Both the position numbers and the translations under genes were made by a program. From contig ONPG01000008.1 of assembly GCA_900319645.1 (NCBI GenBank), positions 643 through 64,642 on the forward strand: a stretch of 64,000 nucleotides of DNA, read 5' to 3'. Source of the DNA: an uncultured Bacteroidales bacterium. Its GTDB lineage: Bacteria; Bacteroidota; Bacteroidia; Bacteroidales; Paludibacteraceae. Below are positions 1 to 64,000 of this stretch, one piece after another. The notes below the pieces were generated by a model. The model ran no database searches. It was not told the DNA's origin and saw only the letters and a list, made by a program, of their open reading frames with translations. Positions within the stretch are counted from its first letter, which is position 1. Every line of letters starts with the position of its first letter.

Positions 1-37
1 AGTGGGTGGTTTTGCGGATTTCTACACCTTATTGCCT

Positions 38-90
38 TTTGTCCGAATGTCCGTTTGTCCGTTTGGCTTGGTCTTATGTCCGTTTGGGGA
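38..90. repeat. Cluster of four short GTCC-containing repeats (TTGTCCGAA, ATGTCCGTTT, TTGTCCGTTTGG, ATGTCCGTTTGGGG)
   Basis: Read directly. GTCC cores lie at 41-44, 49-52, 57-60 and 78-81, giving spacings of 8, 8 and 21 nt. The cluster is intergenic, downstream of the cysS stop. Confidence 0.6.
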
Positions 91-162
91 CAGAAGAGAG
101 ACAAAAGGTATTCGGGCGAGGAATCAGATGGCATCTGACAGCACTATTGCGATCCAGAGAAA

Positions 163-1641
163 TCAAATAGACCACTCGAAGCCGTCCTTGGTGTCTTTGA
201 TCTGGAAACCGAGTTCGGTGAGACGGTTGCGGATCTGATCGGAGGTCGCCCAGTCTTTGTTCTGCTTCGCCTGCAAACGAATGCCAAGGAGGAGATCGAC
301 GGCTCCGTGGAAGGCAGACAGCTGATTACTGGAGTTGGGCGACTGCTCGTTGGCCATTTCACCCAAGGTCAGACCAAGGATGTCGATGGCGAAAGTCTTC
401 CACACTTCTTTGAGTTCCGCGAGATCGGTTTCGGAGATCGTAGCCTTGCCATCCCAAACGGTGTTGATTGCCTTAGCCGAATCGAAGAGCGCCGCAATAA
501 CAAACGGCGTGTTCAGGTCATCATCCATCGCGTCCTGACAACGTTGACGGAGCCCTGCAACCTCCACCGTTGTTTCCTTTCCGCCTTGAAGTTTTAGCAG
601 TCTTGCATAAGCTTCTTGCAAGCGAACAAGTCCTTTCTCGGCGGCTTCGAGCGCTTCGGACGAGAAATCGACCGTAGAGCGGTAGTGCGCCTGCAGGATG
701 AAGAAACGGATGACCATCGGTCCGAAAGGCTTGGAGAGCAAGGGGTGATTACCGGAGAAGAACTGCTCGAGGGTAATGAAATTGTTGTAGCTCTTACCCA
801 TTTTCTTGCCGGCGATGGTGATCATGTTGTTGTGCATCCAGTAGTGGACGGACTCCTTGCCGAGGGCAGCGCAGGACTGAGCTATCTCCGCCTCGTGGTG
901 CGGGAAGATGAGGTCAAGTCCTCCTCCGTGGATATCGAACTGCTCGCCGAGGTACTTGGTACCCATCGTGGAGCACTCCATGTGCCAACCGGGGAATCCT
1001 TCGGACCAAGGGCTGGGCCAGTGCATGATATGCTCGGGCGACGCTTTTTTCCAAAGGGCGAAGTCGTAGCTGTGCTTCTTCTCGGATTGGCCATCCAGTT
1101 CGCGTGTCTCGGTGACGATGTCGTTGAGGTTGCGTCCGGAGAGTTTGCCGTAAGGATAGTCCTTGGCGTATTTCTCCACGTCCATATAAACGGAACCGTT
1201 GGCAACATAGGCATAGCCACGGTCGAGGATCTTCTGGACAAAAGCGATCTGCTCGATGATGTGTCCGGAAGCGTGCGGCTCGATAGACGGCGGCAGGACG
1301 TTGAGCGCAGCCATGTCACGGTGGTAGCGATTGGTGTAATACTGCACGACCTCCATCGGCTCGAGTTGTTCGAGCCGTGCTTTCTTAGCAATCTTGTCCT
1401 CGCCCTCGTCGGCATCGTGCTCGAGGTGCCCGACATCCGTGATATTACGTACATAGCGAACCTTGTAGCCAAGGAACATCAGATAGCGGTAGAGGACATC
1501 GAACGTGATAGCGGGACGTGCGTGTCCGAGGTGTGCATCGCCGTACACGGTGGGACCGCAGACATACATGCCTACGTGTCCCTCGTGCAACGGACGGAAA
1601 GTTTCTTTGAATCGTGTTAATGAATTATAGATTTCTAACAT
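163..1641 (-). CDS. cysS: Cysteine--tRNA ligase
   Basis: 492-aa ORF. It has a class I aaRS HIGH-type motif ([10 protein letters not shown]), a KMSKS-type motif (KMGKS), and a CysRS-like sequence throughout ([10 protein letters not shown]...). Confidence 0.95.
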
Positions 1642-1691
1642 AATTCTATTTTTTGTTCATTTATTATTCTTTTCAAAAACCTTTGCGAGTG

Positions 1692-1722
1692 CAAAGGTAC
1701 GAAAAAAAATTGAAAGTTACAA
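1692..1722 (-). promoter_or_regulatory. Bacteroidota-type promoter (TTG-N20-TACCTTTG) for cysS
   Basis: The minus strand reads TTGTAACTTTCAATTTTTTTTCGTACCTTTG. The -7 element lies ~45 nt upstream of the cysS ATG. It overlaps a small inverted repeat, CCTTTGC-GAGT-GCAAAGG. Confidence 0.5.
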
Positions 1723-1808
1723 ACAAATTAGTAATAAAATTGTTACTAAGTATAAAATTACCTGATTTTGGAATAAAAATTCATGGTAAAAGGCACTGAA
1801 ATACACCT

Positions 1809-3017
1809 CTAATAAAGCAAACCGAACATCCAAAGCGGAATACGGTTTTTGTATCCCGTCTCGGTGTTATCTACCGCCAAGAAGGAATTGGGTACATCTT
1901 TTATCTGTTCAAATGTTTTGGAAGCGCCTCCCACTTCAAACAGATATTGGTCATTTACCAGAAAATCACCCTTTGCAGGATAACAAACCGGCACAACTTC
2001 CTGTACTTGATTTAAGAAGAACGTTTCTCTCACCGTTCCTATTTCAATCTTTGCACCCAACGCATACATGAGATTGGTGTTATGAAGGAATATTTTCTCC
2101 GGTCGGCTGAGTGTTTTCAGGTTTTTGGTTTTATCGGTGAGCAACATCAGCAAATCTGCACGAGCCAAGGCGTAAAGCATTTTGAGTCCTTGGTTTCTTC
2201 CTGTTTCCAATTGACCATACAAGGTATTCATCGTCGGCATTTGAGGCACACTCTGTGCTAAGACCATCAGCATTTTTTTGGTCTTCTCGATCGTTGAAAC
2301 CGTCACATCATCCACAATGGGATAATCGCACTCCAATACCTGATTTACGACATGTTGCAAACGTATTTCATAACCGGAACGCACGGATTTATAAAACGGA
2401 TAATAGCCGTGTTGCAAGTAAGCGTCAAAATATGGCTGAATATTGCCTAATTGCTCTTTCACAGCAAAAGATATCTGTACGTGATTTTGGAGTATATCCT
2501 CCAATGAATGTGCTGCTAACTCTGCTACACCCTCAAACCTCAGATATTCCCTGAAAGACAACCCCGGCAAATGATAGTCAATCAGTCTGCGAGACAGGTC
2601 ACCCTCGCCGGCCTCCAACTGCAACATAGACGAACCGGTGAAAGCAATATGCAGATCCGCATACTCGTCAATAAGGTTTTTAATGGCAGTCTGCCAATGC
2701 GGGTAATAATGTACTTCGTCCAAAAACAAGTACTTCCCGCCTTGCAGATAGAACCAATCTGCCAACTCTTTGAGCGAATACGACTGAAACCACAAGTTAT
2801 CCAAAGACACATAGAGCGTATCATCCACATTCGGAAAGGATTGCAGTATGTGTTGCAACATCAGCGTCGTTTTACCGACACCCTTCGAACCTTTGATTTC
2901 TATCAGTCGGTCTTGCCAATCTATTTTCTCCATCAACGGACGGATATAATCCAATGATACGGTAGAAAGAAAATTGTGATAGGTTTTGATGATAGGTAGT
3001 ACATCTTGTCGTTCCAT
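1809..3017 (-). CDS. AAA-family ATPase (AAA_14 / DUF4143-type architecture)
   Basis: 402-aa ORF with Walker A (GSKGVGKTT) and Walker B-like (LFLDEVHYY) motifs. Its length and C-terminal region are typical of the widespread DUF4143 ATPases. Two spot-counted lines give ~37-38% GC, lower than the flanking genes. Confidence 0.75.
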   Translation of the reverse strand: MERQDVLPIIKTYHNFLSTVSLDYIRPLMEKIDWQDRLIEIKGSKGVGKTTLMLQHILQSFPNVDDTLYVSLDNLWFQSYSLKELADWFYLQGGKYLFLDEVHYYPHWQTAIKNLIDEYADLHIAFTGSSMLQLEAGEGDLSRRLIDYHLPGLSFREYLRFEGVAELAAHSLEDILQNHVQISFAVKEQLGNIQPYFDAYLQHGYYPFYKSVRSGYEIRLQHVVNQVLECDYPIVDDVTVSTIEKTKKMLMVLAQSVPQMPTMNTLYGQLETGRNQGLKMLYALARADLLMLLTDKTKNLKTLSRPEKIFLHNTNLMYALGAKIEIGTVRETFFLNQVQEVVPVCYPAKGDFLVNDQYLFEVGGASKTFEQIKDVPNSFLAVDNTETGYKNRIPLWMFGLLY

Positions 3018-3084
3018 AGTACATCAGTTTTGAAATCCGATGCAAAATTACAACTTTTTTCTTACATACGCAAGAGATTGTCTC

Positions 3085-3138
3085 AAAAAAGTATCTGCAA
3101 GTACTAATTTTACCCTATTTTTAGTACATAGAGATACT
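3085..3138. repeat. Imperfect upstream copy of the nagB terminator hairpin
   Basis: AAAAAAGTATCTGCAAGTACTA...TAGTACATAGAGATACT. The left arm differs from the 3169-3190 arm at one base. The right arm is degenerate. Confidence 0.6.
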
Positions 3139-3168
3139 AATTTAGCGTTTTTTGATGTATCTTGGCAC

Positions 3169-3227
3169 AAAAAAGTATCTACAAGTACTAATTTTATGCA
3201 TTTTTTAGTACTTGCAGATATTTTTTT
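3169..3227 (-). terminator. Rho-independent (bidirectional-type) terminator downstream of nagB
   Basis: A ~22-nt arm, AAAAAAGTATCTACAAGTACTA, pairs with TAGTACTTGCAGATATTTTTTT, with one mismatch in the middle. The A and T runs flank the stem. It begins 17 nt after the nagB stop. Confidence 0.65.
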
Positions 3228-3243
3228 AGGGCGCTTCTAAAAA

Positions 3244-4053
3244 TTACAGCAGGGTTTTCGGATCGAGGTTGTTGCGCTCGATATCTTTGAAATATTTGAA
3301 TGTACCGAGTTTGAGCTCTTCGCACGCAGCCTCGTCGCACACGATGATACCGTGCTGGTGGCGCTGGAGTTCGGAAACGGTCCACATATGGCTGATAGGC
3401 TCCTCTATAGCGTGCTGGAGCGCACGTGCTTTGTTGTGACCGTTGACCATGATCAGCACTTCCTTGGCATCCATAACGGTACCGACACCTACGGTGAGGG
3501 CAGTCTTGGGCACTTTGTTGACATCGTTGTCGAAGAAACGGCTGTTGGCTATGATGGTATCGGTGGTCAGCTCTTTCTTACGCGTACGGCTGGAGAGGGA
3601 GGAACCCGGCTCGTTGAAGGCGATATGTCCGTCAGGACCGATACCTCCGAGGAAGAGGTGGATACCACCGATATTGCGGATTTTCTCCTCATAGCGCGCG
3701 CACTCCGCCTCAAGGTCAGCGGCGTTGCCGTTCAGGATATTCACATTCTCCTTGCGGATATCAATGTGGCTGAAGAAATTGTTCCACATAAAGCTGTGGT
3801 AGCTCTCGGGGTGCTCTTCGGGAAGGCCTACATACTCATCCATGTTGAAGGTTACTACATTGCGGAAGGACACTTTGCCTGCCTTGTTGAGTTGGATAAG
3901 TGCACGGTACATACCCAGCGGCGAACTGCCGGTAGGAAGACCCAGCACAAAGGGTTTGCCCTCTTTGGGCTCAAACTCGTTGATACGTTTAGCTACATAA
4001 TTCGCAGCCCACTCACTCAGCAGGTCATACGAAGGTTGAATAATTACACGCAT
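3244..4053 (-). CDS. nagB: Glucosamine-6-phosphate deaminase
   Basis: 269-aa ORF with characteristic NagB blocks ([29 protein letters not shown]). Confidence 0.93.
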
Positions 4054-4162
4054 TGTTTTTTAGTTGTTTGAAATAGTTTGAAATAGTTTATAATTGTTAA
4101 TCTTTGTATGCCGGTAACTACTGCCTAACGGACAAACAAAGGGGATTGGCGATTACGAACCG

Positions 4163-4942
4163 TTATTCGCTGAAGAGGAGTTCTTCGAGTTGCGCCTCAT
4201 CGGGATTGCGGGCGATGATCGTCCCGTCGCTATTGATGAGGATCGTGGTCGGGATACTGACTACGCCGTATAGTTCGGAGCAGAGGTGCTCGGCATCCTG
4301 GCGCACTTGGGGCCAGGGCATCTGCTCTTCGTCGAGAGCTTTGAGCCACGCCGCTTCGTCCTGATCGACAGAGCAGGAGAGGATCTGGAAATGTCCTTTC
4401 GGCTGACCGGCATAGATCTCCTTGAGCACAGGAATCAGACGCCGGCAGGGTCCGCACCAGGAAGCCCAGAAATCGACGAGCACGTAGTCGGTTTTGCCGA
4501 CCAACTGACTCAGCGCCAAGTGGTTGCCTTCGGGCGTCAGTGCGGCAAAATCCGTATAGGCGTTCTCGGCGGAAGTAGCCGCTTCGCGCTGGAAGACCTC
4601 GTACATCTTAGCGATGTCTTCGTTCTCACGCATCGACTGCGGCATCTTGTTGAAAAGGACCTCTTTCTGCTCCTGGGTGAAGAGATAGGCGATACCGACA
4701 AAGAGGGTGTCGGAATAGGGCTCGCCCATGTGTTCGTCGAGAAGGATATACATCGAGTCCACCATGTTGGTGAAGAGCGCCTCTTTCTCCTCCTGGCTTT
4801 GAGCAGCCTGCGCCGCAGCCAGCGTGCGGGTATAGAGCGACTCCGACTGGGTTTTCAGGTCGAAGGGCTTGTGGCAAGAAGCCAGGAAAGTACAAAGGGA
4901 CAATGTACCAAGTACAAGGGATTTAACAGATAGTTTTTTCAT
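4163..4942 (-). CDS. TlpA/ResA-like thiol-disulfide oxidoreductase lipoprotein (thioredoxin fold)
   Basis: 259-aa ORF. It has a signal peptide with a lipobox-like LASC and a CGPC active site (WASWCGPC). Confidence 0.85.
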   Translation of the reverse strand: MKKLSVKSLVLGTLSLCTFLASCHKPFDLKTQSESLYTRTLAAAQAAQSQEEKEALFTNMVDSMYILLDEHMGEPYSDTLFVGIAYLFTQEQKEVLFNKMPQSMRENEDIAKMYEVFQREAATSAENAYTDFAALTPEGNHLALSQLVGKTDYVLVDFWASWCGPCRRLIPVLKEIYAGQPKGHFQILSCSVDQDEAAWLKALDEEQMPWPQVRQDAEHLCSELYGVVSIPTTILINSDGTIIARNPDEAQLEELLFSE

Positions 4943-4979
4943 TTTTGTGATTATTTAGACCGGTACTCCGGTATTCCTA

Positions 4980-7076
4980 TTATTCGCGTTTGAGGACTAC
5001 AGCGCTACGGGCGGGGAGGTACATCTTGAGCCAGCCTTTGCCGTCCTTGGCATAGAGGTCGTCGTGCTGGGTGAAATGCTCGACGGAGTCGTCGCTGAGA
5101 CCGAAGCCTGCGAACTCGCGCGCGTCCGTGTTCAATACTACTTTATATTTGCCTTCGGGCACCAACATTCCGTAGTCGGAGAAGGATTTCTGGCCGTTCC
5201 AGTTGAAGATGAAGAGGAGGTCTCCACGGGAGTAAGCCACCACCTGATCGCCTTCGTTGTCCCACCATTTCATTACCCAGGGCAGGTGTTTGCCCACGTT
5301 GTATTTCTTCTCCTCAGCGGTCGGTTTCTCGGTCAGCAGATACTCCTTGAGGAGGTGAATCATCGCTTGGTCGAAGCGGTTGAGGTCGGCAAAGAAATAG
5401 TTGGGATTGTCCACGAGGCTCCACTGACGACGGGCATATTTATAGCTCCATCCGTTGCCCTCACGCGGAAAATCGATCCACTCGGGATGTCCGAACTCGT
5501 TGCCCATAAAGGTTAAGTATCCACCATTGATGGTGGATGCCGTCACGAGACGGATCATCTTGTGCAAAGCGATGCCGCGGTCCACCATATAATTGGAGTG
5601 TCCGTGCTCGAAGTGCCAGTACATATCTGCGTCCACGAGGCGGAAGATGATGGTCTTGTCGCCCACGAGCGCCTGGTCGTGGCTCTCGGCATAGGAGATA
5701 GTACGCTCGTCCTCGCGGCGGTTGGTCATCTCAAAGAGGATATGTCCGGCTTTCCAGTCTTCGTCCTTGACCTCCTTGATATATTTGATCCAGAAATCAG
5801 GAATACCCATCGCCAGCCGGTAGTCGAAACCGACACCTCCGTCTTCGATCTTGGCAGCCAGTCCCGGCATGCCGGACATCTCTTCGGCAATCGTGATGGC
5901 ATCGGGTTTGACCTGGTGAATCACTTTGTTAGCGAGGGTCAGATACATAATGGCGTCTCCGTCCTCGTTGCCGTTGAAATAGCTGCCGTAGCCGTTGAAA
6001 TCCTCCCCCAGACCGTGGCTGCGGTAGATCATCGAGGTGACTCCGTCGAAACGGAAACCATCGAAATCGTACTCATCGAGCCAGAACTTGCAGTTGGAGA
6101 GCAGGAAATGGAGCACTTCGTTCTTGCCGTAGTTGAAGCAAAGGCTGTCCCAAGCCGGGTGCTCGCGGCGTGCTCCGTCGTGGAAATACTGGTAAGGCGT
6201 GCCGTCGAAATTGCCGAGTCCCTCCAGTTCGTTCTTGACAGCGTGGCTGTGCACCAGATCCATGATGACCTTCATTCCGCGTCCGTGTGCATCGTCGATA
6301 AGCGCTTTGAGCTCGTTAGGCGTACCGAAGCGGCTGGAAGCGGCGAAGAAATTGGACACATGGTAGCCGAAAGAGCCGTAGTAAGGGTGCTCCTGGATAG
6401 CCATGATCTGGATGCAGTTGTAGCCCAAAGCGGCGATACGCGGCAGGACGTCGCGACGGAACTCCTCGTAGCTGTTCACTTTCTCCTGCTCGGAGGACAT
6501 ACCAATATGGCACTCATAGATGAAAAGACCGTCTTTGCCCACTTTCTTCGCTTTGGCGGCATTGCGGTGCTTCCACTGGTACTCGGGTTCGTCCCAAACC
6601 TGTGCGGAGAAGATTTTGGTCTGCTCGTCCTGCACCACGCGGCGAACATAGCTCGGGATACGCTCGCCGTAACCTCCCTGCCACTCCACCAGCAGTTTGT
6701 AGAGCTGCTCGTGCTTGACAGCATCTTCGGGCATTTTGGCTTCCCAGACGCCGTTGCCGACAGGCTGGAGGCGGTAGTTCTCGTCCTTCTGCCAGCCGTT
6801 CATATCACCTTTGATATAGATGGCGGTAGCGTTAGGCGCCCACTCGCGGAGAACCCATTCGCCGGCTACTTTCTTGCCTTTCTCATCCGTATAAGGCTTC
6901 TTGTGGTGGAGACCGAAATAGAGGTATCCGCTCGCCCAATCAGCGAGAGGTGTGCCTGCTGCGATCTCTTTCTCTTTATTGACTGCGTAGTCGAAGCGTC
7001 CTTGCAGAGCCGCCTCATAGGGCTCCAGATACGGATCGCGGGCTACGATAGGAAGATGTTTGGGAGTCTTTGCCAT
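4980..7076 (-). CDS. glgB: 1,4-alpha-glucan branching enzyme (GH13)
   Basis: 698-aa ORF with GH13 catalytic-region blocks (DGFRFDGVTSM, GNEFGHPEW, ESHDQALVGDK) and an N-terminal carbohydrate-binding-like region. Confidence 0.9.
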   Translation of the reverse strand: MAKTPKHLPIVARDPYLEPYEAALQGRFDYAVNKEKEIAAGTPLADWASGYLYFGLHHKKPYTDEKGKKVAGEWVLREWAPNATAIYIKGDMNGWQKDENYRLQPVGNGVWEAKMPEDAVKHEQLYKLLVEWQGGYGERIPSYVRRVVQDEQTKIFSAQVWDEPEYQWKHRNAAKAKKVGKDGLFIYECHIGMSSEQEKVNSYEEFRRDVLPRIAALGYNCIQIMAIQEHPYYGSFGYHVSNFFAASSRFGTPNELKALIDDAHGRGMKVIMDLVHSHAVKNELEGLGNFDGTPYQYFHDGARREHPAWDSLCFNYGKNEVLHFLLSNCKFWLDEYDFDGFRFDGVTSMIYRSHGLGEDFNGYGSYFNGNEDGDAIMYLTLANKVIHQVKPDAITIAEEMSGMPGLAAKIEDGGVGFDYRLAMGIPDFWIKYIKEVKDEDWKAGHILFEMTNRREDERTISYAESHDQALVGDKTIIFRLVDADMYWHFEHGHSNYMVDRGIALHKMIRLVTASTINGGYLTFMGNEFGHPEWIDFPREGNGWSYKYARRQWSLVDNPNYFFADLNRFDQAMIHLLKEYLLTEKPTAEEKKYNVGKHLPWVMKWWDNEGDQVVAYSRGDLLFIFNWNGQKSFSDYGMLVPEGKYKVVLNTDAREFAGFGLSDDSVEHFTQHDDLYAKDGKGWLKMYLPARSAVVLKRE

Positions 7077-7114
7077 AATTTAAGTGTTTTTTATAGTGTT
7101 AAGTAATGGTTAAA

Positions 7115-7173
7115 GGGGGTGATAAGGGGGTGATTAGCGCGTGATTACGGGGTGATTCCCGGTATATCACCGC
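7115..7173. repeat. Four tandem 11-bp units (GGGGGTGATAA / GGGGGTGATTA / GCGCGTGATTA / CGGGGTGATTC) plus an inverted partial copy
   Basis: Read directly between the yhcH-family stop and the glgB start. On the gene strand the core reads (T/A)ATCACCCC. Confidence 0.75.
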
Positions 7174-7192
7174 AAGCGTACCATCTTCCGGT

Positions 7193-7648
7193 TTACTGGT
7201 TGACGCGCGCCTTGACGATCAGTTTGCGGTACTCCTTGCCCGGCGCGATACCCGGCTGGTGTGCGTCCTCGGGGAAGAAAACGGCGAAATGTCCGGCGGG
7301 AACGGTGAACTTGGCGGTAGCTTTGTCGGCGTAGAACTCCACGTCCTTGCCCTCGTCGTAGTCCTGGGTGATCTCCTGGCAGTCCACCTGTGCTTTCCAG
7401 CCCATTTCCTCATCGTCGCCGAGGGGAATCTGGATATCCAGATAGTCACGGTGTGCCTCCATATGGCATTTGGACTCCTCTTTGCCTTTGAAATCGTTGA
7501 TGTTCACGAAGAGGTTCTTACCGTCCAGGTAGATTTTGCACGCAGGCATCTCTTCCAAGTCGTTTTCGTTGTAAAATTTCATGAATTGTTCGAAGCCCGG
7601 TACACAATCGTAGTACCTGTCGGCGTTCTCGAGTTTGTCAAGTATCAT
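7193..7648 (-). CDS. YhcH/YjgK/YiaL family protein (DUF386, EbgC-like)
   Basis: 151-aa ORF. The N-terminus (MILDKLENADRYY) and C-terminal block (GHFAVFFPEDAHQPG) are typical of the family. Confidence 0.85.
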   Translation of the reverse strand: MILDKLENADRYYDCVPGFEQFMKFYNENDLEEMPACKIYLDGKNLFVNINDFKGKEESKCHMEAHRDYLDIQIPLGDDEEMGWKAQVDCQEITQDYDEGKDVEFYADKATAKFTVPAGHFAVFFPEDAHQPGIAPGKEYRKLIVKARVNQ

Positions 7649-7693
7649 ACTAATTTTAGAATTTGGTTATTTGCAGATTTACAATTTAGCGTG

Positions 7694-7724
7694 CAAAATT
7701 ACAAAAAAATTAGCATATATGCAA
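7694..7724 (-). promoter_or_regulatory. Bacteroidota-type promoter (CTTGCATATATG...TAATTTTG) for the yhcH-glgB gene string
   Basis: The minus strand reads TTGCATATATGCTAATTTTTTTGTAATTTTG, with exact N20 spacing, ~45 nt upstream of the ATG. Its extended -33 region (TTGCATATAT) matches those at 29556, 41863, 42071 and 42786. Confidence 0.55.
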
Positions 7725-7765
7725 GTTATTTTATCATTTTTTGCAGAAAGAGGCATAAATAAGCA

Positions 7766-7798
7766 CCCTGCGGGCACTCAAAAGGAGTACCCGCAGGG
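7766..7798 (-). terminator. Hairpin terminator ending the four-gene surface-protein operon
   Basis: CCCTGCGGG...CCCGCAGGG forms a 9-bp GC-rich stem with an inner ACTC/GAGT extension. A T-rich tract follows on the minus strand. The hairpin starts 29 nt after the stop at 7827. Confidence 0.6.
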
Positions 7799-7826
7799 TT
7801 AAAAGGTCGGAAAAGAGGGGTGTTGA

Positions 7827-10800
7827 TTACGGCGTGACAATCACGTGAGCAGTTTTGTCCGTTCCCTCCGAACGCAGGAGGAGAATATAACTTCCCGCCG
7901 TGTGAGGGGTATAGATGGCGCTGTTGTCATAGTCCTGCGCATCGTATCCGTGTCCCAGGAGATCGTACCAATAAGCGGTACCTTTGCCCTGAATAGTGAG
8001 CGGGGCGTGCGGTTTGACAAGCGAGGGCAAGTTGGAGATTTGGGATTCATCCACCTTGGTCGGTACGAACGAACAGGTGAAGAGCCCCACTCCGTCGTTA
8101 CGCCAGAGGTACGCCGTATATTCCTCTCCGAACCGGAGGTTGGAGCCGGGCGTGTGGTAATTGAAGGACCTGGCACCCTCGATAGGTTGCCCCGCGACGT
8201 ACCACTGGACGGAATCGAAGACGAATCCGCCGTTGTAGTCGCTGTTGCGTATAGCAAGGACGTCGTTCCAGCGCTGGGTGATAACAGAGGAAGCGTACTG
8301 CATGGTCAAGGTGAAAGGAATGGTGACATTCCACTTCGGAAGAGAATCCTCAAGCAGCAATCTGCCTTCATACACGTTGGGAGTCAGTTCCGGATCGATT
8401 GCAATCGGAAGCACGTAATGGCCTTTGCGTTGCACATCAGCTGCCGGTGAGATAGATGGAATAGCAGGATCGGAGAACGTATAGGAGAAACGCAGGGAGC
8501 GTCCCCGGGTGATATCGTACTCCAGATTAAGCACCTTGTCTCCCCCACAAAGGATATAGGATGTCTGCGGCATGTTGACCAAAAGCGATTCATAAATCTC
8601 AAAATTGAGGATCCAGGTAGTGTCACAATTATCCGGGGAAACAGGTACCGTATCCAGCGTGTTTTGCGAATAGGAACGTCCGTGGTAAGCAAAGGGCAGG
8701 CTCTCGGGCAGAACCAATGTATCCTCGTATATACGCACCGGTTCGTTGAGAATGAGATAGATAATACTATCGCAGGACGTTGCAGCATTAAACAACACCA
8801 CGGAATCCGTGCCATAATCGAAATAGGCGGTGTCGGGTTTCTCGCTCCATTGATATCCCGCCTTACGGACGTCATCACAAAGGGTCACGGAGACAGTATC
8901 TCGCGTCTCTTTCAATTCGTCCAGATGCAAGGTATAGTGGACGGTAGAATCACACGTACCGCTTGTAACACGCAAAGTGATCGGGTAAGTACCTCCCGAG
9001 GAAGGAAAATCAAAAGCGGGAGCAGGTTCGTCCGACCAACCACCCGGCAGACCTTCGATATTCCACTCGTAGCTGTCGATATGGTAGATGCTGCTCTCTA
9101 ATGTATCGCCTTTCACGTGGTCGATCTCCTGCACCCAAGACTGTGAACCATCCAACTGCACGTGGTATTTGCCGGTAGCGCAGGACTTGGTAACCGCGGG
9201 TTTTTGCATGATAGCAACCGGATTGGTAGCCAGCGTAGAGGCATAGAGCGAGAAGAAGCAGGAACTATCCTGAACGAACATACAATCGACCACATAGAGG
9301 CTGTCATCCTGATAGCCCGCCTCAAAATGTTGTTCGTGGCCCAAGACATACTGCTCGGGCATTGTGCCGTCCGGCAAGCGGTATTTCTCGGAGGAAGCGT
9401 ATGCCCAGCGATAGACGAATCCATCCGGTGCTTCGAAAACAGGATTGACAGCACCACATTTCATTCCTTTGAGTTTGCCATCGGAACAGCTGAGTGTGAA
9501 ATAAGCGTAACCGGCGTGAGCCGTTTGCGCGCAATCAAAGGTGGTAAGACGGACGGTTAGTTTCTTGCCCTGATACTCGGGCTTCTTGAGGTTGACACCA
9601 ACGGTGGTCCATTCTTTCCATACCACATCTGAAGATCTCAGATTTGCTTTGGCAGCGGGTGTAAGATGCCATCCTTGCTCAGCGGCTCCAGGTTTTAAAC
9701 CTCCATTGGCATAGGCCGAGTTGACATTGAAATCCGCCTGACCACACTCTCCAATAGAGTTATTTCCGATTCGAATATCCAGTTTAAAGCGAGATTGAAT
9801 ATCATCGTCGTGACCAGAGCCATTCTCAAAAACAGGTGCGTATTTTAGTAATAATACAGAATAATCGATTGTATCCACATTAAAAGAATACTCAATTCGT
9901 TCAGTCTGGTTTCCTCCCTCCCAGTTACCAAGCCGCACGGATGCCAATTCACCATCCGGAATAGTGGGAAGCAGACCTTCTGTATGAACATCTCGCTCCA
10001 TCTTATCAAAATGGATAGTATGCCGACTACTGCCTTGAGCCGGACCATCATCCACCGCCGGACCAAGTATATAATTATTGAAATTATTTGAAGAACTGAA
10101 CCCGGTTCCAGTATAACATTTCGCCGTTTCTAAATTCAGATAATCGACACACATCTGGTCAGGATAATAGACGAGCTTGGAGATGGAGGTTTTCAGACTA
10201 TAAAGTCCCTCCGCACATTTCGCGCGAACGATAAAATCAGTCTGACCAATAGGGAGATTGGAGAAGGAAGTGGTATTTCCCGTCACAATCTTCGGTCCAA
10301 ACCATGTTTCAGTTTCATAGGAATATGCCGACACTTCATATTCCGCCGAAGTCCCCACCCATGAGAGGAGGGATGTTGTTCCCTGGATGGATAATGTCAG
10401 TCCGGCAGGGGCATCGCAAGGGCGCGTATCGAGAATAGCTATATTATCCACCATAGCTCCCGGTTGCTGCGTCTGGTTAGCCGTGTTCGCCCACACAAAA
10501 GCGAGATAGTGAGGTTTGCCATCGCATTTCTTATTCTTGATAGCCGCCTCACATTGTTTCCAGGTCTGGGATCCTCCGACATAGTCCATATTCGCCTTCG
10601 GTTGGAGGGTGACCACATAGTTTTCGTAGGCAGACGGAATACCACTGGAAGCAGCGATAGACCCCACCTTGACCGAATCGCCGGTATCGGGATCGACCAT
10701 AGGAATCCACAGCACATAGATACCATCAAAATTGCTTGCCACATTACCCATACCACAATAATCAAAGGTAAGGATGTAGTCATCGTTGGTAGAAAGATGA

Positions 10801-11102
10801 TCAAGCGAAACGATATCGTAGGCGATAAGCCAACATCCGTTGCTTGAATAGTGCGCAGTAGCGCCCTCATCATCCGAGACATACAAGCCGTAGCTACCCG
10901 TCTTGTCGTTGTTACCGGGTGCCCCGATATACCATTTATTCTTCAGTTGACTGTAAATGGTAGCATTGGCAGCAGGATTCAAGACCCATCTGTCACGATC
11001 GGCTTGGTTCTCGAAATCACAATAATAATTCTGCAGAGCCTGCACAGGTATGGCAACGAAGATTGTTGCCATCAAAACTGCTATTTGAAATAATCGCTTC
11101 AT
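7827..11102 (-). CDS. Secreted ~1090-aa surface protein, putative T9SS cargo (paralog of 11119..14334)
   Basis: 1091-aa ORF with a signal peptide. Domains in order: an N-terminal FEN..W-type module (YCDFENQADRDRWVLNP), an Fn3-like segment, a conserved middle domain, CDS-type Cys repeats (SCDSIIYLILN, NCDTTWILNF), and a C-terminal beta-sandwich-like tail (..GSYILLLRSEGTDKTAHVIVTP) resembling a type A T9SS sorting domain. Confidence 0.75.
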   Translation of the reverse strand: MKRLFQIAVLMATIFVAIPVQALQNYYCDFENQADRDRWVLNPAANATIYSQLKNKWYIGAPGNNDKTGSYGLYVSDDEGATAHYSSNGCWLIAYDIVSLDHLSTNDDYILTFDYCGMGNVASNFDGIYVLWIPMVDPDTGDSVKVGSIAASSGIPSAYENYVVTLQPKANMDYVGGSQTWKQCEAAIKNKKCDGKPHYLAFVWANTANQTQQPGAMVDNIAILDTRPCDAPAGLTLSIQGTTSLLSWVGTSAEYEVSAYSYETETWFGPKIVTGNTTSFSNLPIGQTDFIVRAKCAEGLYSLKTSISKLVYYPDQMCVDYLNLETAKCYTGTGFSSSNNFNNYILGPAVDDGPAQGSSRHTIHFDKMERDVHTEGLLPTIPDGELASVRLGNWEGGNQTERIEYSFNVDTIDYSVLLLKYAPVFENGSGHDDDIQSRFKLDIRIGNNSIGECGQADFNVNSAYANGGLKPGAAEQGWHLTPAAKANLRSSDVVWKEWTTVGVNLKKPEYQGKKLTVRLTTFDCAQTAHAGYAYFTLSCSDGKLKGMKCGAVNPVFEAPDGFVYRWAYASSEKYRLPDGTMPEQYVLGHEQHFEAGYQDDSLYVVDCMFVQDSSCFFSLYASTLATNPVAIMQKPAVTKSCATGKYHVQLDGSQSWVQEIDHVKGDTLESSIYHIDSYEWNIEGLPGGWSDEPAPAFDFPSSGGTYPITLRVTSGTCDSTVHYTLHLDELKETRDTVSVTLCDDVRKAGYQWSEKPDTAYFDYGTDSVVLFNAATSCDSIIYLILNEPVRIYEDTLVLPESLPFAYHGRSYSQNTLDTVPVSPDNCDTTWILNFEIYESLLVNMPQTSYILCGGDKVLNLEYDITRGRSLRFSYTFSDPAIPSISPAADVQRKGHYVLPIAIDPELTPNVYEGRLLLEDSLPKWNVTIPFTLTMQYASSVITQRWNDVLAIRNSDYNGGFVFDSVQWYVAGQPIEGARSFNYHTPGSNLRFGEEYTAYLWRNDGVGLFTCSFVPTKVDESQISNLPSLVKPHAPLTIQGKGTAYWYDLLGHGYDAQDYDNSAIYTPHTAGSYILLLRSEGTDKTAHVIVTP

Positions 11103-11118
11103 ACGCGCGGTTTTATGG

Positions 11119-14100
11119 TTAGTTCACTATCATTATCTGGGCTTTTGTTTCGCCCTTTGTATTTACCGATTTGAGTACAAAAACACCTCTATCATCGGGC
11201 ACTATCAACGTAGTATATCCCTGAGGGAGGGTATAGGAGCTATAATGTTGACCGGAGACGGTGTAATAACTTATTATGGCGGACTGCTCCATATATATAG
11301 GCAGTTTTTGCCCCGCATTGACAATTGTAGGATAAGGCGTTTGCTGCTCGTGATAGACAGGATAGATCGGGCAAGTAGCTATGCTCACGCTATCGGGACG
11401 GGTGAGTACTACGTAGTACTCGGACAAGGTATCAAGCGGCTGATAGAGATAAGAGCCAATCTCTCCCGCCAGAGGAACTCCGTTTTTGTACCACTGGAAT
11501 CGCGTGAACTTATATCCACCGTTAGCTTCCGGCGAAAGGAGAGTTAGCACATCATTCCATTTCTGCGCCACGACAGCGCTACTATAGCGGATTTCTACGT
11601 CCCGTGTCTCACGATAAACGCCGCAACAGAACTGATGGAATGCCAACTCAGCAGTATAGTATCCCGGCGTAATGTTGTTGGGATAGGGTATTGCAACAGT
11701 AGATACCGAAGAGTCGTAGATAACCGTATCACGCAGCTGAGGCGTATTGAACGTGATCACCAGACTATCGAAGACACCAGCCGTAATCGTGAATGGGATA
11801 AACAAGTTCTCATCATCCGCACAGAGGTAGGACAATGAATCTACGGAAGCATCCAAGCGCTGATTGACCGTCAGAGTCATATAAACCGCGCTATCGCAAC
11901 CATGAACGGACTTTAGCATAAAGAGCTGGTTGGTCATCGGATAGTTGTATGCATCACCGGCAATCACTACGCTACTATCCGAACAGATTGAGTCGTGGCG
12001 ATAGGTATCCTTCACCTCCGGCCAAACTTTCAAGTGAAGCGTGGATACGGAATCACATCCGGCAAAATTAGGATATACTCCTACATAAGTAGTATCGGTT
12101 TGGAACCATTTCTTGCCAAAATAGATCGGGCTTTCGGGGCATGTTTCATAGAAAAACTCCGTCTCACCAGGAATAATATTAGGCGTTATGATGGTATCAA
12201 TCCTGGTGCTATCGCATGCGTTTTCGACACCAATATAGGTTGTATAAATCACCTCTAATGTATCTCCCTCCGACCTACAGGTATATACCGGGCTCCAGTT
12301 GTATGACTCTGTGATAGAGCCGTCAGAGAGGCGTCTAAAGGACCAGTGTCCGTCTTCGGTCGGTTCGGAAGTGTGGTTTTCTTCGTCCTCGTATTTATAC
12401 ATCACATGCGAAGTATTGTGGAACCTAAGTTTACTGCTACACTCTTCATAGACGGGTTCGACGGTATAGGATGGCACCGGGAAACGCGGAGCGGAAATAG
12501 TGCTCACATCGAAGTAGCAGGAAGGATCTTCGATAAAGCTTACACGGCAGGTGTATTCCTGACGAGTAGGCTCAGCCGATAGTTCGCGATCGAACCAGAA
12601 AGGCTTATTACCCGGTGCATCAGGATTGCCTTTATACCACGCATAAGCGAATCCTTCCGGCGCAAAACACTCGATCTTGGCATCGTTGCCGCAATTCTCA
12701 GTCTCAATACGCGCTGAGGCGCAATCCACCGTTAAATAGGCATAGCCATAGTGTCCCGTTTGCGCACAATCGTAAGTAGTAAAGCGCACTTTGATATTTT
12801 GGCCGGCATAGGGCATCAGGTTGACTCCGATAGTAGTCCAATCTTTCCATGCAGCTTTATTATCCTTGGTTAAATTCCAACCGGCTTCCACACCATCGGA
12901 ATAAGAGAATACCGCCTGACCACAGGACTCATCAATCACATTGTCGTTCTCATCCAAAACCACCAAGTCAAAGGAAGGCTCTTCGTCGTGCGGGTGACCA
13001 CCCGGATTTTCCAGGACGACGGCATACTTGGCAATCAAGACGCCCTGGTTCTGCGCATCAACGGTAAAGTTATAGGTAATGGATTCGGCTTCAGCACCGT
13101 CGTTCCAGTTTCCTAACCGGACAGAAGCCAACGCTCCTTTAGGCACTGTAAACAACTGATCATCCGTACGCGGATCTGTCTCGGTAGGATCCATATGAAT
13201 CGTATGGCGGCTTTCCTCCGAATCGGGACCATTGTCAATAACACCTATATTATCATAAGGAGTAACACCTCCTGAAGAGCTTTTAAGCGGGTGGTAACCA
13301 TATGTGCAAACCACATTGGGACTATACAAATCCAGATATGCCACACAGTGATTCTCCGGACAATAGACCAGAATATTATTCTTGTAGCTGAAGTTGGATA
13401 CGAGGGAGCCGGCTTTACCGCACACTCGCACGTCATAAGTTCCCTCCATAATACGTTGTAGCACATAGGAACAATTCACACCGTCACGGGTATAGCCGTC
13501 CACGCCATCCCTGATACCATCCTGCCGACGCCAGGTAGAACTACCTATTTTGCGGTACTGTATCTCAAACTCATTCACCGCACCGGAACTCTCCCAGGAA
13601 ACAATCATCGTTGAATCGGCACAGACAGGTTCCGCCTGTACTTTCTTCGGCTTTTTGAGCGTTGCAGACCCTATCTGGATATTGTCGATACAGATACCGG
13701 ATTGGTGGATGTTTCCGTCAATATTTGCATTCACCCAAATGAACAGGATGGCAAAAACGAACCTCTTGGAATTGAGTCCGCTAACACGCACTTCATTAGA
13801 CAGAGCCACATTCTGCCATTGGTCGCTACCACATACGAACCGCTCTTTGGACTCGCCTAATTGCTCGCAAACCTGCGCAACCGCCTTGGGAAGTTCTCCA
13901 GACGTAGTTGATACGATATTATCCAGATACTGAGGATAGGTAGATGTAGTCAATGCCATCTCCGGACAAACGATCACATACAATTTCGAGTTCGTAGAAT
14001 CTCCCATTCCTTTCCAATCAAAACTGATGTCGTAGTTTTTCTGTTCGTCCGCATCCGGAAATTTAAAGCGCAGATAGGCAGCTACGATATTCGGCTGACT

Positions 14101-14334
14101 ACCATAGACCGGGTTGATGCCATCTGACGAGATATAGAGCGATTTGCGTCCCTCACTATGCACCATACTTCCTACCATCCATTTATCGGCGGCCGAAGAT
14201 GTATTCGGATTGAGCACCCAGCCAGAGAGATCTTCCGAATCCTCAAACGAGCAGGTATAAGGCACGCCAGTGGCTTGCGCCCAAGAGAGCACGCTGAAGA
14301 ACAAGATAATATGCAAGGTGAGGAATCTCCTCAT
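11119..14334 (-). CDS. Secreted ~1070-aa surface protein, putative T9SS cargo (paralog of 7827..11102)
   Basis: 1071-aa ORF with a signal peptide. It has the same domain order as its neighbour (YTCSFEDSEDLSGWVLNP; GCDSVSTLHLKV, GCDSAVYMTLTV; tail ..GVFVLKSVNTKGETKAQIMIVN). Only 16 nt separate it from the downstream gene. Confidence 0.75.
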   Translation of the reverse strand: MRRFLTLHIILFFSVLSWAQATGVPYTCSFEDSEDLSGWVLNPNTSSAADKWMVGSMVHSEGRKSLYISSDGINPVYGSQPNIVAAYLRFKFPDADEQKNYDISFDWKGMGDSTNSKLYVIVCPEMALTTSTYPQYLDNIVSTTSGELPKAVAQVCEQLGESKERFVCGSDQWQNVALSNEVRVSGLNSKRFVFAILFIWVNANIDGNIHQSGICIDNIQIGSATLKKPKKVQAEPVCADSTMIVSWESSGAVNEFEIQYRKIGSSTWRRQDGIRDGVDGYTRDGVNCSYVLQRIMEGTYDVRVCGKAGSLVSNFSYKNNILVYCPENHCVAYLDLYSPNVVCTYGYHPLKSSSGGVTPYDNIGVIDNGPDSEESRHTIHMDPTETDPRTDDQLFTVPKGALASVRLGNWNDGAEAESITYNFTVDAQNQGVLIAKYAVVLENPGGHPHDEEPSFDLVVLDENDNVIDESCGQAVFSYSDGVEAGWNLTKDNKAAWKDWTTIGVNLMPYAGQNIKVRFTTYDCAQTGHYGYAYLTVDCASARIETENCGNDAKIECFAPEGFAYAWYKGNPDAPGNKPFWFDRELSAEPTRQEYTCRVSFIEDPSCYFDVSTISAPRFPVPSYTVEPVYEECSSKLRFHNTSHVMYKYEDEENHTSEPTEDGHWSFRRLSDGSITESYNWSPVYTCRSEGDTLEVIYTTYIGVENACDSTRIDTIITPNIIPGETEFFYETCPESPIYFGKKWFQTDTTYVGVYPNFAGCDSVSTLHLKVWPEVKDTYRHDSICSDSSVVIAGDAYNYPMTNQLFMLKSVHGCDSAVYMTLTVNQRLDASVDSLSYLCADDENLFIPFTITAGVFDSLVITFNTPQLRDTVIYDSSVSTVAIPYPNNITPGYYTAELAFHQFCCGVYRETRDVEIRYSSAVVAQKWNDVLTLLSPEANGGYKFTRFQWYKNGVPLAGEIGSYLYQPLDTLSEYYVVLTRPDSVSIATCPIYPVYHEQQTPYPTIVNAGQKLPIYMEQSAIISYYTVSGQHYSSYTLPQGYTTLIVPDDRGVFVLKSVNTKGETKAQIMIVN

Positions 14335-14364
14335 ATTTCTGATTTCAATTTAGTGAACTATAAT

Positions 14365-16572
14365 TTAGTATATTTGCTGTATATCTGCACCATTGGTACC
14401 GGTAATGACGAACTCTACACGACGGTTGAGTTGGCGTCCTTCTTCAGTATCGTTGTCCGCAATCGGCTCTTTCTCGCCCTTGCCTTCAGCGGTGATACGT
14501 TCCGGAGCTACCCCACGCTCGATGAGGTTGTTACGAACGGCATTGGCACGACCTTCCGACAAGATCTGGTTCGCCTCGTCCGAACCGACGGCATCCGTAT
14601 GACCGACGATATGAATAGTCACACCCTCGTTCTCCTGCATAAAGCGCGCCAAGTCAGCCATAGCTGCTTCGGACTGAGGCAGGATATAGGTCTTGTTGGT
14701 AGCGAAGAACAGGTTCTCTATCTTCACCTTGATACCCTCCTTGATAGCCTGTATAAAGAGGTCGATGGTGTCACGCTCGAAGAGGATGGTATCTTCCTTC
14801 GGCATATAGCCTGCAGCAGTCAGATGAGCAATATAATTGCCTTTGGTAAGCGGCGTCTCGACAAATCCGTCGTCGGCAGCCTGTGCTACGTAGAGCGAGG
14901 TGGTATCCTGGACCGTTGTCAGGCGCACATTGGCTGCCACGGGATCCTTGGTCTCGCCGTCGTAGATATTCATGCACAAGGTATAGACCACCGGAGCCGG
15001 AATACGTTTGAGAGCTATGCGCACCGTATCGTAGGTGAACTCCTCGACGCGGTGGGTGACAGCCTCAGCCGGATAATAACCGTTCTTGGAAGCCGAGACG
15101 CGGTAGTCACCCTCGGCTACACGCCCCACTTTGACCTGACCTTGTTTGTTGGTATTCTTGGTCTTTTTCAGTTTCGCCGAGTCGGTTACCTCGACGGTCA
15201 CACCGCCAAGAGCCAATTGGGAATCTGCGTCGTAGGCATAGATGCCCAGTCGCGGCTGCGGCTTCAGAGGCAGCGGACTCTCCACCACCTGTTTGCGCGG
15301 CAGACTGAACCACACCGCCACTTTCACGCCCGCCAGGAAGGGATTGACATTCGCGTTGGCGACAGAGGTAGTCATCAAAGCCGAGTTAACCGGGAAATCC
15401 AAAGGATTGGGAGTAACTGCCATCTGCATAGGAATATCCTGTGCACCGTCTGCCGGACGCCGGGTAATCGAGTTGAGCACGCCATAGTCCGCAAAAAGCG
15501 AAACGCGCAACTTGGGAAGAGCCTGGATCCATTGGTCAAGATTCACACCAATCTCCGCAGAAGCAGCCAGATTCAATCCGAATTTCACATTCGTCGAAGG
15601 ACGGGACAATTCGGCATCGTTGACCAAAGCGTGTGCGTACATTTCGGTCAGATCAAGGATCAGCTCTTTGTCCTCAATGGTCGTGGTGAAGCGGCCGGAG
15701 AGGGAAGATGTACCCATTATACCCATTCCTACTTTCACACCCGCCTGCCAGAAGAGCGGCACCTTTTTCAGCTCCATACCCAGCAAAACCGGCACTTGCA
15801 CGAAACCTCCGACAATGCGGTCGTTCACATTTTGGAAGGCGTAGGTATAGGTCATCGTGTTCGGATAAGGATTCATTCCGTAGGACAAGAGCATCGTGCC
15901 GTCAGGCTGGTTGGAGACAGCCATATTGGTGTTGTAGGTATTGAACTCCGCACCTACAGTCATCAAGAACTGCTTGTATCGCATCTGGTATCCGAGACCC
16001 GCTCCGCCACCGACAAATCCTTTGTCTTTGTTCAGGAAACCAACTGGATTGGGTGTGCCCGGGTTAAAGGAGATACCGGAAGTAAAGAGATTGCTATAGC
16101 CCACTTGTCCCCAGAAACCCAGACGGTGGTCAATATCACGATTCTGATAAGCCATGACGCGTTTGTTGTTCTTCTCGATAGCAGCTATCTGCGCCAGATA
16201 TTGCGCTTTCTCCTCCGCAGCCGACAATTCCGGTTGGGACTTGGCAGTCTTGGCGGATTTGGCAGCCGGTTTGGCAGCCGGTTTGGAAGAAGCATTTGCC
16301 TGTTTAGCCTTGGCTTTTGCCGCCTCTTTCTTGCGTTTTTCCTGCTCTTTCTTCTTCTGCGCAGCCGCTTTCTCACGGGCTTTCTGAGCCTGTGCTTTCG
16401 CTTTCTCGCGTTCCTTGAGTTTCTTGGCTTTCTCTTTCTCGCGTTGCGCTTTGGCCTTGGCTTTGGCATCAGCCGCATAGACAGCAGCCACACTCTCACT
16501 GGTTAGGGACATTACCGGGACGATAGTCGTCATCCCGATCAGCAACAACAGTATGTAGATTGTCTGTTTCAT
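14365..16572 (-). CDS. OmpA-family outer membrane protein with K/A/E-rich linker, beta-barrel-like domain and two CarboxypepD_reg-like domains
   Basis: 735-aa ORF with a signal peptide. It has a lysine/alanine/glutamate low-complexity stretch (KAKAKAQREKEKAKKLKEREKAKAQ...). Its C-terminal OmpA-like peptidoglycan-binding domain carries HIVGHTDAVGSDEANQILSEGRANAV...NRRVEF. Confidence 0.85.
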   Translation of the reverse strand: MKQTIYILLLLIGMTTIVPVMSLTSESVAAVYAADAKAKAKAQREKEKAKKLKEREKAKAQAQKAREKAAAQKKKEQEKRKKEAAKAKAKQANASSKPAAKPAAKSAKTAKSQPELSAAEEKAQYLAQIAAIEKNNKRVMAYQNRDIDHRLGFWGQVGYSNLFTSGISFNPGTPNPVGFLNKDKGFVGGGAGLGYQMRYKQFLMTVGAEFNTYNTNMAVSNQPDGTMLLSYGMNPYPNTMTYTYAFQNVNDRIVGGFVQVPVLLGMELKKVPLFWQAGVKVGMGIMGTSSLSGRFTTTIEDKELILDLTEMYAHALVNDAELSRPSTNVKFGLNLAASAEIGVNLDQWIQALPKLRVSLFADYGVLNSITRRPADGAQDIPMQMAVTPNPLDFPVNSALMTTSVANANVNPFLAGVKVAVWFSLPRKQVVESPLPLKPQPRLGIYAYDADSQLALGGVTVEVTDSAKLKKTKNTNKQGQVKVGRVAEGDYRVSASKNGYYPAEAVTHRVEEFTYDTVRIALKRIPAPVVYTLCMNIYDGETKDPVAANVRLTTVQDTTSLYVAQAADDGFVETPLTKGNYIAHLTAAGYMPKEDTILFERDTIDLFIQAIKEGIKVKIENLFFATNKTYILPQSEAAMADLARFMQENEGVTIHIVGHTDAVGSDEANQILSEGRANAVRNNLIERGVAPERITAEGKGEKEPIADNDTEEGRQLNRRVEFVITGTNGADIQQIY

Positions 16573-16577
16573 TGGCT

Positions 16578-17555
16578 TTAATAAATAAGTTGGTTTCCTC
16601 CGCGATTGCGTTTTAATTGTTTTGTTTTCTTATGTTCATACTTATAAGATTTTCCAGGTTGCAGGATCTCAAATGCAATGGTATATTTGATACCAACATT
16701 CAGGTTTCGCACGATAGCTCCGTTGGTCAAATTGCTTCGCATCAAGGGCTGTACATAAAACTGCACCCCCTGATCCTCGGTTTCGTGATAATCAAAAATC
16801 GGATACGCATATTTCCCCGAAACCAGATTCAGTATGCCGCAATCGGCATAGGCTCCGATATACATGCGTATGTTATTCTTAGCAGAGCGGCTTCTATTAT
16901 CTATCTTGCCTAAACGGACACCAATCTCTGCATGCGCCAAGATATTCAGATTCCATTTCATAGGCAGCGTACCACTCTGCATGGTATTATCCGTTACAAA
17001 CTGATGATTAGGCATATCATGGAAATCATCATAGTAAAGGTTGTATTCGCCATAGGTGGTGTAAAGGGCTTTGGACATCGCTGCTCCATAGACATTGATT
17101 GCCACTTTGGGTCCCGCAACAAAATAGAACCGGTTCCATTCTCCGCCAAAGAGGATAGGAATGTTCAGATTCACCATATGTGTTCTGTCTTGCGATTGCG
17201 CAACAAGCACATGCATGTCAAACGCCTCGCCCTCGGTATCCTTCATCGGGATTGTGAAATCACGATCCTCTATTCGGTTGGCATTCAACTGGTATGCCCC
17301 TTCTGCCCCTATCGACATAAGGAATCGATTGTAATAAAGCCGATAAGCGACGCCAATATTTGCATTTATACCCGTTGAGGAGGGGTGATTCGGAATATTA
17401 TGTAACAAGGCAGCATAACCCAAATCGCCATTCAGTGAGATAAAGTGGCGGATTTCTGGCGTGAGCTTCGTGTGGGCGGTTGCGACTGTACACACAAGCA
17501 TCAAAAGGAATATATTTGCATACCTCAACACAGACTTTTTAATGCAAAAACACAC
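16578..17555 (-). CDS. Putative outer-membrane beta-barrel protein (family not recognised)
   Basis: 325-aa ORF with a hydrophobic N-terminus (IFLLMLVCTVATA). It shows an alternating beta-strand-like pattern and aromatic-rich segments, and its core is homologous to the middle of the adjacent OmpA protein. The start is uncertain: non-ATG candidates lie at 17555, 17531 and 17528. Confidence 0.55.
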   Translation of the reverse strand: MCFCIKKSVLRYANIFLLMLVCTVATAHTKLTPEIRHFISLNGDLGYAALLHNIPNHPSSTGINANIGVAYRLYYNRFLMSIGAEGAYQLNANRIEDRDFTIPMKDTEGEAFDMHVLVAQSQDRTHMVNLNIPILFGGEWNRFYFVAGPKVAINVYGAAMSKALYTTYGEYNLYYDDFHDMPNHQFVTDNTMQSGTLPMKWNLNILAHAEIGVRLGKIDNRSRSAKNNIRMYIGAYADCGILNLVSGKYAYPIFDYHETEDQGVQFYVQPLMRSNLTNGAIVRNLNVGIKYTIAFEILQPGKSYKYEHKKTKQLKRNRGGNQLIY

Positions 17556-17565
17556 AAATTGGCTG

Positions 17566-17596
17566 CAAAGTTACAAAAAAAATCTTATTTACGCAA
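17566..17596 (-). promoter_or_regulatory. Bacteroidota-type promoter (TTG-N20-TAACTTTG) for the barrel/OmpA/paralog operon
   Basis: The minus strand reads TTGCGTAAATAAGATTTTTTTTGTAACTTTG. It lies immediately upstream of the 16578..17555 ORF and downstream of the giant-gene terminator. Confidence 0.55.
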
Positions 17597-17660
17597 ATTT
17601 TTGTATATTTTTTTCATAAAAAAAGTTCTTTTTGTCAAATAGACGCATCGCGTGCGCGTA

Positions 17661-17700
17661 TATAAAACAAAGAGGTGCGCCCTCTCGGACGCGCCTCTTT
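17661..17700 (-). terminator. Rho-independent terminator after the giant cargo gene
   Basis: The minus-strand RNA reads AAAGAGGCGCG-UCCGAGAGG-GCGCACCUCUUU followed by GUUUUAUAUA. The stem has one internal mismatch. It starts ~24 nt after the stop at 17724. Confidence 0.6.
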
Positions 17701-17723
17701 GACTGATTATCAGAGGATTGGGA

Positions 17724-20700
17724 TTACCAAACCAAAACTCTGCCTACGTACTGTGTACCTACGCTATCCGAGATACGAACTTGGTAGATACCAGTTTGAT
17801 TGAATGCACTTACAGTAACAGCCGAAGCTGCAGGCACTTTCTCATGCTTGATGAGACGTCCAACCATATCGTGTACGTAGATATCTACCATACCGGTGAA
17901 GTTGCCCACTGCTGTTACTTGCTCACCAGCACGGATCACGTTCGGACGGAGAACAACTCCGTTGGTATTGATAGCCTCAATACCTTCCAAAGCATTGACC
18001 ACGAGCGCGTGAATCATCACAGCATCGCAGTGCTGTCCGACTACGAGTACGGTATCCATATAGGTGCCCGGCTCAGTACCCATCGGGTAAGAGATCGGAG
18101 CCTGACCCTCGGCGTACGGATAAGTAGAGTTCTCGTAGGTGAACGGCAGATCATCGGTAGTGATGGTAGTACGCATGTAGATGGTATCCTCAGCGTTGTA
18201 CCAACTCAGGACGAGAGAGATGATACTGTCGCATCCGGCAGTCGAAGGTACGGTGTCTCTATACATACCCGGCTCCGTGTAATTGCCGCCATTCCATGCG
18301 TAGCTGTCGCCTTGGCAAATAGTAGCTTTCTCCGGCTCTCCCGGCAGGATGGATACAACGCTCAACTGGAGTATTGCAATACTATCACATCCCGATACAG
18401 ATTGCAGTGTATCTTTATACTCACCCGGTATGTCGTAAACCTTGCCATTCCAGGTATAGGCATCGCCTGCGCAGATAGACTGCTTCAACGGTTGACCGGT
18501 GATCATATCCGAAACATAGAGTATCAGCGTAGCAATACTATCACAGCCTGCACCGGACAGCAGTGTATCTTTGTATGTGCCGGGCTGCGTGTAGCGCTTG
18601 CCGTTCCATACATATGCACCACCGTGGCAAATAGCTTCCTCAACAGGAGTACCCTCAATCATCGGAGCTATCGTCAGAACGAGAGTTACCACGCTGTCAC
18701 AACCCTGAACAGAGATAAGGGTGTCTTGATAGGTTCCGGCTGCGTCATAGTCTTTGCCGTGCCATCTATAGGTTCCGCCATGGCAAATGGTTTCGCGGAT
18801 AGTAGCACCTATCTTCATTTCCATTACCGTCAGTTCGAGAACGGCAAGACTATCGCAACCACCGAGAGCCTGCAAGGTGTCTTGGTAAACACCGGTTTGG
18901 TTATAAACCTTGCCGTTCCAGGTGAAGGTATTGCCGAAGCAGATTTCCTCTTTCTGCGTCTCACCCATGATGATGTCAGACATCTTCAATGTGAGGGTCA
19001 CGATACTATCGCATCCCGAAACAGACTGGAGCGTATCTTTGTAATCACCCGGTTTGTCATAAACCTTACCATTCCATACCAAGGAACCGCCATGGCAGAT
19101 AGTCTTTTCCTCCTGACCTACGATCTGGTCTTTGACCGTCAGGCTGAGATAAACTATACTGTCGCAGTTATAAATAGATACAAGCGTATCCGTATATAAG
19201 CCGGTGCGGTTGAACTCCTTGCCATGCCATTTATATACTCCGCCATAGCAGATGGTATCGAACTCGGTAGTCTCCATTATCGGTGCAACGAACAGGTTCA
19301 GCGTTACGATACTATCGCAGTGCTCTACCGATTGGAGTTTGCGGCGATAAACACCCGTACGGCTCTTGCCGGAGAAGTTCTCATCCGAATACGTATCACC
19401 TGCGCAAATAGTGTCATAGATGACCGTCTCAGGAGCCTCAAAGATCTTCACATTCAGCGTATAGATACTATCGAGATACCCTTTGGTAGTAGCGTCGAAG
19501 TTATCCGCCATATCAATACGTTTGAATATAGAATCGCCAGCTATAGATTTATCACCATCAATATGGAAGCCAATCTTATCAATATCTTCGTACTGACAAG
19601 CCTGCGCATTTTCTACGATATTATCGTAGTAATTCACACGGATATTATCCAGATGGATTGCGCAAGGATACGGAGATGACAGATAGGTATCTGCCTCACG
19701 ATAGAATGCCACCTTGATATTCTTGCCTGCATACTTAGCAAGATCGAAGCGCACGCTGGTCGGAGCAAACGGAATATCACGGAGCTGGTTACCGGTCGGG
19801 AATGTGTTATTCCAGATACCGATGATATTCTCTTTCTTCCAGGTCTTACCACCATCTTCAGAGATCACGATCATGAAGGTGAAGTCATCCGCCATGTTCG
19901 CGTCTGTAGCCGGAGCAGCAGAAGGCGTGGTAGTACTGGAGCAAGCGGTCAACGCCATATCGAATGTAAGGTGTGCGTTCTTGGTAGAATCCTCCAGACT
20001 AATCGTCGGCGAAATCATCCAATAGTAATCGTAATCCGTCGTAGCAGTCGCGGAGCTGGAGTAGAAGACAGCTGCATAGTGCGCACCCGGGATACCGGCA
20101 TCCGTGGTTACACGGCGCCAGCCGTAGGATGTGCTATTAGCACCCGTGAGTTCTACATCCGTGCTGTCGATTACCGTGAGAGCCGGATTGGTAGCGAAGC
20201 TCCAACCTACTTCGAGATCGGTTGCACCGAAGGTCTCCACGAAGAACGGTTGACGCGCAGTAGTGAAATTAGCGTTCTGCGAGAACTCACTCTCACCGAG
20301 GTCTTCTTCACAAATCGTGCGTACACGCCATACATAATCGGTAAATGCTTTCAATCCATCAACTACAGCCGAGTTGCTATAAACGGTATCGTTGAAGACG
20401 AATGCCGAGTCGTTCGCATAGGTGTAGTCGGTAGATACTTGCAGGATATAGCTTGCTGCGCCTTCCGGAGCCTTCCAGCTGAGTTTAGCAGAGGTAGCTG
20501 CAATCTCATCAGCAGTCAGTTCTTCCGGTGTCTCGCAATGCTGGATAGCGGAGAACGAAACATCATCAATCCATATATAGTCATATGTTGATTTGTTCTC
20601 AGCGCCCTTAGCCCAAAGCGTTGCCATGAAGGCTACATACTTACCTTGAGCACCGGTGAGTGCTACTTTCTTCGGCTGGAAGAGGAAGTCGTTTGCCTCA

Positions 20701-23700
20701 TTGACATAGTCGCTTGTTGAGAGTGTACCATTATAGGTAATTGTATCAATAGGCACGAAGGTCGTAGCATCCATCGGGTCGGTCATTGTACCGACGATGA
20801 CAGACTTCGAGTAGTAGTACTCTTTCGTTGCAGCAGAAGAACCCAAAGTATATTGGGTAGAGATCTTACCCGTCGAAGCAGAAGCATAAGCCGGACGCAT
20901 CCAGAAGTTCACCTGGAGGGTGTCGTATGCTGCGATGTCTTCAATAGCCGGCATAGCAGCATAGGTCTGATATGTTGTACCAGAGGCATATAGACGGAGC
21001 GCGTATGCACCGGAGTGCGAGTAAACACTTGTTCCGTTAGCATAGTTATACTCGTAGGTACTAACAGCACTGGTGCCTGCGTTTTCATACGTCCAGCAGA
21101 GTGTCTGTTTGTACGTATCCGATGTCTGTGCCGGAAGAATTCTCCAGCCATCCGCTAACTCGAAACCGTTCTTGTAATCCGGACCCACAGCAACACACTC
21201 GGTATAGAATGGCTGATATGCAGTAGTCGAAGTATTGATTGTACCATTCGTCTGATACATATACCATTGATAACCGGTGGAGGGTTTGAGTGTATTAACC
21301 GTATAGGTCGTAACACTACCCGGCACTGTATCTTGCAGGATGATACTGTCTCCACCTTGGTTGGTAAGAACTACAACCGACTGGATATTCGGATGTTTAA
21401 CCGTCCAGTTGAAGGTAGCCGAATTATAGGTTACATCCGATGTCGAAGCACCCGAAGGAGCGAAGAGGTTATCACCTACCGCTTTGATTTTCAGGTTATC
21501 TACGAAGAACAAACCATAAGCCGGTTGGAAGAGGACGATATACTTACCAGTTGCACCAGCCAACGGCAACTGCATCTTCTGCCAATAGCGGTTTCCTGTC
21601 GGATCCGAACTTACCAGCGTACTGGTAGTCAACTGGCTCGTTGTATAGGTATAAGTTACCGTATCAATAACCTGAAGCGTTGAGAAGTCATTCGGGTCGG
21701 TCAGTGTACCTACTACAAGCGACTGGCAGTAGCTTGCGCCGAGATAAAGAGTACTGATAATCTTTCCGGCATTGGAAGCAGCCGTCTCATCCTGGTTAGC
21801 CAAGCAGCGTCCCCAGAACTCGATCATCATCGTATCCAGATCACAGTTGAGTTGTGGCAGCACGATATAGGTCTTGACGGTCTCCGAAACATAGGTACTC
21901 GTGGTATAAACACGGAGCGAACCGTAACTATCAGCATAACCAATCTCGCGGTGGTTATAGGTATCAGAAGGATTACCTAAGGTAGAGTAATAGTCGTGCC
22001 CCTTGGATTGCCATAGCCACTGATAACCATTAGAGAACGAACCCGTATAGGTTGTACCTGTAGTGAAGCACTCCGGTTTCAAATAAGCGGTATCCGCAGC
22101 TGCACCGGCGAGGAGGTCGTTCTGAACGACCTCTGTCGGGTCATCGAAATCCCAGAAGAATTCGCCGTTAGCATTAGCCTCCATCGGCAGACACGGAGTG
22201 CGGAACTCTCTGCTGTCACTTACCTTGAATTTCGTATCCGATGGTGCGTTGATAGCAATGAGAACAGCGGTGTAGCCGGTTTGCGGTTGGAGGCCGGTTA
22301 CCTCTTGCGAAGTAGCAGTAAGGTTCTCGTATTTAGCCAAGGTGTCACCATTTTCTTTCAAGATATAGAGATTCCACGGGCCACCCATTTCACTCCAGTT
22401 CACAGTAGCTTTTTTAGCCTCAGCTTGAACATTTTTGATAGATACCAAACCATACCCCTTCGGTGCACCCAATGTTACATCATCGAAGTGGATATAACGT
22501 GTGCTAGAATCACTCGGTTTCGGCAAACGGATAACCATTTGCTTGTTAGCTACCGTAGCGGAGTCGAGATCCAACGAGATTTGAGTCCAGAACCAATCAT
22601 TTGCTTCGGTCAATCCACCTTTCACTTTCGGTATTACCGGGAGGTAAATGGTAGTAAGAACCTGATAGGTCTCAAAGCCTTTGTTCTTGTCAATCGTACC
22701 TACCTCGACATTGCATGCATAGTTGGTACTGATACCGATGGTATCTTTTGTGGAATTGTAACTTCCATAACCGCTACGTACTTTAAACTCGAACGAACGA
22801 TCATGTGCCTCATCCACAGCCGGGAATATAGCATAGCCACCCCAATATGTAGAAGTTGCTTGCCAGCGGAGCACACCGTTCTTCGGGTTATCCTTCGGAC
22901 CATATGCATAGATAGCCGACGAGGTATTTGCCATCTGGTACGGATAGTAAGAGGTGTAGCTGGTAGTAGCCGAACCGCCTTCATAACCAATTCCGATTGC
23001 CGGGTTGATCCAATAGGTAGTAGAGCTCGAACCTTGGCAGAACTCCCATCCTTCGTCTTTCTCGAATCCGAAGTAATATTTATCTTTGAAATAGTACTGC
23101 GTACGAACTTTAGTCGGTTTTGAAGTCCATTCGCTGTTTCCATCCTCACCACCGCAAACAGTGCGAGCGTAAACTTGGTAAACAGTTCCCGGCTCCAAGC
23201 CTTTAATTTCGTAAACAACAGAATCTGCGTCAAAGATCATATTCGTAGTATCCAGATAAGCTTCTGCGTCGAATTTATCTGCTGTATAAATCGAATCAAC
23301 TACGTAAGCCAATTGCCATTTCTTGTTTTCTTCCTTAGCAGGAGTAATCACAATCTCAGCAGAATACATAGACGAGTTACCAGCTTCCAGGGTCGGTGCG
23401 AAACATGAAGGCGGCATACCAAGACGAACATTATCCAAGTACATATCGCTTGCCATTTCCAATTCCTCAGCCAGACCGGACGAGAATGCGATACGGCTAT
23501 GTACCAGGTTATAATCCGCCAAAATCAGATCTTTATGGAAGAACACATTACCATTATCCATATAGAGTGTATCGAACGGAGCAAAACCTGCTGCTGAATC
23601 GAGCACATCATCCATTGTACCGATGTAAAGTACAGATTTACCGGTAGTACTATATGAACGAGCGTCAAAACTCAACATATAGTCAGACAAATTACCTTGT

Positions 23701-26700
23701 ACTTTAGGCATAATAGCTACGCTACGGTGCGAAGTAGAAGAAGACCACAACTCCAATTGCTTACCATCTACAGCACCGGAGGTCGGATTCATGACTTGCG
23801 GATAGGTCTTGGTAGCAGTTGCATAGTCTTCGAATTGCCAGCAATCCACAACTTTTGCGTTCGTTGCATATGCTTCAAAGTTCTGTTTGTACGGCACTTT
23901 GAAACCATCCTCCGGGCAGAGGGTTGTGAAGAATGCATACGCCATCGAAATATCGCTGCTATCGCCACCATCACACATTGCCTGTGCATATACATAGTAT
24001 TGTTGTGCAGGCTCAAGACCGGTGATCAGGACAGAATCGGTCTTCGTCACAATAGAGTCAACTAACCATTGATAGTTAGCCTTAGCAGTATCTGCAACGA
24101 TTTTGTCTGCAAGCATCATGCGATAGCTATTACTATATTGCTTCCAACTGATCATACCAGCACGATCAGAAACGCTATCTACCTTAAATTCCGTAACAGG
24201 ACGACAAGTCGGGATCGGCGTTACAGAGATAGAAGCGATGAATGAATAGTTATAGATTACAGAACCGGAGCACTCATTGGTAAACATAATATATCTACCC
24301 ATGTTTTGCTGGTAGTCACCTTGATAGTCTTCGAGCGAAATAGAGTACGGAGCATAAGCGGTGTGACTCAATGTCACTGTATCGATTACGACGAAAGTAT
24401 TCAGGTCACTCGGATCTGTTACCACACCGACGATCAATTGGTCGCCATACGAAGCCGTACTATATGCGCGAGCATAGAAGTTCACTTGGTACTTGCTAAT
24501 ATCCTGTACATCCAACTCCGGCATAATAGCATACGCGCCATTATACTTGGTAGAAGTAGAGGATGTCGGACTATACGAATATACACAGAGCACACTATCT
24601 TTGTTATGCAAATAGGTACTAGAGGTATATACGTACGGGATATAGGAAGTAGTAAGCGAAGCGTTTCCAGACTTGTTGCCCACGGTCCAGCAAGGCAAAT
24701 AACGGGTAGCAGACGAACCGGATACATAACCATCGTTTTTGGAGAAAGTGATGGTACCGAGTGCTTCCGGAGTAACAGCCTTACACGGTGTCTTGAATGA
24801 GAATTCAGACCATTGCGAAATGCCATCCTCGCAAAGTGTAGCTACAGCCACATAGTAATCCGTTTGCTCTTTCAAACCGGTAACCACTTTGTTGCGCACG
24901 TCAATCGTATCATAATAAATGATATGCGAAGCTGCAGCAGAATCCTTAGCCAGTGAATCCACATTGATCAATGCCAATTGGTCAGCAGTAAACGCAGCAG
25001 TGTCCGAAACGAGCAACAACCACTCGTTATCCCCACGGATACCGGCACTGATACGAACTTGCTCCGAGGTCAAACCGGAATAACTCGGTTTCGGCAGCGG
25101 GCAATTGAGCTTAATAATAGACACATCATCCAGATAAATCGTCGGAGCTGCATTGTAAGCAGTACGCCATGCAAAGTACTTAGCCCCTGCAGGAATCGTA
25201 TCCGCATACTCGCTCAGATCCATCGTCATAGTAACAATGCTACCGGCACACTTGATCGAATCCAGCACAACGAAAGTACTGAGATCTTCAGGGTCGGTCA
25301 TCACACCCGGCAGGATGTAATAGGAAGACGAGCCGTAGTACGAGAAGGTTACCGCCAGTTCCGTCAACGAGTTGCAATCAATTTCCGGAGCAGCGACCCA
25401 AGTAGGACTATTGGCAGCAGTCGGATTGAGACGATAGCAGTTTGTACCCGAAGAAGCATAAGAGGTGGTCTTGTAGATATACGGGATATAGGTTGTAGCA
25501 GCCGATGGGTTACCATTTCCTACAGTCCAGCACGGAGCCTGATAATCTACATTATACGATGTACCGCTCGGATAATTCTCGAAGGTCTCTTTGTTCGGTT
25601 TATTCGGATCCAGTTTAACACATCCAGTACGGAAACTTGCAGTTGACCAAATAGTATCGCAAGACGGCTGTACATAGAAGGTGTACAGTTTGACGGGTTC
25701 CAGACCAGTAGCCTGATAAGCTTTACCAATAACGGTATCCAGAGCAATGAAGTTGGTATCTTGCATTACCTTAACAATCCACTGATCGTTGGTAGCTTTA
25801 CCATCCCACTTGATACTAATGCTATTTACTTGAATATCGGTAGCCTCGAAATTCCAAGCCTCGATACAGTTGTTCGGCTTAATCGATACATTATCAATAT
25901 AAATATCACTATTCATTTCCAGATTTTCTCCCAAACCGGATGTAAAAGCAATATTATTGTATGCTAATGTATAATTAGACAAATCCAAACGCACTTGGGT
26001 AAACGTATTACCGCCATCCATATAGATTGTGTCGATTGCTACGAATGAGGTCCAGTCATTGATATCGCCCATCGAACCTACATAAACTACGGATTTGGTA
26101 GCAGTTCCATAAGAACGTGCGTCGAAAGAAAGAACCACCTGAGAATAATCTACAGCCAGACCCGGCAACATAGCCACATTACGATGCGTAGTAGAAGTGG
26201 ACCACAACTCGAGCATGTTACCATCCTGAGCACCGGAAGAGGGTTTCAAGATCTTCGGATAGCCGGTACCTGTTCCGTAGTCAGCCACTTGCCAGCAAGC
26301 AAAACCGTCTTCATAGGCTCCGGTTGAATAACTTTCAAAGTTCTCGGAGAACGGAATCGGGAAGTCGGTCGGACAAGGGGTTTTGAAAGATGATTGAACC
26401 CACCAAGTTACTTCCTCACCACATAACGTGCGTACGTATATATAATAAGGAGTATTGTAATCCAAACTATCGAATCCGAAAGTCGGATTGGTTTGGGCAT
26501 CCTCCCAACTCAGGGTATCAGCGAAGAGAATATTCTCATTTGCTGCAATAATCTCGAAACTATCTTGGAGTTGTTTCTCGGTGAGTTGTTTCGTTGCCAA
26601 AATAAACTCCCAAGCAGTAGCAATGGATTTATCCCAACTAATGGTAACACTATCGGATGTAGCATCCATGATGATATTTACCGGCGGAAGACATTTACTC

Positions 26701-28934
26701 ATCTCCTGTACGGTGACATCATCGATGTAGTTGATTGTGTTCTTGCCATTCACATCGCTCCAAACGATGGCAATGATACCTTCGGGACCGTTATAGTTCG
26801 CAAAGTTGGCATAGCACAGGGTATAACCGGTCGAAGCCACCTTGTAATCACTGACAGGGATGAAGGTATTGATATCCAACGGGTTGGTCATGATACCGAG
26901 TGTAGCGTGCGCTTGCGTCGGCGTAGAAGAACCGCTGAGATAGAACTTAACCTCCATACCAGCGAGTGAATCTATCTGCGGCAAGGTAATCCAAGCGTCA
27001 TTTCCGTTGGTCAAAGACAGCGTCAGGCATGACGAACTTGCATGTGCGTTAGAAGTAACCAAGTGAGGCAACTCATCTATATTAGAGAACACGCCCACAC
27101 CTACGGGGTAAGCGATAGCGCTCTCACCGATAGTATAGGTAGTACCGTTCTTCTGCTCAAAATCAATGCTATAAGGCACTTCTTTCTTGCCAGAGATGGT
27201 TACAAACGGATAGCGATACGACCAATCGGAGGTCTGCGCTCCGCTAACAGCCTGTACATACACATAATAGGGACGATTCCAAGAATGATCTGCCTCTAAT
27301 GCCTCGCACAGATAGGAATTGGTAGTCACCGTGGTCTGTGCTACTATTTGAGCAGGAGTAGCTTTAGCAGGATCAACCTCCTCGTTGGTAATCATCACAT
27401 TATAGCTGGACGAAGTTCCTTTCCAGGATATCTTAGCCCAGGTATCACGCGGATTCACGTAGAGGGCAGTCGGTTTCTGCAAATCATCCTTATACTCAAT
27501 AGATATTTCGTCAAGGAAGAAGATGTTCGGTTCATTAAAAGCACTTAAGAATGCTACATATACACCGTTTCCTTTGTAGGATCCAAGATCCACAACATTC
27601 TCCTGGAATGTATTAGCGGCCCAAATACTAACTGTGTCAACCGGAACAAAGGTAGTAATATCCTCTGCATCCTCCATCACACCCACAATAATGCTATGTG
27701 CATAGTTATCACCAGAGAATTCCGCAACCGAGCCCCAGAAGCGAACCCGGCACTGGTTGAGTGCAAACTGTGCATTGGCCGTATCGGCTAAAGCCGGAGT
27801 AGCTACATAGGCATACTTGTTAGCAGGAATAGCATTCGTTGCCTTCGGTTCCAGAACGTTACCACTGGAGAAAACAACGCAGGATGTAGCATTAGGCGAA
27901 TACTTACCACGATCATCCAATTTCAGACCAACGTTGACAAACGGGTTGTAACTACCGGTATTGCCACCCCACGTCCACTCAAGATCACGACGAAGTATAC
28001 CTGCCTCATACGGCATATCAAAACCATAGGAATAAGGCACATTCTTGGTAGCTTTTACACGGAAATAATAGGCACCTTGCTGCTCGGGATCCTCGCTATT
28101 CCACAATGAGTTCTCTGCCTCGCAAATGGAACGCAAATAAATGTAATAGTGTTCACCGGAAACGAGGTTTACTTCTACATTCTGCTTCAATCCGTCAATC
28201 AGGTCGTGATAGACTACTATTCCGAGCGAATCAGGGATGAGATTGATGGTGTCCGGTCCAATGATCTCTTTTGTAATGATCATCTCATAGTTAACCGCAT
28301 CCCAACTGGCGTTCCATGCGACCTTGACTTTGCCGGCACCCAGACTGTTGATACTGATGTCGTGCGGTACGGTACAGATAGGTGCCGAACGCAACTTCAC
28401 ACTGTCCAGCACGATACCGCGCCCCAGATTATCCGTTCCTTCAAAAGCAACCTGATAACTCTCGTTCACCTCAGGAAGCTCCAAACGGATTTTCTGCCAG
28501 TTGGACGCAGCCGAACTGAACTCAGCCAATTTTTTCCACTTGGCATTCTGGCTTGTACGATACAGAACCCGGAGCGTGTCGCGGTCGGCAGTCCATTTCG
28601 GATTGGCATACCAGAACGTCAGTTCAGGTTGATACACCTTTTCCGGACTCAGATCCATCACCTTACTAACAAGTCGGGTGACATAACCTTCCGTCTCTCC
28701 GGATGTGTTACGCAAACAAGCGCGCTTGGAACCTTGATAGACCGTAGCAGGATAAGCAAGATTATCATCCTTGCTCTCTACAACCCACGGGTGGTTTCCC
28801 ACTACGAACTCTTGGGTCCAAACACTGTCCTGAATACCATTCTCGAAACCATCATCAATAACGATGGTTTGGGCATAAACGCCCATCGTTGCAGCTATTA
28901 CAGCCCACAACATTAGGAGTAAATGTTTCTTCAT
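17724..28934 (-). CDS. Giant (3736-aa) multidomain cell-surface protein, putative T9SS cargo/adhesin
   Basis: Uninterrupted 11.2-kb ORF with a signal peptide (MKKHLLLMLWAVIAATMGVYAQ). About 11 iterations of a jelly-roll-like module begin with F-E/D-x...W motifs, and each ends in a hydrophobic-x-(hydrophobic)-D-D/N-(hydrophobic) strand; the first ten are followed by an Fn3-like segment. Then come ~9 Cys-containing ~52-aa repeats and a 77-aa C-terminal tail (..TGIYQVRISDSVGTQYVGRVLVW) resembling a type A T9SS CTD. Confidence 0.85.
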   Translation of the reverse strand: MKKHLLLMLWAVIAATMGVYAQTIVIDDGFENGIQDSVWTQEFVVGNHPWVVESKDDNLAYPATVYQGSKRACLRNTSGETEGYVTRLVSKVMDLSPEKVYQPELTFWYANPKWTADRDTLRVLYRTSQNAKWKKLAEFSSAASNWQKIRLELPEVNESYQVAFEGTDNLGRGIVLDSVKLRSAPICTVPHDISINSLGAGKVKVAWNASWDAVNYEMIITKEIIGPDTINLIPDSLGIVVYHDLIDGLKQNVEVNLVSGEHYYIYLRSICEAENSLWNSEDPEQQGAYYFRVKATKNVPYSYGFDMPYEAGILRRDLEWTWGGNTGSYNPFVNVGLKLDDRGKYSPNATSCVVFSSGNVLEPKATNAIPANKYAYVATPALADTANAQFALNQCRVRFWGSVAEFSGDNYAHSIIVGVMEDAEDITTFVPVDTVSIWAANTFQENVVDLGSYKGNGVYVAFLSAFNEPNIFFLDEISIEYKDDLQKPTALYVNPRDTWAKISWKGTSSSYNVMITNEEVDPAKATPAQIVAQTTVTTNSYLCEALEADHSWNRPYYVYVQAVSGAQTSDWSYRYPFVTISGKKEVPYSIDFEQKNGTTYTIGESAIAYPVGVGVFSNIDELPHLVTSNAHASSSCLTLSLTNGNDAWITLPQIDSLAGMEVKFYLSGSSTPTQAHATLGIMTNPLDINTFIPVSDYKVASTGYTLCYANFANYNGPEGIIAIVWSDVNGKNTINYIDDVTVQEMSKCLPPVNIIMDATSDSVTISWDKSIATAWEFILATKQLTEKQLQDSFEIIAANENILFADTLSWEDAQTNPTFGFDSLDYNTPYYIYVRTLCGEEVTWWVQSSFKTPCPTDFPIPFSENFESYSTGAYEDGFACWQVADYGTGTGYPKILKPSSGAQDGNMLELWSTSTTHRNVAMLPGLAVDYSQVVLSFDARSYGTATKSVVYVGSMGDINDWTSFVAIDTIYMDGGNTFTQVRLDLSNYTLAYNNIAFTSGLGENLEMNSDIYIDNVSIKPNNCIEAWNFEATDIQVNSISIKWDGKATNDQWIVKVMQDTNFIALDTVIGKAYQATGLEPVKLYTFYVQPSCDTIWSTASFRTGCVKLDPNKPNKETFENYPSGTSYNVDYQAPCWTVGNGNPSAATTYIPYIYKTTSYASSGTNCYRLNPTAANSPTWVAAPEIDCNSLTELAVTFSYYGSSSYYILPGVMTDPEDLSTFVVLDSIKCAGSIVTMTMDLSEYADTIPAGAKYFAWRTAYNAAPTIYLDDVSIIKLNCPLPKPSYSGLTSEQVRISAGIRGDNEWLLLVSDTAAFTADQLALINVDSLAKDSAAASHIIYYDTIDVRNKVVTGLKEQTDYYVAVATLCEDGISQWSEFSFKTPCKAVTPEALGTITFSKNDGYVSGSSATRYLPCWTVGNKSGNASLTTSYIPYVYTSSTYLHNKDSVLCVYSYSPTSSTSTKYNGAYAIMPELDVQDISKYQVNFYARAYSTASYGDQLIVGVVTDPSDLNTFVVIDTVTLSHTAYAPYSISLEDYQGDYQQNMGRYIMFTNECSGSVIYNYSFIASISVTPIPTCRPVTEFKVDSVSDRAGMISWKQYSNSYRMMLADKIVADTAKANYQWLVDSIVTKTDSVLITGLEPAQQYYVYAQAMCDGGDSSDISMAYAFFTTLCPEDGFKVPYKQNFEAYATNAKVVDCWQFEDYATATKTYPQVMNPTSGAVDGKQLELWSSSTSHRSVAIMPKVQGNLSDYMLSFDARSYSTTGKSVLYIGTMDDVLDSAAGFAPFDTLYMDNGNVFFHKDLILADYNLVHSRIAFSSGLAEELEMASDMYLDNVRLGMPPSCFAPTLEAGNSSMYSAEIVITPAKEENKKWQLAYVVDSIYTADKFDAEAYLDTTNMIFDADSVVYEIKGLEPGTVYQVYARTVCGGEDGNSEWTSKPTKVRTQYYFKDKYYFGFEKDEGWEFCQGSSSTTYWINPAIGIGYEGGSATTSYTSYYPYQMANTSSAIYAYGPKDNPKNGVLRWQATSTYWGGYAIFPAVDEAHDRSFEFKVRSGYGSYNSTKDTIGISTNYACNVEVGTIDKNKGFETYQVLTTIYLPVIPKVKGGLTEANDWFWTQISLDLDSATVANKQMVIRLPKPSDSSTRYIHFDDVTLGAPKGYGLVSIKNVQAEAKKATVNWSEMGGPWNLYILKENGDTLAKYENLTATSQEVTGLQPQTGYTAVLIAINAPSDTKFKVSDSREFRTPCLPMEANANGEFFWDFDDPTEVVQNDLLAGAAADTAYLKPECFTTGTTYTGSFSNGYQWLWQSKGHDYYSTLGNPSDTYNHREIGYADSYGSLRVYTTSTYVSETVKTYIVLPQLNCDLDTMMIEFWGRCLANQDETAASNAGKIISTLYLGASYCQSLVVGTLTDPNDFSTLQVIDTVTYTYTTSQLTTSTLVSSDPTGNRYWQKMQLPLAGATGKYIVLFQPAYGLFFVDNLKIKAVGDNLFAPSGASTSDVTYNSATFNWTVKHPNIQSVVVLTNQGGDSIILQDTVPGSVTTYTVNTLKPSTGYQWYMYQTNGTINTSTTAYQPFYTECVAVGPDYKNGFELADGWRILPAQTSDTYKQTLCWTYENAGTSAVSTYEYNYANGTSVYSHSGAYALRLYASGTTYQTYAAMPAIEDIAAYDTLQVNFWMRPAYASASTGKISTQYTLGSSAATKEYYYSKSVIVGTMTDPMDATTFVPIDTITYNGTLSTSDYVNEANDFLFQPKKVALTGAQGKYVAFMATLWAKGAENKSTYDYIWIDDVSFSAIQHCETPEELTADEIAATSAKLSWKAPEGAASYILQVSTDYTYANDSAFVFNDTVYSNSAVVDGLKAFTDYVWRVRTICEEDLGESEFSQNANFTTARQPFFVETFGATDLEVGWSFATNPALTVIDSTDVELTGANSTSYGWRRVTTDAGIPGAHYAAVFYSSSATATTDYDYYWMISPTISLEDSTKNAHLTFDMALTACSSTTTPSAAPATDANMADDFTFMIVISEDGGKTWKKENIIGIWNNTFPTGNQLRDIPFAPTSVRFDLAKYAGKNIKVAFYREADTYLSSPYPCAIHLDNIRVNYYDNIVENAQACQYEDIDKIGFHIDGDKSIAGDSIFKRIDMADNFDATTKGYLDSIYTLNVKIFEAPETVIYDTICAGDTYSDENFSGKSRTGVYRRKLQSVEHCDSIVTLNLFVAPIMETTEFDTICYGGVYKWHGKEFNRTGLYTDTLVSIYNCDSIVYLSLTVKDQIVGQEEKTICHGGSLVWNGKVYDKPGDYKDTLQSVSGCDSIVTLTLKMSDIIMGETQKEEICFGNTFTWNGKVYNQTGVYQDTLQALGGCDSLAVLELTVMEMKIGATIRETICHGGTYRWHGKDYDAAGTYQDTLISVQGCDSVVTLVLTIAPMIEGTPVEEAICHGGAYVWNGKRYTQPGTYKDTLLSGAGCDSIATLILYVSDMITGQPLKQSICAGDAYTWNGKVYDIPGEYKDTLQSVSGCDSIAILQLSVVSILPGEPEKATICQGDSYAWNGGNYTEPGMYRDTVPSTAGCDSIISLVLSWYNAEDTIYMRTTITTDDLPFTYENSTYPYAEGQAPISYPMGTEPGTYMDTVLVVGQHCDAVMIHALVVNALEGIEAINTNGVVLRPNVIRAGEQVTAVGNFTGMVDIYVHDMVGRLIKHEKVPAASAVTVSAFNQTGIYQVRISDSVGTQYVGRVLVW
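17958..19409 (-). repeat. In-frame array of ~52-aa two-cysteine repeats (8 well conserved, 1 degenerate) within the giant gene
   Basis: The consensus is ICxGxxYxWxGKxYxxxGxYxDTLxSxxGCDSIxxLxLxV. Repeat boundaries were counted from the translation. The first Ile codon was checked against the nucleotide sequence at 19407-19409. Confidence 0.8.
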
Positions 28935-29107
28935 AAAGATTGTTTGTTAGTTAAACATTATGGTTAATTAGTTTGTGGTTTTGCTTGTGAGTGATGGATG
29001 CAGCTTGTGAGTAACAAGTTTCGCGCGTGTATTGCATGTATTATTTTCTATATTAAGTTGTGCGTATTTCCTATTAACATTTCAGCACGCGCGCACAAAA
29101 TAGGCGA

Positions 29108-29137
29108 CAAAATTACACATTTTATCTCATTTATCAA
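29108..29137 (-). promoter_or_regulatory. Candidate promoter (TTG-N19-TAATTTTG) for the giant gene
   Basis: The minus strand reads TTGATAAATGAGATAAAATGTGTAATTTTG. It would give a ~165-nt leader. No better TAnnTTTG match was found closer to the ATG at 28934. Confidence 0.45.
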
Positions 29138-29353
29138 ACTTTTTGCTCGCAAAAGTGCGATTTTTTTTCTTTTTGTAAACTTAATTTTACATTTTAAAGC
29201 ATTTTGACATTTCTATATGGAGATTTGTAATATAAAATATTTGATTTTGACACTTTTTCGTTCTTTTTATCGTGTTCACACGACGGATTGAAACACTTTA
29301 GTTGCTAATCTTTCTTGGAGGATTTGCTGAGGTTGAGGTTATCTCGTGGTTCG

Positions 29354-29410
29354 CCTAATAACCCAATAATCACCCAATAATAACCCAATAATATCCCAAT
29401 AATATCCCAT
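29354..29410. repeat. Five tandem 11-bp units (CCCAATAATNN)
   Basis: Read directly: CCTAATAA CCCAATAATCA CCCAATAATAA CCCAATAATAT CCCAATAATAT CCCAT. It shares the AATCACCC-type core and the 11-bp period with 7115..7173. Confidence 0.75.
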
Positions 29411-29555
29411 AGGAAGAAAACAAATTATTAACAAAAAGCAAAGGAAATTTGATAGATGGTAATTGAGATTTTATTGTTCGGAGAGGGACGAAGATATTCT
29501 GTGGAGGTATTTATATTGCAAATCAAAAGGAAAGTAGAGTAAATCGTTGGAAAAT

Positions 29556-29586
29556 TTGCATATATCAGGCAAATTTTGTACCTTTG
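29556..29586 (+). promoter_or_regulatory. Bacteroidota-type promoter (TTGCATATAT...TACCTTTG) for the LMW-PTP gene
   Basis: Exact TTG-N20-TAnnTTTG spacing, ~50 nt upstream of the ATG at 29637. Confidence 0.55.
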
Positions 29587-29636
29587 CACCCGATTTCACC
29601 AAGCCAAGCGGAGAATAACTAATTTGAAAATAAAAT

Positions 29637-30125
29637 ATGTCAAAACAAACAAAAATTCTATTCGTCTGTCACGGAAATATCTGCCGTTCGCCGATGGCGG
29701 AGTTTGTGATGAAAAACCTGTGTGTGCAAGCCGGATTATCCGACCGGTTTGTTATTGATTCTGCCGCGGTTTCAACGGAAGAAACGGGGAACGACATCTA
29801 CCCACCTGCCCAGCGCAAGCTCCGTGAAAAAGGTATTCCGCTCACCCACCGTTCAGCACGTCAGATCACGCGTGCAGATTACGATTTTTACGACCACATC
29901 ATCTGTGCCGACTCCTCCAATCTGCGATGGATAGAACGGCTACTCGGTCCGGACAGAGAGCACAAAATAACGCTCCTGATGGAGTGGGTCAACGGAGAAA
30001 AGGCGAATATCTCAGATCCCTGGTACACAGGCGATTTCGAGGCGGCGTACCGGGATATTGACCTGGGTTGCCGGGCGCTTCTCGGAAAACTGACAGAGGA
30101 AGAACAGACGGTCGGCTGCAACTAA
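29637..30125 (+). CDS. Low-molecular-weight protein-tyrosine phosphatase
   Basis: 162-aa ORF with the CX5R(S) P-loop (CHGNICRSP) and the DPWY Asp loop. Confidence 0.9.
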   Translation: MSKQTKILFVCHGNICRSPMAEFVMKNLCVQAGLSDRFVIDSAAVSTEETGNDIYPPAQRKLREKGIPLTHRSARQITRADYDFYDHIICADSSNLRWIERLLGPDREHKITLLMEWVNGEKANISDPWYTGDFEAAYRDIDLGCRALLGKLTEEEQTVGCN

Positions 30126-30139
30126 ATTTACGCTTTTTC

Positions 30140-30170
30140 TTGCGTAATTCAAAAAAAAGCAGTATCTTTG
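30140..30170 (+). promoter_or_regulatory. Bacteroidota-type promoter (TTG-N20-TATCTTTG) for the M13 peptidase gene
   Basis: TTGCGTAATTCAAAAAAAAGCAGTATCTTTG, followed by the same CACCCGATTT seen after the 29586 promoter. Confidence 0.55.
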
Positions 30171-30222
30171 CACCCGATTTTGCGCTCGCATATACGTCGA
30201 GACACATAAAAAATAAACAATT

Positions 30223-32241
30223 ATGAAGAAAATTCTTTTTTCACTTGCAGCAATCATGCTTATGACAACAGCTTGCACCACTCAACAACAGACAACAGGC
30301 ATCGACCTTGCCAATCTGGACACGACGGCCGTGCCTCAAAACGATTTCTATCAGTACGCCTGCGGCGGATGGATGGCAGCCAACCCGCTGACCCCCGAAT
30401 ACAGCCGTTTCGGCTCGTTCGACAAATTAGGGCTCAACAACCTGGAGCAGGTCAACGGACTCATCCAAGGTCTGGCAGCCAAGAAACACCAACAAGGCTC
30501 TGTGGAGCAGAAAATCGGCGACCTGTACAACCTCGCGATGGACACCGCCCGTCGCAATCAGGAAGGCATAGCCGCCGTGCAGAAAACCCTCGATGAAATC
30601 GAAGCAATCCGCACCCGTGACCAACTATCCGAAGTACTTGGCAAAGCCATGGACTACCAGCTTTGGGCGATGTATGTGGATGCCGATGCGATGAACAGCA
30701 CGATGAACATCCTCAACGAGTATCAGGCAGGTTTTGCACTGGGCGAGAAAGAGTATTATCTCGACACGGATGAGCAGACGACCACTATCCGCAACGCCTA
30801 TGTAGCGTACGTAGAGAAACTGTTCGGTCTCTTCGGTTTTAACAACGCAGCCGAGCGTGCTCAGACCGTGCTCCGGATGGAGACACGTCTCGCCAAAGCC
30901 GCTTACAGCAACGTGGAACTGCGTGACCCGCAACGCAACTACAACAAAATGACAGTGGAAGAGTTGCAGAAGTTGGTGCCGCAAGTGGATTGGAAGACCT
31001 ATTTTGCCGCAGTGGGAATCACGCTGGACAGCCTCTCTGTCGGACAGATTCCCCACCTGCAAGAAGCAGGAAAAATGCTTGCAGACGAGCCCCTTGAGGA
31101 TCTCAAGACCCTCTTCACCTGGCAGGTTATCGACGGCGCAACCGGTTGCCTGACCGACGAGATTTACCAAGCCAGCTTTGATTTCTACGGCAAGGTGCTC
31201 TCGGGCCGTGAGGAACCCAGTCCGCTGTGGAAACGCGCCGTGGGTATCGTCAACGGTACACTCGGCGAGGCCGTAGGACAGATGTATGTCAAGAAATACT
31301 TCCCCGAGGAAAACAAGGAACGTATGCTCGCGCTCGTCAAGAACCTGCAGAAAGCCCTCGGCATCCGTATTGAGAACCTCGCCTGGATGTCAGACGAGAC
31401 CAAAGCAAAAGCCATAGAGAAACTCAACGCCATCACTATCAAGATCGGTTACCCCGACACATGGCGCGATTACTCGAAACTGAACATCAACGCTGCCGAC
31501 ACCTACTACGCCAATATCCAGCGTGCTGCCAAGTTTGAGCAGGAATACAGCCTCAGCTACTTAGGCAAACCCGTGGATAAGAAAAAATGGTACATGACTC
31601 CGCAAACGGTGAATGCCTACTATAATCCTTCGTCCAACGAGATATGCTTCCCAGCCGGTATTCTCCAATATCCGTTCTTTGACATGTCAGCCGATGACGC
31701 CTTCAACTACGGCGCAATCGGCGTGGTCATCGGACACGAGATGACGCACGGCTTCGACGACCAGGGATGTCAGTTTGACAAAGAGGGAAACATGGTCAAT
31801 TGGTGGACCGCAGAGGACAAAGCGGCTTTCGATGCACGCACCAAAGTGATGGAAGAAGCCTTCAACCGCATAGAGGTAGCTCCGGGCGTACACGCTAACG
31901 GCGCTTTCACGCTTGGCGAGAACATCGCGGACCACGGCGGATTGCAGGTTTCCTATCTGGCTTTCACCCTCAACGAGGCTTCCAAACCCGAAGCGGAAAG
32001 GCTCCAGACACGTGACGGCTTCACTCCCGCTCAACGTTTCTTCCTTGCTTATGCCAACGTGTGGGCAGGCAACATCCGTCCTGAGGAGATCCTCAACCGC
32101 ACCAAATCCGATCCTCACTCGCTCGGTCGCTGGCGCGTCAACGGTGCACTACCGCAGATCAACGCATGGTACGAAGCATGGAACGTCACGCCGGAGTCCC
32201 CGCTCTACGTAGCTCCGGAGAACCGCGTCTCCATCTGGTAA
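30223..32241 (+). CDS. pepO: M13 family zinc metallopeptidase (PepO / endothelin-converting-enzyme-like) lipoprotein
   Basis: 672-aa ORF with a signal peptide and a Cys (MTTAC). It carries the HExxH motif (HEMTHGFD) and ENIADHGG, both typical of M13. Confidence 0.9.
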
Positions 32242-32279
32242 ATCATCTTTTTCAGAACAATCAAACGATATACAGCTCT

Positions 32280-32867
32280 ATGTTTTCTGAACGTGACACC
32301 AAAGGCCCGAGCCTGCGCAGAGGCTCAATCGAAGTTGTTTGCGGATCGATGTTCTCCGGCAAAACCGAAGAACTCATCCGCCGTATGAAACGCGCCAAGT
32401 TCGCCAAACTGCGTGTGGAGATTTTCAAACCCGCTATCGACGTACGTTACAGCGAGGCGGACGTGGTGAGCCACGACCGCAATGTGATCCAATCGACCCC
32501 CGTGGACAGCAGTCAGAGTATTCTCCTGATGGCCAACGATATAGACGTAGTAGGCGTGGACGAGGCTCAGTTTTTTGACATGGGCATCGTCGAGGTTTGC
32601 AAGCAACTGGCAGACAGGGGCATACGCGTCATCGTGGCAGGCTTGGACATGGACTACCGAGGTGTTCCCTTCGGTCCCATCCCGGCGCTGATGGCGATCG
32701 CTGATGACGTCTATAAAACCCACGCTATCTGCGTGCATTGCGGTGATCTCGCCTATGTGAGCCACCGCCTCGTGCAGAGCGACAAACGGGTTCTTCTGGG
32801 AGAGACCGAGAGCTACGAACCGCTATGCCGCGCCTGCTACAACAAAGCGATAACAGCGGAACAGTAA
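32280..32867 (+). CDS. tdk: Thymidine kinase
   Basis: It has the P-loop GSMFSGKT and C-terminal zinc-ribbon cysteines (CVHCG...CRAC). The start was moved to the ATG at 32280, because the ORF-track start at 32166 overlaps pepO. Confidence 0.92.
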
Positions 32868-32909
32868 TAACCTTTCAATCGACCGATCGTAACTTACATT
32901 GATGTCATA

Positions 32910-34913
32910 TTGCCCCTTGCCATCCGGGATTGCTACACCTATAGTATCCCGGATGACTTGGCTTTGCCCTCGCCGGGCACGCGGGTAGTCGTGCCGGTGA
33001 TGAAAAAAGCGGTCAGAGGTGTCGTTCTGCGCGAGCACACCGAACCCATCGACGCGGATTGGTCCGGCAAGATCCGCCCAGTTATCTCGATAGCCGACGA
33101 AGCACCGGTGGTAAGCCGCGAGCAGTTGGCGTTATGGCAATGGATGAGCAGTTACTATATGTGTACGCTTGGCGAAGTGATGAGCGCCGCACTGCCTAAC
33201 GGATTGGACCAACGGCTGCTCAATCCTCCCAAACGCAGGCGGACCCAACTGAAGCCATATGACGGTCCGGTTGAACCGCAACATCCGCTCTCAGATGCAC
33301 AACAGAAAAGTGCCGATGAAATCGAGACCTTTTGGCAAAACGGCAAACCGATCGTGCTCCTGCACGGAGTGACCAGCAGCGGCAAGACAGAAGTGTATAT
33401 CCACCTGATAGAGAAACAGCTGCAAGACGGCAAAAACGTGCTCTATCTGGTGCCTGAGATAGCCCTGACCACGCAACTCACCAGCCGCCTGCAAAAGATC
33501 TTCGGCGACCGACTAATAGTCTATCACAGCCGGTTCACCGATGCCGAACGCGAGCAGCGGTATCTGGAAATCACCCACCGACGTTCCTCAGACGACAAAA
33601 CATTTGTGGTCATTGGCGCCCGGAGTGCCGTGTTTCTTCCTATTCCCGACATAGGACTTGTGATAGTGGACGAAGAGCACGAAACGAGTTACAAACAGGT
33701 TGAACCCGCTCCGCGTTACCACGCCCGGAACGCTGCGCTGATGCTGGCGAAAAGTCACGGTGCCAACGTGGTTTTGGGCAGTGCCACTCCTTCCATCGAG
33801 AGTTACTACATGGCGCAGAAAGGCGTGTACGGACTAAGCCGCCTCACGGAGCGGTACGCCGGCATCCAACTGCCGCAAGTGGAACTAATTGACCTCAAGC
33901 GGCAATACCAGCGCAAGGAGATGTACGGTCATCTGAGCGATCCGCTTGTGGATGCTATCCGCCAGACGCTTAAAGACAACAAACAGGTCATCCTCTTTCA
34001 GAACCGCCGGGGCTACGCACCGATGCTCCAATGCACCCAATGCGGGCAAGTACCACGCTGCGTACAATGCGATGTGCCGCTTACCTTGCATATGCAGGCA
34101 CGCGAATTGCGGTGTCACTATTGCGGCTACAAGATGCCCGTTCCTGCGGTCTGTCCGCATTGCGGAGGCGAGATGAAGATACAAGGTGTGGGAACCGAAC
34201 GTATCGAAGACGAGGTGCAGCAACTTTTCCCCGAAGCACGGATACTCCGGATGGATCTGGACACCACACGCAACAAAACAGCGTATCAGGACATCATCAA
34301 TGCGTTTGCCAAGCACGAGTGCGATATCCTCATCGGCACACAGATGATCACAAAAGGACTACATTTCAACGACGTGCAACTGGTGGGAGTCATCAATGCC
34401 GACCCGCTGCTTAACCAACCGGATTTCCGTGCATACGAGCGCGCCTACCAGATGCTTGAGCAGGTTGCCGGCAGAAGCGGCCGCAGCGGCAACAGGGGCA
34501 AAGTGCTGATCCAGACCTTCGATGTCGCCAACCCGCTTTATCCAATGATTCAGACCCACGACTACGAGCAACTCTACCGCTCTCAGTTGGGCGAAAGAGA
34601 ACTATTCCACTATCCTCCGTTCCACCGGCTTATTTGCGTGCAACTGCGCCACCACGACGCCCGACGGGCAGAGAAAGCGGCATCTATCCTCCAGCAGCGC
34701 TTGTCGCTCATTTTCGGCAACCGCGTTTCCGGCGTAGTCGTACCATCTGTCGCGCGCCTGCAGGCTTACCATATTCGCCATGTGCTGCTACGGATTGAGC
34801 AAGGAGCCAGCCTCAGCGGCGCCAAACAACGACTTCGGCAGGCAATCGACTACACCCTCGCACAACAAGAAGCGAAAGGCATACAGATACTCATTGACGT
34901 GGATCCCATGTAG
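32910..34913 (+). CDS. priA: Primosomal protein N-prime (replication restart helicase PriA)
   Basis: It has Walker A (GVTSSGKT), a DEEH box (VDEEHETSYK) and a Cys-rich zinc insert (CTQCGQVPRCVQCDVPLTLH...CHYCGY...CPHCGG). The start is uncertain (TTG at 32910). In-frame conserved-looking residues (YIDVI) continue upstream without a canonical start codon. Confidence 0.88.
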   Translation: MPLAIRDCYTYSIPDDLALPSPGTRVVVPVMKKAVRGVVLREHTEPIDADWSGKIRPVISIADEAPVVSREQLALWQWMSSYYMCTLGEVMSAALPNGLDQRLLNPPKRRRTQLKPYDGPVEPQHPLSDAQQKSADEIETFWQNGKPIVLLHGVTSSGKTEVYIHLIEKQLQDGKNVLYLVPEIALTTQLTSRLQKIFGDRLIVYHSRFTDAEREQRYLEITHRRSSDDKTFVVIGARSAVFLPIPDIGLVIVDEEHETSYKQVEPAPRYHARNAALMLAKSHGANVVLGSATPSIESYYMAQKGVYGLSRLTERYAGIQLPQVELIDLKRQYQRKEMYGHLSDPLVDAIRQTLKDNKQVILFQNRRGYAPMLQCTQCGQVPRCVQCDVPLTLHMQARELRCHYCGYKMPVPAVCPHCGGEMKIQGVGTERIEDEVQQLFPEARILRMDLDTTRNKTAYQDIINAFAKHECDILIGTQMITKGLHFNDVQLVGVINADPLLNQPDFRAYERAYQMLEQVAGRSGRSGNRGKVLIQTFDVANPLYPMIQTHDYEQLYRSQLGERELFHYPPFHRLICVQLRHHDARRAEKAASILQQRLSLIFGNRVSGVVVPSVARLQAYHIRHVLLRIEQGASLSGAKQRLRQAIDYTLAQQEAKGIQILIDVDPM

Positions 34914-34936
34914 GTCAAACAAAATGTTTCAAGACT

Positions 34937-35920
34937 ATGGAAAACCAATACATCTCATTCAATTATCCCGATGAAACCGCACGTATTCAGCATACGGTGG
35001 GTTATATCAACGAGCAGATCGAATCGGGTCGTGGTGCCCGACTGGTAGAGGATGGCGAAGCGTGGCACAACCTGCAGTTAGCGCGTATAGCCCAAGAGAT
35101 CAGCACCCGGCCGGAGATACGGGTCGTGCTGCTCGCAGGACCTTCGTCGAGCGGAAAGACCAGTACTTCACACCGATTGTGTCTGCAACTGCTTGAGTGC
35201 GGTCTTCAACCGGTTGCGCTGTCCTTGGACAACTGGTTTGTGGAGTCCGACAAGACGCCTCTTGACGAAAATGGAAAACCCGACTACGAGAGTGTGTATG
35301 CGCTGGACCTGAAACTGCTGTGGAGCGATCTGAAAGCTTTGATTGCCGGCAAAGTAAGAGATCTGCCACTGTTCAATTTTCTCACCGCCAAACGGGAGTA
35401 TAACGGCCAGCAACTGCAACTGAAGCCGAAAAACATCTTAGTTATCGAAGGCATCCATGCGCTCAATCCGCTCCTTACCAAACATATACCTGCTTCCTGC
35501 AAATACAAGATCTATGCAGCTCCGATGAGCCCGATCTCGCTGGACGGAGAACACTGGATATCCACCCATCTCAACCGACTGCTTCGACGCATGAGCCGTG
35601 ACAAACGGACACGCGGACGCTCGCCGCAGGACACAATCGCAATATGGCAAGCGGTCAGAGCGGGAGAAGAGAAATGGATTGAGCCTTTCCGCAATGAAGC
35701 AGACGCCTTGTTCGACACCAGTATGACCTACGAGATACCGGCTATCAAAATCGACATGGAACGTGCGCTGCAAACCGTTCCGGCTTCTTCGCCCGAATAC
35801 GATATGGCGGAGAAACTGCTCTCGTTCCTCAAATTCTTCGAGCCGCTTCCGGCTGATCTCGTTCCCCGGACGTCCATTTTACGCGAATTCATCGGAGGCT
35901 CGCAGTTCAACGTGGGATAA
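34937..35920 (+). CDS. Uridine-kinase/phosphoribulokinase-family P-loop nucleoside kinase
   Basis: 327-aa ORF with a P-loop (GPSSSGKTST) and a layout similar to the kinase half of long uridine-kinase-like proteins. Confidence 0.7.
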   Translation: MENQYISFNYPDETARIQHTVGYINEQIESGRGARLVEDGEAWHNLQLARIAQEISTRPEIRVVLLAGPSSSGKTSTSHRLCLQLLECGLQPVALSLDNWFVESDKTPLDENGKPDYESVYALDLKLLWSDLKALIAGKVRDLPLFNFLTAKREYNGQQLQLKPKNILVIEGIHALNPLLTKHIPASCKYKIYAAPMSPISLDGEHWISTHLNRLLRRMSRDKRTRGRSPQDTIAIWQAVRAGEEKWIEPFRNEADALFDTSMTYEIPAIKIDMERALQTVPASSPEYDMAEKLLSFLKFFEPLPADLVPRTSILREFIGGSQFNVG

Positions 35921-35923
35921 AAG

Positions 35924-35948
35924 AAAAAGCGCCGTGCGGCGCTTTTTT
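35924..35948. terminator. Bidirectional rho-independent terminator between convergent genes
   Basis: AAAAAGCGCC-GTGC-GGCGCTTTTTT. It overlaps the trmB stop codon. Confidence 0.65.
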
Positions 35949-36735
35949 ATTGCGGACTGGTGTAGTTCCGCCCGTAGGAGCGGTAAGTATCTTTCTCTAT
36001 CTCGATAGTGGGTTCTACCCATTGGCTGAGAGGAGTCAGCTGCCACTCGATATATTTGATAGTGAGCCCCCTGTCCAACCATTGTTTCTCATAATGAGTC
36101 TGTAGTGCCCGCGCGTCCTGAAAGTAATTATTTTCCGCGGTTTCACCGTATAAATCCGAGGTCTTGCACAGAACAGGATAAGGGTTGAGCCGCAGCATTT
36201 CCGTGGTATAAGTATATAGAAAAGGACTGTCCGTTTTCAGATGGATGATACCGGTCGGTTTCATGATTTGCTGGTAGCGCTGCATAAACCAGGTGCTTGT
36301 CAGACGCTTGGTGGCTTTTTTCATCTGCGGGTCGCAGAACGTGATCCAGATTTCGTCCACCTCATTGGCGGCAAAAAATGAAGTGATGACCTCAATGTTC
36401 GTGCGCAGAAAGGCTACGTTCTTCATGCTATTCATCTCCGCCTCGCGCGCGCCCGCCCACATGCGCGCTCCTTTTATATCTACGCCTATGAAATTCTTGT
36501 CGGGGTAACGTGCTGCGAGACCAACCGTATATTCTCCTCTTCCGCATCCGAGTTCCAGCACAATCGGGTTCTCGTTATGGAAATAAGACTCACGCCAGAG
36601 TCCCGCCATGTTATGTTTACACCCAACGTTTTGGGGCTGCGCTTTTTGCAAGGAGTCCAACTCACGTGCCACACACTGGAAGACGTTGCTGAACGTCTCC
36701 ATCTCGGCAAACTTTTTTAACTTGTTCTTTCCCAT
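35947..36735 (-). CDS. trmB: tRNA (guanine46-N7)-methyltransferase
   Basis: 262-aa ORF with the SAM-binding block LELGCGRGEYTVGLA and a TrmB-like C-terminal region (ITFCDPQ). Confidence 0.9.
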   Translation of the reverse strand: MGKNKLKKFAEMETFSNVFQCVARELDSLQKAQPQNVGCKHNMAGLWRESYFHNENPIVLELGCGRGEYTVGLAARYPDKNFIGVDIKGARMWAGAREAEMNSMKNVAFLRTNIEVITSFFAANEVDEIWITFCDPQMKKATKRLTSTWFMQRYQQIMKPTGIIHLKTDSPFLYTYTTEMLRLNPYPVLCKTSDLYGETAENNYFQDARALQTHYEKQWLDRGLTIKYIEWQLTPLSQWVEPTIEIEKDTYRSYGRNYTSPQ

Positions 36736-36748
36736 TTCCTTTCCACTT

Positions 36749-37210
36749 TCAGTTTTCAGTTTTCAGTACTTCCACTCCTATATCGGTAATACCTCGAAGG
36801 AGCGTGTCACGCATCCCGTGCTGGATATCCAGAAGATAGGTTCCAGTATCGGGATAGTGTTTTCTTTCCTCGTACAGAACCGGCATCTCGATAAATCCGT
36901 GGTGACGGTCGCCAAGCCAGTTTCCCCGTTCATCCGCCAGATAGAACTCAATCGTGTCACGGTGGAGCGAATCGCCGAGGAAAAGCCACATGTTCTGGTA
37001 GGGATAACACTCCGTATGACGCACATACACCAATATCCGGTAATCTATTGAGGTATCAGCAACCGGGAATTCAAAACGCGCCACCGAATCGATGTGCCAT
37101 TCTTCCGATTCCATCGTAGAAAAAGCACTATATACGATTCCTTGACGGCAGGAAGCCAACAACATCAGACTTCCGAGCAACACAAATCCTATGAATAGTT
37201 TTCTTTTCAT
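36749..37210 (-). CDS. gldH: GldH-like lipoprotein
   Basis: 153 aa from the ATG at 37210, with a lipoprotein signal (LLASC). The block YPYQNMWLFL and the overall size resemble the GldH family. It sits in the holB-PSP1-gldH gene order that I recall for this family in Bacteroidota; that recollection was not checked. The ORF-track start at 37312 was rejected because it overlaps the upstream gene. Confidence 0.6.
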   Translation of the reverse strand: MKRKLFIGFVLLGSLMLLASCRQGIVYSAFSTMESEEWHIDSVARFEFPVADTSIDYRILVYVRHTECYPYQNMWLFLGDSLHRDTIEFYLADERGNWLGDRHHGFIEMPVLYEERKHYPDTGTYLLDIQHGMRDTLLRGITDIGVEVLKTEN

Positions 37211-37211
37211 G

Positions 37212-38366
37212 TTACTGCGCCTGGCGGTTATTACCCCGGTTACGGTCGCGTCGCTCGCGGTTATCGCGGTTACGATGCTCATGACGTTTGTTATTGTTGC
37301 GTTTCTTGTCAAAACGGGTCACGTCCTCGTGCACGATCGTGTTCTGATAACCAATCTCGGTGGTCACAGCCTTCGTGCCCTCAAGCGTATCGGGTTTCTC
37401 GCCCCGGTGATTCATGGCGATGATATCCTGCGCCCGACGGACAGAGATTGTTTGCAGATTGGCGGCCATGTGCTGGTCAGACGAATAGGTCACCTTGCCC
37501 GCCAATGGATCCGTGGAGAACAGATACCAGGTAGCATCCTTGGTCTCCAACTGGATATTGCGGGAAGGGAGGAGTTTGGACGCATCCTCATAGACCGGCA
37601 CCTCGTAATTGAGGCAGCATTTCAGCTTGGCGCACATGCCTGCAAGTTTCTGCGGATTGGGAGAGATATTCTGTATGCGCGCCGCTCCTGTTCCAACCGA
37701 CGAGAAATTGATCATCCACGTGGAGCAGCACAACTCACGTCCGCAAGGACCTGTTCCGCCTATACGCCCTGCTTCCTGACGTGCGCCTATCTGCTTCATT
37801 TCCACCCGGATACGGAACGTCTCGGCATACACTTTGATCAACTGACGGAAATCCACACGTCCGTCGGCTATATAGTAGAAAATAGCCTTGGTGCCGTCTC
37901 CCTGATACTCGACGTCGCCTATTTTCATCTCCAGTCCGAGCGATTTGGCCAGTTGGCGGGCTTTGATCATCGTCTCCTGCTCGCGCGCATGAGCCTGTTC
38001 GGCACGTTTGAGGTCCTCCTCCGTAGCGATACGGATGACATTGCGCACCTCGTAACGCGAAGTGTCAATCTTGTTCTTTTTCATCTGCAACTCCACGAGC
38101 TTGCCCGTCAGAACCACTTCTCCCAGATCCTGCCCCGTCGTAGCCTCCACCACCACCCTGACGCCTTTCTCCAAAGGCAGATGCTGGCTGTTATGGAAAT
38201 AGCCCTTGCGTGTCTGTTTGAACTGAACCTCTATGAGGTCCGTCAATTGTGTATTTTCAGGCAGGTCGCTGAGCCAGTCGCTCACGGGCAGCATGTGCGC
38301 CGAATTGCGCTTCGTAGCCGCTGCGCCAAGCTGCTCATGCGGATTGCCTACTGTAAATTTTTTCAT
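37212..38366 (-). CDS. PSP1 domain protein (RicT/YaaT-like)
   Basis: 384-aa ORF with a PSP1 core containing a cysteine cluster (GPCGRELCCSTW...CAKLKCC). It ends in an Arg/Asn-rich tail. Confidence 0.85.
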   Translation of the reverse strand: MKKFTVGNPHEQLGAAATKRNSAHMLPVSDWLSDLPENTQLTDLIEVQFKQTRKGYFHNSQHLPLEKGVRVVVEATTGQDLGEVVLTGKLVELQMKKNKIDTSRYEVRNVIRIATEEDLKRAEQAHAREQETMIKARQLAKSLGLEMKIGDVEYQGDGTKAIFYYIADGRVDFRQLIKVYAETFRIRVEMKQIGARQEAGRIGGTGPCGRELCCSTWMINFSSVGTGAARIQNISPNPQKLAGMCAKLKCCLNYEVPVYEDASKLLPSRNIQLETKDATWYLFSTDPLAGKVTYSSDQHMAANLQTISVRRAQDIIAMNHRGEKPDTLEGTKAVTTEIGYQNTIVHEDVTRFDKKRNNNKRHEHRNRDNRERRDRNRGNNRQAQ

Positions 38367-38372
38367 ATAGTA

Positions 38373-39548
38373 TCAATTATCACTTGTCTTGGGTTTCTTT
38401 ATCAGTACAATCATCTGCAAACAGAGGTCGAAGAAAATCACTTTCGCGTTGCCGTTCTGCTCTATCTGCCGCTCGGCTTTCTCCAACTCAAGCATGATCT
38501 GCTCCACGTTTCCGCTATGGATGAACGGAGCGAACTTCACCGAGAAATCCCGCTCGGCGGACATCTGGTAGTTCAGTTCCGGCTGGTGGAAATTGCGGAT
38601 GTAATTCTCACGTACCTGGTTTTGCGCGTATTGCAGGAAATGCTTCTGTTTCTCACGCCCCACCTTGCTGTCCGCCATTTCCATACTCCATTGGCGCAGG
38701 CGCTTGAGGGAATCAAATTTCATCTTCGGATCACGCATCACTCCCACCGTATAGGCATCTCGGAAAAGAGCGATAAAATCGCGCAATTCCTGCTGGTTCT
38801 CCTCCGTTTCATCCGATTTCTTGAGTGCCTGCAGATAACTGCCGTTAGCTATGCGGGCAATGTCTCTCGCTTCTGTCTCGTTCATGTTATGTTGCGACAT
38901 AAGCGCTTGGGCTATATCCTCCGCCTGCAATCGCGGTACGCGGATGGTCTGCACGCGCGACTGGATAGTGGACAACAACTGCTCCGGATGCTCGCTCACC
39001 ATAATAAAGAGCGTTCGCTTGGGCGGCTCCTCCAGGATCTTGAGCAGTTTGTTCGCACAGGTGGGATTCATTTTCTCCGGCTGCCAGATAATCATTACCT
39101 TGTAGCCGTCACCAAAAGGCTTCAGGCTCAACTTGCGCAGGATCTCCGAACTCTCTTTCTCGTATATCATCCCCTGCTTGGTCTCAACGCCCAAGACTTT
39201 GTACCAGTCGTCCAAGTCGAAATAGTGCTGCTTGAGGATAATACTGCGCCAAGGTGCCATATAGGCATCGCAGGTGTCCGCCGAGTCGGTTTTGACAATC
39301 GGAAAAGCAAAATGCAGATCGGGATGCTGCAAGTTCCTGTATTGCTGGCAAGTCGGGCATACGCCGCAACTGTCCTCGGATGTACGATGCGGACAGTTGA
39401 CGTATTGCGCATACGCCAGAGCCAGTTGCAGTTTGCCTATTCCGGACACGCCGGCAAACAACTGCGCATGAGGGATTCGCCCCTCACGCACCGAGAGACG
39501 CAACTGCTGCTTAACCTCCTCCTGTCCTATTATTTCTTTGAATAGCAT
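38373..39548 (-). CDS. holB: DNA polymerase III subunit delta-prime
   Basis: 391-aa ORF with a clamp-loader AAA+ N-terminus (HAQLFAGVSGIGK) and a zinc module (CGVCPTCQQY). Confidence 0.85.
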   Translation of the reverse strand: MLFKEIIGQEEVKQQLRLSVREGRIPHAQLFAGVSGIGKLQLALAYAQYVNCPHRTSEDSCGVCPTCQQYRNLQHPDLHFAFPIVKTDSADTCDAYMAPWRSIILKQHYFDLDDWYKVLGVETKQGMIYEKESSEILRKLSLKPFGDGYKVMIIWQPEKMNPTCANKLLKILEEPPKRTLFIMVSEHPEQLLSTIQSRVQTIRVPRLQAEDIAQALMSQHNMNETEARDIARIANGSYLQALKKSDETEENQQELRDFIALFRDAYTVGVMRDPKMKFDSLKRLRQWSMEMADSKVGREKQKHFLQYAQNQVRENYIRNFHQPELNYQMSAERDFSVKFAPFIHSGNVEQIMLELEKAERQIEQNGNAKVIFFDLCLQMIVLIKKPKTSDN

Positions 39549-39581
39549 CGCTTTCCTCCTCTTAGATGGAGGTCGGGAAGG

Positions 39582-40013
39582 TTATTTTTTCAGTTCATCC
39601 CGCAGAGCAGCGACCATTTCAGCATACTCGGCGTCACTCAGATACACTTTGCCGGGATTCATCTGGAAGGTGCCTCCGTAGTCAGGACCGTCCACATACT
39701 TGGGAGCCAGATGGAAATGCAGATGGCTCAGTTTGTCGGAGTAGGCGCCATAGTTGATTTTCTCAGGCTTGAACAGTTTCTGCATAGCACGAGTGACGTC
39801 AGCTACGTCGGCCATAAAAAGATTACGCTGTTCGTCGCTCAACTCATTCAGGTCATTCACATGCTCGTCGTATGCCACCAGGCAACGGCCGTGATAGGTC
39901 TGCTCTTTGAACAGGAAAGCACGGGAGACGCGCAGATGCGCAATCTCTATCATCAAATTGTGTAAGGTCTCATTGTTCTGGCAATAGAGACAATCTTTCG
40001 GATCAGAATACAT
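39582..40013 (-). CDS. HIT (histidine triad) family protein
   Basis: 143-aa ORF with the HLHFHL histidine triad near the C-terminus. Confidence 0.85.
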   Translation of the reverse strand: MYSDPKDCLYCQNNETLHNLMIEIAHLRVSRAFLFKEQTYHGRCLVAYDEHVNDLNELSDEQRNLFMADVADVTRAMQKLFKPEKINYGAYSDKLSHLHFHLAPKYVDGPDYGGTFQMNPGKVYLSDAEYAEMVAALRDELKK

Positions 40014-40043
40014 GATATTTATTGGTAATTGGTTATTGGTAAA

Positions 40044-40766
40044 TTATTTTTTTCTTCCTTCAATGACCGCATTTCGAACGGCTTCGATAGCTTCGTTCGG
40101 ATCTGCAAACTGCTTGAGATCAATCGGTTCGCCTATATGCATATGCACGGGATTCCAATGCACAAACGGCTTTCCTTTGGGCAGGACCTCGAAACATCCG
40201 TCCAGCGAGAGGGGTATCACGGGCAGACCTAAATCCAACGCAATCTGGAACGCTCCTCGTTTGAATCGTCCCACTTCGCCGTTCAGGCTACGCGTTCCCT
40301 CCGGGAAAATCACGGTGCACACGCCGTTCGACAACTGTTTCTCAATCTCTTTCAGGCTCTCCATCGAGGCTTTCGCATTGCGGCGCTCCACGAAAATATG
40401 TCCCGCTGCCTTGCAAGCGGTTCCGACAAAAGGCACCTTGCGCAACTCGGCTTTCATCAGCCATTTGAAGATCACCGGCAGCCATCCGTACACCAGCCAC
40501 ACATCGAACATCGACTGGTGGTTGGCGACAAACACATAGCTCCGGCCCTTCCGGATATGCTCATATCCATCTACGCTTACCGGCAGAAAAAACAACCAGA
40601 AAGCGGATTTCGACCAGAACTGCTGCTCTTTGTGAACAAACTCCGTATTTCTGAACGGAACCAACAGAATCGTGAATACAGCCGTAAAAATAGTCAGCAC
40701 TAAAAATATCGGCCACGCTACCAGATACTGGTACAAGATATAAAACGGAAATAATACTTTCTTCAT
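40044..40766 (-). CDS. plsC: 1-acyl-sn-glycerol-3-phosphate acyltransferase
   Basis: 240-aa ORF with N-terminal TM segments, an HX4D motif (NHQSMFD) and an FPEGTRS block. Confidence 0.85.
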   Translation of the reverse strand: MKKVLFPFYILYQYLVAWPIFLVLTIFTAVFTILLVPFRNTEFVHKEQQFWSKSAFWLFFLPVSVDGYEHIRKGRSYVFVANHQSMFDVWLVYGWLPVIFKWLMKAELRKVPFVGTACKAAGHIFVERRNAKASMESLKEIEKQLSNGVCTVIFPEGTRSLNGEVGRFKRGAFQIALDLGLPVIPLSLDGCFEVLPKGKPFVHWNPVHMHIGEPIDLKQFADPNEAIEAVRNAVIEGRKK

Positions 40767-40781
40767 AATCTGTCAATTATC

Positions 40782-41786
40782 TTAGTCTTTGTCGTATTTT
40801 TGCAAAAATCCGCGGTACAACGCACAAATACGGCGGATCTCCTCCCACGTCTCGTCGCTGAGCTTGGTTCCAACAATCTCCACGACACGTCCGGCAGCGA
40901 TAGTACCTATCTCGGCGCAACGGCGGAGATCAAAACCGTCACTCAGGGCGTGCAGGAATCCTCCTGCAAACAGGTCACCCGCTCCCGTTGAGTCGGTACA
41001 ACTGGTAGTGATAGCGCCAATGTGGTGACGTTTGCTGCCACGCTGCACGTACGATCCGTTCTTGCCAACCTTCACGACGGCTATGTCACATTGCTCTGCA
41101 AGGGTCTGAACCGACTCCTCGGGATTGAGATGCGTATAGGCGAAACTCTCGTCCTCGTTGGCAAAAACAATATCCACGTACTGCTTGATCAGCCCTTTGA
41201 GGAACGCGTGATTCTCGTTCACCACGTTGTACGACGCCAGATCCAGCGAGACCATACAACCGGATTCTTTCGCCAAACGGATGGCTTTCTCAATCAAGTC
41301 GTGGTTCTGAACCAGATAGCCCTCGATGTGGAAAATATCGAATCCCGTAAACGCGTCTTTCTGGATGTCATCCGCGCACAGTTCCGCCGCAGCGCCTAAA
41401 TACGTGGCAAACGTGCGCTCGCCGTCCGGGGTGATCAACACAATCGAGCATCCCGACATCGCCGTCTGGGACAAGAACAAAATAGGCTTCACGCCGTTCT
41501 TGAGCAGATCCTCACGGTAGAAATCGCCGACCTCGTCGTTACCGATCTTGCCGATAAACGCCGCTTTACCGCCCAGCGCGGCGATACAGTTGATGGCGTT
41601 CGACGCCGATCCACCGGCTACCATACGCTTCCTCACGGACAGAAAACGATATTGAATCTGCTCCGCTTGCTCTTTCGTGATCAGATTCATGCTTCCTTTC
41701 GGAAATCCGAGTTCGCGCAAATCGTCCTCGCTGACCTGGAGCAAAATGTCCGTTAACGCGTTTCCTAAGCCTAAAACCTTCTTCAT
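40782..41786 (-). CDS. PfkB-family carbohydrate/nucleoside kinase (adenosine-kinase-like)
   Basis: 334-aa ORF with the ribokinase-family C-terminal motif DSTGAGDLFAGGF. Confidence 0.8.
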   Translation of the reverse strand: MKKVLGLGNALTDILLQVSEDDLRELGFPKGSMNLITKEQAEQIQYRFLSVRKRMVAGGSASNAINCIAALGGKAAFIGKIGNDEVGDFYREDLLKNGVKPILFLSQTAMSGCSIVLITPDGERTFATYLGAAAELCADDIQKDAFTGFDIFHIEGYLVQNHDLIEKAIRLAKESGCMVSLDLASYNVVNENHAFLKGLIKQYVDIVFANEDESFAYTHLNPEESVQTLAEQCDIAVVKVGKNGSYVQRGSKRHHIGAITTSCTDSTGAGDLFAGGFLHALSDGFDLRRCAEIGTIAAGRVVEIVGTKLSDETWEEIRRICALYRGFLQKYDKD

Positions 41787-41862
41787 TTTGGTGCAAATTT
41801 AGCTAAAATTGAGTAAATTTTTAAAAAACTTTGCAAAGATACGAATTTTTTTTCAAAAAAAC

Positions 41863-41893
41863 TTGCATATATCAAAAAAAAGCAGTAATTTTG
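41863..41893 (+). promoter_or_regulatory. Bacteroidota-type promoter (TTGCATATAT...TAATTTTG) for tRNA-Asn
   Basis: Exact TTG-N20-TAnnTTTG spacing, ~47 nt upstream of the tRNA 5' end. Confidence 0.6.
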
Positions 41894-41939
41894 CACTCGC
41901 TTTTGAAAAGGAACTAATTTTCGACTGCAAAAAACATCC

Positions 41940-42013
41940 GCTTCCTTAGCTCAGTCGGTTAGAGCATCTGACTGTTAATCAGGGGGTCCTAGGTTCAAGT
42001 CCTAGAGGGAGCG
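41940..42013 (+). tRNA. tRNA-Asn (anticodon GTT)
   Basis: A 74-nt cloverleaf was folded by hand. Acceptor GCTTCCT pairs with AGGGAGC, D stem GCTC with GAGC, and T arm CTAGG-TTCAAGT-CCTAG. The anticodon loop is CTGTTAA. CCA is not encoded. Confidence 0.93.
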
Positions 42014-42015
42014 CA

Positions 42016-42047
42016 AGAGTGACGACAAAAATCGTCACTCTTTTTTT
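42016..42047 (+). terminator. Rho-independent terminator after tRNA-Asn
   Basis: AGAGTGACGA-CAAAAA-TCGTCACTCT followed by TTTTTT. Confidence 0.75.
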
Positions 42048-42070
42048 CTTTATAAAAAATACGCGCGCGC

Positions 42071-42101
42071 TTGCATATATGAAAAAAAAGTTGTACCTTT
42101 G
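42071..42101 (+). promoter_or_regulatory. Bacteroidota-type promoter (TTGCATATATG...TACCTTTG) with no annotated gene behind it
   Basis: Exact N20 spacing. It is part of a ~45-bp module (ACGCGCGCGCTTGCATATATGAAAAAAAAGTTGTAMCTTTGCAC) that is duplicated at 42776-42819. Confidence 0.55.
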
Positions 42102-42107
42102 CACAAT

Positions 42108-42682
42108 TTTTCAACTCTTCCGTTCCCTACTCCCCTTTTAACACTCAGATTTTGCTTGTTTTTCCATTCAGGTCTGAATGGTTGGGCTGTTGTTGGGGTA
42201 AGTCAGGGTACGAGAAGGACCAACAAAGGACTAACTTATATCCAACTTATCTCTAACGCTTAGGTGCAGATTGGGAACTGAATGGGAAAGCGGGATACTA
42301 TCCCGCACAATGGACATTGAGCCCGACTAAGTCCTTTAGCTTATAGCAGGAGGTACTCCGGATAATATCCGGCACAACAGATGAAGGGGAAGGGATGAGG
42401 GAAAGGAAAGGGATGTCCGAATTAAATTCGGACGCAATGGACATACAAAAAAATGACATGTCAGTTTTGGCAGTATTGTCAGTTTCTATCATTTTGACAG
42501 TAAGGTACGCTGCGGGGAGTAGCAGAATGGTAGAGAAACAGGGAGAAACCACAGGGAATCTTACATTTTGTAAAGAAAATGACAAAACTGACAAAAGTGA
42601 CATGCAAAAAATTAATAGGGAGGAACAGATGGCTGAAGAATAAACGAAAATTCCCGATGAAATCGGGCGTTTTTGCGTTTTT
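42108..42682 (+). ncRNA. Candidate ~570-nt transcript (structured ncRNA, or a long-leader small-protein mRNA); family unknown
   Basis: It is bounded by the 42071 promoter and the 42653 terminator. Three hairpin-plus-CAATGGACAT-like units are present. A 5' pyrimidine tract is complementary to an internal purine tract. The only sense ORF is 82 codons (42395..42643). Confidence 0.3.
42653..42682 (+). terminator. Rho-independent terminator
   Basis: CCCGAT-GAA-ATCGGG followed by CGTTTTTGCGTTTTT. Confidence 0.55.
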
Positions 42683-42785
42683 GGATGTTTTAGTAAAATG
42701 TTATTGCGATGCTATTTGGACCCCAAAAAGCGGCTGCACCGGTGCGCCGGGGCGCAATTATTATTCATAAAAATGACGCGCGCGC

Positions 42786-42816
42786 TTGCATATATGAAAA
42801 AAAAGTTGTAACTTTG
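42786..42816 (+). promoter_or_regulatory. Bacteroidota-type promoter (TTGCATATATG...TAACTTTG) for the mreB operon
   Basis: Exact N20 spacing. It would give a ~135-nt leader before the mreB ATG. Confidence 0.55.
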
Positions 42817-42819
42817 CAC

Positions 42820-42917
42820 GTTTTTTCATAGTTTGCATCAATATGGGCAAACGAAAAGACGGTTGAGGAGATCCACGTGAAGCGTGTTTTTCATAATTTG
42901 CGTAATTATGGACAAAC
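42820..42917 (+). repeat. Two ~33-nt direct repeats in the mreB leader
   Basis: GTTTTTTCATAGTTTGCATCAATATGGGCAAAC (42820-42852) and GTGTTTTTCATAATTTGCGTAATTATGGACAAAC (42884-42917). Confidence 0.7.
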
Positions 42918-42956
42918 CAATCGGGAATAGCAAATGACTAAATTGTAAATAATTTT

Positions 42957-43976
42957 ATGGGACTTTTTTCTTTTACACAAGAGGTGGCTATAGACCTCGG
43001 CACAGCGAACACCATCATCATCTGCGATGACAAAGTGGTGGTAGATGAGCCTTCAGTAGTAGCTATCTCGGTTGCAGAAAACAAAATGGTGGCTGTTGGC
43101 CGCAAAGCACAGCAGATGATCGGTAAGGGAGGCAACCTCATCCGCACAATCCGTCCATTGCGAGACGGCGTTATCGCGGATTTCTATGCCTGCGAAATGA
43201 TGATCAGAGGTATGATCAAGATGATTCCCAAGCAGACACGCTTGTTCACGCCGTCGATCCGTATGGTTGTATGTATTCCTTCGGGTTCGACCGAGGTCGA
43301 GATACGTGCCGTACGTGACAGTTCGGAGCACGCAGGAGGCAGAGACATCTACATGATCTACGAGCCGATGGCAGCAGCGATAGGTATCGGTCTGGACGTA
43401 GAGAGCCCCGAAGGATGTATGATTGTGGATATCGGCGGTGGAACTACCGAGATTGCCGTGATCTCGCTTGGAGGTATCGTCAGCAACAAATCGATCAAAA
43501 TCGCCGGTGATGATTTCAACCAGGACATTATCGAGTATATGGGTCGTATGCACAACCTCCGTATAGACGAACCAACGGCTGAGCGCATCAAGATCCAAGT
43601 AGGCTCCGCGCTGCCGGAACTCGAAGACGCACCGGAAGACTTCATCGTAGTGGGTCCCAACAAAGTGACAGCTCTCCCGATCTCAGTGCCTATCAGTTAT
43701 CAGGAGATAGCTCATTGCTTGGAGAAAAGTGTCTCGAAGATCGAGGGTGCTATTCTGCAGGCACTTGAATCTACACCGCCTGAGTTGTACTCGGATATTG
43801 TGAAACGAGGTATCTATCTGACGGGCGGCGGTGCGCTGCTCCACGGTCTGGCCAAACGTCTGACCGACAAGATCACGATACCGTTCCACGTGGCTGACGA
43901 CCCCTTGCACTCGGTAGCACGAGGAACGGGTGTGGCACTGAAAAATGTGCGCAATTTCGGCTTCCTGATCCGATAA
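42957..43976 (+). CDS. mreB: Rod shape-determining protein MreB
   Basis: 339-aa actin-like ATPase with the blocks DLGTANT and DIGGGTTE. Confidence 0.95.
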   Translation: MGLFSFTQEVAIDLGTANTIIICDDKVVVDEPSVVAISVAENKMVAVGRKAQQMIGKGGNLIRTIRPLRDGVIADFYACEMMIRGMIKMIPKQTRLFTPSIRMVVCIPSGSTEVEIRAVRDSSEHAGGRDIYMIYEPMAAAIGIGLDVESPEGCMIVDIGGGTTEIAVISLGGIVSNKSIKIAGDDFNQDIIEYMGRMHNLRIDEPTAERIKIQVGSALPELEDAPEDFIVVGPNKVTALPISVPISYQEIAHCLEKSVSKIEGAILQALESTPPELYSDIVKRGIYLTGGGALLHGLAKRLTDKITIPFHVADDPLHSVARGTGVALKNVRNFGFLIR

Positions 43977-43992
43977 CCATTGGCATCGCTGC

Positions 43993-44769
43993 ATGCAAAG
44001 TCTGTTGAAGATATTAGCCCGATACAGCAACTTCCTGGTGTTTATTATCCTGGAAGTTGTTGCTTTTTTGCTCATTGCCTACAATAGTGCTTATCCGCGC
44101 AGCAGCATCCTCTCGACGGCCAACAGTATTGTCGCCTGGGAATACGAAAAAATCGATGAACTCGGGAGTTATCTGTCCCTACGTCAAGTGAATGACGAGC
44201 TGTCACAAGAGAACGCCATGCTGCGAAACATGCTCACTGACAGCAGTTTCTTTGCGAACTACCAAAGCGCCAAAGTAGTACAAATGACGATTGACAAACA
44301 GCATAACTATCTGACTGTCAACCGGGGAGAGAGCGATAGTATTTATCGCGGCATGGGAGTACGCAATGCCGAAGGCGCAGTGGGCATCATACGTACAGTG
44401 GGCGAGCACTACAGCATCGTACAGCCTATCATCAACACAGCCAGCCGTTTAAGTTGCCGTTTCAGCAAAAACGACTATATCGGCACCCTCGAATGGGACG
44501 GCAAAGACAGCCGTTATGCCCGTTTGACTGACATTGCCACGCACGTGGATGCAGCCATAGGCGACACCATCGTCACCAGCGGTCTCAGTCCGGCTTTCCC
44601 CGAAGGGGTTCCGGTAGGTGTGATCACAGAGTGCCAACTCAAACAAGGAGACTCCTACTACACCATCCGCGTACAACTGAGCGTGGATTTCAGAAAACTG
44701 AAATACGTGGAACTCATTGGCAATAACAACCGCACAGAACTGGAGGAACTGAACCATGGATTGGAGTAA
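43993..44769 (+). CDS. mreC: Rod shape-determining protein MreC
   Basis: 258-aa ORF with an N-terminal TM helix, then coiled-coil and beta-rich regions. Its position between mreB and mreD supports the call. Confidence 0.85.
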   Translation: MQSLLKILARYSNFLVFIILEVVAFLLIAYNSAYPRSSILSTANSIVAWEYEKIDELGSYLSLRQVNDELSQENAMLRNMLTDSSFFANYQSAKVVQMTIDKQHNYLTVNRGESDSIYRGMGVRNAEGAVGIIRTVGEHYSIVQPIINTASRLSCRFSKNDYIGTLEWDGKDSRYARLTDIATHVDAAIGDTIVTSGLSPAFPEGVPVGVITECQLKQGDSYYTIRVQLSVDFRKLKYVELIGNNNRTELEELNHGLE

Positions 44770-45250
44770 ACAAATAGGTCGATTCATCGTGGTAATCCTG
44801 CTGCAAGTGCTGTTGTTCAACCGCTTGCAAATAGGAGGTGTATGCCATCCATACGTGTATATCCTTTGTCTGCTGATGATGCCTGCAACATTGCCGCACT
44901 CGGTGGACATGCTCATCGGGGCACTCGTCGGACTGACAATGGATGTGTTCTGCAACTCCATGGGCATTCATATGGCGGCTTGTGTACTGGTCATGCTCCT
45001 CAGACCCTATATGCTCGGACAACTGGTCAACGACAAAGACCGTCTGAACGAGGAAATAAGCATGCATAGTCTGGGTATAGAAACGATGATACAATACACC
45101 GTGCTTTTAGTCTTAATCCACCACTTGACGGTTTTTCTGATAGCCTCTTGGAGCTGGTCGCACATAGGATTTGCCCTATTGGAGACGACGGTCAGCAGTC
45201 TGATCAGCATTGTGCTTATTCTCAGTTATAATTTCGTGAAGTACAGATGA
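44756..45250 (+). CDS. mreD: Rod shape-determining protein MreD
   Basis: 164-aa polytopic membrane protein. It overlaps mreC by 14 nt and mrdA by an ATGA junction. Confidence 0.75.
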   Translation: MDWSKQIGRFIVVILLQVLLFNRLQIGGVCHPYVYILCLLMMPATLPHSVDMLIGALVGLTMDVFCNSMGIHMAACVLVMLLRPYMLGQLVNDKDRLNEEISMHSLGIETMIQYTVLLVLIHHLTVFLIASWSWSHIGFALLETTVSSLISIVLILSYNFVKYR

Positions 45251-47085
45251 TTAACGACCAATACTATAGACGCAGGTTTGTCATCAGCGGCATAGCTGTT
45301 GTAGTGGTATTGGTGTATATAGCCCGGTTGTTCTACCTGCAAATCATCGACCAGTCCACCAAAGACCAAGCGGATAACAACGCGTTGGTCAAACAGACTA
45401 TCTATCCCTCACGCGGACTTATCTACGACCGTAACGGCGAACTGCTGGTCTTCAATCAGCCTATTTACGAAGTAACCGTCATCATGCGCGAGATGGATCA
45501 GGATTGGGACACGACACGATTTTGCCAATGCCTGAATATCAGTCGGGAGGAGTTCGACGAGCGAATAACGGAAATCAAAGACCGGCGCAAAAACCGCGGT
45601 TACTCACGCTGGACACCACAAGTGTTTATCAGCCAGCTCAAGAAAGAAGATATAGCTACGCTGCAAGAGTCCCTCTTCTCGTTTGCAGGCGTCCAGATAC
45701 GCAAACGTACCTTGCGTGACTACACCTACAAAGCCGCAGCACACGTGTTGGGCTCGGTGGGCGAAGTTAACCAAAACGATTTGGACCGTGATGATTATTA
45801 CACACGCGGAGACTATTCCGGACGCGATGGTCTGGAGCGCACCTACGAGCTGCAACTGCGCGGCGAAAAAGGCATGGAAGTGCTCATGCGTGACTCTAAA
45901 GGACGTATTCAGGGCAGTTACCACGAGGGAGAGTTGGACCAGCCAGCCGTGGCCGGCACCGACCTGCAAACCACCCTCGATATTCATCTGCAGATACTGG
46001 CGGAAGAGCTCCTTTCCGGCAAAGTCGGAAGCGTTGTAGCTATCGAGCCCAAGACCGGCGAGATACTGGCGCTGGCCTCCAGCCCCACATGGGATCCGCA
46101 GCAACTGGTAGGCAAGGCGCGTAGTGCCAACTACACGATGCTGCAGCAGGACGAGACCAAGCCTCTGTACAACCGGGCTACGCAGGCGACTTACCCTCCA
46201 GGATCCACCTTCAAAACCATTCAGGCACTGGTCTGCCTGCAACAACGCGCCATCACGCCGAACACGCTTTACCCGTGCTCGGGTCCGCAGAGCAAGCCTA
46301 TCAAATGCACCCACCACCACGGCTCACCCGTGGCGCTGGACGAAGCCATCGAGCAGAGTTGCAATCCCTATTTCTGGTGCGCCTTCCGCGATCTGCTCCA
46401 GAAAGACGGATACGGCGATGACAACCGTGCATTTCTGCGCCGGTACGACCTGTGGCGCGATGCGGTTATGGCTTTCGGATTGGGACAACGATTCGCGGAT
46501 ACCGACCTCAGCGAGCAATCAGCCGGAGCGATACCAAGCATACAACTCTACAACCGTATTTACGGAGACAAAGGATGGAAAGCCATCACCGTGCGATCGC
46601 TCAGTATAGGGCAAGGCGAGATACTCGTCACGCCGTTGCAACTGGCCAATCAGGCAGCTGCTATCGCCAACGAGGGATATTTCATCACTCCACACCTCAA
46701 CCGCAACGACTCGATGCTGACCCACCGGCACTCGCTCGAGATTAACGCGAAGCATTTCGCAGTTGTCAAGGAAGGAATGCACCGGGTAATGAAAAACGGC
46801 ACGGGACGATGGTATCAGATAAACGGTATCGAGTCAGCCGGCAAAACCGGTACGGCTCAAAACCCGCACGGCAAAGACCACGCTATCTTTATCGGTTTTG
46901 CTCCAGTGGAGAATCCGCAGATAGCCGTAGCGGTAGTGGTGGAAAACGCAGGATTTGGCGCCACCTGGGCGGCTCCAGTGGCCAGCCTGCTCATGGAACA
47001 GTACCTCACCGGTACCGTTCATAGAAATGGATTGAAAAAGAAAATAAGCGAAAGCGTACTCAATGAGAGCGTCAAGAAATGGTAA
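45247..47085 (+). CDS. mrdA: Penicillin-binding protein 2 (elongasome transpeptidase)
   Basis: 612-aa ORF with an N-terminal TM helix and the transpeptidase motifs STFK (PGSTFKT) and KTG (KTGTAQ). Confidence 0.9.
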   Translation: MINDQYYRRRFVISGIAVVVVLVYIARLFYLQIIDQSTKDQADNNALVKQTIYPSRGLIYDRNGELLVFNQPIYEVTVIMREMDQDWDTTRFCQCLNISREEFDERITEIKDRRKNRGYSRWTPQVFISQLKKEDIATLQESLFSFAGVQIRKRTLRDYTYKAAAHVLGSVGEVNQNDLDRDDYYTRGDYSGRDGLERTYELQLRGEKGMEVLMRDSKGRIQGSYHEGELDQPAVAGTDLQTTLDIHLQILAEELLSGKVGSVVAIEPKTGEILALASSPTWDPQQLVGKARSANYTMLQQDETKPLYNRATQATYPPGSTFKTIQALVCLQQRAITPNTLYPCSGPQSKPIKCTHHHGSPVALDEAIEQSCNPYFWCAFRDLLQKDGYGDDNRAFLRRYDLWRDAVMAFGLGQRFADTDLSEQSAGAIPSIQLYNRIYGDKGWKAITVRSLSIGQGEILVTPLQLANQAAAIANEGYFITPHLNRNDSMLTHRHSLEINAKHFAVVKEGMHRVMKNGTGRWYQINGIESAGKTGTAQNPHGKDHAIFIGFAPVENPQIAVAVVVENAGFGATWAAPVASLLMEQYLTGTVHRNGLKKKISESVLNESVKKW

Positions 47086-48526
47086 CATATTCGTCAACCT
47101 GGATTGGCAGACAATAGGTCTGTTCCTCGTTCTTGTGGTGTTCGGCTGGCTGAACATCTACGGCGCCAGCTATACCCCTGACCAAACGAGTATTTTCGAT
47201 TTCTCCAACCGTGCCGGTAAGCAGTTCGCGTGGATAACAGGCTCACTGGCATTGGGTGCTATTCTGCTGCTCATTGACTACAAGACCTACGACACATTGG
47301 CCTATATAGCCTACGGGCTTATGTTGCTACTATTGCTGGCGACCCCCTTTCTGGCGCACAATGTCAAAGGCTCATACAGCTGGATCTCGCTCGGTCCGGT
47401 CAGTTTGCAACCCGCAGAGTTTGCCAAATGCGTGGTGGCTCTGACCGTAGCCAAATACATGGGGCAATACGAATACAAAATGCGCACTTGGCGCGATTTG
47501 ATCGTACCTTTTCTTATCATCGGAGTGCCGGCAGTCATCATCATGGTTCTCCAGCGAGAGACCGGTTCGGCACTTGTTTTTGCGGTCTTCCTGCTGGTTT
47601 TCTACCGTCAGGGAATGAGCGGTTATGTGCTATGGATGGTGGTGGCGGCCGTAGCATTGTTTATCATCAGTATCCGATGGGGAGGCACACCGCTGCCGCT
47701 CGGTACAGGCAGCGTGGGTATATTCAGTTGTATGCTTCTGCTGACCATTGTGGAGATCTACTTCATTTGCAAGGAGCATTACGTCCGCTTCCTGCCGCTC
47801 ATCCTGTCCGGTAGCGTGGTGGTCGTATATGCTATATGCCTTCTACTCAACATAGGATGGGCAATGCCGTTTGACTGGATTGCTATGGCTGTTGTGGCAT
47901 CGCTGGCTGTTTACAATCTGGTAGTGAGTATCTATTGGCGCAAATACCAGCTGATTATTGTAGCTGTTTTCAGCTTGCTTTGTATAGGATACACCCAGGC
48001 GTGCGACTTTGTGTTCCAGAAAGTGCTGCAACCCCACCAACGTATCCGTATTGAGGTACTTCTTGGTATGAAAGAGGATCCTACCGGAGCAGGATATAAC
48101 GTCAATCAGGCACGTATTGCCATTGGGTCGGGACGTCTCTTGGGAAAAGGCTATTTGAAAGGCACTCAGACCAAACTGCAGTTTGTGCCCGAGCAGGACA
48201 CCGACTTCATCTTCTGTACCGTGGGCGAAGAATGGGGTTTTATCGGCTCGGTCGCCGTATTACTGGTCTATCTGACCTTTATCCTGCGGTTGATAACCAT
48301 TGCCGAAAGACAACGCAATGCTTTTACGCATATCTACGCATATGCCGTAGCGGGTATCTTCCTTTTCCACCTCACAGTTAATGTGGGGATGGTGTTAGGA
48401 CTGATGCCGGTGATAGGCATTCCGCTGCCATTCTTCAGCTATGGCGGCAGTTCGCTATGGGGATTCACGTTATTATTATTTATCCTGCTGCGACTGGACG
48501 CAGCGCGTATGGAGCAATTGAACTAA
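47063..48526 (+). CDS. rodA: Rod shape-determining protein RodA (SEDS family)
   Basis: 487-aa polytopic membrane protein with FtsW/RodA/SpoVE blocks (NQARIAIGSGRLLGKG, PLPFFSYGGSS). Confidence 0.9.
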   Translation: MRASRNGNIFVNLDWQTIGLFLVLVVFGWLNIYGASYTPDQTSIFDFSNRAGKQFAWITGSLALGAILLLIDYKTYDTLAYIAYGLMLLLLLATPFLAHNVKGSYSWISLGPVSLQPAEFAKCVVALTVAKYMGQYEYKMRTWRDLIVPFLIIGVPAVIIMVLQRETGSALVFAVFLLVFYRQGMSGYVLWMVVAAVALFIISIRWGGTPLPLGTGSVGIFSCMLLLTIVEIYFICKEHYVRFLPLILSGSVVVVYAICLLLNIGWAMPFDWIAMAVVASLAVYNLVVSIYWRKYQLIIVAVFSLLCIGYTQACDFVFQKVLQPHQRIRIEVLLGMKEDPTGAGYNVNQARIAIGSGRLLGKGYLKGTQTKLQFVPEQDTDFIFCTVGEEWGFIGSVAVLLVYLTFILRLITIAERQRNAFTHIYAYAVAGIFLFHLTVNVGMVLGLMPVIGIPLPFFSYGGSSLWGFTLLLFILLRLDAARMEQLN

Positions 48527-48529
48527 ACG

Positions 48530-48979
48530 ATGTTTGTAACCAACCCGATAGCTATATTAGGCGAAACAGAAGCCGCTAAGATACTGGAATCCAAAGGGTT
48601 CCATATCTCTGAACGCAACTGGAGGATGGGACACCTTGAGGTTGATCTGATAGCCGAGAACAGCAAAGAGATCGTTTTTGCAGAAGTCAAGACCCGCACG
48701 TCATCCTTTGGAGGCAAGGCGCCGGAAGAATATGTGGACGAGGCCAAGAAACAACGTATGACTGCAGCAGCAAACGCCTATATCAAATACCACAAGATAG
48801 ACAAAAACATACGGTTTGATATCATCGGTCTGATAGTCAATCCGGCGACCCAAGAGATCACCTATCAGTGCCACTTGGAAAATGCGTTCGCTCCGCGTGT
48901 ACGCACCGTACACACCAACAGTTATAACGGGCAATGGCGATGGAGCCATCGCAATCACACAATAAGAGGAAACAAGTAA
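48530..48979 (+). CDS. yraN: YraN family endonuclease-like protein (UPF0102)
   Basis: 149-aa ORF with the conserved block GHLEVDLIAENSKEIVFAEVKTR. Confidence 0.85.
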   Translation: MFVTNPIAILGETEAAKILESKGFHISERNWRMGHLEVDLIAENSKEIVFAEVKTRTSSFGGKAPEEYVDEAKKQRMTAAANAYIKYHKIDKNIRFDIIGLIVNPATQEITYQCHLENAFAPRVRTVHTNSYNGQWRWSHRNHTIRGNK

Positions 48980-49000
48980 ACATTATAGCCGAATTCATCG

Positions 49001-50866
49001 ATGAATTTTCAATTTGATGTCATAGTAGTAGGAGCCGGACACGCCGGCTGTGAGGCAGCCAGCGCAGCAGCCCGGATGGGTAGCCGCACGCTGCTCATCA
49101 CCATGGATATGAACAAGATTGCACAGATGAGTTGCAATCCTGCGATCGGAGGTATAGCCAAGGGACAGATCGTGCGCGAGATAGACGCTTTGGGCGGACA
49201 AATGGGTATAGTCACCGACAGGAGTGCTATCCAGTTCCGCCTGCTGAACCAAAGCAAAGGACCTGCTATGTGGAGTCCGCGCAGCCAAAGCGACCGCAAA
49301 CGCTTTATAGAAGAATGGATACAAGTGCTCTCGCACACCGACAACCTCTCCATCTGGCAAGATACAGTAACTTCTCTTATTATCAAAGATAATAAGGTTT
49401 GCGGAGTTAAGACCGCTCTGGGCATCGAAATGAAGGCACAAGCCGTAGTGCTGACCAACGGAACTTTCCTGAACGGACTCATGCACTGCGGCAAGACGCA
49501 GATAGCCGGAGGACGCACTTCCGAACCCGCCTCTTACGGTATCACAGAGCAGTTAGCAGGATTAGGCTTCCGCAGCGACCGCATGAAAACCGGTACACCG
49601 GCGCGTATAGACGCACGCTCTATCCATTTTGAGGAGATGGTTCGCCAGGACGGAGACAGCGACTGGCACCAGTTCAGCTATCTGGACACCGTCCATCGCC
49701 AACTCAAACAGATGCCTTGCTGGATCACTTATACCAATCCCCGCACCCACGAAGCACTCCGGTCCGGCTTGGCAGAATCGCCGCTCTACAACGGACAGAT
49801 CAAGAGTATCGGTCCGCGCTATTGTCCGAGCATAGAGACCAAAATCGTCACCTTTGCCGACAAAGATGCGCACCAGATATTTCTGGAACCGGAAGGTGTG
49901 GACAGCAACGAGTATTACGTCAACGGTTTCTCCAGCAGTCTGCCATGGCAAGTGCAGTTAGCGGGATTAAAAACCATCAAGGGACTGGAGGATATCGTTA
50001 TGTACCGGCCGGGTTACGCCATCGAATACGATTTCTTTGACCCTACCCAACTCCACCACACGCTGGAGACCAAACGGATTAAAAACCTCTTCTTTGCCGG
50101 ACAGATCAACGGCACAACCGGCTATGAGGAAGCAGCCGGGCAGGGATTGGTAGCCGGCGTGAATGCACACATCAACACACACGGCGGCACACCTTTTACT
50201 ATGGGAAGAGACGAGAGCTATATAGGCGTACTGATAGACGATCTGGTCAACAAAGGCGTGGACGAGCCCTATCGTATGTTCACCTCCCGTGCCGAATACC
50301 GCATTCTACTGCGTCAGGACAATGCAGACGAGCGGTTAACCTCCCGTAGTTACGAGATGGGATTGGCAGACGAATACAGATACAACCTGCTAAAACAAAA
50401 ACAAACCACTTGTGCGGATTTCATCGGTTTTCTGCAACAAGCAAGCGTCCGCATAGGCGAAGTGGACACATGGCTGGAGTCGATAGGCAGCACACCGCTG
50501 CACGAGGGTTGCAAGATCGCCGATCTCATCCTACGCCCGCAGGTAACAATCAAAAGCCTTGCTGAAGCGCTTCCCGCTCTGAAGGAAAAGACCGCAGATA
50601 TCTCCGACGAGTGTGTAGAAAGTTGTGAGATTCAGATCAAGTATGCCGGCTATATCAAGCGCGAACAAAACGAAGCCGCCAAACTTCAACGATTGGAACA
50701 GATACGCATACCCGACACGTTTGACTACGAGAGCGTTCAAAGTCTAAGCACCGAAGCGCGTCAGAAACTCACCCGGATCCGCCCGAGATCCATAGGCGAA
50801 GCACAGCGTATTCCGGGTGTAAGTCCGAATGACATCAGCGTTTTGTTGGTGCTCATGGGACGGTAA
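49001..50866 (+). CDS. mnmG: tRNA uridine-5-carboxymethylaminomethyl modification enzyme MnmG (GidA)
   Basis: 621-aa ORF with an FAD-binding N-terminus ([14 protein letters not shown]) and GidA-like sequence throughout. Confidence 0.95.
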
Positions 50867-50956
50867 ATAGCACCTTTAGTTTGCAAAGCAAACTACCTTT
50901 AATGTTCCACGTGAAACATATAGACAAACATAAAAAATATTAATAAAACAGAAAAT

Positions 50957-51496
50957 ATGACAGAACAAGAAGTTATTCAATCAATCCGCAATGTACCGGA
51001 TTTTCCTATTGCCGGCATTCAATTCAAAGACATCACAACAGCATTAGCCAAACCAGAGTGCCTCAAATGGATGCGCGACGAGATGGTAAAACGCTACAAA
51101 GGGCTGGGTATTACGCAAGTGGTAGGTATTGAGTCGAGGGGATTTATTCTGGCTCCGGCTCTCGCAATCGAATTAGGCGCAGGATTTGTGCCTATCCGCA
51201 AGCACAACAAACTGCCGGCAGAGACCATCTCGGTAACCTACCAAAAGGAGTATGGACAAGATACCATCCAGATGCACAAGGACGCACTGACTCCGGACGA
51301 TGTAGTTCTCATTCACGATGACATTCTTGCTACCGGAGGTTCGATGGCGGCAGCTATTGAGTTGGTGAAAAAACTGGGGGTTAAGAAAATCTATGTCAGT
51401 TGCATCATTGAACTAATCGGCCTGAACGGACGCAAAGTAGTAGAGAGCCAAGCCGATAGTTGCGACTGTCTGCTGAGCATTGAGGTGGACGAGTAG
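50957..51496 (+). CDS. apt: Adenine phosphoribosyltransferase
   Basis: 179-aa ORF with the PRPP-binding motif VVLIHDDILATGGS. Confidence 0.93.
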   Translation: MTEQEVIQSIRNVPDFPIAGIQFKDITTALAKPECLKWMRDEMVKRYKGLGITQVVGIESRGFILAPALAIELGAGFVPIRKHNKLPAETISVTYQKEYGQDTIQMHKDALTPDDVVLIHDDILATGGSMAAAIELVKKLGVKKIYVSCIIELIGLNGRKVVESQADSCDCLLSIEVDE

Positions 51497-51520
51497 GTGT
51501 TGGATGATGGTGAATGGTGA

Positions 51521-53341
51521 ATGGCAACTAAGAATGATCATATTGCTCTATTGCTGAAACGGATTCCTGAAAATCCGGGAGTGTACCAGTACTTCGACAA
51601 GGACGGGCAGATAATCTATGTAGGTAAAGCCAAGAACCTTCACCGGCGGGTGAACAGCTATTTCAACAAAGATCATCAGTCCTCCAAAACGCGGCAACTC
51701 GTAGCTCATATAGCCGATATACGGTATGTAGTCGTAGATAGCGAGCAAGACGCCTTCCTCTTGGAGAACAACCTCATTAAGCAATATCAACCGCACTACA
51801 ATATCCTCCTCAAAGACGGAAAATCCTACCCTTCTATTTGTATCACACGCGAACCCTACCCTCGGATCTTCAAAACGCGAACGATCGACAAACGAGCAGG
51901 TGAATATTATGGTCCCTATAGCTTCGGGAATACGGTAGATCTGGTGTTGGAACTCATTCACAAACTCTATCCTATCCGGACATGCAACATTCCACTTTCG
52001 TCCGATTCCATCGAGAAAAACAAAGTTCGTGTGTGTCTCAAATACCACCTGCATAACTGCTGCGGTATTTGCGAAAAAAGACCCGGCAGCGAGCACTATG
52101 GGGAGTGGATTGAGCAAGCACGCAAACTGATCAAAGGAGATGCGCTTGAAATAGGGCGCCAACTGGAAGCGGAAATGTCGATGAAATCGGCAGAACTTAA
52201 GTTTGAAGAGGCGGCTGAGATCAAACACAAAATCGAGCTCCTGGACCAGTTCAAGAGCAAAACCATCATTTCCAATACACACGCAGGGGACATAGACGTG
52301 TTCGGCTACGACGAACAAGACGAAAAAGTATATATCTCCATGCTGCACGTCCATAACGGCTGTATCGTACAGGGACAAACCATCGAATATCGTCGCAAAA
52401 TGGAGGAGGAGAAAGAGGAGCTGCTGGCACTCGGTATGATGGAGCTCCGCGAGCGTTTGGAGAGTACGACAAAAGAGGTAATTGTTCCGTTCATACCGGA
52501 CGTATTTGATGATACCATGCATATCCACATAGCCTTGAGCGGGGACAGAAAAAAACTCCTTGATCTCGCTATGCAGAACGTACGCCAATACAAAATGGAC
52601 CGCCTTAAGCAGGAGGACAAACTCAACCCCGAGCAGCGCGGTGTACGCATATTAAGCGAACTGCAGCAGATGATGGGGCTCCCTACTCTGCCCCGTTGGA
52701 TCGATTGCTTTGACAACTCGAATATCCAAGGTACAAACGCAGTAGCCGGGTGCGTCGTCTATCGGATGGCCAAACCGAGCAAGAGCGACTACAAGCGTTT
52801 TGAGATTAAAACCGTAGAGGGAGCGGATGACTATGCCTCGATGCGCGAGGTAGTAAGGAGAAGGTATCAGCATTTGATAGACGAAGGGGGAAAGATGCCC
52901 GATCTCATTATCGCTGATGGCGGTCTCGGACAGATGCACGCTATCCGGGAGGCTGTGGAAGACCAATTGGGGTTACATATCCCGATAGCAGGTCTTAAGA
53001 AAAACGACAAGCACCGCACTCAGACTCTCCTCTACGGCTTCCCTCCGGCGGAGATCAGTATGCCGGTGACGAGCGAGGTGTTCCGACTGCTGACCAACAT
53101 ACAGGACGAGGTGCACCGATTTGCTATCACCTACCACAAATCGAAGCGGAGCAAGGCACAGATACATAGCCAACTCGATGATATTCAAGGAGTTGGACCT
53201 GCCACCAAGCAGAAAATACTGCGTCATTTCGGCTCTGTGAAGCGCGCTGGTATGGCTAAAAAAGAAGAATGGATTGAATTGCTCGGAACTACCAAAGGAT
53301 CAGCGCTTTACGAGCATTTTCAGTCCAAAATATCCCTCTGA
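51521..53341 (+). CDS. uvrC: Excinuclease ABC subunit C
   Basis: 606-aa ORF with a GIY-YIG domain (GVYQYF...IIYVGKAKNLHRRV) and a C-terminal helix-hairpin-helix (IQGVGPATKQKIL). Confidence 0.95.
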   Translation: MATKNDHIALLLKRIPENPGVYQYFDKDGQIIYVGKAKNLHRRVNSYFNKDHQSSKTRQLVAHIADIRYVVVDSEQDAFLLENNLIKQYQPHYNILLKDGKSYPSICITREPYPRIFKTRTIDKRAGEYYGPYSFGNTVDLVLELIHKLYPIRTCNIPLSSDSIEKNKVRVCLKYHLHNCCGICEKRPGSEHYGEWIEQARKLIKGDALEIGRQLEAEMSMKSAELKFEEAAEIKHKIELLDQFKSKTIISNTHAGDIDVFGYDEQDEKVYISMLHVHNGCIVQGQTIEYRRKMEEEKEELLALGMMELRERLESTTKEVIVPFIPDVFDDTMHIHIALSGDRKKLLDLAMQNVRQYKMDRLKQEDKLNPEQRGVRILSELQQMMGLPTLPRWIDCFDNSNIQGTNAVAGCVVYRMAKPSKSDYKRFEIKTVEGADDYASMREVVRRRYQHLIDEGGKMPDLIIADGGLGQMHAIREAVEDQLGLHIPIAGLKKNDKHRTQTLLYGFPPAEISMPVTSEVFRLLTNIQDEVHRFAITYHKSKRSKAQIHSQLDDIQGVGPATKQKILRHFGSVKRAGMAKKEEWIELLGTTKGSALYEHFQSKISL

Positions 53342-53363
53342 GAATCGAATATTTATCACGAAC

Positions 53364-53822
53364 ATGAGTACTTATACGATAAAAATGAAAGAATCTCCCG
53401 TCCTTTTGAATGAGCAAGGAGAGGAAGTGAGTCCTTTGGAGATTCTGAGAAGCACGGAACCTCATCGCGTCTATGCGTTCGACGGACAGATGGGAGCCGG
53501 CAAGACCACTTTCATCAAATCGCTCTGCGAGGCAATGGGAACCATCGATATTGTCAACAGCCCCACTTTCGCCATCGTCAATGTGTACGATGTGGAACAA
53601 CCCTACAAGGGCGAGGTCTATCATTTCGACTGCTACCGCCTGAAGGACATCCGCGAGGCAATGGATTTCGGAGCAGAAGAGTATCTCTATTCCGGCAACT
53701 ACTGTTTCATCGAGTGGCCGGAGATGATAGAAGCGCTGCTGCCCGAAGATACGGTCTATATAAAAATTGTTCCACAGGAGAACGGAGACCGACAACTTAT
53801 TTTAGACAGCGCGCGCGCATGA
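53364..53822 (+). CDS. tsaE: tRNA threonylcarbamoyladenosine biosynthesis protein TsaE
   Basis: P-loop GQMGAGKTTF and a size typical of TsaE. The start was moved to the ATG at 53364, which lies after the uvrC stop. Confidence 0.85.
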   Translation: MSTYTIKMKESPVLLNEQGEEVSPLEILRSTEPHRVYAFDGQMGAGKTTFIKSLCEAMGTIDIVNSPTFAIVNVYDVEQPYKGEVYHFDCYRLKDIREAMDFGAEEYLYSGNYCFIEWPEMIEALLPEDTVYIKIVPQENGDRQLILDSARA

Positions 53823-54628
53823 GACTCCGAACCTACATACTCGTTGCCTGGATGCTGGCTGCTGCAACGGTAGCGGCTCAGGAACCAACAGCCGGCTACG
53901 GTCGTGAGCACACCAACGTGCTCAAACTCCGCGCAGGTTATGGCCGCCAACTGGACACCTATCTCAGTTTGCTGAGTTTTCAAGGTTACCAGGTGGGGCT
54001 TGGCAACGAGTGGTGGCAATCGTTCCGCCAGCCGCACTGGGAGCACGTAGGACGCGTGGATTTGAATGTCTTCCGCTATACTCCCAATCCGCCCGGCAAC
54101 CGGATCACCGGCCTGCTCATCGGCGGCGGATGGGGTGCGCTCTATCGCTGGAAATGGCTGGACGAGAGGCTGCAAGTGCATGCAGGGCCCTATCTGGAAG
54201 CAGAGTTCGGAGTGCGCTATTTGGGCAACAATGTCAACAAACCGCTCTCGATGGACATAGCGGTAGATGTGAAAGCAATGGGCGGCGTCAGTTGGTCTTT
54301 CTACGGCAAGAAAAACAGTTACAGGCTCAATTACCTCATCCGAACCAATCTCATCGGGTTTGACTATGTGCCGGAATATGGGCAATCCTACTACGAGTTA
54401 TATTCTGGTGTACCGGGTATCGCCCGTTGTGCAGGTCATTGGAACCACAACACCGTCAAGCACGAACTGTCGCTGGATTTGCAGTTCCCCCACTCTACCT
54501 GGCGCGTCGGAGCAGAACACCATTTCAATAGTTACAGGACTGATTATCTGCATTTTACAACTAACCAAATAGGACTTATCGTGGGTTGTATATGGAAATA
54601 CCGCCTCCACGCCCATTCCCGCTTATGA
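53819..54628 (+). CDS. Secreted hypothetical protein, possibly an outer-membrane beta-barrel
   Basis: 269 aa from the ATG at 53819, which forms an ATGA overlap with tsaE. It has a signal peptide (MRLRTYILVAWMLAAATVAAQ) and is aromatic- and Gly-rich with a strand-like pattern. The family was not recognised with confidence. Confidence 0.6.
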   Translation: MRLRTYILVAWMLAAATVAAQEPTAGYGREHTNVLKLRAGYGRQLDTYLSLLSFQGYQVGLGNEWWQSFRQPHWEHVGRVDLNVFRYTPNPPGNRITGLLIGGGWGALYRWKWLDERLQVHAGPYLEAEFGVRYLGNNVNKPLSMDIAVDVKAMGGVSWSFYGKKNSYRLNYLIRTNLIGFDYVPEYGQSYYELYSGVPGIARCAGHWNHNTVKHELSLDLQFPHSTWRVGAEHHFNSYRTDYLHFTTNQIGLIVGCIWKYRLHAHSRL

Positions 54629-55629
54629 GAAAATTAACCAACATATTTTTTGTGTTCTTGTTTCTTGGGCTGATCTCATGCCGGGACAAAAACGAAATGG
54701 CTGCTTCTACCGATCCGGTGGATAACATAGAAGCCTTATGGCAGATTATCGACACCCGTTATTGTTATGTGGAGGAGAAAGGCTGCGACTGGAATGCCAT
54801 TCACGATGAGTATGTAGAGAAAGCCTCACAGATAGAAGCCGGACATGATTTGGAACTCTTCGACCTCTGCGCCGCTATGCTGGACTCATTACACGACGGA
54901 CATGTGAACCTGTACTCCGGGTTTGACCGTTCGTACTGCTCCGATTGGTACGATACCTACCCTGCCAATTTCAACTCAAGCCTGCAGCGTATGTATCTGA
55001 AGAACAGCCGCATAGCCGGAGGAATAGAGTATTGCGCCGTGGATAACGACAGCATAGGATATATGTATTACTCCAGTTTCAACAATTCGTTTTCCGAGAG
55101 TAGTCTGGGGTGGATTTTCTCGATTCTCCAACCATGCAAAGGTCTGATTATTGATGTTCGGAACAACGGCGGAGGCGATCTCAGTTACGCTTATTTGCTG
55201 GCAGCTCCTTTCTTCAGAGAGGATCAGACTATCGGTTACTGGCAGCATAAGACAGGTCCCGGTCACCATGATTTCTCGGATATGCAACCATTGACAGAGG
55301 AGGCGTCCCTGACAAAGCTCAAATGGGATAAACCGGTTGTGGTACTATGCAACCGTCGTACCTATTCAGCAGCAAACATGTTTGTGAATATCATGCGCTA
55401 TGCGCCTAATGCGACTCTTATAGGAGGCCGCAGCGGCGGTGGCGGAGGAATGCCGATGAGTTACGACCTGCCAATAGGCTGGATGGTACGTTTCTCGAGC
55501 GTCAGGATGTACGACCGCGACAAAAAAGATATAGAAAACGGCATCGTGCCGGACGTAGAAGTCACGCAGACCAGCACGGACCAAGATGACCTCATTGAGG
55601 CGGCTATCGCACTCATCAACACCAAATGA
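54625..55629 (+). CDS. S41-family peptidase-like lipoprotein
   Basis: 334 aa from the ATG at 54625 (ATGA overlap). It has a lipoprotein signal (LGLISC). A block resembling the S41 catalytic-Ser region is present ([12 protein letters not shown]). Confidence 0.7.
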
Positions 55630-55648
55630 ACTAATGGTAAATGACATT

Positions 55649-56296
55649 ATGATACGAGTTGAAAACATATACAAGTCTTTCGGCGAACTGGAAGTGCTGA
55701 AAGGCGTGCATCTCAGCGTGAAAAAGGGCGAGATAGTGGCTATTGTGGGCAAGTCAGGCGCAGGCAAGACCACCCTACTCCAGATTATCGGTACGTTGGA
55801 CAGACCCACCAAGGGCAAAGTGCTCATAGACGGAAAAGATGTCTTTGCACTGAATGACAAACAGTTAGCTGCTTTCCGCAACCGGCACATAGGATTCATT
55901 TTCCAGTTCCACCAGTTGCTGCCTGAGTTCACGGCTCTGGAGAACGTGTGTATCCCGGCTATGATTGCCCGCGAGAAAGAGAGCACTTACCAGCCACGGG
56001 CGGAGAAACTGCTCTCCGATCTCGGCTTAAGCGACCGCATGAACCACAAACCCAACCAACTCTCGGGAGGCGAGAAGCAGCGTGTAGCCGCAGCACGGGC
56101 GCTGATGATGAGTCCGGATATTATCCTGGCAGACGAGCCTACGGGTAGCCTGGACGAAAAGAACAAAAAAGAACTCGCGGATTTGCTTTTGCAACTGCGG
56201 AAAGAGTACGGACAGACCATTTTGCTCGTGACGCACGACAAAGAACTGGCTGCCATAGCCGACCGGATTATTGAAATTAAAGACGGACTCATCTGA
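55649..56296 (+). CDS. ABC transporter ATP-binding protein (LolD/FtsE-like)
   Basis: It has Walker A (GKSGAGKTT), the ABC signature (LSGGEKQR) and Walker B ([11 protein letters not shown]). An alternative start lies at 55634. Confidence 0.85.
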
Positions 56297-56298
56297 AA

Positions 56299-57303
56299 AT
56301 GAAAAAGCTATTTTCCATTATAATAAGTGCTTTTGCGCTCATCTCTTGTCAGAATACAAGAACCTATTTCCCCAAGGAGATAGAGCCTCAAAACATTGAA
56401 TTAGTGCGGTTTGACAACGCGCTAATGAACGTACGGGAGGAGACTGTAGAGCAGGATATCCGGGTGTTGTATGACGAGTATCCGGTCTTTATGCCGCTGT
56501 GGGTGGAGGACATACTCGGTATTCCCTCTTCGGACACCAGCGTGCTTGCCGAGCAGCTGCCGCTTTTCCTCCACGACACGCTCTACGGGTTCCAACAGAC
56601 CAACGCCCGTGAGCAGGAGCTGTTTGCGGACGTAAGCGGGCTGGAGAAATCGCTGGGAAGGGCATTTGCACGCATTCAGTGGCTCTATCCTGAAGCAGAG
56701 GTTCCTGCACTCTATCTCTTTGTATCAGGATTCCAGACGCCGATTTATTTCGGCGAAAGCCTCATAGGAATCGGGGCGGATATGTACCTCGGCAGCGACT
56801 ACGAGTATTACAACCGCGTGGTGTATGACTACCAGAAACAGACCATGCGGCCGGAGTGTATTCCGGTGGATATAGTGAGTGCGTTCCTCTTTCGCACCCT
56901 ACCCTACACCAGCACAAAAAGCCGCCTTTTGGACCAGATGCTCTATCGCGGCAAGGTCATGTATCTGACCGCGCAGATCTTCGACCAACTGCCCGGCTAT
57001 GAGGTAATGGGTTGGACGAAAGAGCAGTGGGATTGGTGTGTGAAACATGAGCGGGCTATATGGCATCTGGTGATGGACAAACGCGATTTGTTCAAGAGCG
57101 AGAGCCTTGTACTGACGAGTTATCTAAACGATGCACCTTTCACAGCAGAGATCTCGCAAGACGCTCCCGGACGACTCGGCATCTGGCTGGGCTGGCGGAT
57201 TGCGGAGAGCTATATGGAGCATAATCCCGAAGTCACCTTGCAACAGTTGATGGCGGAGGGAGACGCACAGAAGATATTAGAACAAAGTTATTACAAACCC
57301 TAA
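56299..57303 (+). CDS. gldB: GldB-like lipoprotein
   Basis: 334-aa ORF with a lipoprotein signal (ALISC). The blocks VRFDNAL and DAPGRLGIWLGWRIAESYM...LQQLM...ILEQSYYKP match my recollection of the GldB family. Confidence 0.7.
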   Translation: MKKLFSIIISAFALISCQNTRTYFPKEIEPQNIELVRFDNALMNVREETVEQDIRVLYDEYPVFMPLWVEDILGIPSSDTSVLAEQLPLFLHDTLYGFQQTNAREQELFADVSGLEKSLGRAFARIQWLYPEAEVPALYLFVSGFQTPIYFGESLIGIGADMYLGSDYEYYNRVVYDYQKQTMRPECIPVDIVSAFLFRTLPYTSTKSRLLDQMLYRGKVMYLTAQIFDQLPGYEVMGWTKEQWDWCVKHERAIWHLVMDKRDLFKSESLVLTSYLNDAPFTAEISQDAPGRLGIWLGWRIAESYMEHNPEVTLQQLMAEGDAQKILEQSYYKP

Positions 57304-57356
57304 GTCGTTCCCGCTAACAGGAAAACATAACGGGAAAAGGAAAAAATGAAAATAGC

Positions 57357-58574
57357 ATGAACAGAACAGATTTTCCGATATTGAATGAGACCGTTCACAA
57401 GCGTCCGCTGGTCTATTTGGACAATGCAGCCACAAGCCAAAAACCGCAGGCTGTGATCGATGCGATTACCGAGGCGTACACCCATTGGAACAGCAATATT
57501 CACCGCGGTGTGCATCATTTAAGCCAGGTGGCTACCCGCCACCACGAGGAGGCGCGCAAAGCGGTAGCGGAGTTTATCGGCGCAAGGTCGTCGGATGAGA
57601 TCATCTTCACCAAAGGCACAACCGACAGCCTGAATGCCTTGGCGTTTTCTTTTGGCGAGGCTTTTGTCCGCGAGGGGGATGAGATTATTGTCTCGGCTGT
57701 GGAACACCACTCAAATATCGTTCCATGGCAAATGCTCTGTGGGCGCAAGAAAGCCGTGCTCCGGCATATTCCCTTGCGTGCGGATCATACGCTCGATATA
57801 GAGGCTTTCAAAGGTCTTCTCAGCGAAAAGACGAAGCTCGTCAGCGTGGCGCATGTAAGCAATGTGCTGGGCATCATCAACCCGATAGAGGAGATTATCC
57901 GTCTGGCGCACGAGAAGAATGTGCCGGTGTGCATCGATGGCGCGCAGAGTGTGCCGCATATGTCCGTCAACGTGCAAGCGCTGGACTGCGATTTTCTGGC
58001 GTTCTCCGGACACAAGATGTACGGTCCGACAGGTATCGGCGTGCTCTACGGCAAACGCGAGTGGCTCGAACAACTGCCGCCGCACGAGGGTGGGGGAGAG
58101 ATGATCAACCATGTGCGCTGGAGCGGAACGACGTATAACGAGTTGCCCTATAAGTTCGAGGCAGGCACACCTAATTTCGTCGGCTCCTATGCGTTGCACA
58201 AGGCGATTGAATACATGCAAGCCGTTGGTTTGGAGGCGATTGAGGCGCACGAACACGAACTAACACAGTACTGTGAATCCCGTTTAGCCGCCATCGATGG
58301 CGTACATATCTATGCCGCCGGGCAAAAGAAAGCCGGTGTCATCAGCTTCAATATCAGCAATCAGCAATCAAAACTCATCCATCCCTTTGATATCGGCACG
58401 CTGCTGGACCAGCAAGGCGTAGCCGTCCGCACGGGACACCATTGTGCCGAGCCGCTGATAGACGAATTGGGCATACCGGGAACGGTGAGAGTGTCGTTCG
58501 GGCTGTACAACGACAAAGCGGATGTAGATGCTTTTATCGCCGCGCTCCAAAAGGCGATCATGATGCTCAGTTAA
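57357..58574 (+). CDS. sufS: Cysteine desulfurase, SufS-type (class V aminotransferase)
   Basis: 405-aa ORF with the PLP-lysine block SGHKMYGPTGIG and the catalytic Cys loop RTGHHCAEP. Confidence 0.9.
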   Translation: MNRTDFPILNETVHKRPLVYLDNAATSQKPQAVIDAITEAYTHWNSNIHRGVHHLSQVATRHHEEARKAVAEFIGARSSDEIIFTKGTTDSLNALAFSFGEAFVREGDEIIVSAVEHHSNIVPWQMLCGRKKAVLRHIPLRADHTLDIEAFKGLLSEKTKLVSVAHVSNVLGIINPIEEIIRLAHEKNVPVCIDGAQSVPHMSVNVQALDCDFLAFSGHKMYGPTGIGVLYGKREWLEQLPPHEGGGEMINHVRWSGTTYNELPYKFEAGTPNFVGSYALHKAIEYMQAVGLEAIEAHEHELTQYCESRLAAIDGVHIYAAGQKKAGVISFNISNQQSKLIHPFDIGTLLDQQGVAVRTGHHCAEPLIDELGIPGTVRVSFGLYNDKADVDAFIAALQKAIMMLS

Positions 58575-58578
58575 ATCA

Positions 58579-58606
58579 AAAACGGCAGCCTTTCGGTTGC
58601 CGTTTC
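58579..58606. terminator. Bidirectional terminator between convergent sufS and hsp20
   Basis: AAACGGCAGCC-TTTC-GGTTGCCGTTT, with one G-U pair. Confidence 0.6.
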
Positions 58607-58628
58607 TGTTTACCGGGTACTTTGTACT

Positions 58629-59063
58629 TTATTTGATTTCAATCTGTTTGGTCGTCTTGCCAACCACTTTCTGCAGCTTAGGCAGTTCGATGGTCAGGAT
58701 ACCATCCTCCACCTTTGCGTTGATTTCTTCCTCGTTTACATCATCCGGCAGGGTGTAACGCTGCTCATAGTTGGTGTACGAGAACTCGCGGCGCAGATAG
58801 TGCGAGTGTTTGTCTTCCTCTTTGTGCTCGAACTTGTTCTCGATGGCGACGCACAGGTTGTGGTCTTCGTCGATATGAACGCGGCAGTACTCTTTCTTTA
58901 CGCCCGGAGCTGCGAGTTCAACGATATAGGCTTTTTCTGTCTCTTTGACGTTAACCGATGGGGCAGTTGTGGTAGCTGTGTTCATCAGATCAGAGTTCAG
59001 AAACTCATCAAATACGGTCGGGAACCATCCGTTTCTACGATACATTGCAGGTGTCATAATCAA
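58629..59063 (-). CDS. Hsp20/alpha-crystallin family small heat-shock protein
   Basis: 144-aa ORF with an alpha-crystallin domain (VNVKETEKAYIVELAAPGVKK...DGILTIELPK). Confidence 0.9.
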   Translation of the reverse strand: MIMTPAMYRRNGWFPTVFDEFLNSDLMNTATTTAPSVNVKETEKAYIVELAAPGVKKEYCRVHIDEDHNLCVAIENKFEHKEEDKHSHYLRREFSYTNYEQRYTLPDDVNEEEINAKVEDGILTIELPKLQKVVGKTTKQIEIK

Positions 59064-59151
59064 ATCTCCTAAATTAAGTTAAACAATGTTTGACGTAGTT
59101 TGCGCTTCGCTGTTTGGAGAGGTTTGCGTAGTTGCGTTTCACCCTATAAAA

Positions 59152-59167
59152 GGCAATCTTTGTGCCA
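59152..59167 (-). promoter_or_regulatory. Sigma-54-like promoter element (TGGCAC-N5-TTGC) upstream of hsp20
   Basis: The minus strand reads CTGGCACAAAGATTGCC, with canonical GG/GC spacing, ~90 nt upstream of the hsp20 ATG. No TAnnTTTG motif was found in this leader. Confidence 0.4.
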
Positions 59168-59177
59168 GATAGCGAAA

Positions 59178-59240
59178 TACTGACAAAATGTCCATTTCGG
59201 GTGTCATTTTGTCCATTTCTGAGTGCCATTTTGTCCACCT
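59178..59240. repeat. Three tandem ~21-22-nt repeats containing (T)GTCCA cores
   Basis: CTGACAAAATGTCCA (59180), GTGTCATTTTGTCCA (59201) and GTGCCATTTTGTCCA (59223). On the hsp20 strand they read GAAATGGACAAAATG-like and lie directly upstream of the sigma-54-like element. Confidence 0.7.
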
Positions 59241-59294
59241 GCGTTGGGTTTGGGGAAAAGTACTGCTTTTTGGGACATACGCAAGAGAAAAATG

Positions 59295-59318
59295 AAAAAA
59301 GTGCCTGGAGCACTTTTT
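59295..59318. terminator. Small bidirectional-type terminator hairpin
   Basis: AAAAAAGTGC-CTGGA-GCACTTTTT. On the minus strand it follows the 435-aa gene and its long 3' hairpin. Confidence 0.5.
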
Positions 59319-59403
59319 CTTGTTGGAAGGTTGGAGGTAATGATAGCTCGCATGAGGAAACTTGCTTGCGAGGCGCTTTTAGCTGTCATGGTTAAGTCGT
59401 CCT

Positions 59404-59478
59404 TGGGAGATGGTCCCGTGATGGTCTTGTCTTAGGCTCGTCAGGACAAGCACCGGACCATCACGGGACCATCTCCCA
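59404..59478. repeat. 23-bp perfect inverted repeat (long hairpin) with a nested 5-bp stem
   Basis: TGGGAGATGGTCCCGTGATGGTC (59404-59426) is the exact reverse complement of 59456-59478; this was checked base by base. The inner pair TTGTC/GACAA lies at 59427-31 and 59445-49. Confidence 0.85.
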
Positions 59479-59552
59479 TCCTAAGCCCAAGCATCCACTA
59501 TCGAACACCCCTCTTGGAGCGGCAGAGCCTTCACGGGGTTTAGGGCAAAGCC

Positions 59553-60860
59553 TTAGTGGGAGCCCTCCGGCTTCTCGACTTCCACCATGATTTCGTTTTC
59601 CCAAATAGCATAGAGTTTTCCGTCCGCAATACCCCGCATCAAAATCACATCATCCCACACGGTAACGTTCTTCAGAACGGGGTGTTTGGTCATATCAAGC
59701 ACTATCGTCTCCGGCGTTTTTCCCGGCAACCGCACGGTCAGCACACATTGATGCCGGCTCATCGTCACGTCCTTCACCTCATAATCGGTTTCCTCCAGTC
59801 CTACGGCTTTGATGGCTTCCGTCGCCAGCAGCTCTTCTATCTCATCGCTGTGTTTCTCTATCCATTCCGACCCCAAAAAATCTGTATCTGCTTGGCGCAT
59901 CTTTTCGGGCAAAGGCCACGGTGCACAGGACGGCATATCGGATAGGGCCTGCAACGCCATCTCGCTTTTGTCTTCGCTCATCTGATAGCTGTAGTAGCCG
60001 TGGTGTGCCAGTTTCGCGCTTTCGGGCGACACCACACGAACGATCCCGTATCTCTCCATGAATCCCCAGCGCTGAAAAACCGCCTCACCCATTTCGGGTG
60101 CTCCGCTGGAAGTCACAGGTATCTGCAACGCGTCGTAAATAGCCACTCCTTCAGCGGACTGAACCATCAACCAGAGCATGTATCCGCCGTCCCCGTCTTG
60201 TGCCACCCACCATTGATTGCCTTTCCATACTTGGGGTTGGAACTGCCCGGCACTCTCTTCGCCCATATACAAAGGATGCGCGTAATAGCAAATCACCCGC
60301 CCGACCATATTCATCAGATGACACCATCCTCCTATACGCATGTTGCGGGCTTGTGTCAGGCTGTCAGCAGCCACGGCATGTGCCGTTTGTACGTCAGGCA
60401 AATGCCGCTGCAGCAAGGCGTCCACCTGTTGCAACACCTCTATCAGCACGTCCGAGCTCCCGTCCGCATCAGGTGTCATTCCCCGGGCTTTGGTGTAGAA
60501 CAACGCCAAGGCATAGCAATACGCCAAGGGGTCGTATCTGTTCATTCTCTCCGCCACCTCGCTTGTGTCCTTGTCCGGTTGCAGCAGTTCGGGCAGCTGC
60601 TCTGCGCGATAGAACGCCACCAATAAATCCGCCAGCCGCAGGATCTCCGGCATGATCATCAACCGCCCTTCCGTCACGTTATAGGCATGCAGGATTTGAT
60701 CCCAGAGGTTGTCCACAGCCCGTTCACCGGCAGTCCCTTGCGCCAGACGGCTGAAGACCATTTTGCTCCTTGTGCCTAATTCCGTAGCAACACGTGTGGA
60801 ACTGGAAGCAAAGAAGTTTTGCGCCATCAGTTCTTGCAATATCTCGCTTTTCGTATTCAT
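59553..60860 (-). CDS. Hypothetical protein (435 aa), no recognised domain
   Basis: Long ORF with ordinary GC content. The start was set at the ATG at 60860 (MNTKSEILQ...), because the GTG at 60890 overlaps the predicted -7 promoter element. Confidence 0.6.
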   Translation of the reverse strand: MNTKSEILQELMAQNFFASSSTRVATELGTRSKMVFSRLAQGTAGERAVDNLWDQILHAYNVTEGRLMIMPEILRLADLLVAFYRAEQLPELLQPDKDTSEVAERMNRYDPLAYCYALALFYTKARGMTPDADGSSDVLIEVLQQVDALLQRHLPDVQTAHAVAADSLTQARNMRIGGWCHLMNMVGRVICYYAHPLYMGEESAGQFQPQVWKGNQWWVAQDGDGGYMLWLMVQSAEGVAIYDALQIPVTSSGAPEMGEAVFQRWGFMERYGIVRVVSPESAKLAHHGYYSYQMSEDKSEMALQALSDMPSCAPWPLPEKMRQADTDFLGSEWIEKHSDEIEELLATEAIKAVGLEETDYEVKDVTMSRHQCVLTVRLPGKTPETIVLDMTKHPVLKNVTVWDDVILMRGIADGKLYAIWENEIMVEVEKPEGSH

Positions 60861-60889
60861 ATCTCTATTGGACTTTTTGAAATCCGGCA

Positions 60890-60920
60890 CAAAAGTACTT
60901 CTTTTCCGTCAAACTGCCAA
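60890..60920 (-). promoter_or_regulatory. Bacteroidota-type promoter (TTG-N20-TACTTTTG) for the 435-aa gene
   Basis: The minus strand reads TTGGCAGTTTGACGGAAAAGAAGTACTTTTG, ~30 nt upstream of the ATG at 60860. Confidence 0.5.
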
Positions 60921-60999
60921 ATTATTTCCTGATTTTGTCACTCTTTCGTACCAAACCAAGCCGTTTTGATACGGATACGCAATTTTTTGTGCTGATTGT

Positions 61000-61030
61000 T
61001 TGAAGCATAGCCCGAATAGCTGTATCTTTG
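61000..61030 (+). promoter_or_regulatory. Bacteroidota-type promoter (TTG-N20-TATCTTTG), first of a tandem pair
   Basis: TTGAAGCATAGCCCGAATAGCTGTATCTTTG with exact spacing. Confidence 0.5.
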
Positions 61031-61060
61031 CAAAAAAATTGAGAAATAATGCTCCGGGAT

Positions 61061-61091
61061 TTGGTAAATTCAAAAATTTGTTATATCTTTG
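61061..61091 (+). promoter_or_regulatory. Bacteroidota-type promoter (TTG-N20-TATCTTTG), second of a tandem pair
   Basis: TTGGTAAATTCAAAAATTTGTTATATCTTTG with exact spacing, 61 bp downstream of the first promoter and ~260 nt upstream of the first ORF. Confidence 0.5.
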
Positions 61092-61351
61092 CAACCGTTT
61101 TGGAGAGAAACCCAAAACTTGAAGCGAATTTACTTTTGACCCGACAAACAGAAATCTGGTACATTTCCACAGAGGGGCATAGAGTAACCGTTTCCGCGTA
61201 TATGAATCTAAAGCAGATCTCATATATAGCGTGGAGCATTATTTCTCTTTGTTTCTGTTGGGTTTACCAGAGCCTTGTTTGCAACAAAGTTGAGTATTAC
61301 TCTGCGCTTTTTTGTTTGAAAGACACAAATAACAATTAAAATAATACCACT

Positions 61352-61579
61352 ATGACGTACATGTACGAAGTCGTCGTCAAACGCGACACAGTAGCAGGCT
61401 CTTTGCGCCTTCCCGCAGGACTTTCTGTCCGAGTTCCTTATGATCAAATGTCCAGTCCTCTCACCTCCACAGCAGGCAAACAACGCATTGCCCAGGCCTT
61501 CTTGCAACAATGCGGACTTGACATGAGCCGTGAGATGAATTATATCAGCACTGCTTATATGGATGCTTATAGAATGTAA
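61352..61579 (+). CDS. Small hypothetical protein (75 aa)
   Basis: ORF MTYMYEVVVKRDTVAGSLRLPAGLSVRVPYDQMSSPL... It is the first gene after the tandem promoters. It resembles short Bacteroidota-restricted proteins I recall being annotated as a DUF family, but I cannot verify this. Confidence 0.5.
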   Translation: MTYMYEVVVKRDTVAGSLRLPAGLSVRVPYDQMSSPLTSTAGKQRIAQAFLQQCGLDMSREMNYISTAYMDAYRM

Positions 61580-61583
61580 ATAC

Positions 61584-61736
61584 ATGGGAATGACAAAAAC
61601 AACTGCCGCTAAGCGATTTTTTAGAATGGCAGAAAAAGATTTTAAAACCGGCAAAAAAGGCTCAGCTGTTGCAGAAACTCGTGCTGGAGTTGGACTATTA
61701 GCCATAGATATAATCCAACGATTAAATAACCATTAA
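61584..61736 (+). CDS. Possible 50-aa small protein (basic N-terminus, short hydrophobic C-terminal segment)
   Basis: Hand-translated as MGMTKTTAAKRFFRMAEKDFKTGKKGSAVAETRAGVGLLAIDIIQRLNNH. It lies 4 nt after the previous stop and ends 11 nt before the next start. It falls below the ORF-track length cutoff. Confidence 0.3.
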   Translation: MGMTKTTAAKRFFRMAEKDFKTGKKGSAVAETRAGVGLLAIDIIQRLNNH

Positions 61737-61747
61737 ATTTCAACGTT

Positions 61748-63220
61748 ATGTCAATATTATCAGCTTTTGAAAAATTTAAAAAAGTAGGAGAAAGTGCTCT
61801 GAATGTCGCAAGAAACTTGGACGCCGAAGATGTCTTAGGAGTAATCATTGCGCCTGTTCCGTATGTTTTGTACAAAGGGACAAAGTTTGCAATAGAATCA
61901 CTTTCCTCAGAAGACGAATCCCAAGCAGGTCCAGCTCTTGCAGGTTTATATAACTCATATATAAGGGGAGAAAGGTCTGAAGATGATACAATTCAATTAA
62001 TGAAAGAAGCTCTAAAGAACAATAACAACCGAGTGCGAGGGTTATACCATTTCTTTATGGCTGTAATTTTACTAAACAAAGCACAGAGTGCAATAGACAA
62101 AGAAAAAACTCATCTTTATAATGATGCTATGACACACTTTAATGCTGCATCAGAAAAAGACTCCATAAATGAACTTGTTGCATTATTCAAAGACAATGAT
62201 CTTGAATTTAGCTTTGAAGGAAAAACAATCACATCTGAAACTGTAAGTTATTTTGTTCATTATGAAATGGGGTGCTTCTATGAACAAAAAAGAGACTTAG
62301 GAAGAGCAAGAGCAGAGTATATATATGTTATGGCATCCACTGACTATAATTACAAAGAATATTCTATGGAAGGATATCGTCGTATGACAGATGTTCTTAA
62401 AAAAGAATTTGTGGATAATATTCCAATTGGTGCTCGTCAATACATATTGTTTGCACAGAATAAAGAAAAATTAGCTGGCGCGTATGACGAGGAAAGTCTT
62501 ATTCGATGTGTCTTTACTATTGATGATTATCCAGATAATTTAACTTTTTCAACTCATAGACCAGAAGCAAATAGACTATATATTTTGCACCCTTGCCGAG
62601 AAAATTTCTATATTGCATATGATAATTACGACGAATATATCTTTAACGATAAGATTAAGGAATTTTCATATTTATGCAGATGTTTGGGAGCAACAAGCAT
62701 TGAATACGAGAGCATTAAAGGTTCTGACATAAGTCAATCGAGTCTGCTAAATATAGATGCAGGGTTAGGCGGTAGTTACAAAGCTTTTGAAGGGGATGCT
62801 GGTGTTAAATATGGAAAGAAACAAAGTGAGCAGCAAAAAGTTTCTTCTCGTTCGTATTTGAGATACAAATTTCCTCCATTAAAAACGAAGGCAGCAGTTC
62901 CTAATGGGTTAGTATGGACTCAAGATCCAGAGGAACGAGAACTTATTGACATGTTTAGTCAGGGAAATTTAGAGGAAAGAGTTTGGTTCTTTAATTCTAA
63001 ACAGTTCTCTCAAAGAAATAAGTCTGTTACTATTGATGTAAAGGCCTCGTTCGGGGCTATGATGATCAAAATAAGTCCACGTTTTGACATGCAAAAGGAT
63101 ACTACATTTGCTCAGCAAGAAGAAAAAGAATGGAAACTAAGTGTAAGTTTCAAGCCCGAAGATTTAGGTCTAATGGATAGAATAAAAGCTTGGTTTAAAC
63201 ACTTATTTGGAATAAAATAA
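61748..63220 (+). CDS. Hypothetical protein (490 aa), no recognised domain, AT-rich
   Basis: Long uninterrupted ORF in a ~30% GC region, which makes a chance ORF of this length very unlikely. The N-terminal half looks helical and the C-terminal half beta-rich. Confidence 0.7.
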   Translation: MSILSAFEKFKKVGESALNVARNLDAEDVLGVIIAPVPYVLYKGTKFAIESLSSEDESQAGPALAGLYNSYIRGERSEDDTIQLMKEALKNNNNRVRGLYHFFMAVILLNKAQSAIDKEKTHLYNDAMTHFNAASEKDSINELVALFKDNDLEFSFEGKTITSETVSYFVHYEMGCFYEQKRDLGRARAEYIYVMASTDYNYKEYSMEGYRRMTDVLKKEFVDNIPIGARQYILFAQNKEKLAGAYDEESLIRCVFTIDDYPDNLTFSTHRPEANRLYILHPCRENFYIAYDNYDEYIFNDKIKEFSYLCRCLGATSIEYESIKGSDISQSSLLNIDAGLGGSYKAFEGDAGVKYGKKQSEQQKVSSRSYLRYKFPPLKTKAAVPNGLVWTQDPEERELIDMFSQGNLEERVWFFNSKQFSQRNKSVTIDVKASFGAMMIKISPRFDMQKDTTFAQQEEKEWKLSVSFKPEDLGLMDRIKAWFKHLFGIK

Positions 63221-63229
63221 TTTACTAAT

Positions 63230-63601
63230 ATGGAAAATTCAGTTTTGAAATTTGCAGAACTTTTTATTAAAACAGGTTCTGTGTTTGCAAGTGCCGATGG
63301 TAGTATTGACGCCCGTGAACGTCTTTTTGTAAGCAATTTTATAGAAGCTTTAACAAAGGAGTCTATAATAGAAATCTCCGGCAAAGAAATACTCTTAACA
63401 TTACAACCTGATTTAGATTTTGCCAAGTTAATTGCGGAAACCAATGAGTTTTTATCGCAATGTGATAATAAAGAAAAGGAAACGGCTACTACCATGCTCA
63501 ATGTTTTTATTGAGGAACTAATTTCTTCTGACGGAATTATACATGAAAACGAAGAGAAAATGTATAATCAATGGAAAGAAGAGTTTCTAAAAAACAAATG
63601 A
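63230..63601 (+). CDS. TerB-like domain protein
   Basis: 123-aa ORF with two ADG/SDG-x-I-x-x-x-E motifs (SADGSIDARERLF and SSDGIIHENEEKMY), spaced as in TerB-family helical bundles. Confidence 0.6.
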   Translation: MENSVLKFAELFIKTGSVFASADGSIDARERLFVSNFIEALTKESIIEISGKEILLTLQPDLDFAKLIAETNEFLSQCDNKEKETATTMLNVFIEELISSDGIIHENEEKMYNQWKEEFLKNK

Positions 63602-63698
63602 TCTTATGACCAACACTCTAACCTTCAATCAGCCTGCAAGACGTGTGTTTGCTGCCGTGAAGCACGTCCTGCTGGCTATGGATAAAATATACTAAAAT

Positions 63699-64000
63699 AT
63701 GTATAACTATAAAACTAATGATGTCACTCCGTATGAAGAGGAACAAATACAAAAAATAGAGCAGTGGATTAATAAAAAAGAGCCACTGCTTTCAAAGGTA
63801 TTAAACAAGTTAATTGAACCTATTTCCTCTCTCACCAAGTTAATTGTTCCATCCTCCGCAATTGAGGGTGCTTTAGTACAGATTAATAAAGCCGCCGAAT
63901 TCTTAACAGACGTACAAGATATTGAAAGGGATGCAAATGTAAAAGATATTACCGAACTACAGTATAAAAGTCTCCAATTATCAGATAAATTGGCTAATGA
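63699..64000 (+). CDS. EcsC-family-like protein (N-terminal fragment; continues beyond the window)
   Basis: Hand-translated as MYNYKTNDVTPYEEEQIQKIEQWINKKEPLLSKVLNKLIEPISS...DITELQYKSLQLSDKLAN. The E-x-x-I-x-x-IE-x-W start and the later D-I-x-x-L...LA block resemble EcsC N-termini. Confidence 0.55.
   Translation, partial: MYNYKTNDVTPYEEEQIQKIEQWINKKEPLLSKVLNKLIEPISSLTKLIVPSSAIEGALVQINKAAEFLTDVQDIERDANVKDITELQYKSLQLSDKLAN

Follow-up and report, generated by a model that had tools for sequence, protein, structure and literature searches.

The T9SS attachment complex pairs two CTD-bearing surface proteins with two outer-membrane barrels, PorU with PorV and PorZ with PorQ. In Aureispira, the ghpA-ghpB-ghpC genes encode a giant T9SS substrate, an outer-membrane barrel and an OmpA-type peptidoglycan binder, the latter two being reported homologues of PorP and PorE that were proposed to form a basal body (bioRxiv 10.1101/2024.01.29.577165). 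The PorP-PorE-PG1035 complex of Porphyromonas gingivalis has the same kind of layout (PMC9143113), and PorE itself is composed of TPR, beta-propeller (WD40), CRD and OmpA_C domains (PMC12773672). Type B CTD proteins of Flavobacterium johnsoniae have cognate PorP/SprF-like carrier barrels encoded beside the cargo (PMC12618676), and SprF and PorG bond GldK via a Cys-Xaa-Cys in the C-terminal tail (PMC12635249). For proteins with type A CTDs the described route is via PorV, with cleavage and linkage to A-LPS, and needs no private barrel (PMC12618676, PMC9143113). A sequence-only reading of the locus described here could not map it to a described system. Our comparison showed that its layout matches those of GhpA/GhpB/GhpC, PG1035/PorP/PorE and SprB/SprF, and we regard the locus as an undescribed version of the known T9SS cargo-plus-anchor systems rather than as something entirely new.

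The locus occupies positions 7827-28934 of the window, a 64,000-nt stretch of DNA from an uncultured Bacteroidales of the rumen Paludibacteraceae, and consists of five minus-strand ORFs in the order G1 (giant)-G2-G3-G4-G5, with the following features:

29108-29138, minus: candidate Bacteroidetes-type promoter of G1, TTTG-N19-TAATTTTG (consensus match only, read off the sequence)
17724-28934, minus: G1, 3736-aa secreted giant (ORF)
28383-28826, minus: MAM domain of G1, residues 37-184 (PF00629, 46.5 bits, cut-off 26.4)
18195-19487, minus: about nine 52-aa two-Cys ('GCDS') repeats of G1, residues ~3150-3580 (self-BLAST, 45-55% identity, and Cys spacing)
17727-17957, minus: type A T9SS CTD of G1, residues ~3660-3736 (TIGR04183)
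17670-17700, minus: candidate terminator after G1, a hairpin followed by a T run
17566-17597, minus: candidate Bacteroidetes-type promoter of the G2-G5 operon, TTTG-N20-TAACTTTG (consensus match only, read off the sequence)
16578-17555, minus: G2, outer-membrane beta-barrel, 325 aa (PF13568, 32.1 bits, cut-off 27)
14365-16572, minus: G3, 735-aa barrel-CarboxypepD_reg-OmpA fusion (ORF and domain matches)
15301-16137, minus: barrel of G3, residues ~146-424 (BLASTP against G2)
14743-15243, minus: tandem CarboxypepD_reg-like domains of G3, residues ~444-610 (PF13620, 35.7 bits)
14422-14709, minus: OmpA_C of G3, predicted to bind peptidoglycan, residues 622-717 (PF00691, 75.7 bits, cut-off 27.2)
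11119-14334, minus: G4, 1071-aa secreted chain of beta-sandwich domains (ORF, AF2)
12697-13368, minus: central domain of G4, residues 323-546, hallmark of the G4/G5 family (195 bits against G5)
11122-11349, minus: predicted divergent type A CTD of G4, residues ~996-1071 (orthologue tails, hhalign; seven strands in AF2)
7827-11102, minus: G5, 1091-aa paralogue of G4 (ORF)
9468-10172, minus: central domain of G5, residues 311-545 (G4-family HMM)
7830-8060, minus: predicted divergent type A CTD of G5 (orthologue tails, hhalign)
7765-7799, minus: candidate terminator of the operon, a strong hairpin with a 15-bp stem followed by a T-rich run

Because the intergenic gaps from G2 to G5, calculated from the coordinates, are only 5, 30 and 16 nt, these four genes were assigned to one operon; gene callers place the start of G2 at GTG 17531, which gives a 317-aa protein. 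That the ORFs are real genes and not chance ones is shown by their conservation in 39 species and in 76 loci from metagenomes. Re-reading of the ORFs and signals recovered all of the genes, coordinates, gaps, promoters and terminators claimed earlier, and none of the core T9SS genes was found within the locus, as the sequence-only reading had stated. AT-rich inverted repeats 5' of G1 are weak and do not enclose the promoter, and an invertible promoter was rejected. GldH (36749-37312) and GldB (56299-57303) both lie inside the window and score above their NCBIfam cut-offs.

G2 and G3 are paralogous PF13568-type outer-membrane barrels, of which G3 carries in addition a PorE-like CarboxypepD_reg-OmpA_C module. 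PF13568 matched 29 of the 43 members of the G2/G3 family, and the G3 barrel aligned with G2 over 296 aa at 25% identity (BLASTP, E 3e-12). The AF2 model of G2 (pLDDT 79.8) is a barrel of ~12-14 long strands with a disordered tail (residues 302-325). Foldseek searches with this model retrieved generic 8- to 10-stranded barrels alone, at TM<=0.30, including the Legionella Dot/Icm porin, Ail, OpcA, Pla/OmpT and OmpX, and these matches name no family; FadL and TodX came up at low probability only, and the barrels are not detectably FadL-like. The PorP/SprF models PF11751 and TIGR03519 gave no match at E<=10 when 43 G2/G3 members were searched against Pfam and 36 G2-family members against NCBIfam, in agreement with the original claim that the barrels are not PorP/SprF-like. 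PorG, PorT, PorQ and PorV were rejected along with PorP/SprF as identities of the barrels, with no Pfam/NCBIfam match at E<=10 and none among PDB sequences.

The C-terminal tail of G2 is conserved, basic and Cys-free (KSYxYD..RKRGGNQ), and no Cys occurred in the last 25 aa of the window's G2 or of the 158 clade members examined. A twin Cys (CxC or CxxC), placed right after the last strand, was present in all four distant G2-type barrels obtained from look-ups, and CxC or CxxC was found in 13 of 37 distinct metagenome tails of G2-type barrels. Thus the distant G2-type barrels resemble SprF and PorG in the tail, whereas the window's G2 differs from them in lacking the Cys; at the family level, neither SprF nor PorG showed detectable similarity to these barrels.

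In G3, a signal peptide and a Lys/Ala/Glu-rich stretch precede the barrel, which is followed by two CarboxypepD_reg domains and OmpA_C; PDB OmpA-like chains matched the latter down to E 1e-23. The match to PorE covered its C-terminal half (positions 428-599 of the 648 of the T9SS_PorE model) and G3 is not a full PorE (NF052230, 79.6 bits, cut-off 600), having a barrel where PorE has TPR and WD40. The matches to PF13568, PF13620 and PF00691 bear out the proposal that one membrane partner is a barrel and the other a barrel-CarboxypepD_reg-OmpA fusion.

The remaining three, G1, G4 and G5, are Sec-exported proteins of several all-beta domains and end in a type-A-like CTD, a predicted one in G4 and G5. 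G1 starts with a signal peptide and an N-terminal MAM domain; ~10 MAM-like and fn3 units (fn3, 121.5 bits, Pfam), nine two-Cys repeats of 52 aa and a spacer then lead to the type A CTD. G4 has an N-module, fn3, the central domain, Ig-like domains, two-Cys repeats, a further Ig-like domain and the CTD, and G5 is related to it over the full length (27% identity, E 9e-85). In a Foldseek search with the AF2 model of G4 (pLDDT 80.2), fragments of the Aureispira grappling-hook protein GhpA ranked first (E 1.5e-14); a Pfam search of G4 returned no family, and no sequence relatives of G4, its central domain included, were found in the PDB. Invariant columns of the central domain are SRHTxHxD, RLGNW and DCxxxxHxxYxY. 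G4-like proteins make up a very large family, with 3296 clusters at 50% identity (E<=1e-30), that has no Pfam/NCBIfam model and no named member; a locus holds 1 to 3 of its genes, and they also occur as parts of giants.

Two-Cys repeats common to G1, G4 and G5, as noted before, were recovered by BLASTP and the repeat HMM, the G4-family version of which matched the G1 array five times at 34-39 bits. An N-terminal module shared by all three was not upheld: the G4-family N-module HMM found G5 (53 bits) and missed the G1 MAM domain, so homology of the two was rejected, and MAM (PF00629) had no match in G4 or G5. Choice-of-anchor J (NF038128) scored 18.7 bits in the N-module of G4, below the cut-off of 30, and had no match in that of G5. 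The type A tail assigned to all three proteins stood for G1, where TIGR04183 gave 26.8 bits with the isolated tail (cut-off 23), 19.3 bits with the whole protein, and Pfam PF18962 just 15 bits (cut-off 27). The window's own G4 and G5 tails matched no CTD model at E<=10 in NCBIfam or Pfam. The assignment of these two came solely from their orthologues, 24 of 40 of whose tails matched TIGR04183 at E<=1 (best 3.1e-7), and from hhalign, which aligned the G4 and G5 tails with the CTDs of the giants at 93% and 91.5% probability; on this profile evidence they are predicted to be divergent type A CTDs. The type B model TIGR04131 matched no tail and no whole protein.

The proposed survey of gene order in Bacteroidales revealed strong conservation beyond this genome. 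The order giant-G2-G3-G4-G5 is present in 33 of 39 related GTDB species loci, five others being cut by contig ends and one deviating, and also in the distant loci L045 and L047; locus L026 contains a giant and a G3-like gene without G2, G4 and G5. G2-G5 are 47-71% identical between species, with G4 and G5 as conserved as the barrels, and the giant shows only 22-32% in most loci; in seven it is at 50-69%. The main pattern is that conserved G2-G5 stay together and the giant varies, making the giant the fast-evolving, hypervariable element of the cluster. The giants are non-orthologous among loci and end in either a type A CTD or a short tail that matches no model, and between orthologues the C-terminal tail has been swapped, directly following 'EGIE'. 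The short tail also occurs on other secreted proteins of the clade. It was rejected as a truncated type A CTD, since hhalign paired a 9- to 14-residue hairpin only (4-8% probability).

The linkage extends to loci without the giant. Among the 32 metagenome loci whose flanks reach 2.5 kb or more on each side, a G2-type barrel lay beside G4-like genes in 30, and a barrel-OmpA fusion did so likewise in 30. A second layout, barrel-G4like-barrelOmpA-G4like-barrel, lacks the giant, and loci L099, L103 and L112 contain barrel and G4-like modules with no giant within 10 kb. The earlier description of two paralogous cargo proteins was correct as to paralogy and overlooked this linkage of G4-like genes to G2-type barrels, which persists even without a giant. 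G2 homologues were found in this locus context only.

With middling confidence, drawn from sequence and predicted structure, we propose that the locus encodes a T9SS-dependent surface assembly, in which G4 and G5 would sit on dedicated barrels and the giant at or by their base. G4 and G5 would be exported via the T9SS translocon and then passed to the two barrels, which would keep them at the cell surface as cognate carriers or anchors, in the way that PorP/SprF-like barrels serve type B CTD proteins. Through its OmpA_C, G3 would tether the complex to peptidoglycan, a single polypeptide thus doing the work of both PorP and PorE. The periplasmic twin-Cys tail of the small barrel in relatives is probably bound to the GldK/PorK lipoprotein, a tail that this clade would have replaced with a basic Cys-free one. 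G1, expressed from a separate promoter, would be a variable fibre or adhesin, and most likely joins or adjoins the base; this is the least certain step, and a tail-specific contact of giant and barrel is unlikely because giants carry either of two tail types.

The locus resembles the PorP-PorE-PG1035 complex and the type B shuttles in that its cargo genes neighbour the gene of a private outer-membrane barrel, which would hold the cargo at the surface, and in that a CRD-OmpA_C protein would connect barrel to peptidoglycan. In contrast to both, the CTDs are type-A-like with no match to TIGR04131, the barrels belong to a different family, and barrel and PorE-like module are a single polypeptide in G3. 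The CTD evidence from the G1 tail, the orthologue tails, hhalign and the seven-strand end of the G4 model, the barrel, CarboxypepD_reg, OmpA_C and partial PorE matches, the described precedents (GhpA/B/C, PorP-PorE-PG1035 and the PorP/SprF shuttles), the fixed linkage of G2-G5, the asymmetry of conservation, the twin-Cys tails of relatives, and GldB and GldH in the window speak for a surface assembly. The route of type A CTDs via PorV, the placement of the barrels outside PorP/SprF, the failure of the window's G4 and G5 tails to match curated models, the two tail types of the giants, and the gene content of L026 speak against it. A broader and more doubtful proposal is that G4-like proteins and G2-type barrels may represent an unrecognised, widespread second class of T9SS cognate cargo-carrier pairs, in which divergent type-A-like CTDs would be caught by private PF13568-type barrels, not by PorV. 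Tethered to GldK/PorK by the twin-Cys tail or to peptidoglycan by the fused PorE-like module, such barrels might form a base displaying hypervariable giant fibres in rumen and gut Bacteroidales.

A closely related described layout is that of GhpABC, where a giant with Ig-like repeats is likewise followed by a barrel gene and an OmpA-type gene. G2 and G3 could accordingly form the outer-membrane/peptidoglycan basal body of G1, with G4 and G5 as accessory or independent adhesins that share the operon, an unlikely arrangement in our view. It is consistent with the gene order, with the position of the giant immediately 5' of G2 in nearly all species, and with L026, which retains only the giant and the G3-like gene. 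However, the barrel and G4-like modules of L099, L103 and L112 have no giant nearby, G1 has its own candidate promoter and terminator, and a conserved contact is hard to place on giants that are non-orthologous and end in two types of tail. The locus also departs from GhpABC in its PF13568-type barrels without PorP/SprF match, in an OmpA module that has no counterpart of the N-terminal domains of PorE and forms one protein with a second barrel, and in two additional conserved CTD proteins of 1.1 kaa.

The two CTD proteins and two outer-membrane barrels, equally conserved and in fixed order, also resemble PorU-PorV and PorZ-PorQ, and CTD-retaining G4 and G5 on G2 and G3 might be a lineage-specific surface machine for processing or assembling cargo, the giant included. 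The invariant His, Asp and Glu of the central domain would suit such a machine, and the short tail on giants and other secreted clade proteins would need a handler. Yet the AF2 model of G4 is all beta-sandwich with no enzyme-like fold, and a structural role fits better with G4-like genes that number 1 to 3 per locus and turn up inside giants; such a machine is decidedly improbable. In addition, the locus differs from the attachment complex in having no peptidase or beta-propeller domains and no detectably FadL-like barrels.

Still less probable is a mobile SprB-like adhesin, with G1 carried by a SprF-like G2 on the GldK track. In the sprCDBF operon, too, a giant surface protein is encoded together with a small barrel and with accessory proteins, GldB and GldH are used as gliding markers (PMC10515386), and the twin-Cys tails of distant G2-type barrels recall SprF (PMC12635249). 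The tail Cys is, however, missing from the window's G2 and the 158 clade members, neither a type B CTD nor a PorP/SprF match was found, and the OmpA_C of G3 would pin the complex to peptidoglycan, which points to a static and not a moving complex. That the genes form no functional unit, with G2 and G3 as a porin and an OmpA-like tether serving the envelope in general beside unrelated secreted glycan- or host-binding neighbours, is hardly tenable. Housekeeping proteins of the outer membrane do commonly include PF13568 barrels and OmpA-like proteins, but the linkage is kept in 39 species, in distant loci and in two gene layouts, gaps of 5 to 30 nt indicate an operon, and G2 homologues are confined to this context.

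In the known T9SS rule, type A CTDs lead to PorV and A-LPS, and type B CTDs to private PorP/SprF barrels. The locus suggests a third arrangement, in which the genes of type-A-like CTD proteins appear tied to those of private barrels from a different family, and some of these barrels have the same twin-Cys tail by which SprF and PorG are linked to the GldK track. The hosts are abundant uncultured rumen Paludibacteraceae, for which surface fibres probably matter in attachment to plant particles or other cells, and the rapid turnover of the giant beside a conserved base looks like surface variation under selection.

The five minus-strand genes were recovered by an ORF listing of the window at exactly the coordinates of the sequence-only reading, which place the last four genes (G2–G5) 5, 30 and 16 nt apart. 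The TTTG-N19/N20 motifs 5′ of G1 and G2 agree with the Bacteroidetes −33/−7 consensus.

29108-29138, minus: candidate G1 promoter, TTTG-N19-TAATTTTG, consensus match only
17724-28934, minus: G1, giant secreted protein
17670-17700: hairpin followed by a T run, 3′ of G1
17566-17597, minus: candidate G2 promoter, TTTG-N20-TAACTTTG, consensus match only
16578-17555, minus: G2, small outer-membrane barrel
14365-16572, minus: G3, barrel-CarboxypepD_reg-OmpA_C fusion
11119-14334 and 7827-11102, minus: G4 and G5, large paralogues
7765-7799: hairpin with a 15-bp stem followed by a T run, 3′ of G5

Gene calls of public assemblies start G2 at a GTG at 17531, which makes the protein 317 aa long. An 11-nt tandem repeat, TAATAACCCAA (29356-29409; 4.9 copies, 93% matches), precedes the G1 promoter by about 220 nt and may be either an array of protein-binding sites or a tract prone to slippage.

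The order giant-G2-G3-G4-G5 extends beyond this genome, being intact in 33 of 39 GTDB species loci, cut by a contig end in 5, and identical in two distant loci, L045 and L047. The paralogues G4 and G5 exchanged positions at L038, and at the deviating L026 locus the giant is followed directly by a G3-like gene. The L026 giant (L026:692-12205) carries a canonical type A C-terminal sorting domain (CTD); G2, G4 and G5 were not found within 10 kb of it. The named homologues all belong to MAGs of uncultured Paludibacteraceae or Bacteroidales, most of them of ruminant origin.

Protein identity to the window copy
G2: 47-60%
G3: 57-71%
G4: 52-65%
G5: 53-66%
Upstream giant, 7 loci: 50-69%
Upstream giant, most other loci: 22-32%

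Because identities were high for G2–G5 and mostly low for the giant, sequence comparison identifies the predicted four-gene operon as the conserved unit and the giant as its variable companion.

G1 (3736 aa) has an N-terminal MAM domain (46.5 bits) and contains fn3 domains (121.5 bits), with about 10 MAM-like and fn3 units extending to approximately residue 3000, followed by nine two-Cys repeats of 52 aa each (residues 3150-3580). Its isolated tail matched the type A CTD model TIGR04183 at 26.8 bits (cut-off 23). Across the 39 species loci, all true G1 orthologues and nearly all other giants lacked a type A CTD at the C-terminus and ended in a short tail of ~30 aa with the pattern KA[VI]KFIxxxxVYILxNGxxYxxTGxKV, which no Pfam or NCBIfam model matched. 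Divergence of G1 from its orthologues begins directly after ‘EGIE’, where the window copy has the full CTD. As judged from these alignments, the giant’s tail is a swapped element, a predicted full type A CTD occupying in G1 the place of the orthologues’ short tail. Among distant loci, L045 and L048 have giants with CTDs closely resembling that of G1; in L047, the giant ends in the short tail. Unrelated secreted proteins of the clade also end in the short tail (L050:3336-5429 and L050:6153-8495), which, over giants and these proteins together, reads as above or as KAVKMIENGQLFIIKNGVKYNAQGVVVK.

G4 and G5 are paralogous over their full length (E 9e-85) and matched no Pfam family. In the AF2 model of G4 (pLDDT 80.2), beta-sandwich domains follow one another up to a terminal seven-strand unit. 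Foldseek ranked GhpA, the grappling-hook protein of Aureispira, as the best match to this model, ahead of MAM-Ig-fn3 ectodomains. Scans of NCBIfam and Pfam matched no curated CTD model to the window G4 and G5 tails. TIGR04183 was matched by 24 of 40 orthologous G4/G5 tails (best E 3.1e-7), an HMM built from the orthologue tails picked up the G1 CTD, and hhalign against the aligned CTDs of the giants gave probabilities of 93% for the G4 tail and 91.5% for the G5 tail. Together, these profile comparisons show that both tails are putative divergent type A CTDs. The type B CTD matched no tail or protein examined.

Searching with a G4+G5 profile at E≤1e-3 retrieved 19,084 cluster representatives, and 3,296 remained at E≤1e-30; the top 150 matches were nearly all full-length (1000-1250 aa), and a few were giants starting with a G4-type central domain. 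Gene orders at the other distant loci were as follows.

L048: barrel, G4-like, giant
L049: three consecutive G4-like genes
L050: barrel, then a 5002-aa giant bearing an N-terminal central domain
L051: G4-like, then a 4434-aa giant

At L045, the five genes are followed by a third gene encoding a barrel, a CarboxypepD_reg-type domain (CRD) and OmpA, and by Wza/Wzc-type polysaccharide export genes (16606-21548). In a metagenome set of 76 loci, 32 had at least 2.5 kb on either side of the G4-like block; a G2-type barrel was present in 30/32 of these, a barrel-OmpA fusion in 30/32 and a giant in 24/32. A second recurrent metagenome layout, barrel-G4like-barrelOmpA-G4like-barrel, has no giant nearby. 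Thus, of the linkages seen, that between G4-like proteins and G2-type barrels is the tightest and the most widespread. G4 and G5 appear to be the primary partners of the barrels.

G2 matched the PF13568 barrel family (32.1 bits), and its AF2 model (pLDDT 79.8) shows some 12-14 long strands forming a barrel, and a basic C-tail that is disordered. For this model, Foldseek returned generic small barrels only. No sequence-family link to SprF/PorP, PorG, PorT, PorQ or PorV was detectable in Pfam, NCBIfam or PDB sequences. G3 opens with a signal peptide and a Lys/Ala/Glu-rich stretch; then come a barrel that is a paralogue of G2 (E 3e-12), two CarboxypepD_reg domains and OmpA_C. Against the 648-position PorE model, the C-terminal half of G3 aligned to positions 428-599, with a score far under the family cut-off. 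All homologues retain the composition of the Lys/Ala/Glu-rich stretch (~80 aa, residues ~35-115, window 16230-16470), which presumably forms a helix in the periplasm.

In SprF and PorG, a Cys-Xaa-Cys in the periplasmic C-tail forms a disulfide with GldK Cys343 (PMC12635249). This motif is resembled by the ends of distant G2-type barrels, unlike those of the window’s clade: all four distant small barrels from look-ups carry CVIC, CVRC, CHC or CRC right after the last strand (L045:6947-7777, L047:3286-4212, L048:9009-9896, L050:8927-9835), as do 13 of 37 distinct metagenome barrel tails a CxC or CxxC (e.g., L056, L085, L093, L099, L112, L116 and L118), whereas all 158 window-clade G2 proteins examined have a Cys-free tail with KSYxYD..RKRGGNQ in its place.

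The proposal that no described system corresponds to the locus was too strong, because GhpABC and the PorP/PorE/type B cargo systems have the same layout. The locus differs from them in that its barrels belong to another family, one barrel (G3) is fused to a PorE-like CRD-OmpA_C module, its CTDs are type-A-like, and the unit includes two conserved members (G4 and G5) of a very large unnamed family.

The NCBIfam scan of the window also revealed predicted lipoproteins GldB (56299-57303, plus; TIGR03514, 210 bits, cut-off 190) and GldH (36749-37312, minus; TIGR03511, 97.8 bits, cut-off 78.7) among housekeeping genes. Both serve as gliding motility markers (PMC10515386), unexpected in uncultured rumen Paludibacteraceae; their predicted presence fits a host having T9SS or gliding machinery. 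At this locus, however, the OmpA anchor and the Cys-free tail of G2 speak against an adhesin that moves. Near the window’s end (59553-64000), G+C falls to 0.34 at 62-64 kb, and ORFs 59553-60890 (minus) and 61748-63220 (plus) matched no Pfam or NCBIfam family.

Beyond the domain composition, paralogy, CTD homology and conserved linkage established here, a mechanism is suggested by analogy with three precedents: the PorP-PorE-PG1035 complex (PMC9143113); PorP/SprF-like shuttles, whose genes adjoin those of their cargo (PMC12618676); and GhpB and GhpC, which have been proposed to form the basal body under GhpA (bioRxiv 10.1101/2024.01.29.577165). One point against this mechanism is the description of type A CTDs as clients of PorV with no need for a private barrel. 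In the proposed mechanism, the T9SS would carry G1, G4 and G5 over the outer membrane, the two private barrels would capture and hold G4 and G5, G3 would anchor the assembly to peptidoglycan, and the variable giant may be displayed with or beside this barrel base.

Follow-up and report, generated by a model that had tools for sequence, protein, structure and literature searches.

The closest described counterparts of the element analysed here are the REP families, including the GTAG/CGTC-tagged superfamilies, and the BIMEs (bacterial interspersed mosaic elements) of Proteobacteria (PMC3733652). At the protein level, TnpA_REP (RAYT) subclass 2.6 of Bacteroidetes comes nearest among described groups; 'atypical secondary structures' flank its genes (PMC6006769).

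We analysed a locus between tRNA-Asn and mreB in a 64,000-nt stretch of DNA (the window) from an uncultured Bacteroidales bacterium of the family Paludibacteraceae. A preliminary description had drawn attention to an orphan transcription unit at this locus. As in REP elements and BIMEs, the hairpin units in the window are short, with 7-8 bp stems, a conserved unpaired tag and dozens of dispersed copies. We think it probable that the whole unit is a gene-less mosaic repeat cassette of the REP/BIME kind, which the lineage of this species acquired at the mreB promoter.

An insertion at the mreB promoter

All features of the unit that had been read from the sequence were found again, at or within 1 nt of their earlier coordinates (Table 1). 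In the consensus promoter, TTG stands at 42071 and the -7 box, TACCTTTG, occupies 42094-42101; the terminator consists of a hairpin at 42653-42667 followed by T-runs. No conventional gene lies in between. The interval contains three hairpin units, TGACA clusters, an open frame at 42395-42643 and an 8-bp hairpin at 42164-42181 (1 nt off the earlier coordinates). It also contains a pyrimidine tract (42117-42139) and a purine tract (42383-42413), and the centroid fold pairs both. The RNA fold of 42108-42682 is much more stable than that of shuffled sequences (z = -5.7), and the palindromic repeat modules described below probably account for much of this stability. In an Rfam 15 scan, run at gathering scores and at E up to 10, tRNA was the sole match. 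The best non-tRNA score within 42100-42700 was 21 bits against a cut-off of 60 bits. The Rfam/Infernal search that had been proposed for the unit thus assigns it to no known family.

Table 1. Coordinates of the features between tRNA-Asn and mreB (positions in the window).
Feature	Position	Strand	Remarks
tRNA-Asn (GTT)	41940..42014	+	ARAGORN; Rfam tRNA 69.8 bits; left anchor of the locus
tRNA intrinsic terminator, 11-bp stem and T-run	42015..42042	+	equivalent hairpin after tRNA-Asn in relatives
71-nt direct repeat, left copy; ancestral mreB promoter, -7 box 42094-42101	42043..42113	+	
Inserted segment, 644 nt	42114..42757	+	in 4/4 conspecific assemblies; not in other congeneric species searched
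'M0' leader-like module variant (ACTAAC...CTAACGCTT)	42206..42261	+	82% match over 56 nt, E 9e-9, to G072
Hairpin-plus-tail (REP-like) module 1: 7-bp stem, 3-nt loop, tail CACAATGGACAT	42287..42322	+	R1 43.4 bits, E 1.7e-6
Hairpin-plus-tail module 2, tail degenerate	42354..42389	+	R1 35.3 bits, E 1.4e-4
82-codon ORF, judged spurious	42395..42643	+	hydrophobic 'helix' is the translated left iteron arm
Hairpin-plus-tail module 3, 8-bp stem	42413..42449	+	R1 36.1 bits, E 8.4e-5; deleted in strain L195
Long-loop iteron inverted-repeat module	42443..42613	.	arms 42457-42487 and 42574-42604, 3 x 9 nt each (TGTCAGTTT type); 92-nt loop
Intrinsic terminator-like hairpin, 6-bp GC stem extended by A/U pairs, and T-runs	42653..42682	+	
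71-nt direct repeat, right copy; promoter predicted to drive mreBCD now, -7 box 42809-42816	42758..42828	+	
mreB leader tandem duplication, ~65 nt	42822..42920	+	polymorphic between strains
mreB	42957..43976	+	Pfam MreB_Mbl; right anchor of the locus

We compared the 1.5 kb upstream of mreB in the 29 closest congeners, 13 of which have tRNA-Asn there. In 12 of these 13, the spacer between tRNA-Asn and mreB is 147-294 nt long and holds the tRNA terminator, one promoter and a short leader. The spacer measures 538 nt in the thirteenth congener (G066) and 942 nt in the window. The excess in the window, ~715 bp, matches the offset of 715 nt between the two copies of a 71-nt direct repeat; these copies are 89% identical and each contain a promoter. 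The left copy keeps the ancestral upstream junction, in which the tRNA terminator leads directly to the promoter as in relatives. The mreB leader follows the right copy.

When the whole unit was searched for at the DNA level, none of 266 congeneric genomes contained it, and an earlier search of 24 gave the same result; only module-sized matches appeared. The orphan transcription unit stands as an arrangement, with a promoter, ~560 nt free of genes and a terminator. A conserved sRNA gene does not, because the content of the spacer is missing from those 266 genomes. The synteny check suggested for this spacer also went against the unit, which has no orthologue among the other congeners searched. 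Conspecific copies are ~99% identical, too few changes for a test of covariation, including that of the long pyrimidine-purine helix. These data indicate that the unit is a species-specific, recent insertion of non-coding, hairpin-forming repeat DNA between two standard promoters.

The same site has received other DNA. The sister species G003 carries a 6.3-kb insert at this mreB promoter, with a promoter copy on each side, and G066 carries a different insert of ~350 nt. Because of these two inserts, the mreB promoter site is an insertion hot spot. The island in G003 (L206, G003:C5:121500-130200), also between tRNA-Asn and mreB, encodes an Xre-type HTH protein, a REase-ARP nuclease, a gyrase-A-like fragment, a DnaE-like polymerase (PHP and pol III alpha) and a 167-aa protein. 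By eye, and in N-termini only, the last resembles small genes that follow iteron modules elsewhere. For the insert in the window, we found no target-site signature and no donor locus. Its 5' 92 nt (42114-42205) and 3' 144 nt (42614-42757) have relatives in conspecific strains only, and a 25-mer from the unique 5' part had no match in metagenome contigs.

The promoter is anything but specific to the unit. Its 21-nt core is present three times in the window, before the tRNA, the unit and mreB, against zero copies expected. Across the genome, the 35-nt promoter motif has 20, 73 and 200 copies at up to 3, 5 and 7 mismatches, and a reversed-sequence control has none. The motif is present in many copies in every congeneric genome searched. 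The promoter of the unit is thus the stereotyped stock promoter of the genus. Genome-wide, promoters are unusually uniform, with ~200 sites at least 80% identical to the 35-nt consensus, and a consensus of this length is long enough to provide dispersed homology for recombination.

Repeat modules of the insert

Three module types that are found elsewhere in the genome and the genus make up 408 of the 644 inserted nucleotides (42206-42613). For the 36-nt hairpin unit, a covariance model (R1) was built from 25 copies (alignment A2). R1 has 36 matches in the genome, all three window units among them. It also matches 28 of 36 congeners, with 1-18 copies each, and none of 24 other families of the order. 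The stem covaries, with 13 double-change cells compared to 2.7 in shuffles, and a scan with the strict hairpin-tail pattern gave 75 matches compared to 16 in the control. In viral contigs the exact pattern had no match.

The units are dispersed short palindromes with a conserved unpaired tag, as REPs are. Here the tag is the 3' tail, and the GTAG/CGTC superfamily tag at the foot of the stem is absent. Most copies have CGTC 6 nt from the stem on the opposite strand, where the window copies have TGTC. We did not find the REPIN arrangement of an inverted REP pair forming one long hairpin; the units are tandem and co-oriented.

Hairpin units are also found within genes. Five tandem 36-nt units stand in frame within a DUF3987 gene (C40:123965-124143), where they read as 12-residue repeats and look like repeat expansion in a protein loop. 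One further unit is in frame on C23, and four lie antisense inside an 802-aa BT4734_N+DUF3987 gene on C19. Others are in the 5' leaders of genes on C17 and C35. We considered whether the modules are remnants of DUF3987 genes and rejected this, as the similarity is limited to the 36-nt units. A decayed gene as the source of the insert was also rejected, as tblastx against the genome gave only frame-independent repeat matches.

The second module type is the long-loop iteron inverted repeat, whose arms are 87% complementary. This module of ~165 nt has paralogues on C13, C23, C29, C30 and C40, and its subtype is ~70% identical over 165 nt in G204, G263, G199 and G096. A scan for 3x9-mer arrays returned 10 inverted arrays in the genome, nine of them with typical iteron cores, and 49 across the loci examined. 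They fall into at least eight iteron classes, with loops that are tight, ~90 nt long or filled with nested modules. Both the cores and the 9-bp phase are kept in the arms, and the bases of the spacers vary from one arm to the other in a conserved manner. Of the hallmarks of a MITE, the iteron module has arms in inverted orientation and ends rich in A, but no target-site duplication or empty site could be defined; what flanks the whole insert is the 71-nt direct repeat. The inverted 9-mer arrays probably either bind a protein or are selfish palindromes. GCAC, GTCAG and GCC iteron arrays stand in series upstream of a RelB-PIN toxin-antitoxin operon at L058 (G000:C29:37997-38320). Among L074 (G263:C7), L100 and L174, one mosaic element is bracketed by ~90-nt inverted repeats, each with an outward-facing consensus promoter, and elsewhere the loops of iteron palindromes hold further iteron palindromes.

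The third type is a leader-like variant at 42206-42261, whose counterpart in G072 occupies the gap between two divergently transcribed genes. The main M0 nhmmer profile finds six copies in the genome and none in the window, where this segment is not significant, and we claim no canonical M0 here. In pattern scans, the main leader-like family is present in rumen and gut Paludibacteraceae and in other Bacteroidales assemblies, with many copies per genome, more than 10 in some. This ~100-nt module consists of tandem ACTAAGAA-type 10-mers followed by a small hairpin and an A-run. It is located 5-30 nt upstream of the start codon in housekeeping-type genes (L079, L099, L113, L160, L168, L105, L188), which include rsmH-like, dapF-like and ABC ATPase genes as read from N-terminal translations only. 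The leader-like module could be a mobile promoter or leader.

On C20, C40 and C13, M0 and inverted-repeat modules are again followed by arrays of hairpin units set among GA-rich sequence. Outside this locus, the modules lack a consensus promoter in the forward direction, and most copies are found 240-430 nt behind a promoter directed away from them. Given this placement, the unit does not come from an RNA-gene family, and any transcription of the window copy is due solely to its landing site.

Coding potential, strain divergence and competing readings

One reading takes the unit as the gene of a small single-pass membrane protein (76-82 residues), whose translation would start at 42395 or 42413, downstream of a long leader. 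The frame is open, includes a hydrophobic stretch and stops 10 nt before the terminator. Pfam and homologue searches with this ORF and with two other small frames gave nothing above threshold, apart from three near-identical metagenome ORFs. These are the only database relatives of the ORF and lie on conspecific contigs at the same insertion site. Even among conspecific strains the frame is broken, by 2-nt and 1-nt deletions in L194 and by the 1-nt deletion in L196. In L195, a 108-nt deletion (42400-42507) removes both start codons and the hydrophobic segment. This segment is a translation of the 9-nt iterons, and the paralogous iteron arms run in other frames or into stops and do not keep the frame of the ORF. 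We consider a protein product highly improbable, and the small-protein alternative of the preliminary description falls.

The insert is far less diverged between strains than its surroundings. Conspecific copies of the unit differ by 1.0-1.4% substitutions and three indels, and the neighbouring genes have dS of 0.10-0.21 and dN of ~0-0.005. Neutral junk of equal age should be about ten times more diverged than the unit. Given this difference, the unit is either constrained, and hence functional, or of more recent origin than the strains, among which recombination near promoter cores would have spread it. A recombination tract spanning the neighbouring genes is not supported as the cause of the low divergence, since pfkB, 320 nt to the left, already has a dS of 0.11 and divergence jumps at promoter copy 2. 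The two promoter copies differ from each other by 11%, and each is nearly invariant among strains, which points to a cassette that brought its own promoter along rather than to simple duplication. The tandem duplication in the mreB leader comprises two units of 34 nt that each contain a small hairpin. Since the window strain and L196 have it and L194 and L195 do not, this polymorphism is recent.

If the low divergence reflects constraint, the unit might be a young, species-specific structured ncRNA. In such a molecule, predicted at ~560 nt, the repeated hairpins and their GGAC-containing single-stranded tails, set in GA-rich linkers, would act on other transcripts, or would bind or titrate an RNA-binding protein. 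The unit has the two signals looked for in an sRNA gene, its own promoter (-33/-7, 42071-42101) and an intrinsic terminator, and both are intact in every conspecific assembly that covers them. The fold stability, the divergence about ten times below flanking dS, the recurrence of hairpin-tail arrays in GA-rich context and the sense orientation of modules in the 5' leaders of several genes are consistent with this reading. However, other congeneric species searched lack the unit, and L195 tolerates a deletion that takes out one module along with an arm of the longest helix, with small indels in two further strains. The paralogous arrays are inconsistent in promoter, terminator and orientation, and modules also lie antisense inside a DUF3987 gene. 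On balance, a functional RNA appears unlikely to us.

Constraint could also act on the DNA. The iteron inverted repeat and the hairpin units would then be a cis element, with putative protein-binding sites that modulate or insulate promoter copy 2 of mreB. The inverted array lies ~180-330 nt upstream of that promoter, and other copies also lie in gaps behind promoters. Kept hexamer cores and a 9-bp phase with differing spacers fit protein binding better than an RNA helix, and the low strain divergence fits as well. However, with at least eight iteron classes no single regulator explains all arrays, relatives run mreB without any such element, and strain L195 lacks the left arm. A dedicated regulatory element is thus a still fainter prospect, which we regard as very doubtful.

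We return to the mosaic repeat cassette. Such mosaics would normally occupy an untranscribed gap upstream of promoters. In this lineage, a mosaic region together with its promoter would have recombined into the core of the mreB promoter. The old promoter would now fire into the repeats, with transcription ending at the terminator at 42653-42682, and the new promoter copy would drive mreBCD. A transcript of ~560 nt is plausible, as predicted from a consensus promoter followed by ~560 gene-less nucleotides and a terminator. Such an RNA would arise as a by-product, with no dedicated regulatory role. Judged from the sequence, the unit is real and probably transcribed, but it is probably an incidental stretch.

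A broader idea concerns the route of entry. The 35-45-nt genus promoter might itself be a portable recombination site, homologous or site-specific, so that promoter-bounded cassettes, coding or not, hop or exchange between promoters and between strains. If so, the unit would be a gene-less cassette of this traffic. The idea would explain the flanking promoter copies, the independent 6.3-kb cassette in G003 and the roughly tenfold lower divergence of the cassette. We put it forward tentatively, with limited expectation that it holds.

The analysis removes a false candidate for an sRNA or micro-protein gene. It also points to how such candidates may arise in these rumen Bacteroidales, where repeat mosaics land beside near-identical promoters. 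Transcription from a housekeeping promoter can then run into selfish DNA, and the gene is rescued by a second promoter copy. With ~1% divergence in the cassette and a dS of 0.1-0.2 in its flanks, the locus offers a concrete test case for recombination at promoter cores.

RAYT-like genes and comparison with known systems

Four genes in the genome, at C31:68156-69031 and on C24, C41 and C47, encode proteins of ~335 aa with HUH (DHLH or DHFH) and Y...NP motifs. The C31 gene lies ~3.5 kb past the end of the window. These RAYT-like proteins have a long C-terminal extension, and their genes are multi-copy. Their best NCBIfam match is REP_Tyr_transpos ('REP-associated tyrosine transposase'), whose scores of 27.5 and 46.5 bits stay below the cut-off of 80. 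With Pfam Y1_Tnp, only the C24 copy exceeds the cut-off (28.6 bits).

Hairpin units flank the RAYT-like gene on both sides in G018 and G023 and lie just downstream of it in G004, G011 and G000:C47. The distances are 50-270 nt, at loci chosen because both match lists named the same contig. The C24, C41 and C31 copies have no flanking units, which leaves only one of the four genome copies flanked. All C31-type copies have a unit-like 36-nt hairpin insert in frame in their linker. Congeners with a RAYT-like gene have a mean of 7.2 modules and those without have 3.3, in related genomes that are non-independent samples. Because the loci were pre-selected and three of the four genome copies have no flanking units, the link between RAYT-like genes and hairpin units is only suggestive. 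These RAYT-like HUH (Y1) transposases probably mobilise the 36-nt hairpin-plus-tail units in the form of single-stranded DNA hairpins. With its in-frame 36-nt hairpin units, phased 9-mer palindromes and multi-copy RAYT-like genes, the repeat system may merit the attention of specialists.

The hairpin units resemble BIMEs in being clustered into mosaics with other motifs, in their covarying stems, and in being lineage-restricted with variable copy number. Those that stand in frame inside genes recall intragenic forms such as the Rickettsia palindromic elements. Unlike REPs, which have GTAG/CGTC at the foot of the stem, the units have as their tag a 13-nt 3' tail of the AAYGGACRWAG type, and they are mostly tandem and co-oriented instead of forming head-to-head dimers. 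The 3x9-nt iteron palindromes and the leader-like module have no counterpart in BIMEs.

Like TnpA_REP subclass 2.6, the RAYT-like proteins are Y1/HUH proteins of Bacteroidota, with non-GTAG hairpins that flank the gene at several loci and are copied elsewhere in the genome. However, they are ~335 aa long, with a C-terminal extension of ~190 aa, compared to ~179 aa in subclass 2.6. Their motifs are DH[LF]H and Y-x-x-x-NP, where subclass 2.6 has NH[LIV]H and YIH[QN]NP. The gene is also multi-copy here (four copies) and scores below curated cut-offs.

Unlike Correia elements and other MITEs that carry or create promoters and terminators beside genes, the insert as a whole has neither terminal inverted repeats nor a target-site duplication that we could find, and the repeat that flanks it is the 71-nt promoter region. 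It is like them in being a small non-coding insertion that reshapes the transcription signals of a housekeeping gene.

Follow-up and report, generated by a model that had tools for sequence, protein, structure and literature searches.

Genes and features of the locus

The window analysed here is a 64,000-nt stretch of DNA from an uncultured, Paludibacteraceae-like Bacteroidales bacterium that probably lives in the rumen or gut, and the gene array of interest lies at its right-hand end. The initial annotation had described five packed genes on one strand behind a pair of tandem promoters. Both points were confirmed: the five ORFs lie on the + strand with gaps of exactly 4, 11, 9 and 97 nt, and two motifs ahead of them match the Bacteroidetes promoter consensus TTTG-N17-23-TAnnTTTG. 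This pattern was found eight times in the whole window (1.15 matches expected), with three of the matches in a single intergenic region. The features are as follows.

60890–60921, − strand: third promoter motif, facing the divergent 435/445-aa gene (pattern match)
60999–61030 and 61060–61091, + strand: tandem Bacteroidetes-type promoter motifs (pattern match)
61098–61313 (start and end approximate), + strand: predicted leader RNA (conservation, covariation, folding)
61352–61579, + strand: 75-aa ORF, DUF6140 small protein, first gene of the array
61584–61736, + strand: 50-aa ORF, small protein
61748–63220, + strand: 490-aa ORF, soluble protein
63230–63601, + strand: 123-aa ORF, soluble protein
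63604–63683, + strand: 80-nt remnant, duplicating the 5′ end of the 116-aa gene further downstream, and left bracket of the EcsC cassette
63699–64000, + strand: EcsC-family ORF, first 100 codons of 289 aa, running on past the window

As had been noted, the window stops within the EcsC gene. We read the remainder from metagenome contig L001, whose sequence matches 58000–64000 of the window at 100% identity and continues through the rest of the island. The GC content of 61748–64000 was 0.343, compared with a mean of 0.494 (sd 0.031) in the remaining 2-kb windows (z = −4.8). GC3 was 0.22–0.30 in island genes versus 0.65–0.68 in flanking core genes, and cassette GC was 0.32–0.37 versus 0.52–0.54 for core genes. 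The AT-richness claimed for the cluster is real, but the GC content is about 34% instead of about 30%, and that of the first gene is 0.48.

A head-to-tail array of exchangeable cassettes

The island can be divided into the following cassettes.

Cassette 1: leader RNA, DUF6140 gene and the 50-, 490- and 123-aa genes
Cassette 2: EcsC gene and a gene for a 63-aa two-TM protein, within 80-nt direct repeats
Cassette 3: 116-aa protein gene and a PtuA/AriA-like ABC ATPase gene
Cassette 4: genes for a Sel1 protein, a PLD-family nuclease and a 98-aa protein

Related loci carry other combinations, in these gene orders (numbers are protein lengths in aa):

L015: DUF6140-50-487-63-116-ATPase-189-PLD, without the 123-aa gene and without EcsC
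L008: DUF6140-79-489 and nothing else, with core genes on either side
L012: DUF6140-487-116-like-373
L099–L101: DUF6140-48/50-490-122-116
L103–L105: 486-123-116-M48 peptidase-DUF3658

The element that recurs is a head of leader, DUF6140 gene and 490-aa family gene. Identities between L099 and the window were uneven along the array (DUF6140 99%, 490-aa protein 93%, 123-aa protein 79%, 116-aa protein 92%). In a human-gut-dominated set of 80 metagenome loci, the order was leader, DUF6140, a family protein of ~740 aa, DUF6140 again and then variable cassettes, for example one in which two dynamin-like GTPases accompany a PDDEXK_4 nuclease and one that pairs a TM protein with an EcsC-like protein. 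The leader/DUF6140/family-protein head was present in dozens of human-gut Bacteroidales contigs.

The EcsC label proved sound. The full protein read from L001 scored 141.4 bits against PF12787 (cut-off 30.4 bits; E = 4.9e-41), with residues 14–278 aligned to profile positions 1–240 of 240, and the 100-aa window fragment alone scored 20.6 bits (E = 3.8e-4). Like EcsC of the Bacillus subtilis ecsABC locus, the protein matches the family over its full length and has a single central hydrophobic segment (residues 119–137). Unlike its B. subtilis counterpart, it is horizontally mobile, AT-rich and has no adjoining EcsA/EcsB ABC transporter genes; its neighbours encode the 123-aa, 63-aa TM and 116-aa proteins, and the nearby ATPase is of the AAA_15/AAA_21 type without a permease. 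Putative operons that join EcsC-like genes to jukA, a jumbo-phage sensor, have also been observed.

The 97-nt gap ahead of the EcsC gene contains 80 nt that repeat the beginning of the 116-aa gene further downstream and read as a 29-codon ORF. The two copies are 89% identical direct repeats (L001 11857–11936 and 13025–13104) spaced by 1168 nt. In L099–L105, an intact 116-aa gene directly follows the 123-aa gene at its 3′ side. These findings show that EcsC and its two-TM partner were inserted as a 1.17-kb cassette between the repeats. Within the comparison, EcsC was restricted to the window's own lineage and was absent beside the 490-aa gene in L008, L012, L015 and L099–L105. The pair would form a separate membrane-acting module. 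Taken together, the gene orders and the insertion demonstrate an array of exchangeable cassettes and not a single operon-system. Recombination at two conserved junction genes, DUF6140 and the 116-aa gene, would exchange the cassettes.

Between sufS and a gene for an endonuclease/exonuclease/phosphatase (EEP) lies a hypervariable stretch, which contains the low-GC island of ~6–8 kb. The EEP gene directly follows SufS in five loci of the nearest GTDB species (L021–L024, L026), in which SufS identity is 70–88%, and none of the 13 nearest relatives (L019–L031) had island genes at this site. The deviant GC content and the absence from the syntenic site in relatives bear out the earlier view that the cluster is accessory or foreign. 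Compared with an integrase-mediated genomic island, the locus shares these two features, but we found no integrase or recombinase domain, tRNA or flanking direct or att repeats at it. The rightward extension that had been proposed thus recovered the remaining cassettes of the island but not an integrase or att repeats. Among mobile-element records, the 490-aa family was found at one locus in viral contigs, in no plasmid and as one weak match in phage records. Downstream of the island lies a degenerate 336-aa ORF resembling Y1 transposases (Pfam E = 0.028).

The leader RNA and the DUF6140 gene

An nhmmer profile of the leader matched 59 sources, namely the window and 58 further loci. In the human-gut loci examined (41), the leader preceded the first array gene in the same orientation. 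The predicted structure comprises a 5′ rod hairpin, whose helix P1 pairs 61155–61161 with 61265–61271, and an alternative 3′ hairpin, which pairs 61229–61236 with 61300–61307 and is followed by a U-run (61308–61313). The minimum free energy fold of the full leader in the window is the 5′ rod, and the rod folded independently in every lineage. Compensatory changes were found in 12 of the 30 pairs of the 3′ hairpin. In pair counts, 87.5% of cells were paired (76% in shuffles), 13 pairs had changed on both sides (6.3 in shuffles; none of 500 shuffles was as high), and the folding z-scores were −3.2 and −3.8. A covariance model built from gut-type sequences alone matched the window at 61151–61274 (24.8 bits, E about 1e-3). 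The leader DNA is kept in L099, L012 and L008, where its indels have lengths not divisible by three. A 96-aa ORF that overlaps the leader (61049–61339) is probably not a gene.

Known riboswitch and attenuator leaders likewise have two mutually exclusive helices with a common strand, a U-run after the 3′ helix, compensatory changes in both helices and a position between promoter and first gene. The leader in the window differs from them in that it falls outside all 4227 Rfam families: no match was obtained at E ≤ 1 in the window (58500–64000) and none at E ≤ 0.01 in seven related loci. We consider it a conserved structured RNA and a candidate transcription attenuator. Read as a terminator/antiterminator switch, on the basis of folding and covariation in few independent lineages, it would gate transcription of the array; the 5′ rod as minimum free energy fold in the window counts against this reading. 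A promoter-like motif separates the leader element from DUF6140 in some gut loci, so the element may be a separate small RNA there. To our knowledge, few cis-regulatory RNAs are known in Bacteroidales, and conserved RNA leaders ahead of defence arrays have hardly been described.

The first array gene encodes a DUF6140 protein (PF19637; 41.1 bits, cut-off 27, E = 1.8e-10), with residues 4–71 aligned to profile positions 3–68 of 69; a 73-aa version from the gut scored 37.6 bits. The earlier statement that the 490-aa protein and the two tiny proteins have no recognisable domains therefore holds for the 490-aa protein in Pfam and for the 50-aa protein, but not for the first tiny protein. Eight related contexts show the side upstream of the 490-aa family gene. 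In seven of them DUF6140 adjoins that gene; in the eighth and most distant (L011), a 78-aa ORF lies at this position. In human-gut loci, the 73-aa DUF6140 gene stands immediately 5′ or 3′ of the family gene, and it also precedes at least a dozen unrelated genes. For roughly two-thirds of them, the spacing to the next gene lies between a 1-nt stop/start overlap and 16 nt. The DUF6140 gene and the structured leader, the latter not noted in the initial annotation, are the conserved companions of the 490-aa gene.

The 50-aa ORF was intact in L015, L099, L101 and L105 (48–50 codons, 54–82% identity), whereas L008 has a 79-aa ORF and L012 no ORF in this position. Pfam, PADLOC, NCBIfam and PHROG searches assigned the protein to no family. 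It is probably real but dispensable.

Proteins of the array and possible functions of the island

The 490-aa protein gave no match in Pfam, PADLOC, NCBIfam or PHROG searches. It is nevertheless not the orphan it had been taken for: at E ≤ 1e-3, its profile matched 773 representative clusters, 538 of which also passed E ≤ 1e-10, and every match ran via the C-domain. An AF2 model (pLDDT 83.7, pTM 0.79) predicts a helical, TPR-like N-domain (about residues 40–225) and an alpha/beta C-domain (about residues 225–475), the latter widely conserved and undescribed. The only Foldseek matches were TPR-like (E about 0.1), the C-domain had none, and no TM segment was predicted. The variable N-domain would sense something and the conserved C-domain would act as effector; since the C-domain has no recognisable catalytic fold, ‘effector’ is a guess. 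In 86 of 158 family members, the protein ends in a two-repeat tail of 105–140 aa. These tails matched TerB/DUF533 below threshold and, weakly, the solved TerB protein 2ou3. Relatives also matched the PADLOC model PDC-S48, via the tail repeats only (profile positions about 210–275 of 411) and not via the conserved core; the 490- and 123-aa proteins themselves had no PDC-S48 match at E ≤ 1.

The label TerB-like given earlier to the 123-aa protein was not supported at Pfam thresholds (PF05099: 13.4 bits, gathering score 24.4, E = 0.1; DUF533: 15.6 bits, cut-off 29.6, E = 0.012). A profile of nine homologues retrieved no TerB chain from PDB sequences at E ≤ 10. The protein has two DG-[SI]-I-x3-E motifs (residues 23–30 and 101–108), and hhalign aligned it weakly with the fused tails (probability 17%, E = 0.0015) with both motifs in register; a direct HMM search between the two gave no match. 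The 123-aa gene directly follows the 490-aa gene in L099–L107 (79–84% identity) and is missing beside it in L008, L012 and L015. Judged from these alignments, the protein is possibly TerB-like and possibly a free-standing counterpart of the fused tail. The TerB-like double repeat, fused C-terminally in most relatives, would then be supplied here in trans. In line with what has been proposed for the TerB proteins of Bunzi, Shango and Dionysus, the repeat would link the 490-aa protein either to the membrane itself or to some membrane signal.

TerB proteins are part of the validated anti-phage systems Bunzi, Shango and Dionysus, with a proposed role in membrane surveillance. As in these systems (BnzA, SngA and DinB, respectively), a small TerB-like component would be combined with other proteins in our array, and double-repeat tails resembling TerB are found on relatives of the 490-aa protein. 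Unlike the components of Bunzi and Shango, the 123-aa protein is sub-threshold for TerB and matches neither the BnzA nor the SngA model; one of 74 relatives of the 490-aa protein matched BnzA (1.1e-5). Moreover, the partners found in those systems (helicase, pore-forming toxin, MAEBL) are absent here, and none of those systems contains the conserved C-domain of the 490-aa family.

The suggestion that the cluster is a defence module was supported in part. No PADLOC model matched the 490-aa, 123-aa, 50-aa or DUF6140 protein, and no validated defence system was matched by the five genes of the window. The EcsC protein matched the candidate models PDC-S29 (1.7e-9; profile positions 50–214 of 220) and PDC-S30 (about 1e-6), which have no curated cut-off. 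PDCs are candidates recognised by their location inside BREX, DISARM or type I RM systems (Payne et al., bioRxiv 10.1101/2024.01.29.577857). Our island resembles PDC-bearing defence islands in these matches and in being a variable stretch of foreign composition beside ATPase and nuclease genes. It differs in that the L001 island contains no BREX, DISARM or type I RM genes and that EcsC stands with a 63-aa two-TM partner in a repeat-bracketed cassette.

Outside the window, the downstream 327-aa AAA_15/AAA_21 ATPase resembles PtuA (3.4e-19) and AriA (2.9e-14), and the PLD protein matched DrmC and MkoB in PADLOC. The ATPase has no PtuB/HNH partner and is therefore not Septu. In contrast to Septu (PtuA-PtuB) and PARIS (AriA-AriB), the island has neither an HNH (PtuB) nor a TOPRIM (AriB) partner, and the nearest nuclease, of the PLD family, is two genes away and past a terminator-like hairpin. 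This ATPase module is distinct from the five genes of the window.

The case for defence is circumstantial. We favour, with a probability of roughly 0.55, the reading that the low-GC array is an anti-phage or anti-mobile-element island of swapped cassettes, gated by the leader, with the 490-aa gene in its head module and EcsC in a separate module. If so, an unannotated family of hundreds of clusters, common in human-gut Bacteroidales and without a match in Pfam, PADLOC or PDB, would gain a testable role in defence against phages and mobile elements, and a structured RNA outside Rfam would become a candidate regulator of Bacteroidales defence genes. Should the island have no role in defence, it would remain a clear and well-delimited example of cassettes turning over at a chromosomal hotspot.

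A broader proposal, which we put forward tentatively, is that the leader and DUF6140 head unrelated defence-like genes in an undescribed cassette platform of gut and rumen Bacteroidales. DUF6140 would be a common regulator, for example a leader-binding factor, or an adaptor. The cassettes would include the 490/740-aa family with its new C-terminal domain as new anti-phage effectors, EcsC with its TM protein, and the nuclease with dynamin-like GTPases. The occurrence of DUF6140 before many unrelated genes would then point to a common control or adaptor logic for exchangeable cassettes, and DUF6140 and the leader could serve as search anchors for more accessory systems in Bacteroidales.

The same close spacing of a small gene immediately 5′ of many unrelated larger ones would also be expected of selfish toxin-antitoxin-like pairs, with DUF6140 as a small antitoxin or regulator, or of decayed mobile-element cargo, from which the host gains nothing. 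Foreign composition and the Y1-transposase-like 336-aa ORF fit this explanation. We regard it as unlikely: no integrase, tRNA or flanking repeats were found, plasmids, phages and viral contigs are nearly devoid of the family, and one would hardly expect a single near-invariant small protein to neutralise a dozen unrelated partners. Toxin-antitoxin systems and defence can, moreover, coincide.

It is likewise improbable that the five genes form one co-functioning operon-system (490-aa protein, TerB, EcsC and two small proteins) for membrane-associated stress or defence, as first supposed. The genes are packed on one strand behind common promoters, at least six further contexts have the 490-aa gene next to the 123-aa gene, and in some gut loci EcsC-like genes lie within two genes of 490-family genes (cluster 11, 8 of 80). 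But a DUF6140 gene stands between the family gene and the EcsC-like gene in those gut loci, L008, L012 and L015 lack the 123-aa gene, and EcsC, bracketed by the duplicated 5′ end of the next gene, is confined to the window's lineage. The expected co-occurrence of the 490-aa, TerB and EcsC genes was not borne out either, with EcsC missing from all other close contexts of the 490-aa gene (L008, L012, L015 and L099–L105).

A role of TerB-like and EcsC proteins in membrane homeostasis, as a Ter-type or envelope/metal-stress module and not against phages, appears equally doubtful. Two homologues of the 123-aa protein are annotated by JGI as ‘tellurite resistance protein’, the sub-threshold TerB/DUF533 matches and the hydrophobic segments of EcsC and the 63-aa protein would suit such a role, and gut relatives are associated with dynamin-like GTPases and DUF4112 membrane proteins. 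However, the 123-aa protein lies under the Pfam TerB threshold and matched no solved TerB chain, Pfam detected no terZ, terA, terC, terD or terE gene within 10 kb on either side in L001, and neither ecsA nor ecsB is nearby. Fast cassette turnover, foreign composition and nuclease and ATPase neighbours suit conflict systems better.

All 23 contigs read that carry the identical 435-aa flanking protein have the island, of which only the beginning is visible on contigs that break off early; because all exact-protein contigs of the species have it, no strain-level empty site was seen. This would also be expected if the low GC were native to a fast-evolving or weakly expressed core region of the lineage, a reading largely refuted by the empty syntenic site in all nearest species, the GC3 difference from core genes and the position of the same modules beside other core genes elsewhere (RlmL/QueA in L008, ArgS in L012).

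A low-GC gene array in the sufS-EEP interval

The cluster of five plus-strand genes at the right end of the window is real, foreign and tightly packed. The ORFs, gaps, low GC content and promoter motifs were all confirmed, so that the observation at sequence level stands; the gaps are exactly the 4, 11, 9 and 97 nt of the initial annotation, and the tandem promoters that it placed ahead of the cluster are present as two plus-strand consensus copies. The Bacteroidetes promoter consensus (TTTG-N17-23-TAnnTTTG) has 8 matches in the window versus 1.15 expected.

Features at the right end of the window
59404-59478 (L001 7657-7731): 23-bp perfect inverted repeat with a 29-nt loop, just 3' of the minus-strand 435-aa gene
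59553-60890, minus: 435/445-aa protein, no family match, divergent from the array
60890-60921, minus: promoter motif (consensus match), facing the divergent 435/445-aa gene
60999-61030 and 61060-61091, plus: tandem promoter motifs (consensus match)
61098-61313, plus: leader, upstream of DUF6140
61352-61579, plus: 75-aa ORF (DUF6140)
61584-61736, plus: 50-aa ORF
61748-63220, plus: 490-aa ORF
63230-63601, plus: 123-aa ORF
from 63699 past the window end, plus: fifth ORF (EcsC)

The GC content of 61748-64000 is 0.343 (z = -4.8 against 2-kb windows of the first 60 kb: mean 0.494, sd 0.031, minimum 0.414). GC3 is 0.22-0.30 in the 50-, 490-, 123-aa and EcsC genes and 0.65-0.68 in sufS, ahpC, sod and the endonuclease/exonuclease/phosphatase (EEP) gene. 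The first gene, DUF6140 (GC 0.48), is the compositional exception among the five. The inverted repeat at 59404-59478 is probably a terminator and explains spurious weak Rfam miRNA matches.

Contigs with the exact 490-aa protein are recorded in 27 collection blocks, and its context was identical on the 23 contigs read. One of these extensions, contig L001 (173 kb, ENA ERZ930536), is 100% identical to the window across 58000-64000 (window position = L001 position + 51747). Low GC spans about L001 9000-14800, with intermediate values up to about 16700. Extension to the right had been suggested as a way to find an integrase or att repeats; integrase, tRNA and flanking direct or att repeats are all missing from the island on L001, which does not classify as an integrase-type island.

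Gene order on L001 past the window end
EcsC, 289 aa: Pfam E = 4.9e-41; PADLOC PDC-S29 1.7e-9, PDC-S30 1e-6
orf63, 63 aa: two TM helices
orf116, 116 aa: L001 13027-13377, about window 64774-65124
AAA_15/AAA_21 ABC ATPase, 327 aa: PADLOC PtuA 3.4e-19, AriA 2.9e-14
terminator-like hairpin
Sel1-repeat protein
PLDc_2 nuclease-family protein, 179 aa: DrmC/MkoB-like
98-aa protein
336-aa protein: marginal Y1-transposase match
beyond the array: esterase, glycosyltransferase, ahpC, sod, EEP-family gene

As the flanking 435-aa protein had no relative among GTDB species representatives, SufS was used as a probe for the nearest species. These (SufS identity 88, 81, 79 and 73%) are MAGs of uncultured Bacteroidales or Paludibacteraceae; the label RUG on several of them we take to denote rumen MAGs. 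Five of the related loci (L021, L022, L023, L024 and L026) preserve uvrC-tsaE-DUF3316-S41-ABC-gldB-sufS in this order, with the EEP gene within about 80-160 nt of sufS; in the genome of the window it lies 13.7 kb beyond sufS. Other, unrelated genes occupy the gap in L019 and L020. The sufS-EEP interval (window 57357-58574 and onward; L019-L026), empty or differently filled in relatives and there devoid of island genes, is thus a hypervariable hotspot in Paludibacteraceae-like genomes. That the cluster might instead be syntenic core sequence is contradicted by the absence of the island genes from all of L019-L031, and the accessory nature proposed initially is upheld. In L019 the gap is filled by 4.3 kb of unrelated genes; L020 has three large unknown ORFs there, of 435, 456 and 491 aa.

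Among the 23 contigs read with an identical 435-aa protein, no empty site was found for the species; they fall into three distinct contexts, and every one of these has the island or the part of its start that is visible. Homologues of this protein occupy the same position in L099 (58% identity) and L012 (partial, 31%), so it may belong to the array unit despite its native-like GC of 0.54.

Mosaic cassettes and the EcsC insertion

We compared the contexts of close homologues of the 490-aa and 123-aa proteins, supplemented by a tblastn map. Gene content differed among these loci, and the five genes are not the single module of the initial annotation. Its suggested co-occurrence of 490-aa, TerB and EcsC genes also failed to appear, EcsC being found only in the window's own lineage.

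Contexts of 490-aa homologues in related loci (identity; gene order, sizes in aa)
L015: 76%; DUF6140-50-487-63-116-ATPase-189-PLD-370-ATPase
L008: 68%; DUF6140-79-489, core genes either side, nothing else
L012: 52%; 435-like (minus)-leader-DUF6140-487-116-like-373
L099-L101: 93%; 435-like (minus)-leader-DUF6140-48/50-490-122-116-ATPase
L103-L105: 86-96%; DUF6140-50-486-123-116-M48 peptidase-DUF3658-...
L011: 32%, 729 aa; 78-729-157

In the window, the 123-aa gene is followed by 80 nt that duplicate, at 89% identity, the 5' end of orf116; EcsC, orf63 and the intact orf116 come next, and the repeat copies are 1168 nt apart. Since this duplication surrounds EcsC and orf63, and the 123-aa gene directly adjoins the 116-aa gene in other contexts, the pair is evidently an inserted cassette. 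By module, the identity of L099 to the window is uneven (DUF6140 99%, 490-aa 93%, 123-aa 79%, 116-aa 92%, 435-aa 58%), and the junction genes DUF6140 (GC 0.48) and orf116 (0.45) are bordered by cassettes of GC 0.32-0.37. Both observations fit an exchange of cassettes by recombination at these conserved junctions. Besides DUF6140, the 116-aa gene is a conserved junction gene as well, and its protein cluster has 115 members. The protein is 92-95% conserved while its neighbours change (ABC ATPase, M48 peptidase and DUF3658, or 373-aa protein). L015 carries the AAA_21 ATPase gene twice in one array (2506-3501 and 5791-6708), with 90 and 98% identity to the copy of the window lineage, which points to cassette duplication or exchange.

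Among the initial family labels, that of EcsC proved correct for the full gene (Pfam E = 4.9e-41), of which the 100-aa fragment in the window scores 20.6 bits, under the cut-off of 30.4. The first tiny protein, described as lacking a recognizable domain, matches DUF6140 (41.1 bits, cut-off 27). The TerB label of the 123-aa protein does not survive at the HMM threshold (13.4 versus 24.4 bits; DUF533 15.6 bits). No Pfam match was obtained for the 50-aa and 490-aa proteins, and nothing meaningful for the five proteins in PADLOC, NCBIfam and PHROGs. A profile of the 123-aa protein and eight close homologues, two of them auto-named 'tellurite resistance protein' by JGI, found no TerB chain among PDB sequences. 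Hydropathy indicated one hydrophobic segment in EcsC and no TM segments in the 490-, 123-, 75- and 50-aa proteins. Membership holds for EcsC and DUF6140 and, at HMM level, for PDC-S29 and PDC-S30; the array does not qualify as a Ter cluster, an ecsABC operon or a Septu system.

Accessory status, mosaicism, the EcsC cassette and a conserved head of leader, DUF6140 and 490-aa-family gene are established by these comparisons and those below. The best-supported reading, with a probability of roughly 0.55, is that of an array of defence-type cassettes in a chromosomal hotspot; the known kind to which it compares is the defence-island-like cassette array. Of the initial proposal of an accessory, perhaps defensive, module, the first half is borne out by absence from the relatives' site, and the second is a reasonable one: the role of the array would be defence. 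As context from the literature, PADLOC phage defence candidates (PDCs; Payne et al., bioRxiv 10.1101/2024.01.29.577857) are untested and come from within BREX, DISARM or type I RM systems; putative operons that combine jukA with EcsC-like genes have been noted; and Bunzi, Shango and Dionysus, all validated systems, contain TerB proteins, for which a role in membrane surveillance has been proposed.

The 490-aa protein family and its TerB-like tails

A word-indexed search with the 490-aa protein, initially called an orphan, returned only 10 clusters. Its profile matched 773 of 1.84 billion representatives at E <= 1e-3 (538 at E <= 1e-10, 190 at E <= 1e-30), and the protein is no orphan. Beyond the closest relatives, nearly all matches cover the C-terminal part (mostly query 140-230 to about 475) of proteins of 350-900 aa. 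In this core, P262, Y278, Y288, G314, A315 and W390 are invariant across 74 family members, and the nearly invariant residues include R230, H281, P282, K302 and R403. No Pfam, PADLOC or NCBIfam model covers the core, and a PDB sequence-profile search gave no significant match.

AlphaFold2 with 10 sequences was unusable (pLDDT 59); with the 74-sequence alignment it yielded a model (pLDDT 83.7, pTM 0.79) with a helical N-half and an alpha/beta C-half in which residues 328-360 form a disordered loop. Foldseek searches of PDB and BFVD found only helical TPR, 14-3-3 or Sel1-like matches (E about 0.04-0.1), which fit the N-half, and no match to the C-domain. The two halves may correspond to sensor and effector parts.

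A C-terminal tail of 105-140 aa with two repeats (consensus LTxxExEYxxxxxxxLxDGxIxxxERRxLxRxRxxLGISxERAxELE) extends 86 of 158 family members. Three sources weakly suggest that the tails are TerB-like: sub-threshold TerB and/or DUF533 matches in five of ten tails (best 23.6 bits), a weak match of the family profile to the solved COG3793 TerB protein 2ou3 (E = 0.084), and a BnzA match in one family member. PDC-S48 matches occurred in 45 of the 74 members, all inside the tail repeats; the core domain is therefore not PDC-S48, and a link of the window protein, which lacks these repeats, to PDC-S48 was dropped. An EF-Tu domain-II-like segment occurs in 9 of the 74 members (NCBIfam EF-Tu down to 2e-29); in members P0029, P0030, P0032, P0034 and P0038 it sits between core and tail.

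The window's 490-aa protein stops right after the core, without a tail, and the 123-aa gene begins 9 nt on. Two DG-x-I-x3-E motifs occur in the 123-aa protein, and its TerB/DUF533 signal is sub-threshold like that of the tails; hhalign places both motifs in register (probability 17%), and an HMM of the 123-aa family matched none of the family proteins. It is possible, though less likely than not, that the 123-aa gene is the split-off counterpart of a fused tail. Such a TerB-like partner of the 490-aa protein would act in trans.

The family is nearly absent from viral contigs (one locus), plasmids (none) and phage records (one weak match); the viral scan used a 9-sequence core alignment, and the PHROG, plasmid and phage searches were uninformative. 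The only viral-collection matches to the core were GenBank MT836227.1 (1564-2271; 27% identity), a 14.8-kb record named 'Bacteriophage sp.' that comes from human faeces and lacks annotation, and IMG/VR locus L188. Either could be a host fragment or a rare case of carriage by a phage.

DUF6140 and the leader RNA

A metagenome scan with the core alignment gave 80 loci, mostly from human gut, in which the family gene encodes about 740 aa and DUF6140 73 aa (Pfam 2.3e-9). In these loci DUF6140 lies immediately upstream of the family gene in 33 and immediately downstream in 36, and 14 have two copies; in about two-thirds of cases the distance from DUF6140 to the next gene lies between a 1-nt overlap of stop and start codons and 16 nt. 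Because DUF6140 precedes many unrelated genes, among them the family gene, it is a small head gene common to diverse cassettes. Among its partners are an EcsC-like protein of 251 aa (E = 0.0019), after which comes a TM protein of 124 aa; a PDDEXK_4 nuclease with two dynamin-like GTPases behind it, one of 815 aa whose N-terminus is weakly TerB-like and one of 565 aa with DLP_helical; and proteins of 273, 393, 403, 450, 515, 569, 581 and 677 aa. Our literature search found no paper mentioning DUF6140 or PDC-S48. The cassette of PDDEXK_4 (350 aa) and two GTPases recurs 3' of the family gene in seven human-gut loci (L139, L141, L168, L172, L176, L177 and L180).

The architecture is new: it joins a structured leader that lacks annotation, DUF6140 as a shared head gene and a large protein family, common in gut Bacteroidales, that carries an undescribed domain. 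A leader profile found a single copy per source in 59 sources, namely the window and 58 loci (about 40 human-gut contigs included), and Rfam 15 gave no match. In the 41 human-gut loci examined, the copy precedes the first gene of the array and shares its strand; that first gene is DUF6140 in 25 of them, the family gene in 11 and a gene for 273 aa in 5. A 96-aa ORF at 61049-61339 was dropped as a gene in favour of the non-coding leader and is probably spurious: conservation over it in L099, L012 and L008 is at the DNA level, with indels that are not multiples of three.

The leader can adopt two folds that exclude each other. When truncated ahead of the 3' segment, each lineage independently folds into the same long 5' rod (-39 to -52 kcal/mol), with P1 (TCTGGTA/TACCAGA, window 61155-61161 and 61265-61271), a purine/pyrimidine P2 and an apical stem. 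On the full region, RNAalifold gave a 3' hairpin of about 88 columns with 30 pairs, 12 of them with compensatory changes; in the window, GCGTGGAG (61229-61236) pairs with CTCTGCGC (61300-61307), followed by a U-run (61308-61313). The middle strand is common to hairpin and rod. In the window, folding z is -3.2 (223 nt) and -3.8 (284 nt), with the rod as the MFE structure.

MAFFT misaligned the inner helices of the rod across lineages, and RNAalifold recovered only P1, so a covariance model from gut-type sequences was used instead. It matched window 61151-61274 (24.8 bits, E about 1e-3), L012 (1.3e-5) and L181 (2.4e-11). In the resulting alignment 87.5% of cells pair, versus 76% in shuffles and 41-54% in slid controls, and pairs changed on both sides number 13 versus 6.3 (0 of 500 shuffles as high); with five sequences fitted to the model, these counts are support rather than proof. 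The leader may be read as a candidate terminator/antiterminator attenuator, for whose switch DUF6140 would be one candidate trigger.

The second promoter lies inside a 25-nt inverted repeat (61031-61055 and 61233-61257), whose arms are 84% complementary and 177 nt apart. The repeat could provide further RNA pairing in transcripts from the first promoter or form the arms of an invertible (phase-variable) promoter; the segment had a single orientation in all contigs examined.
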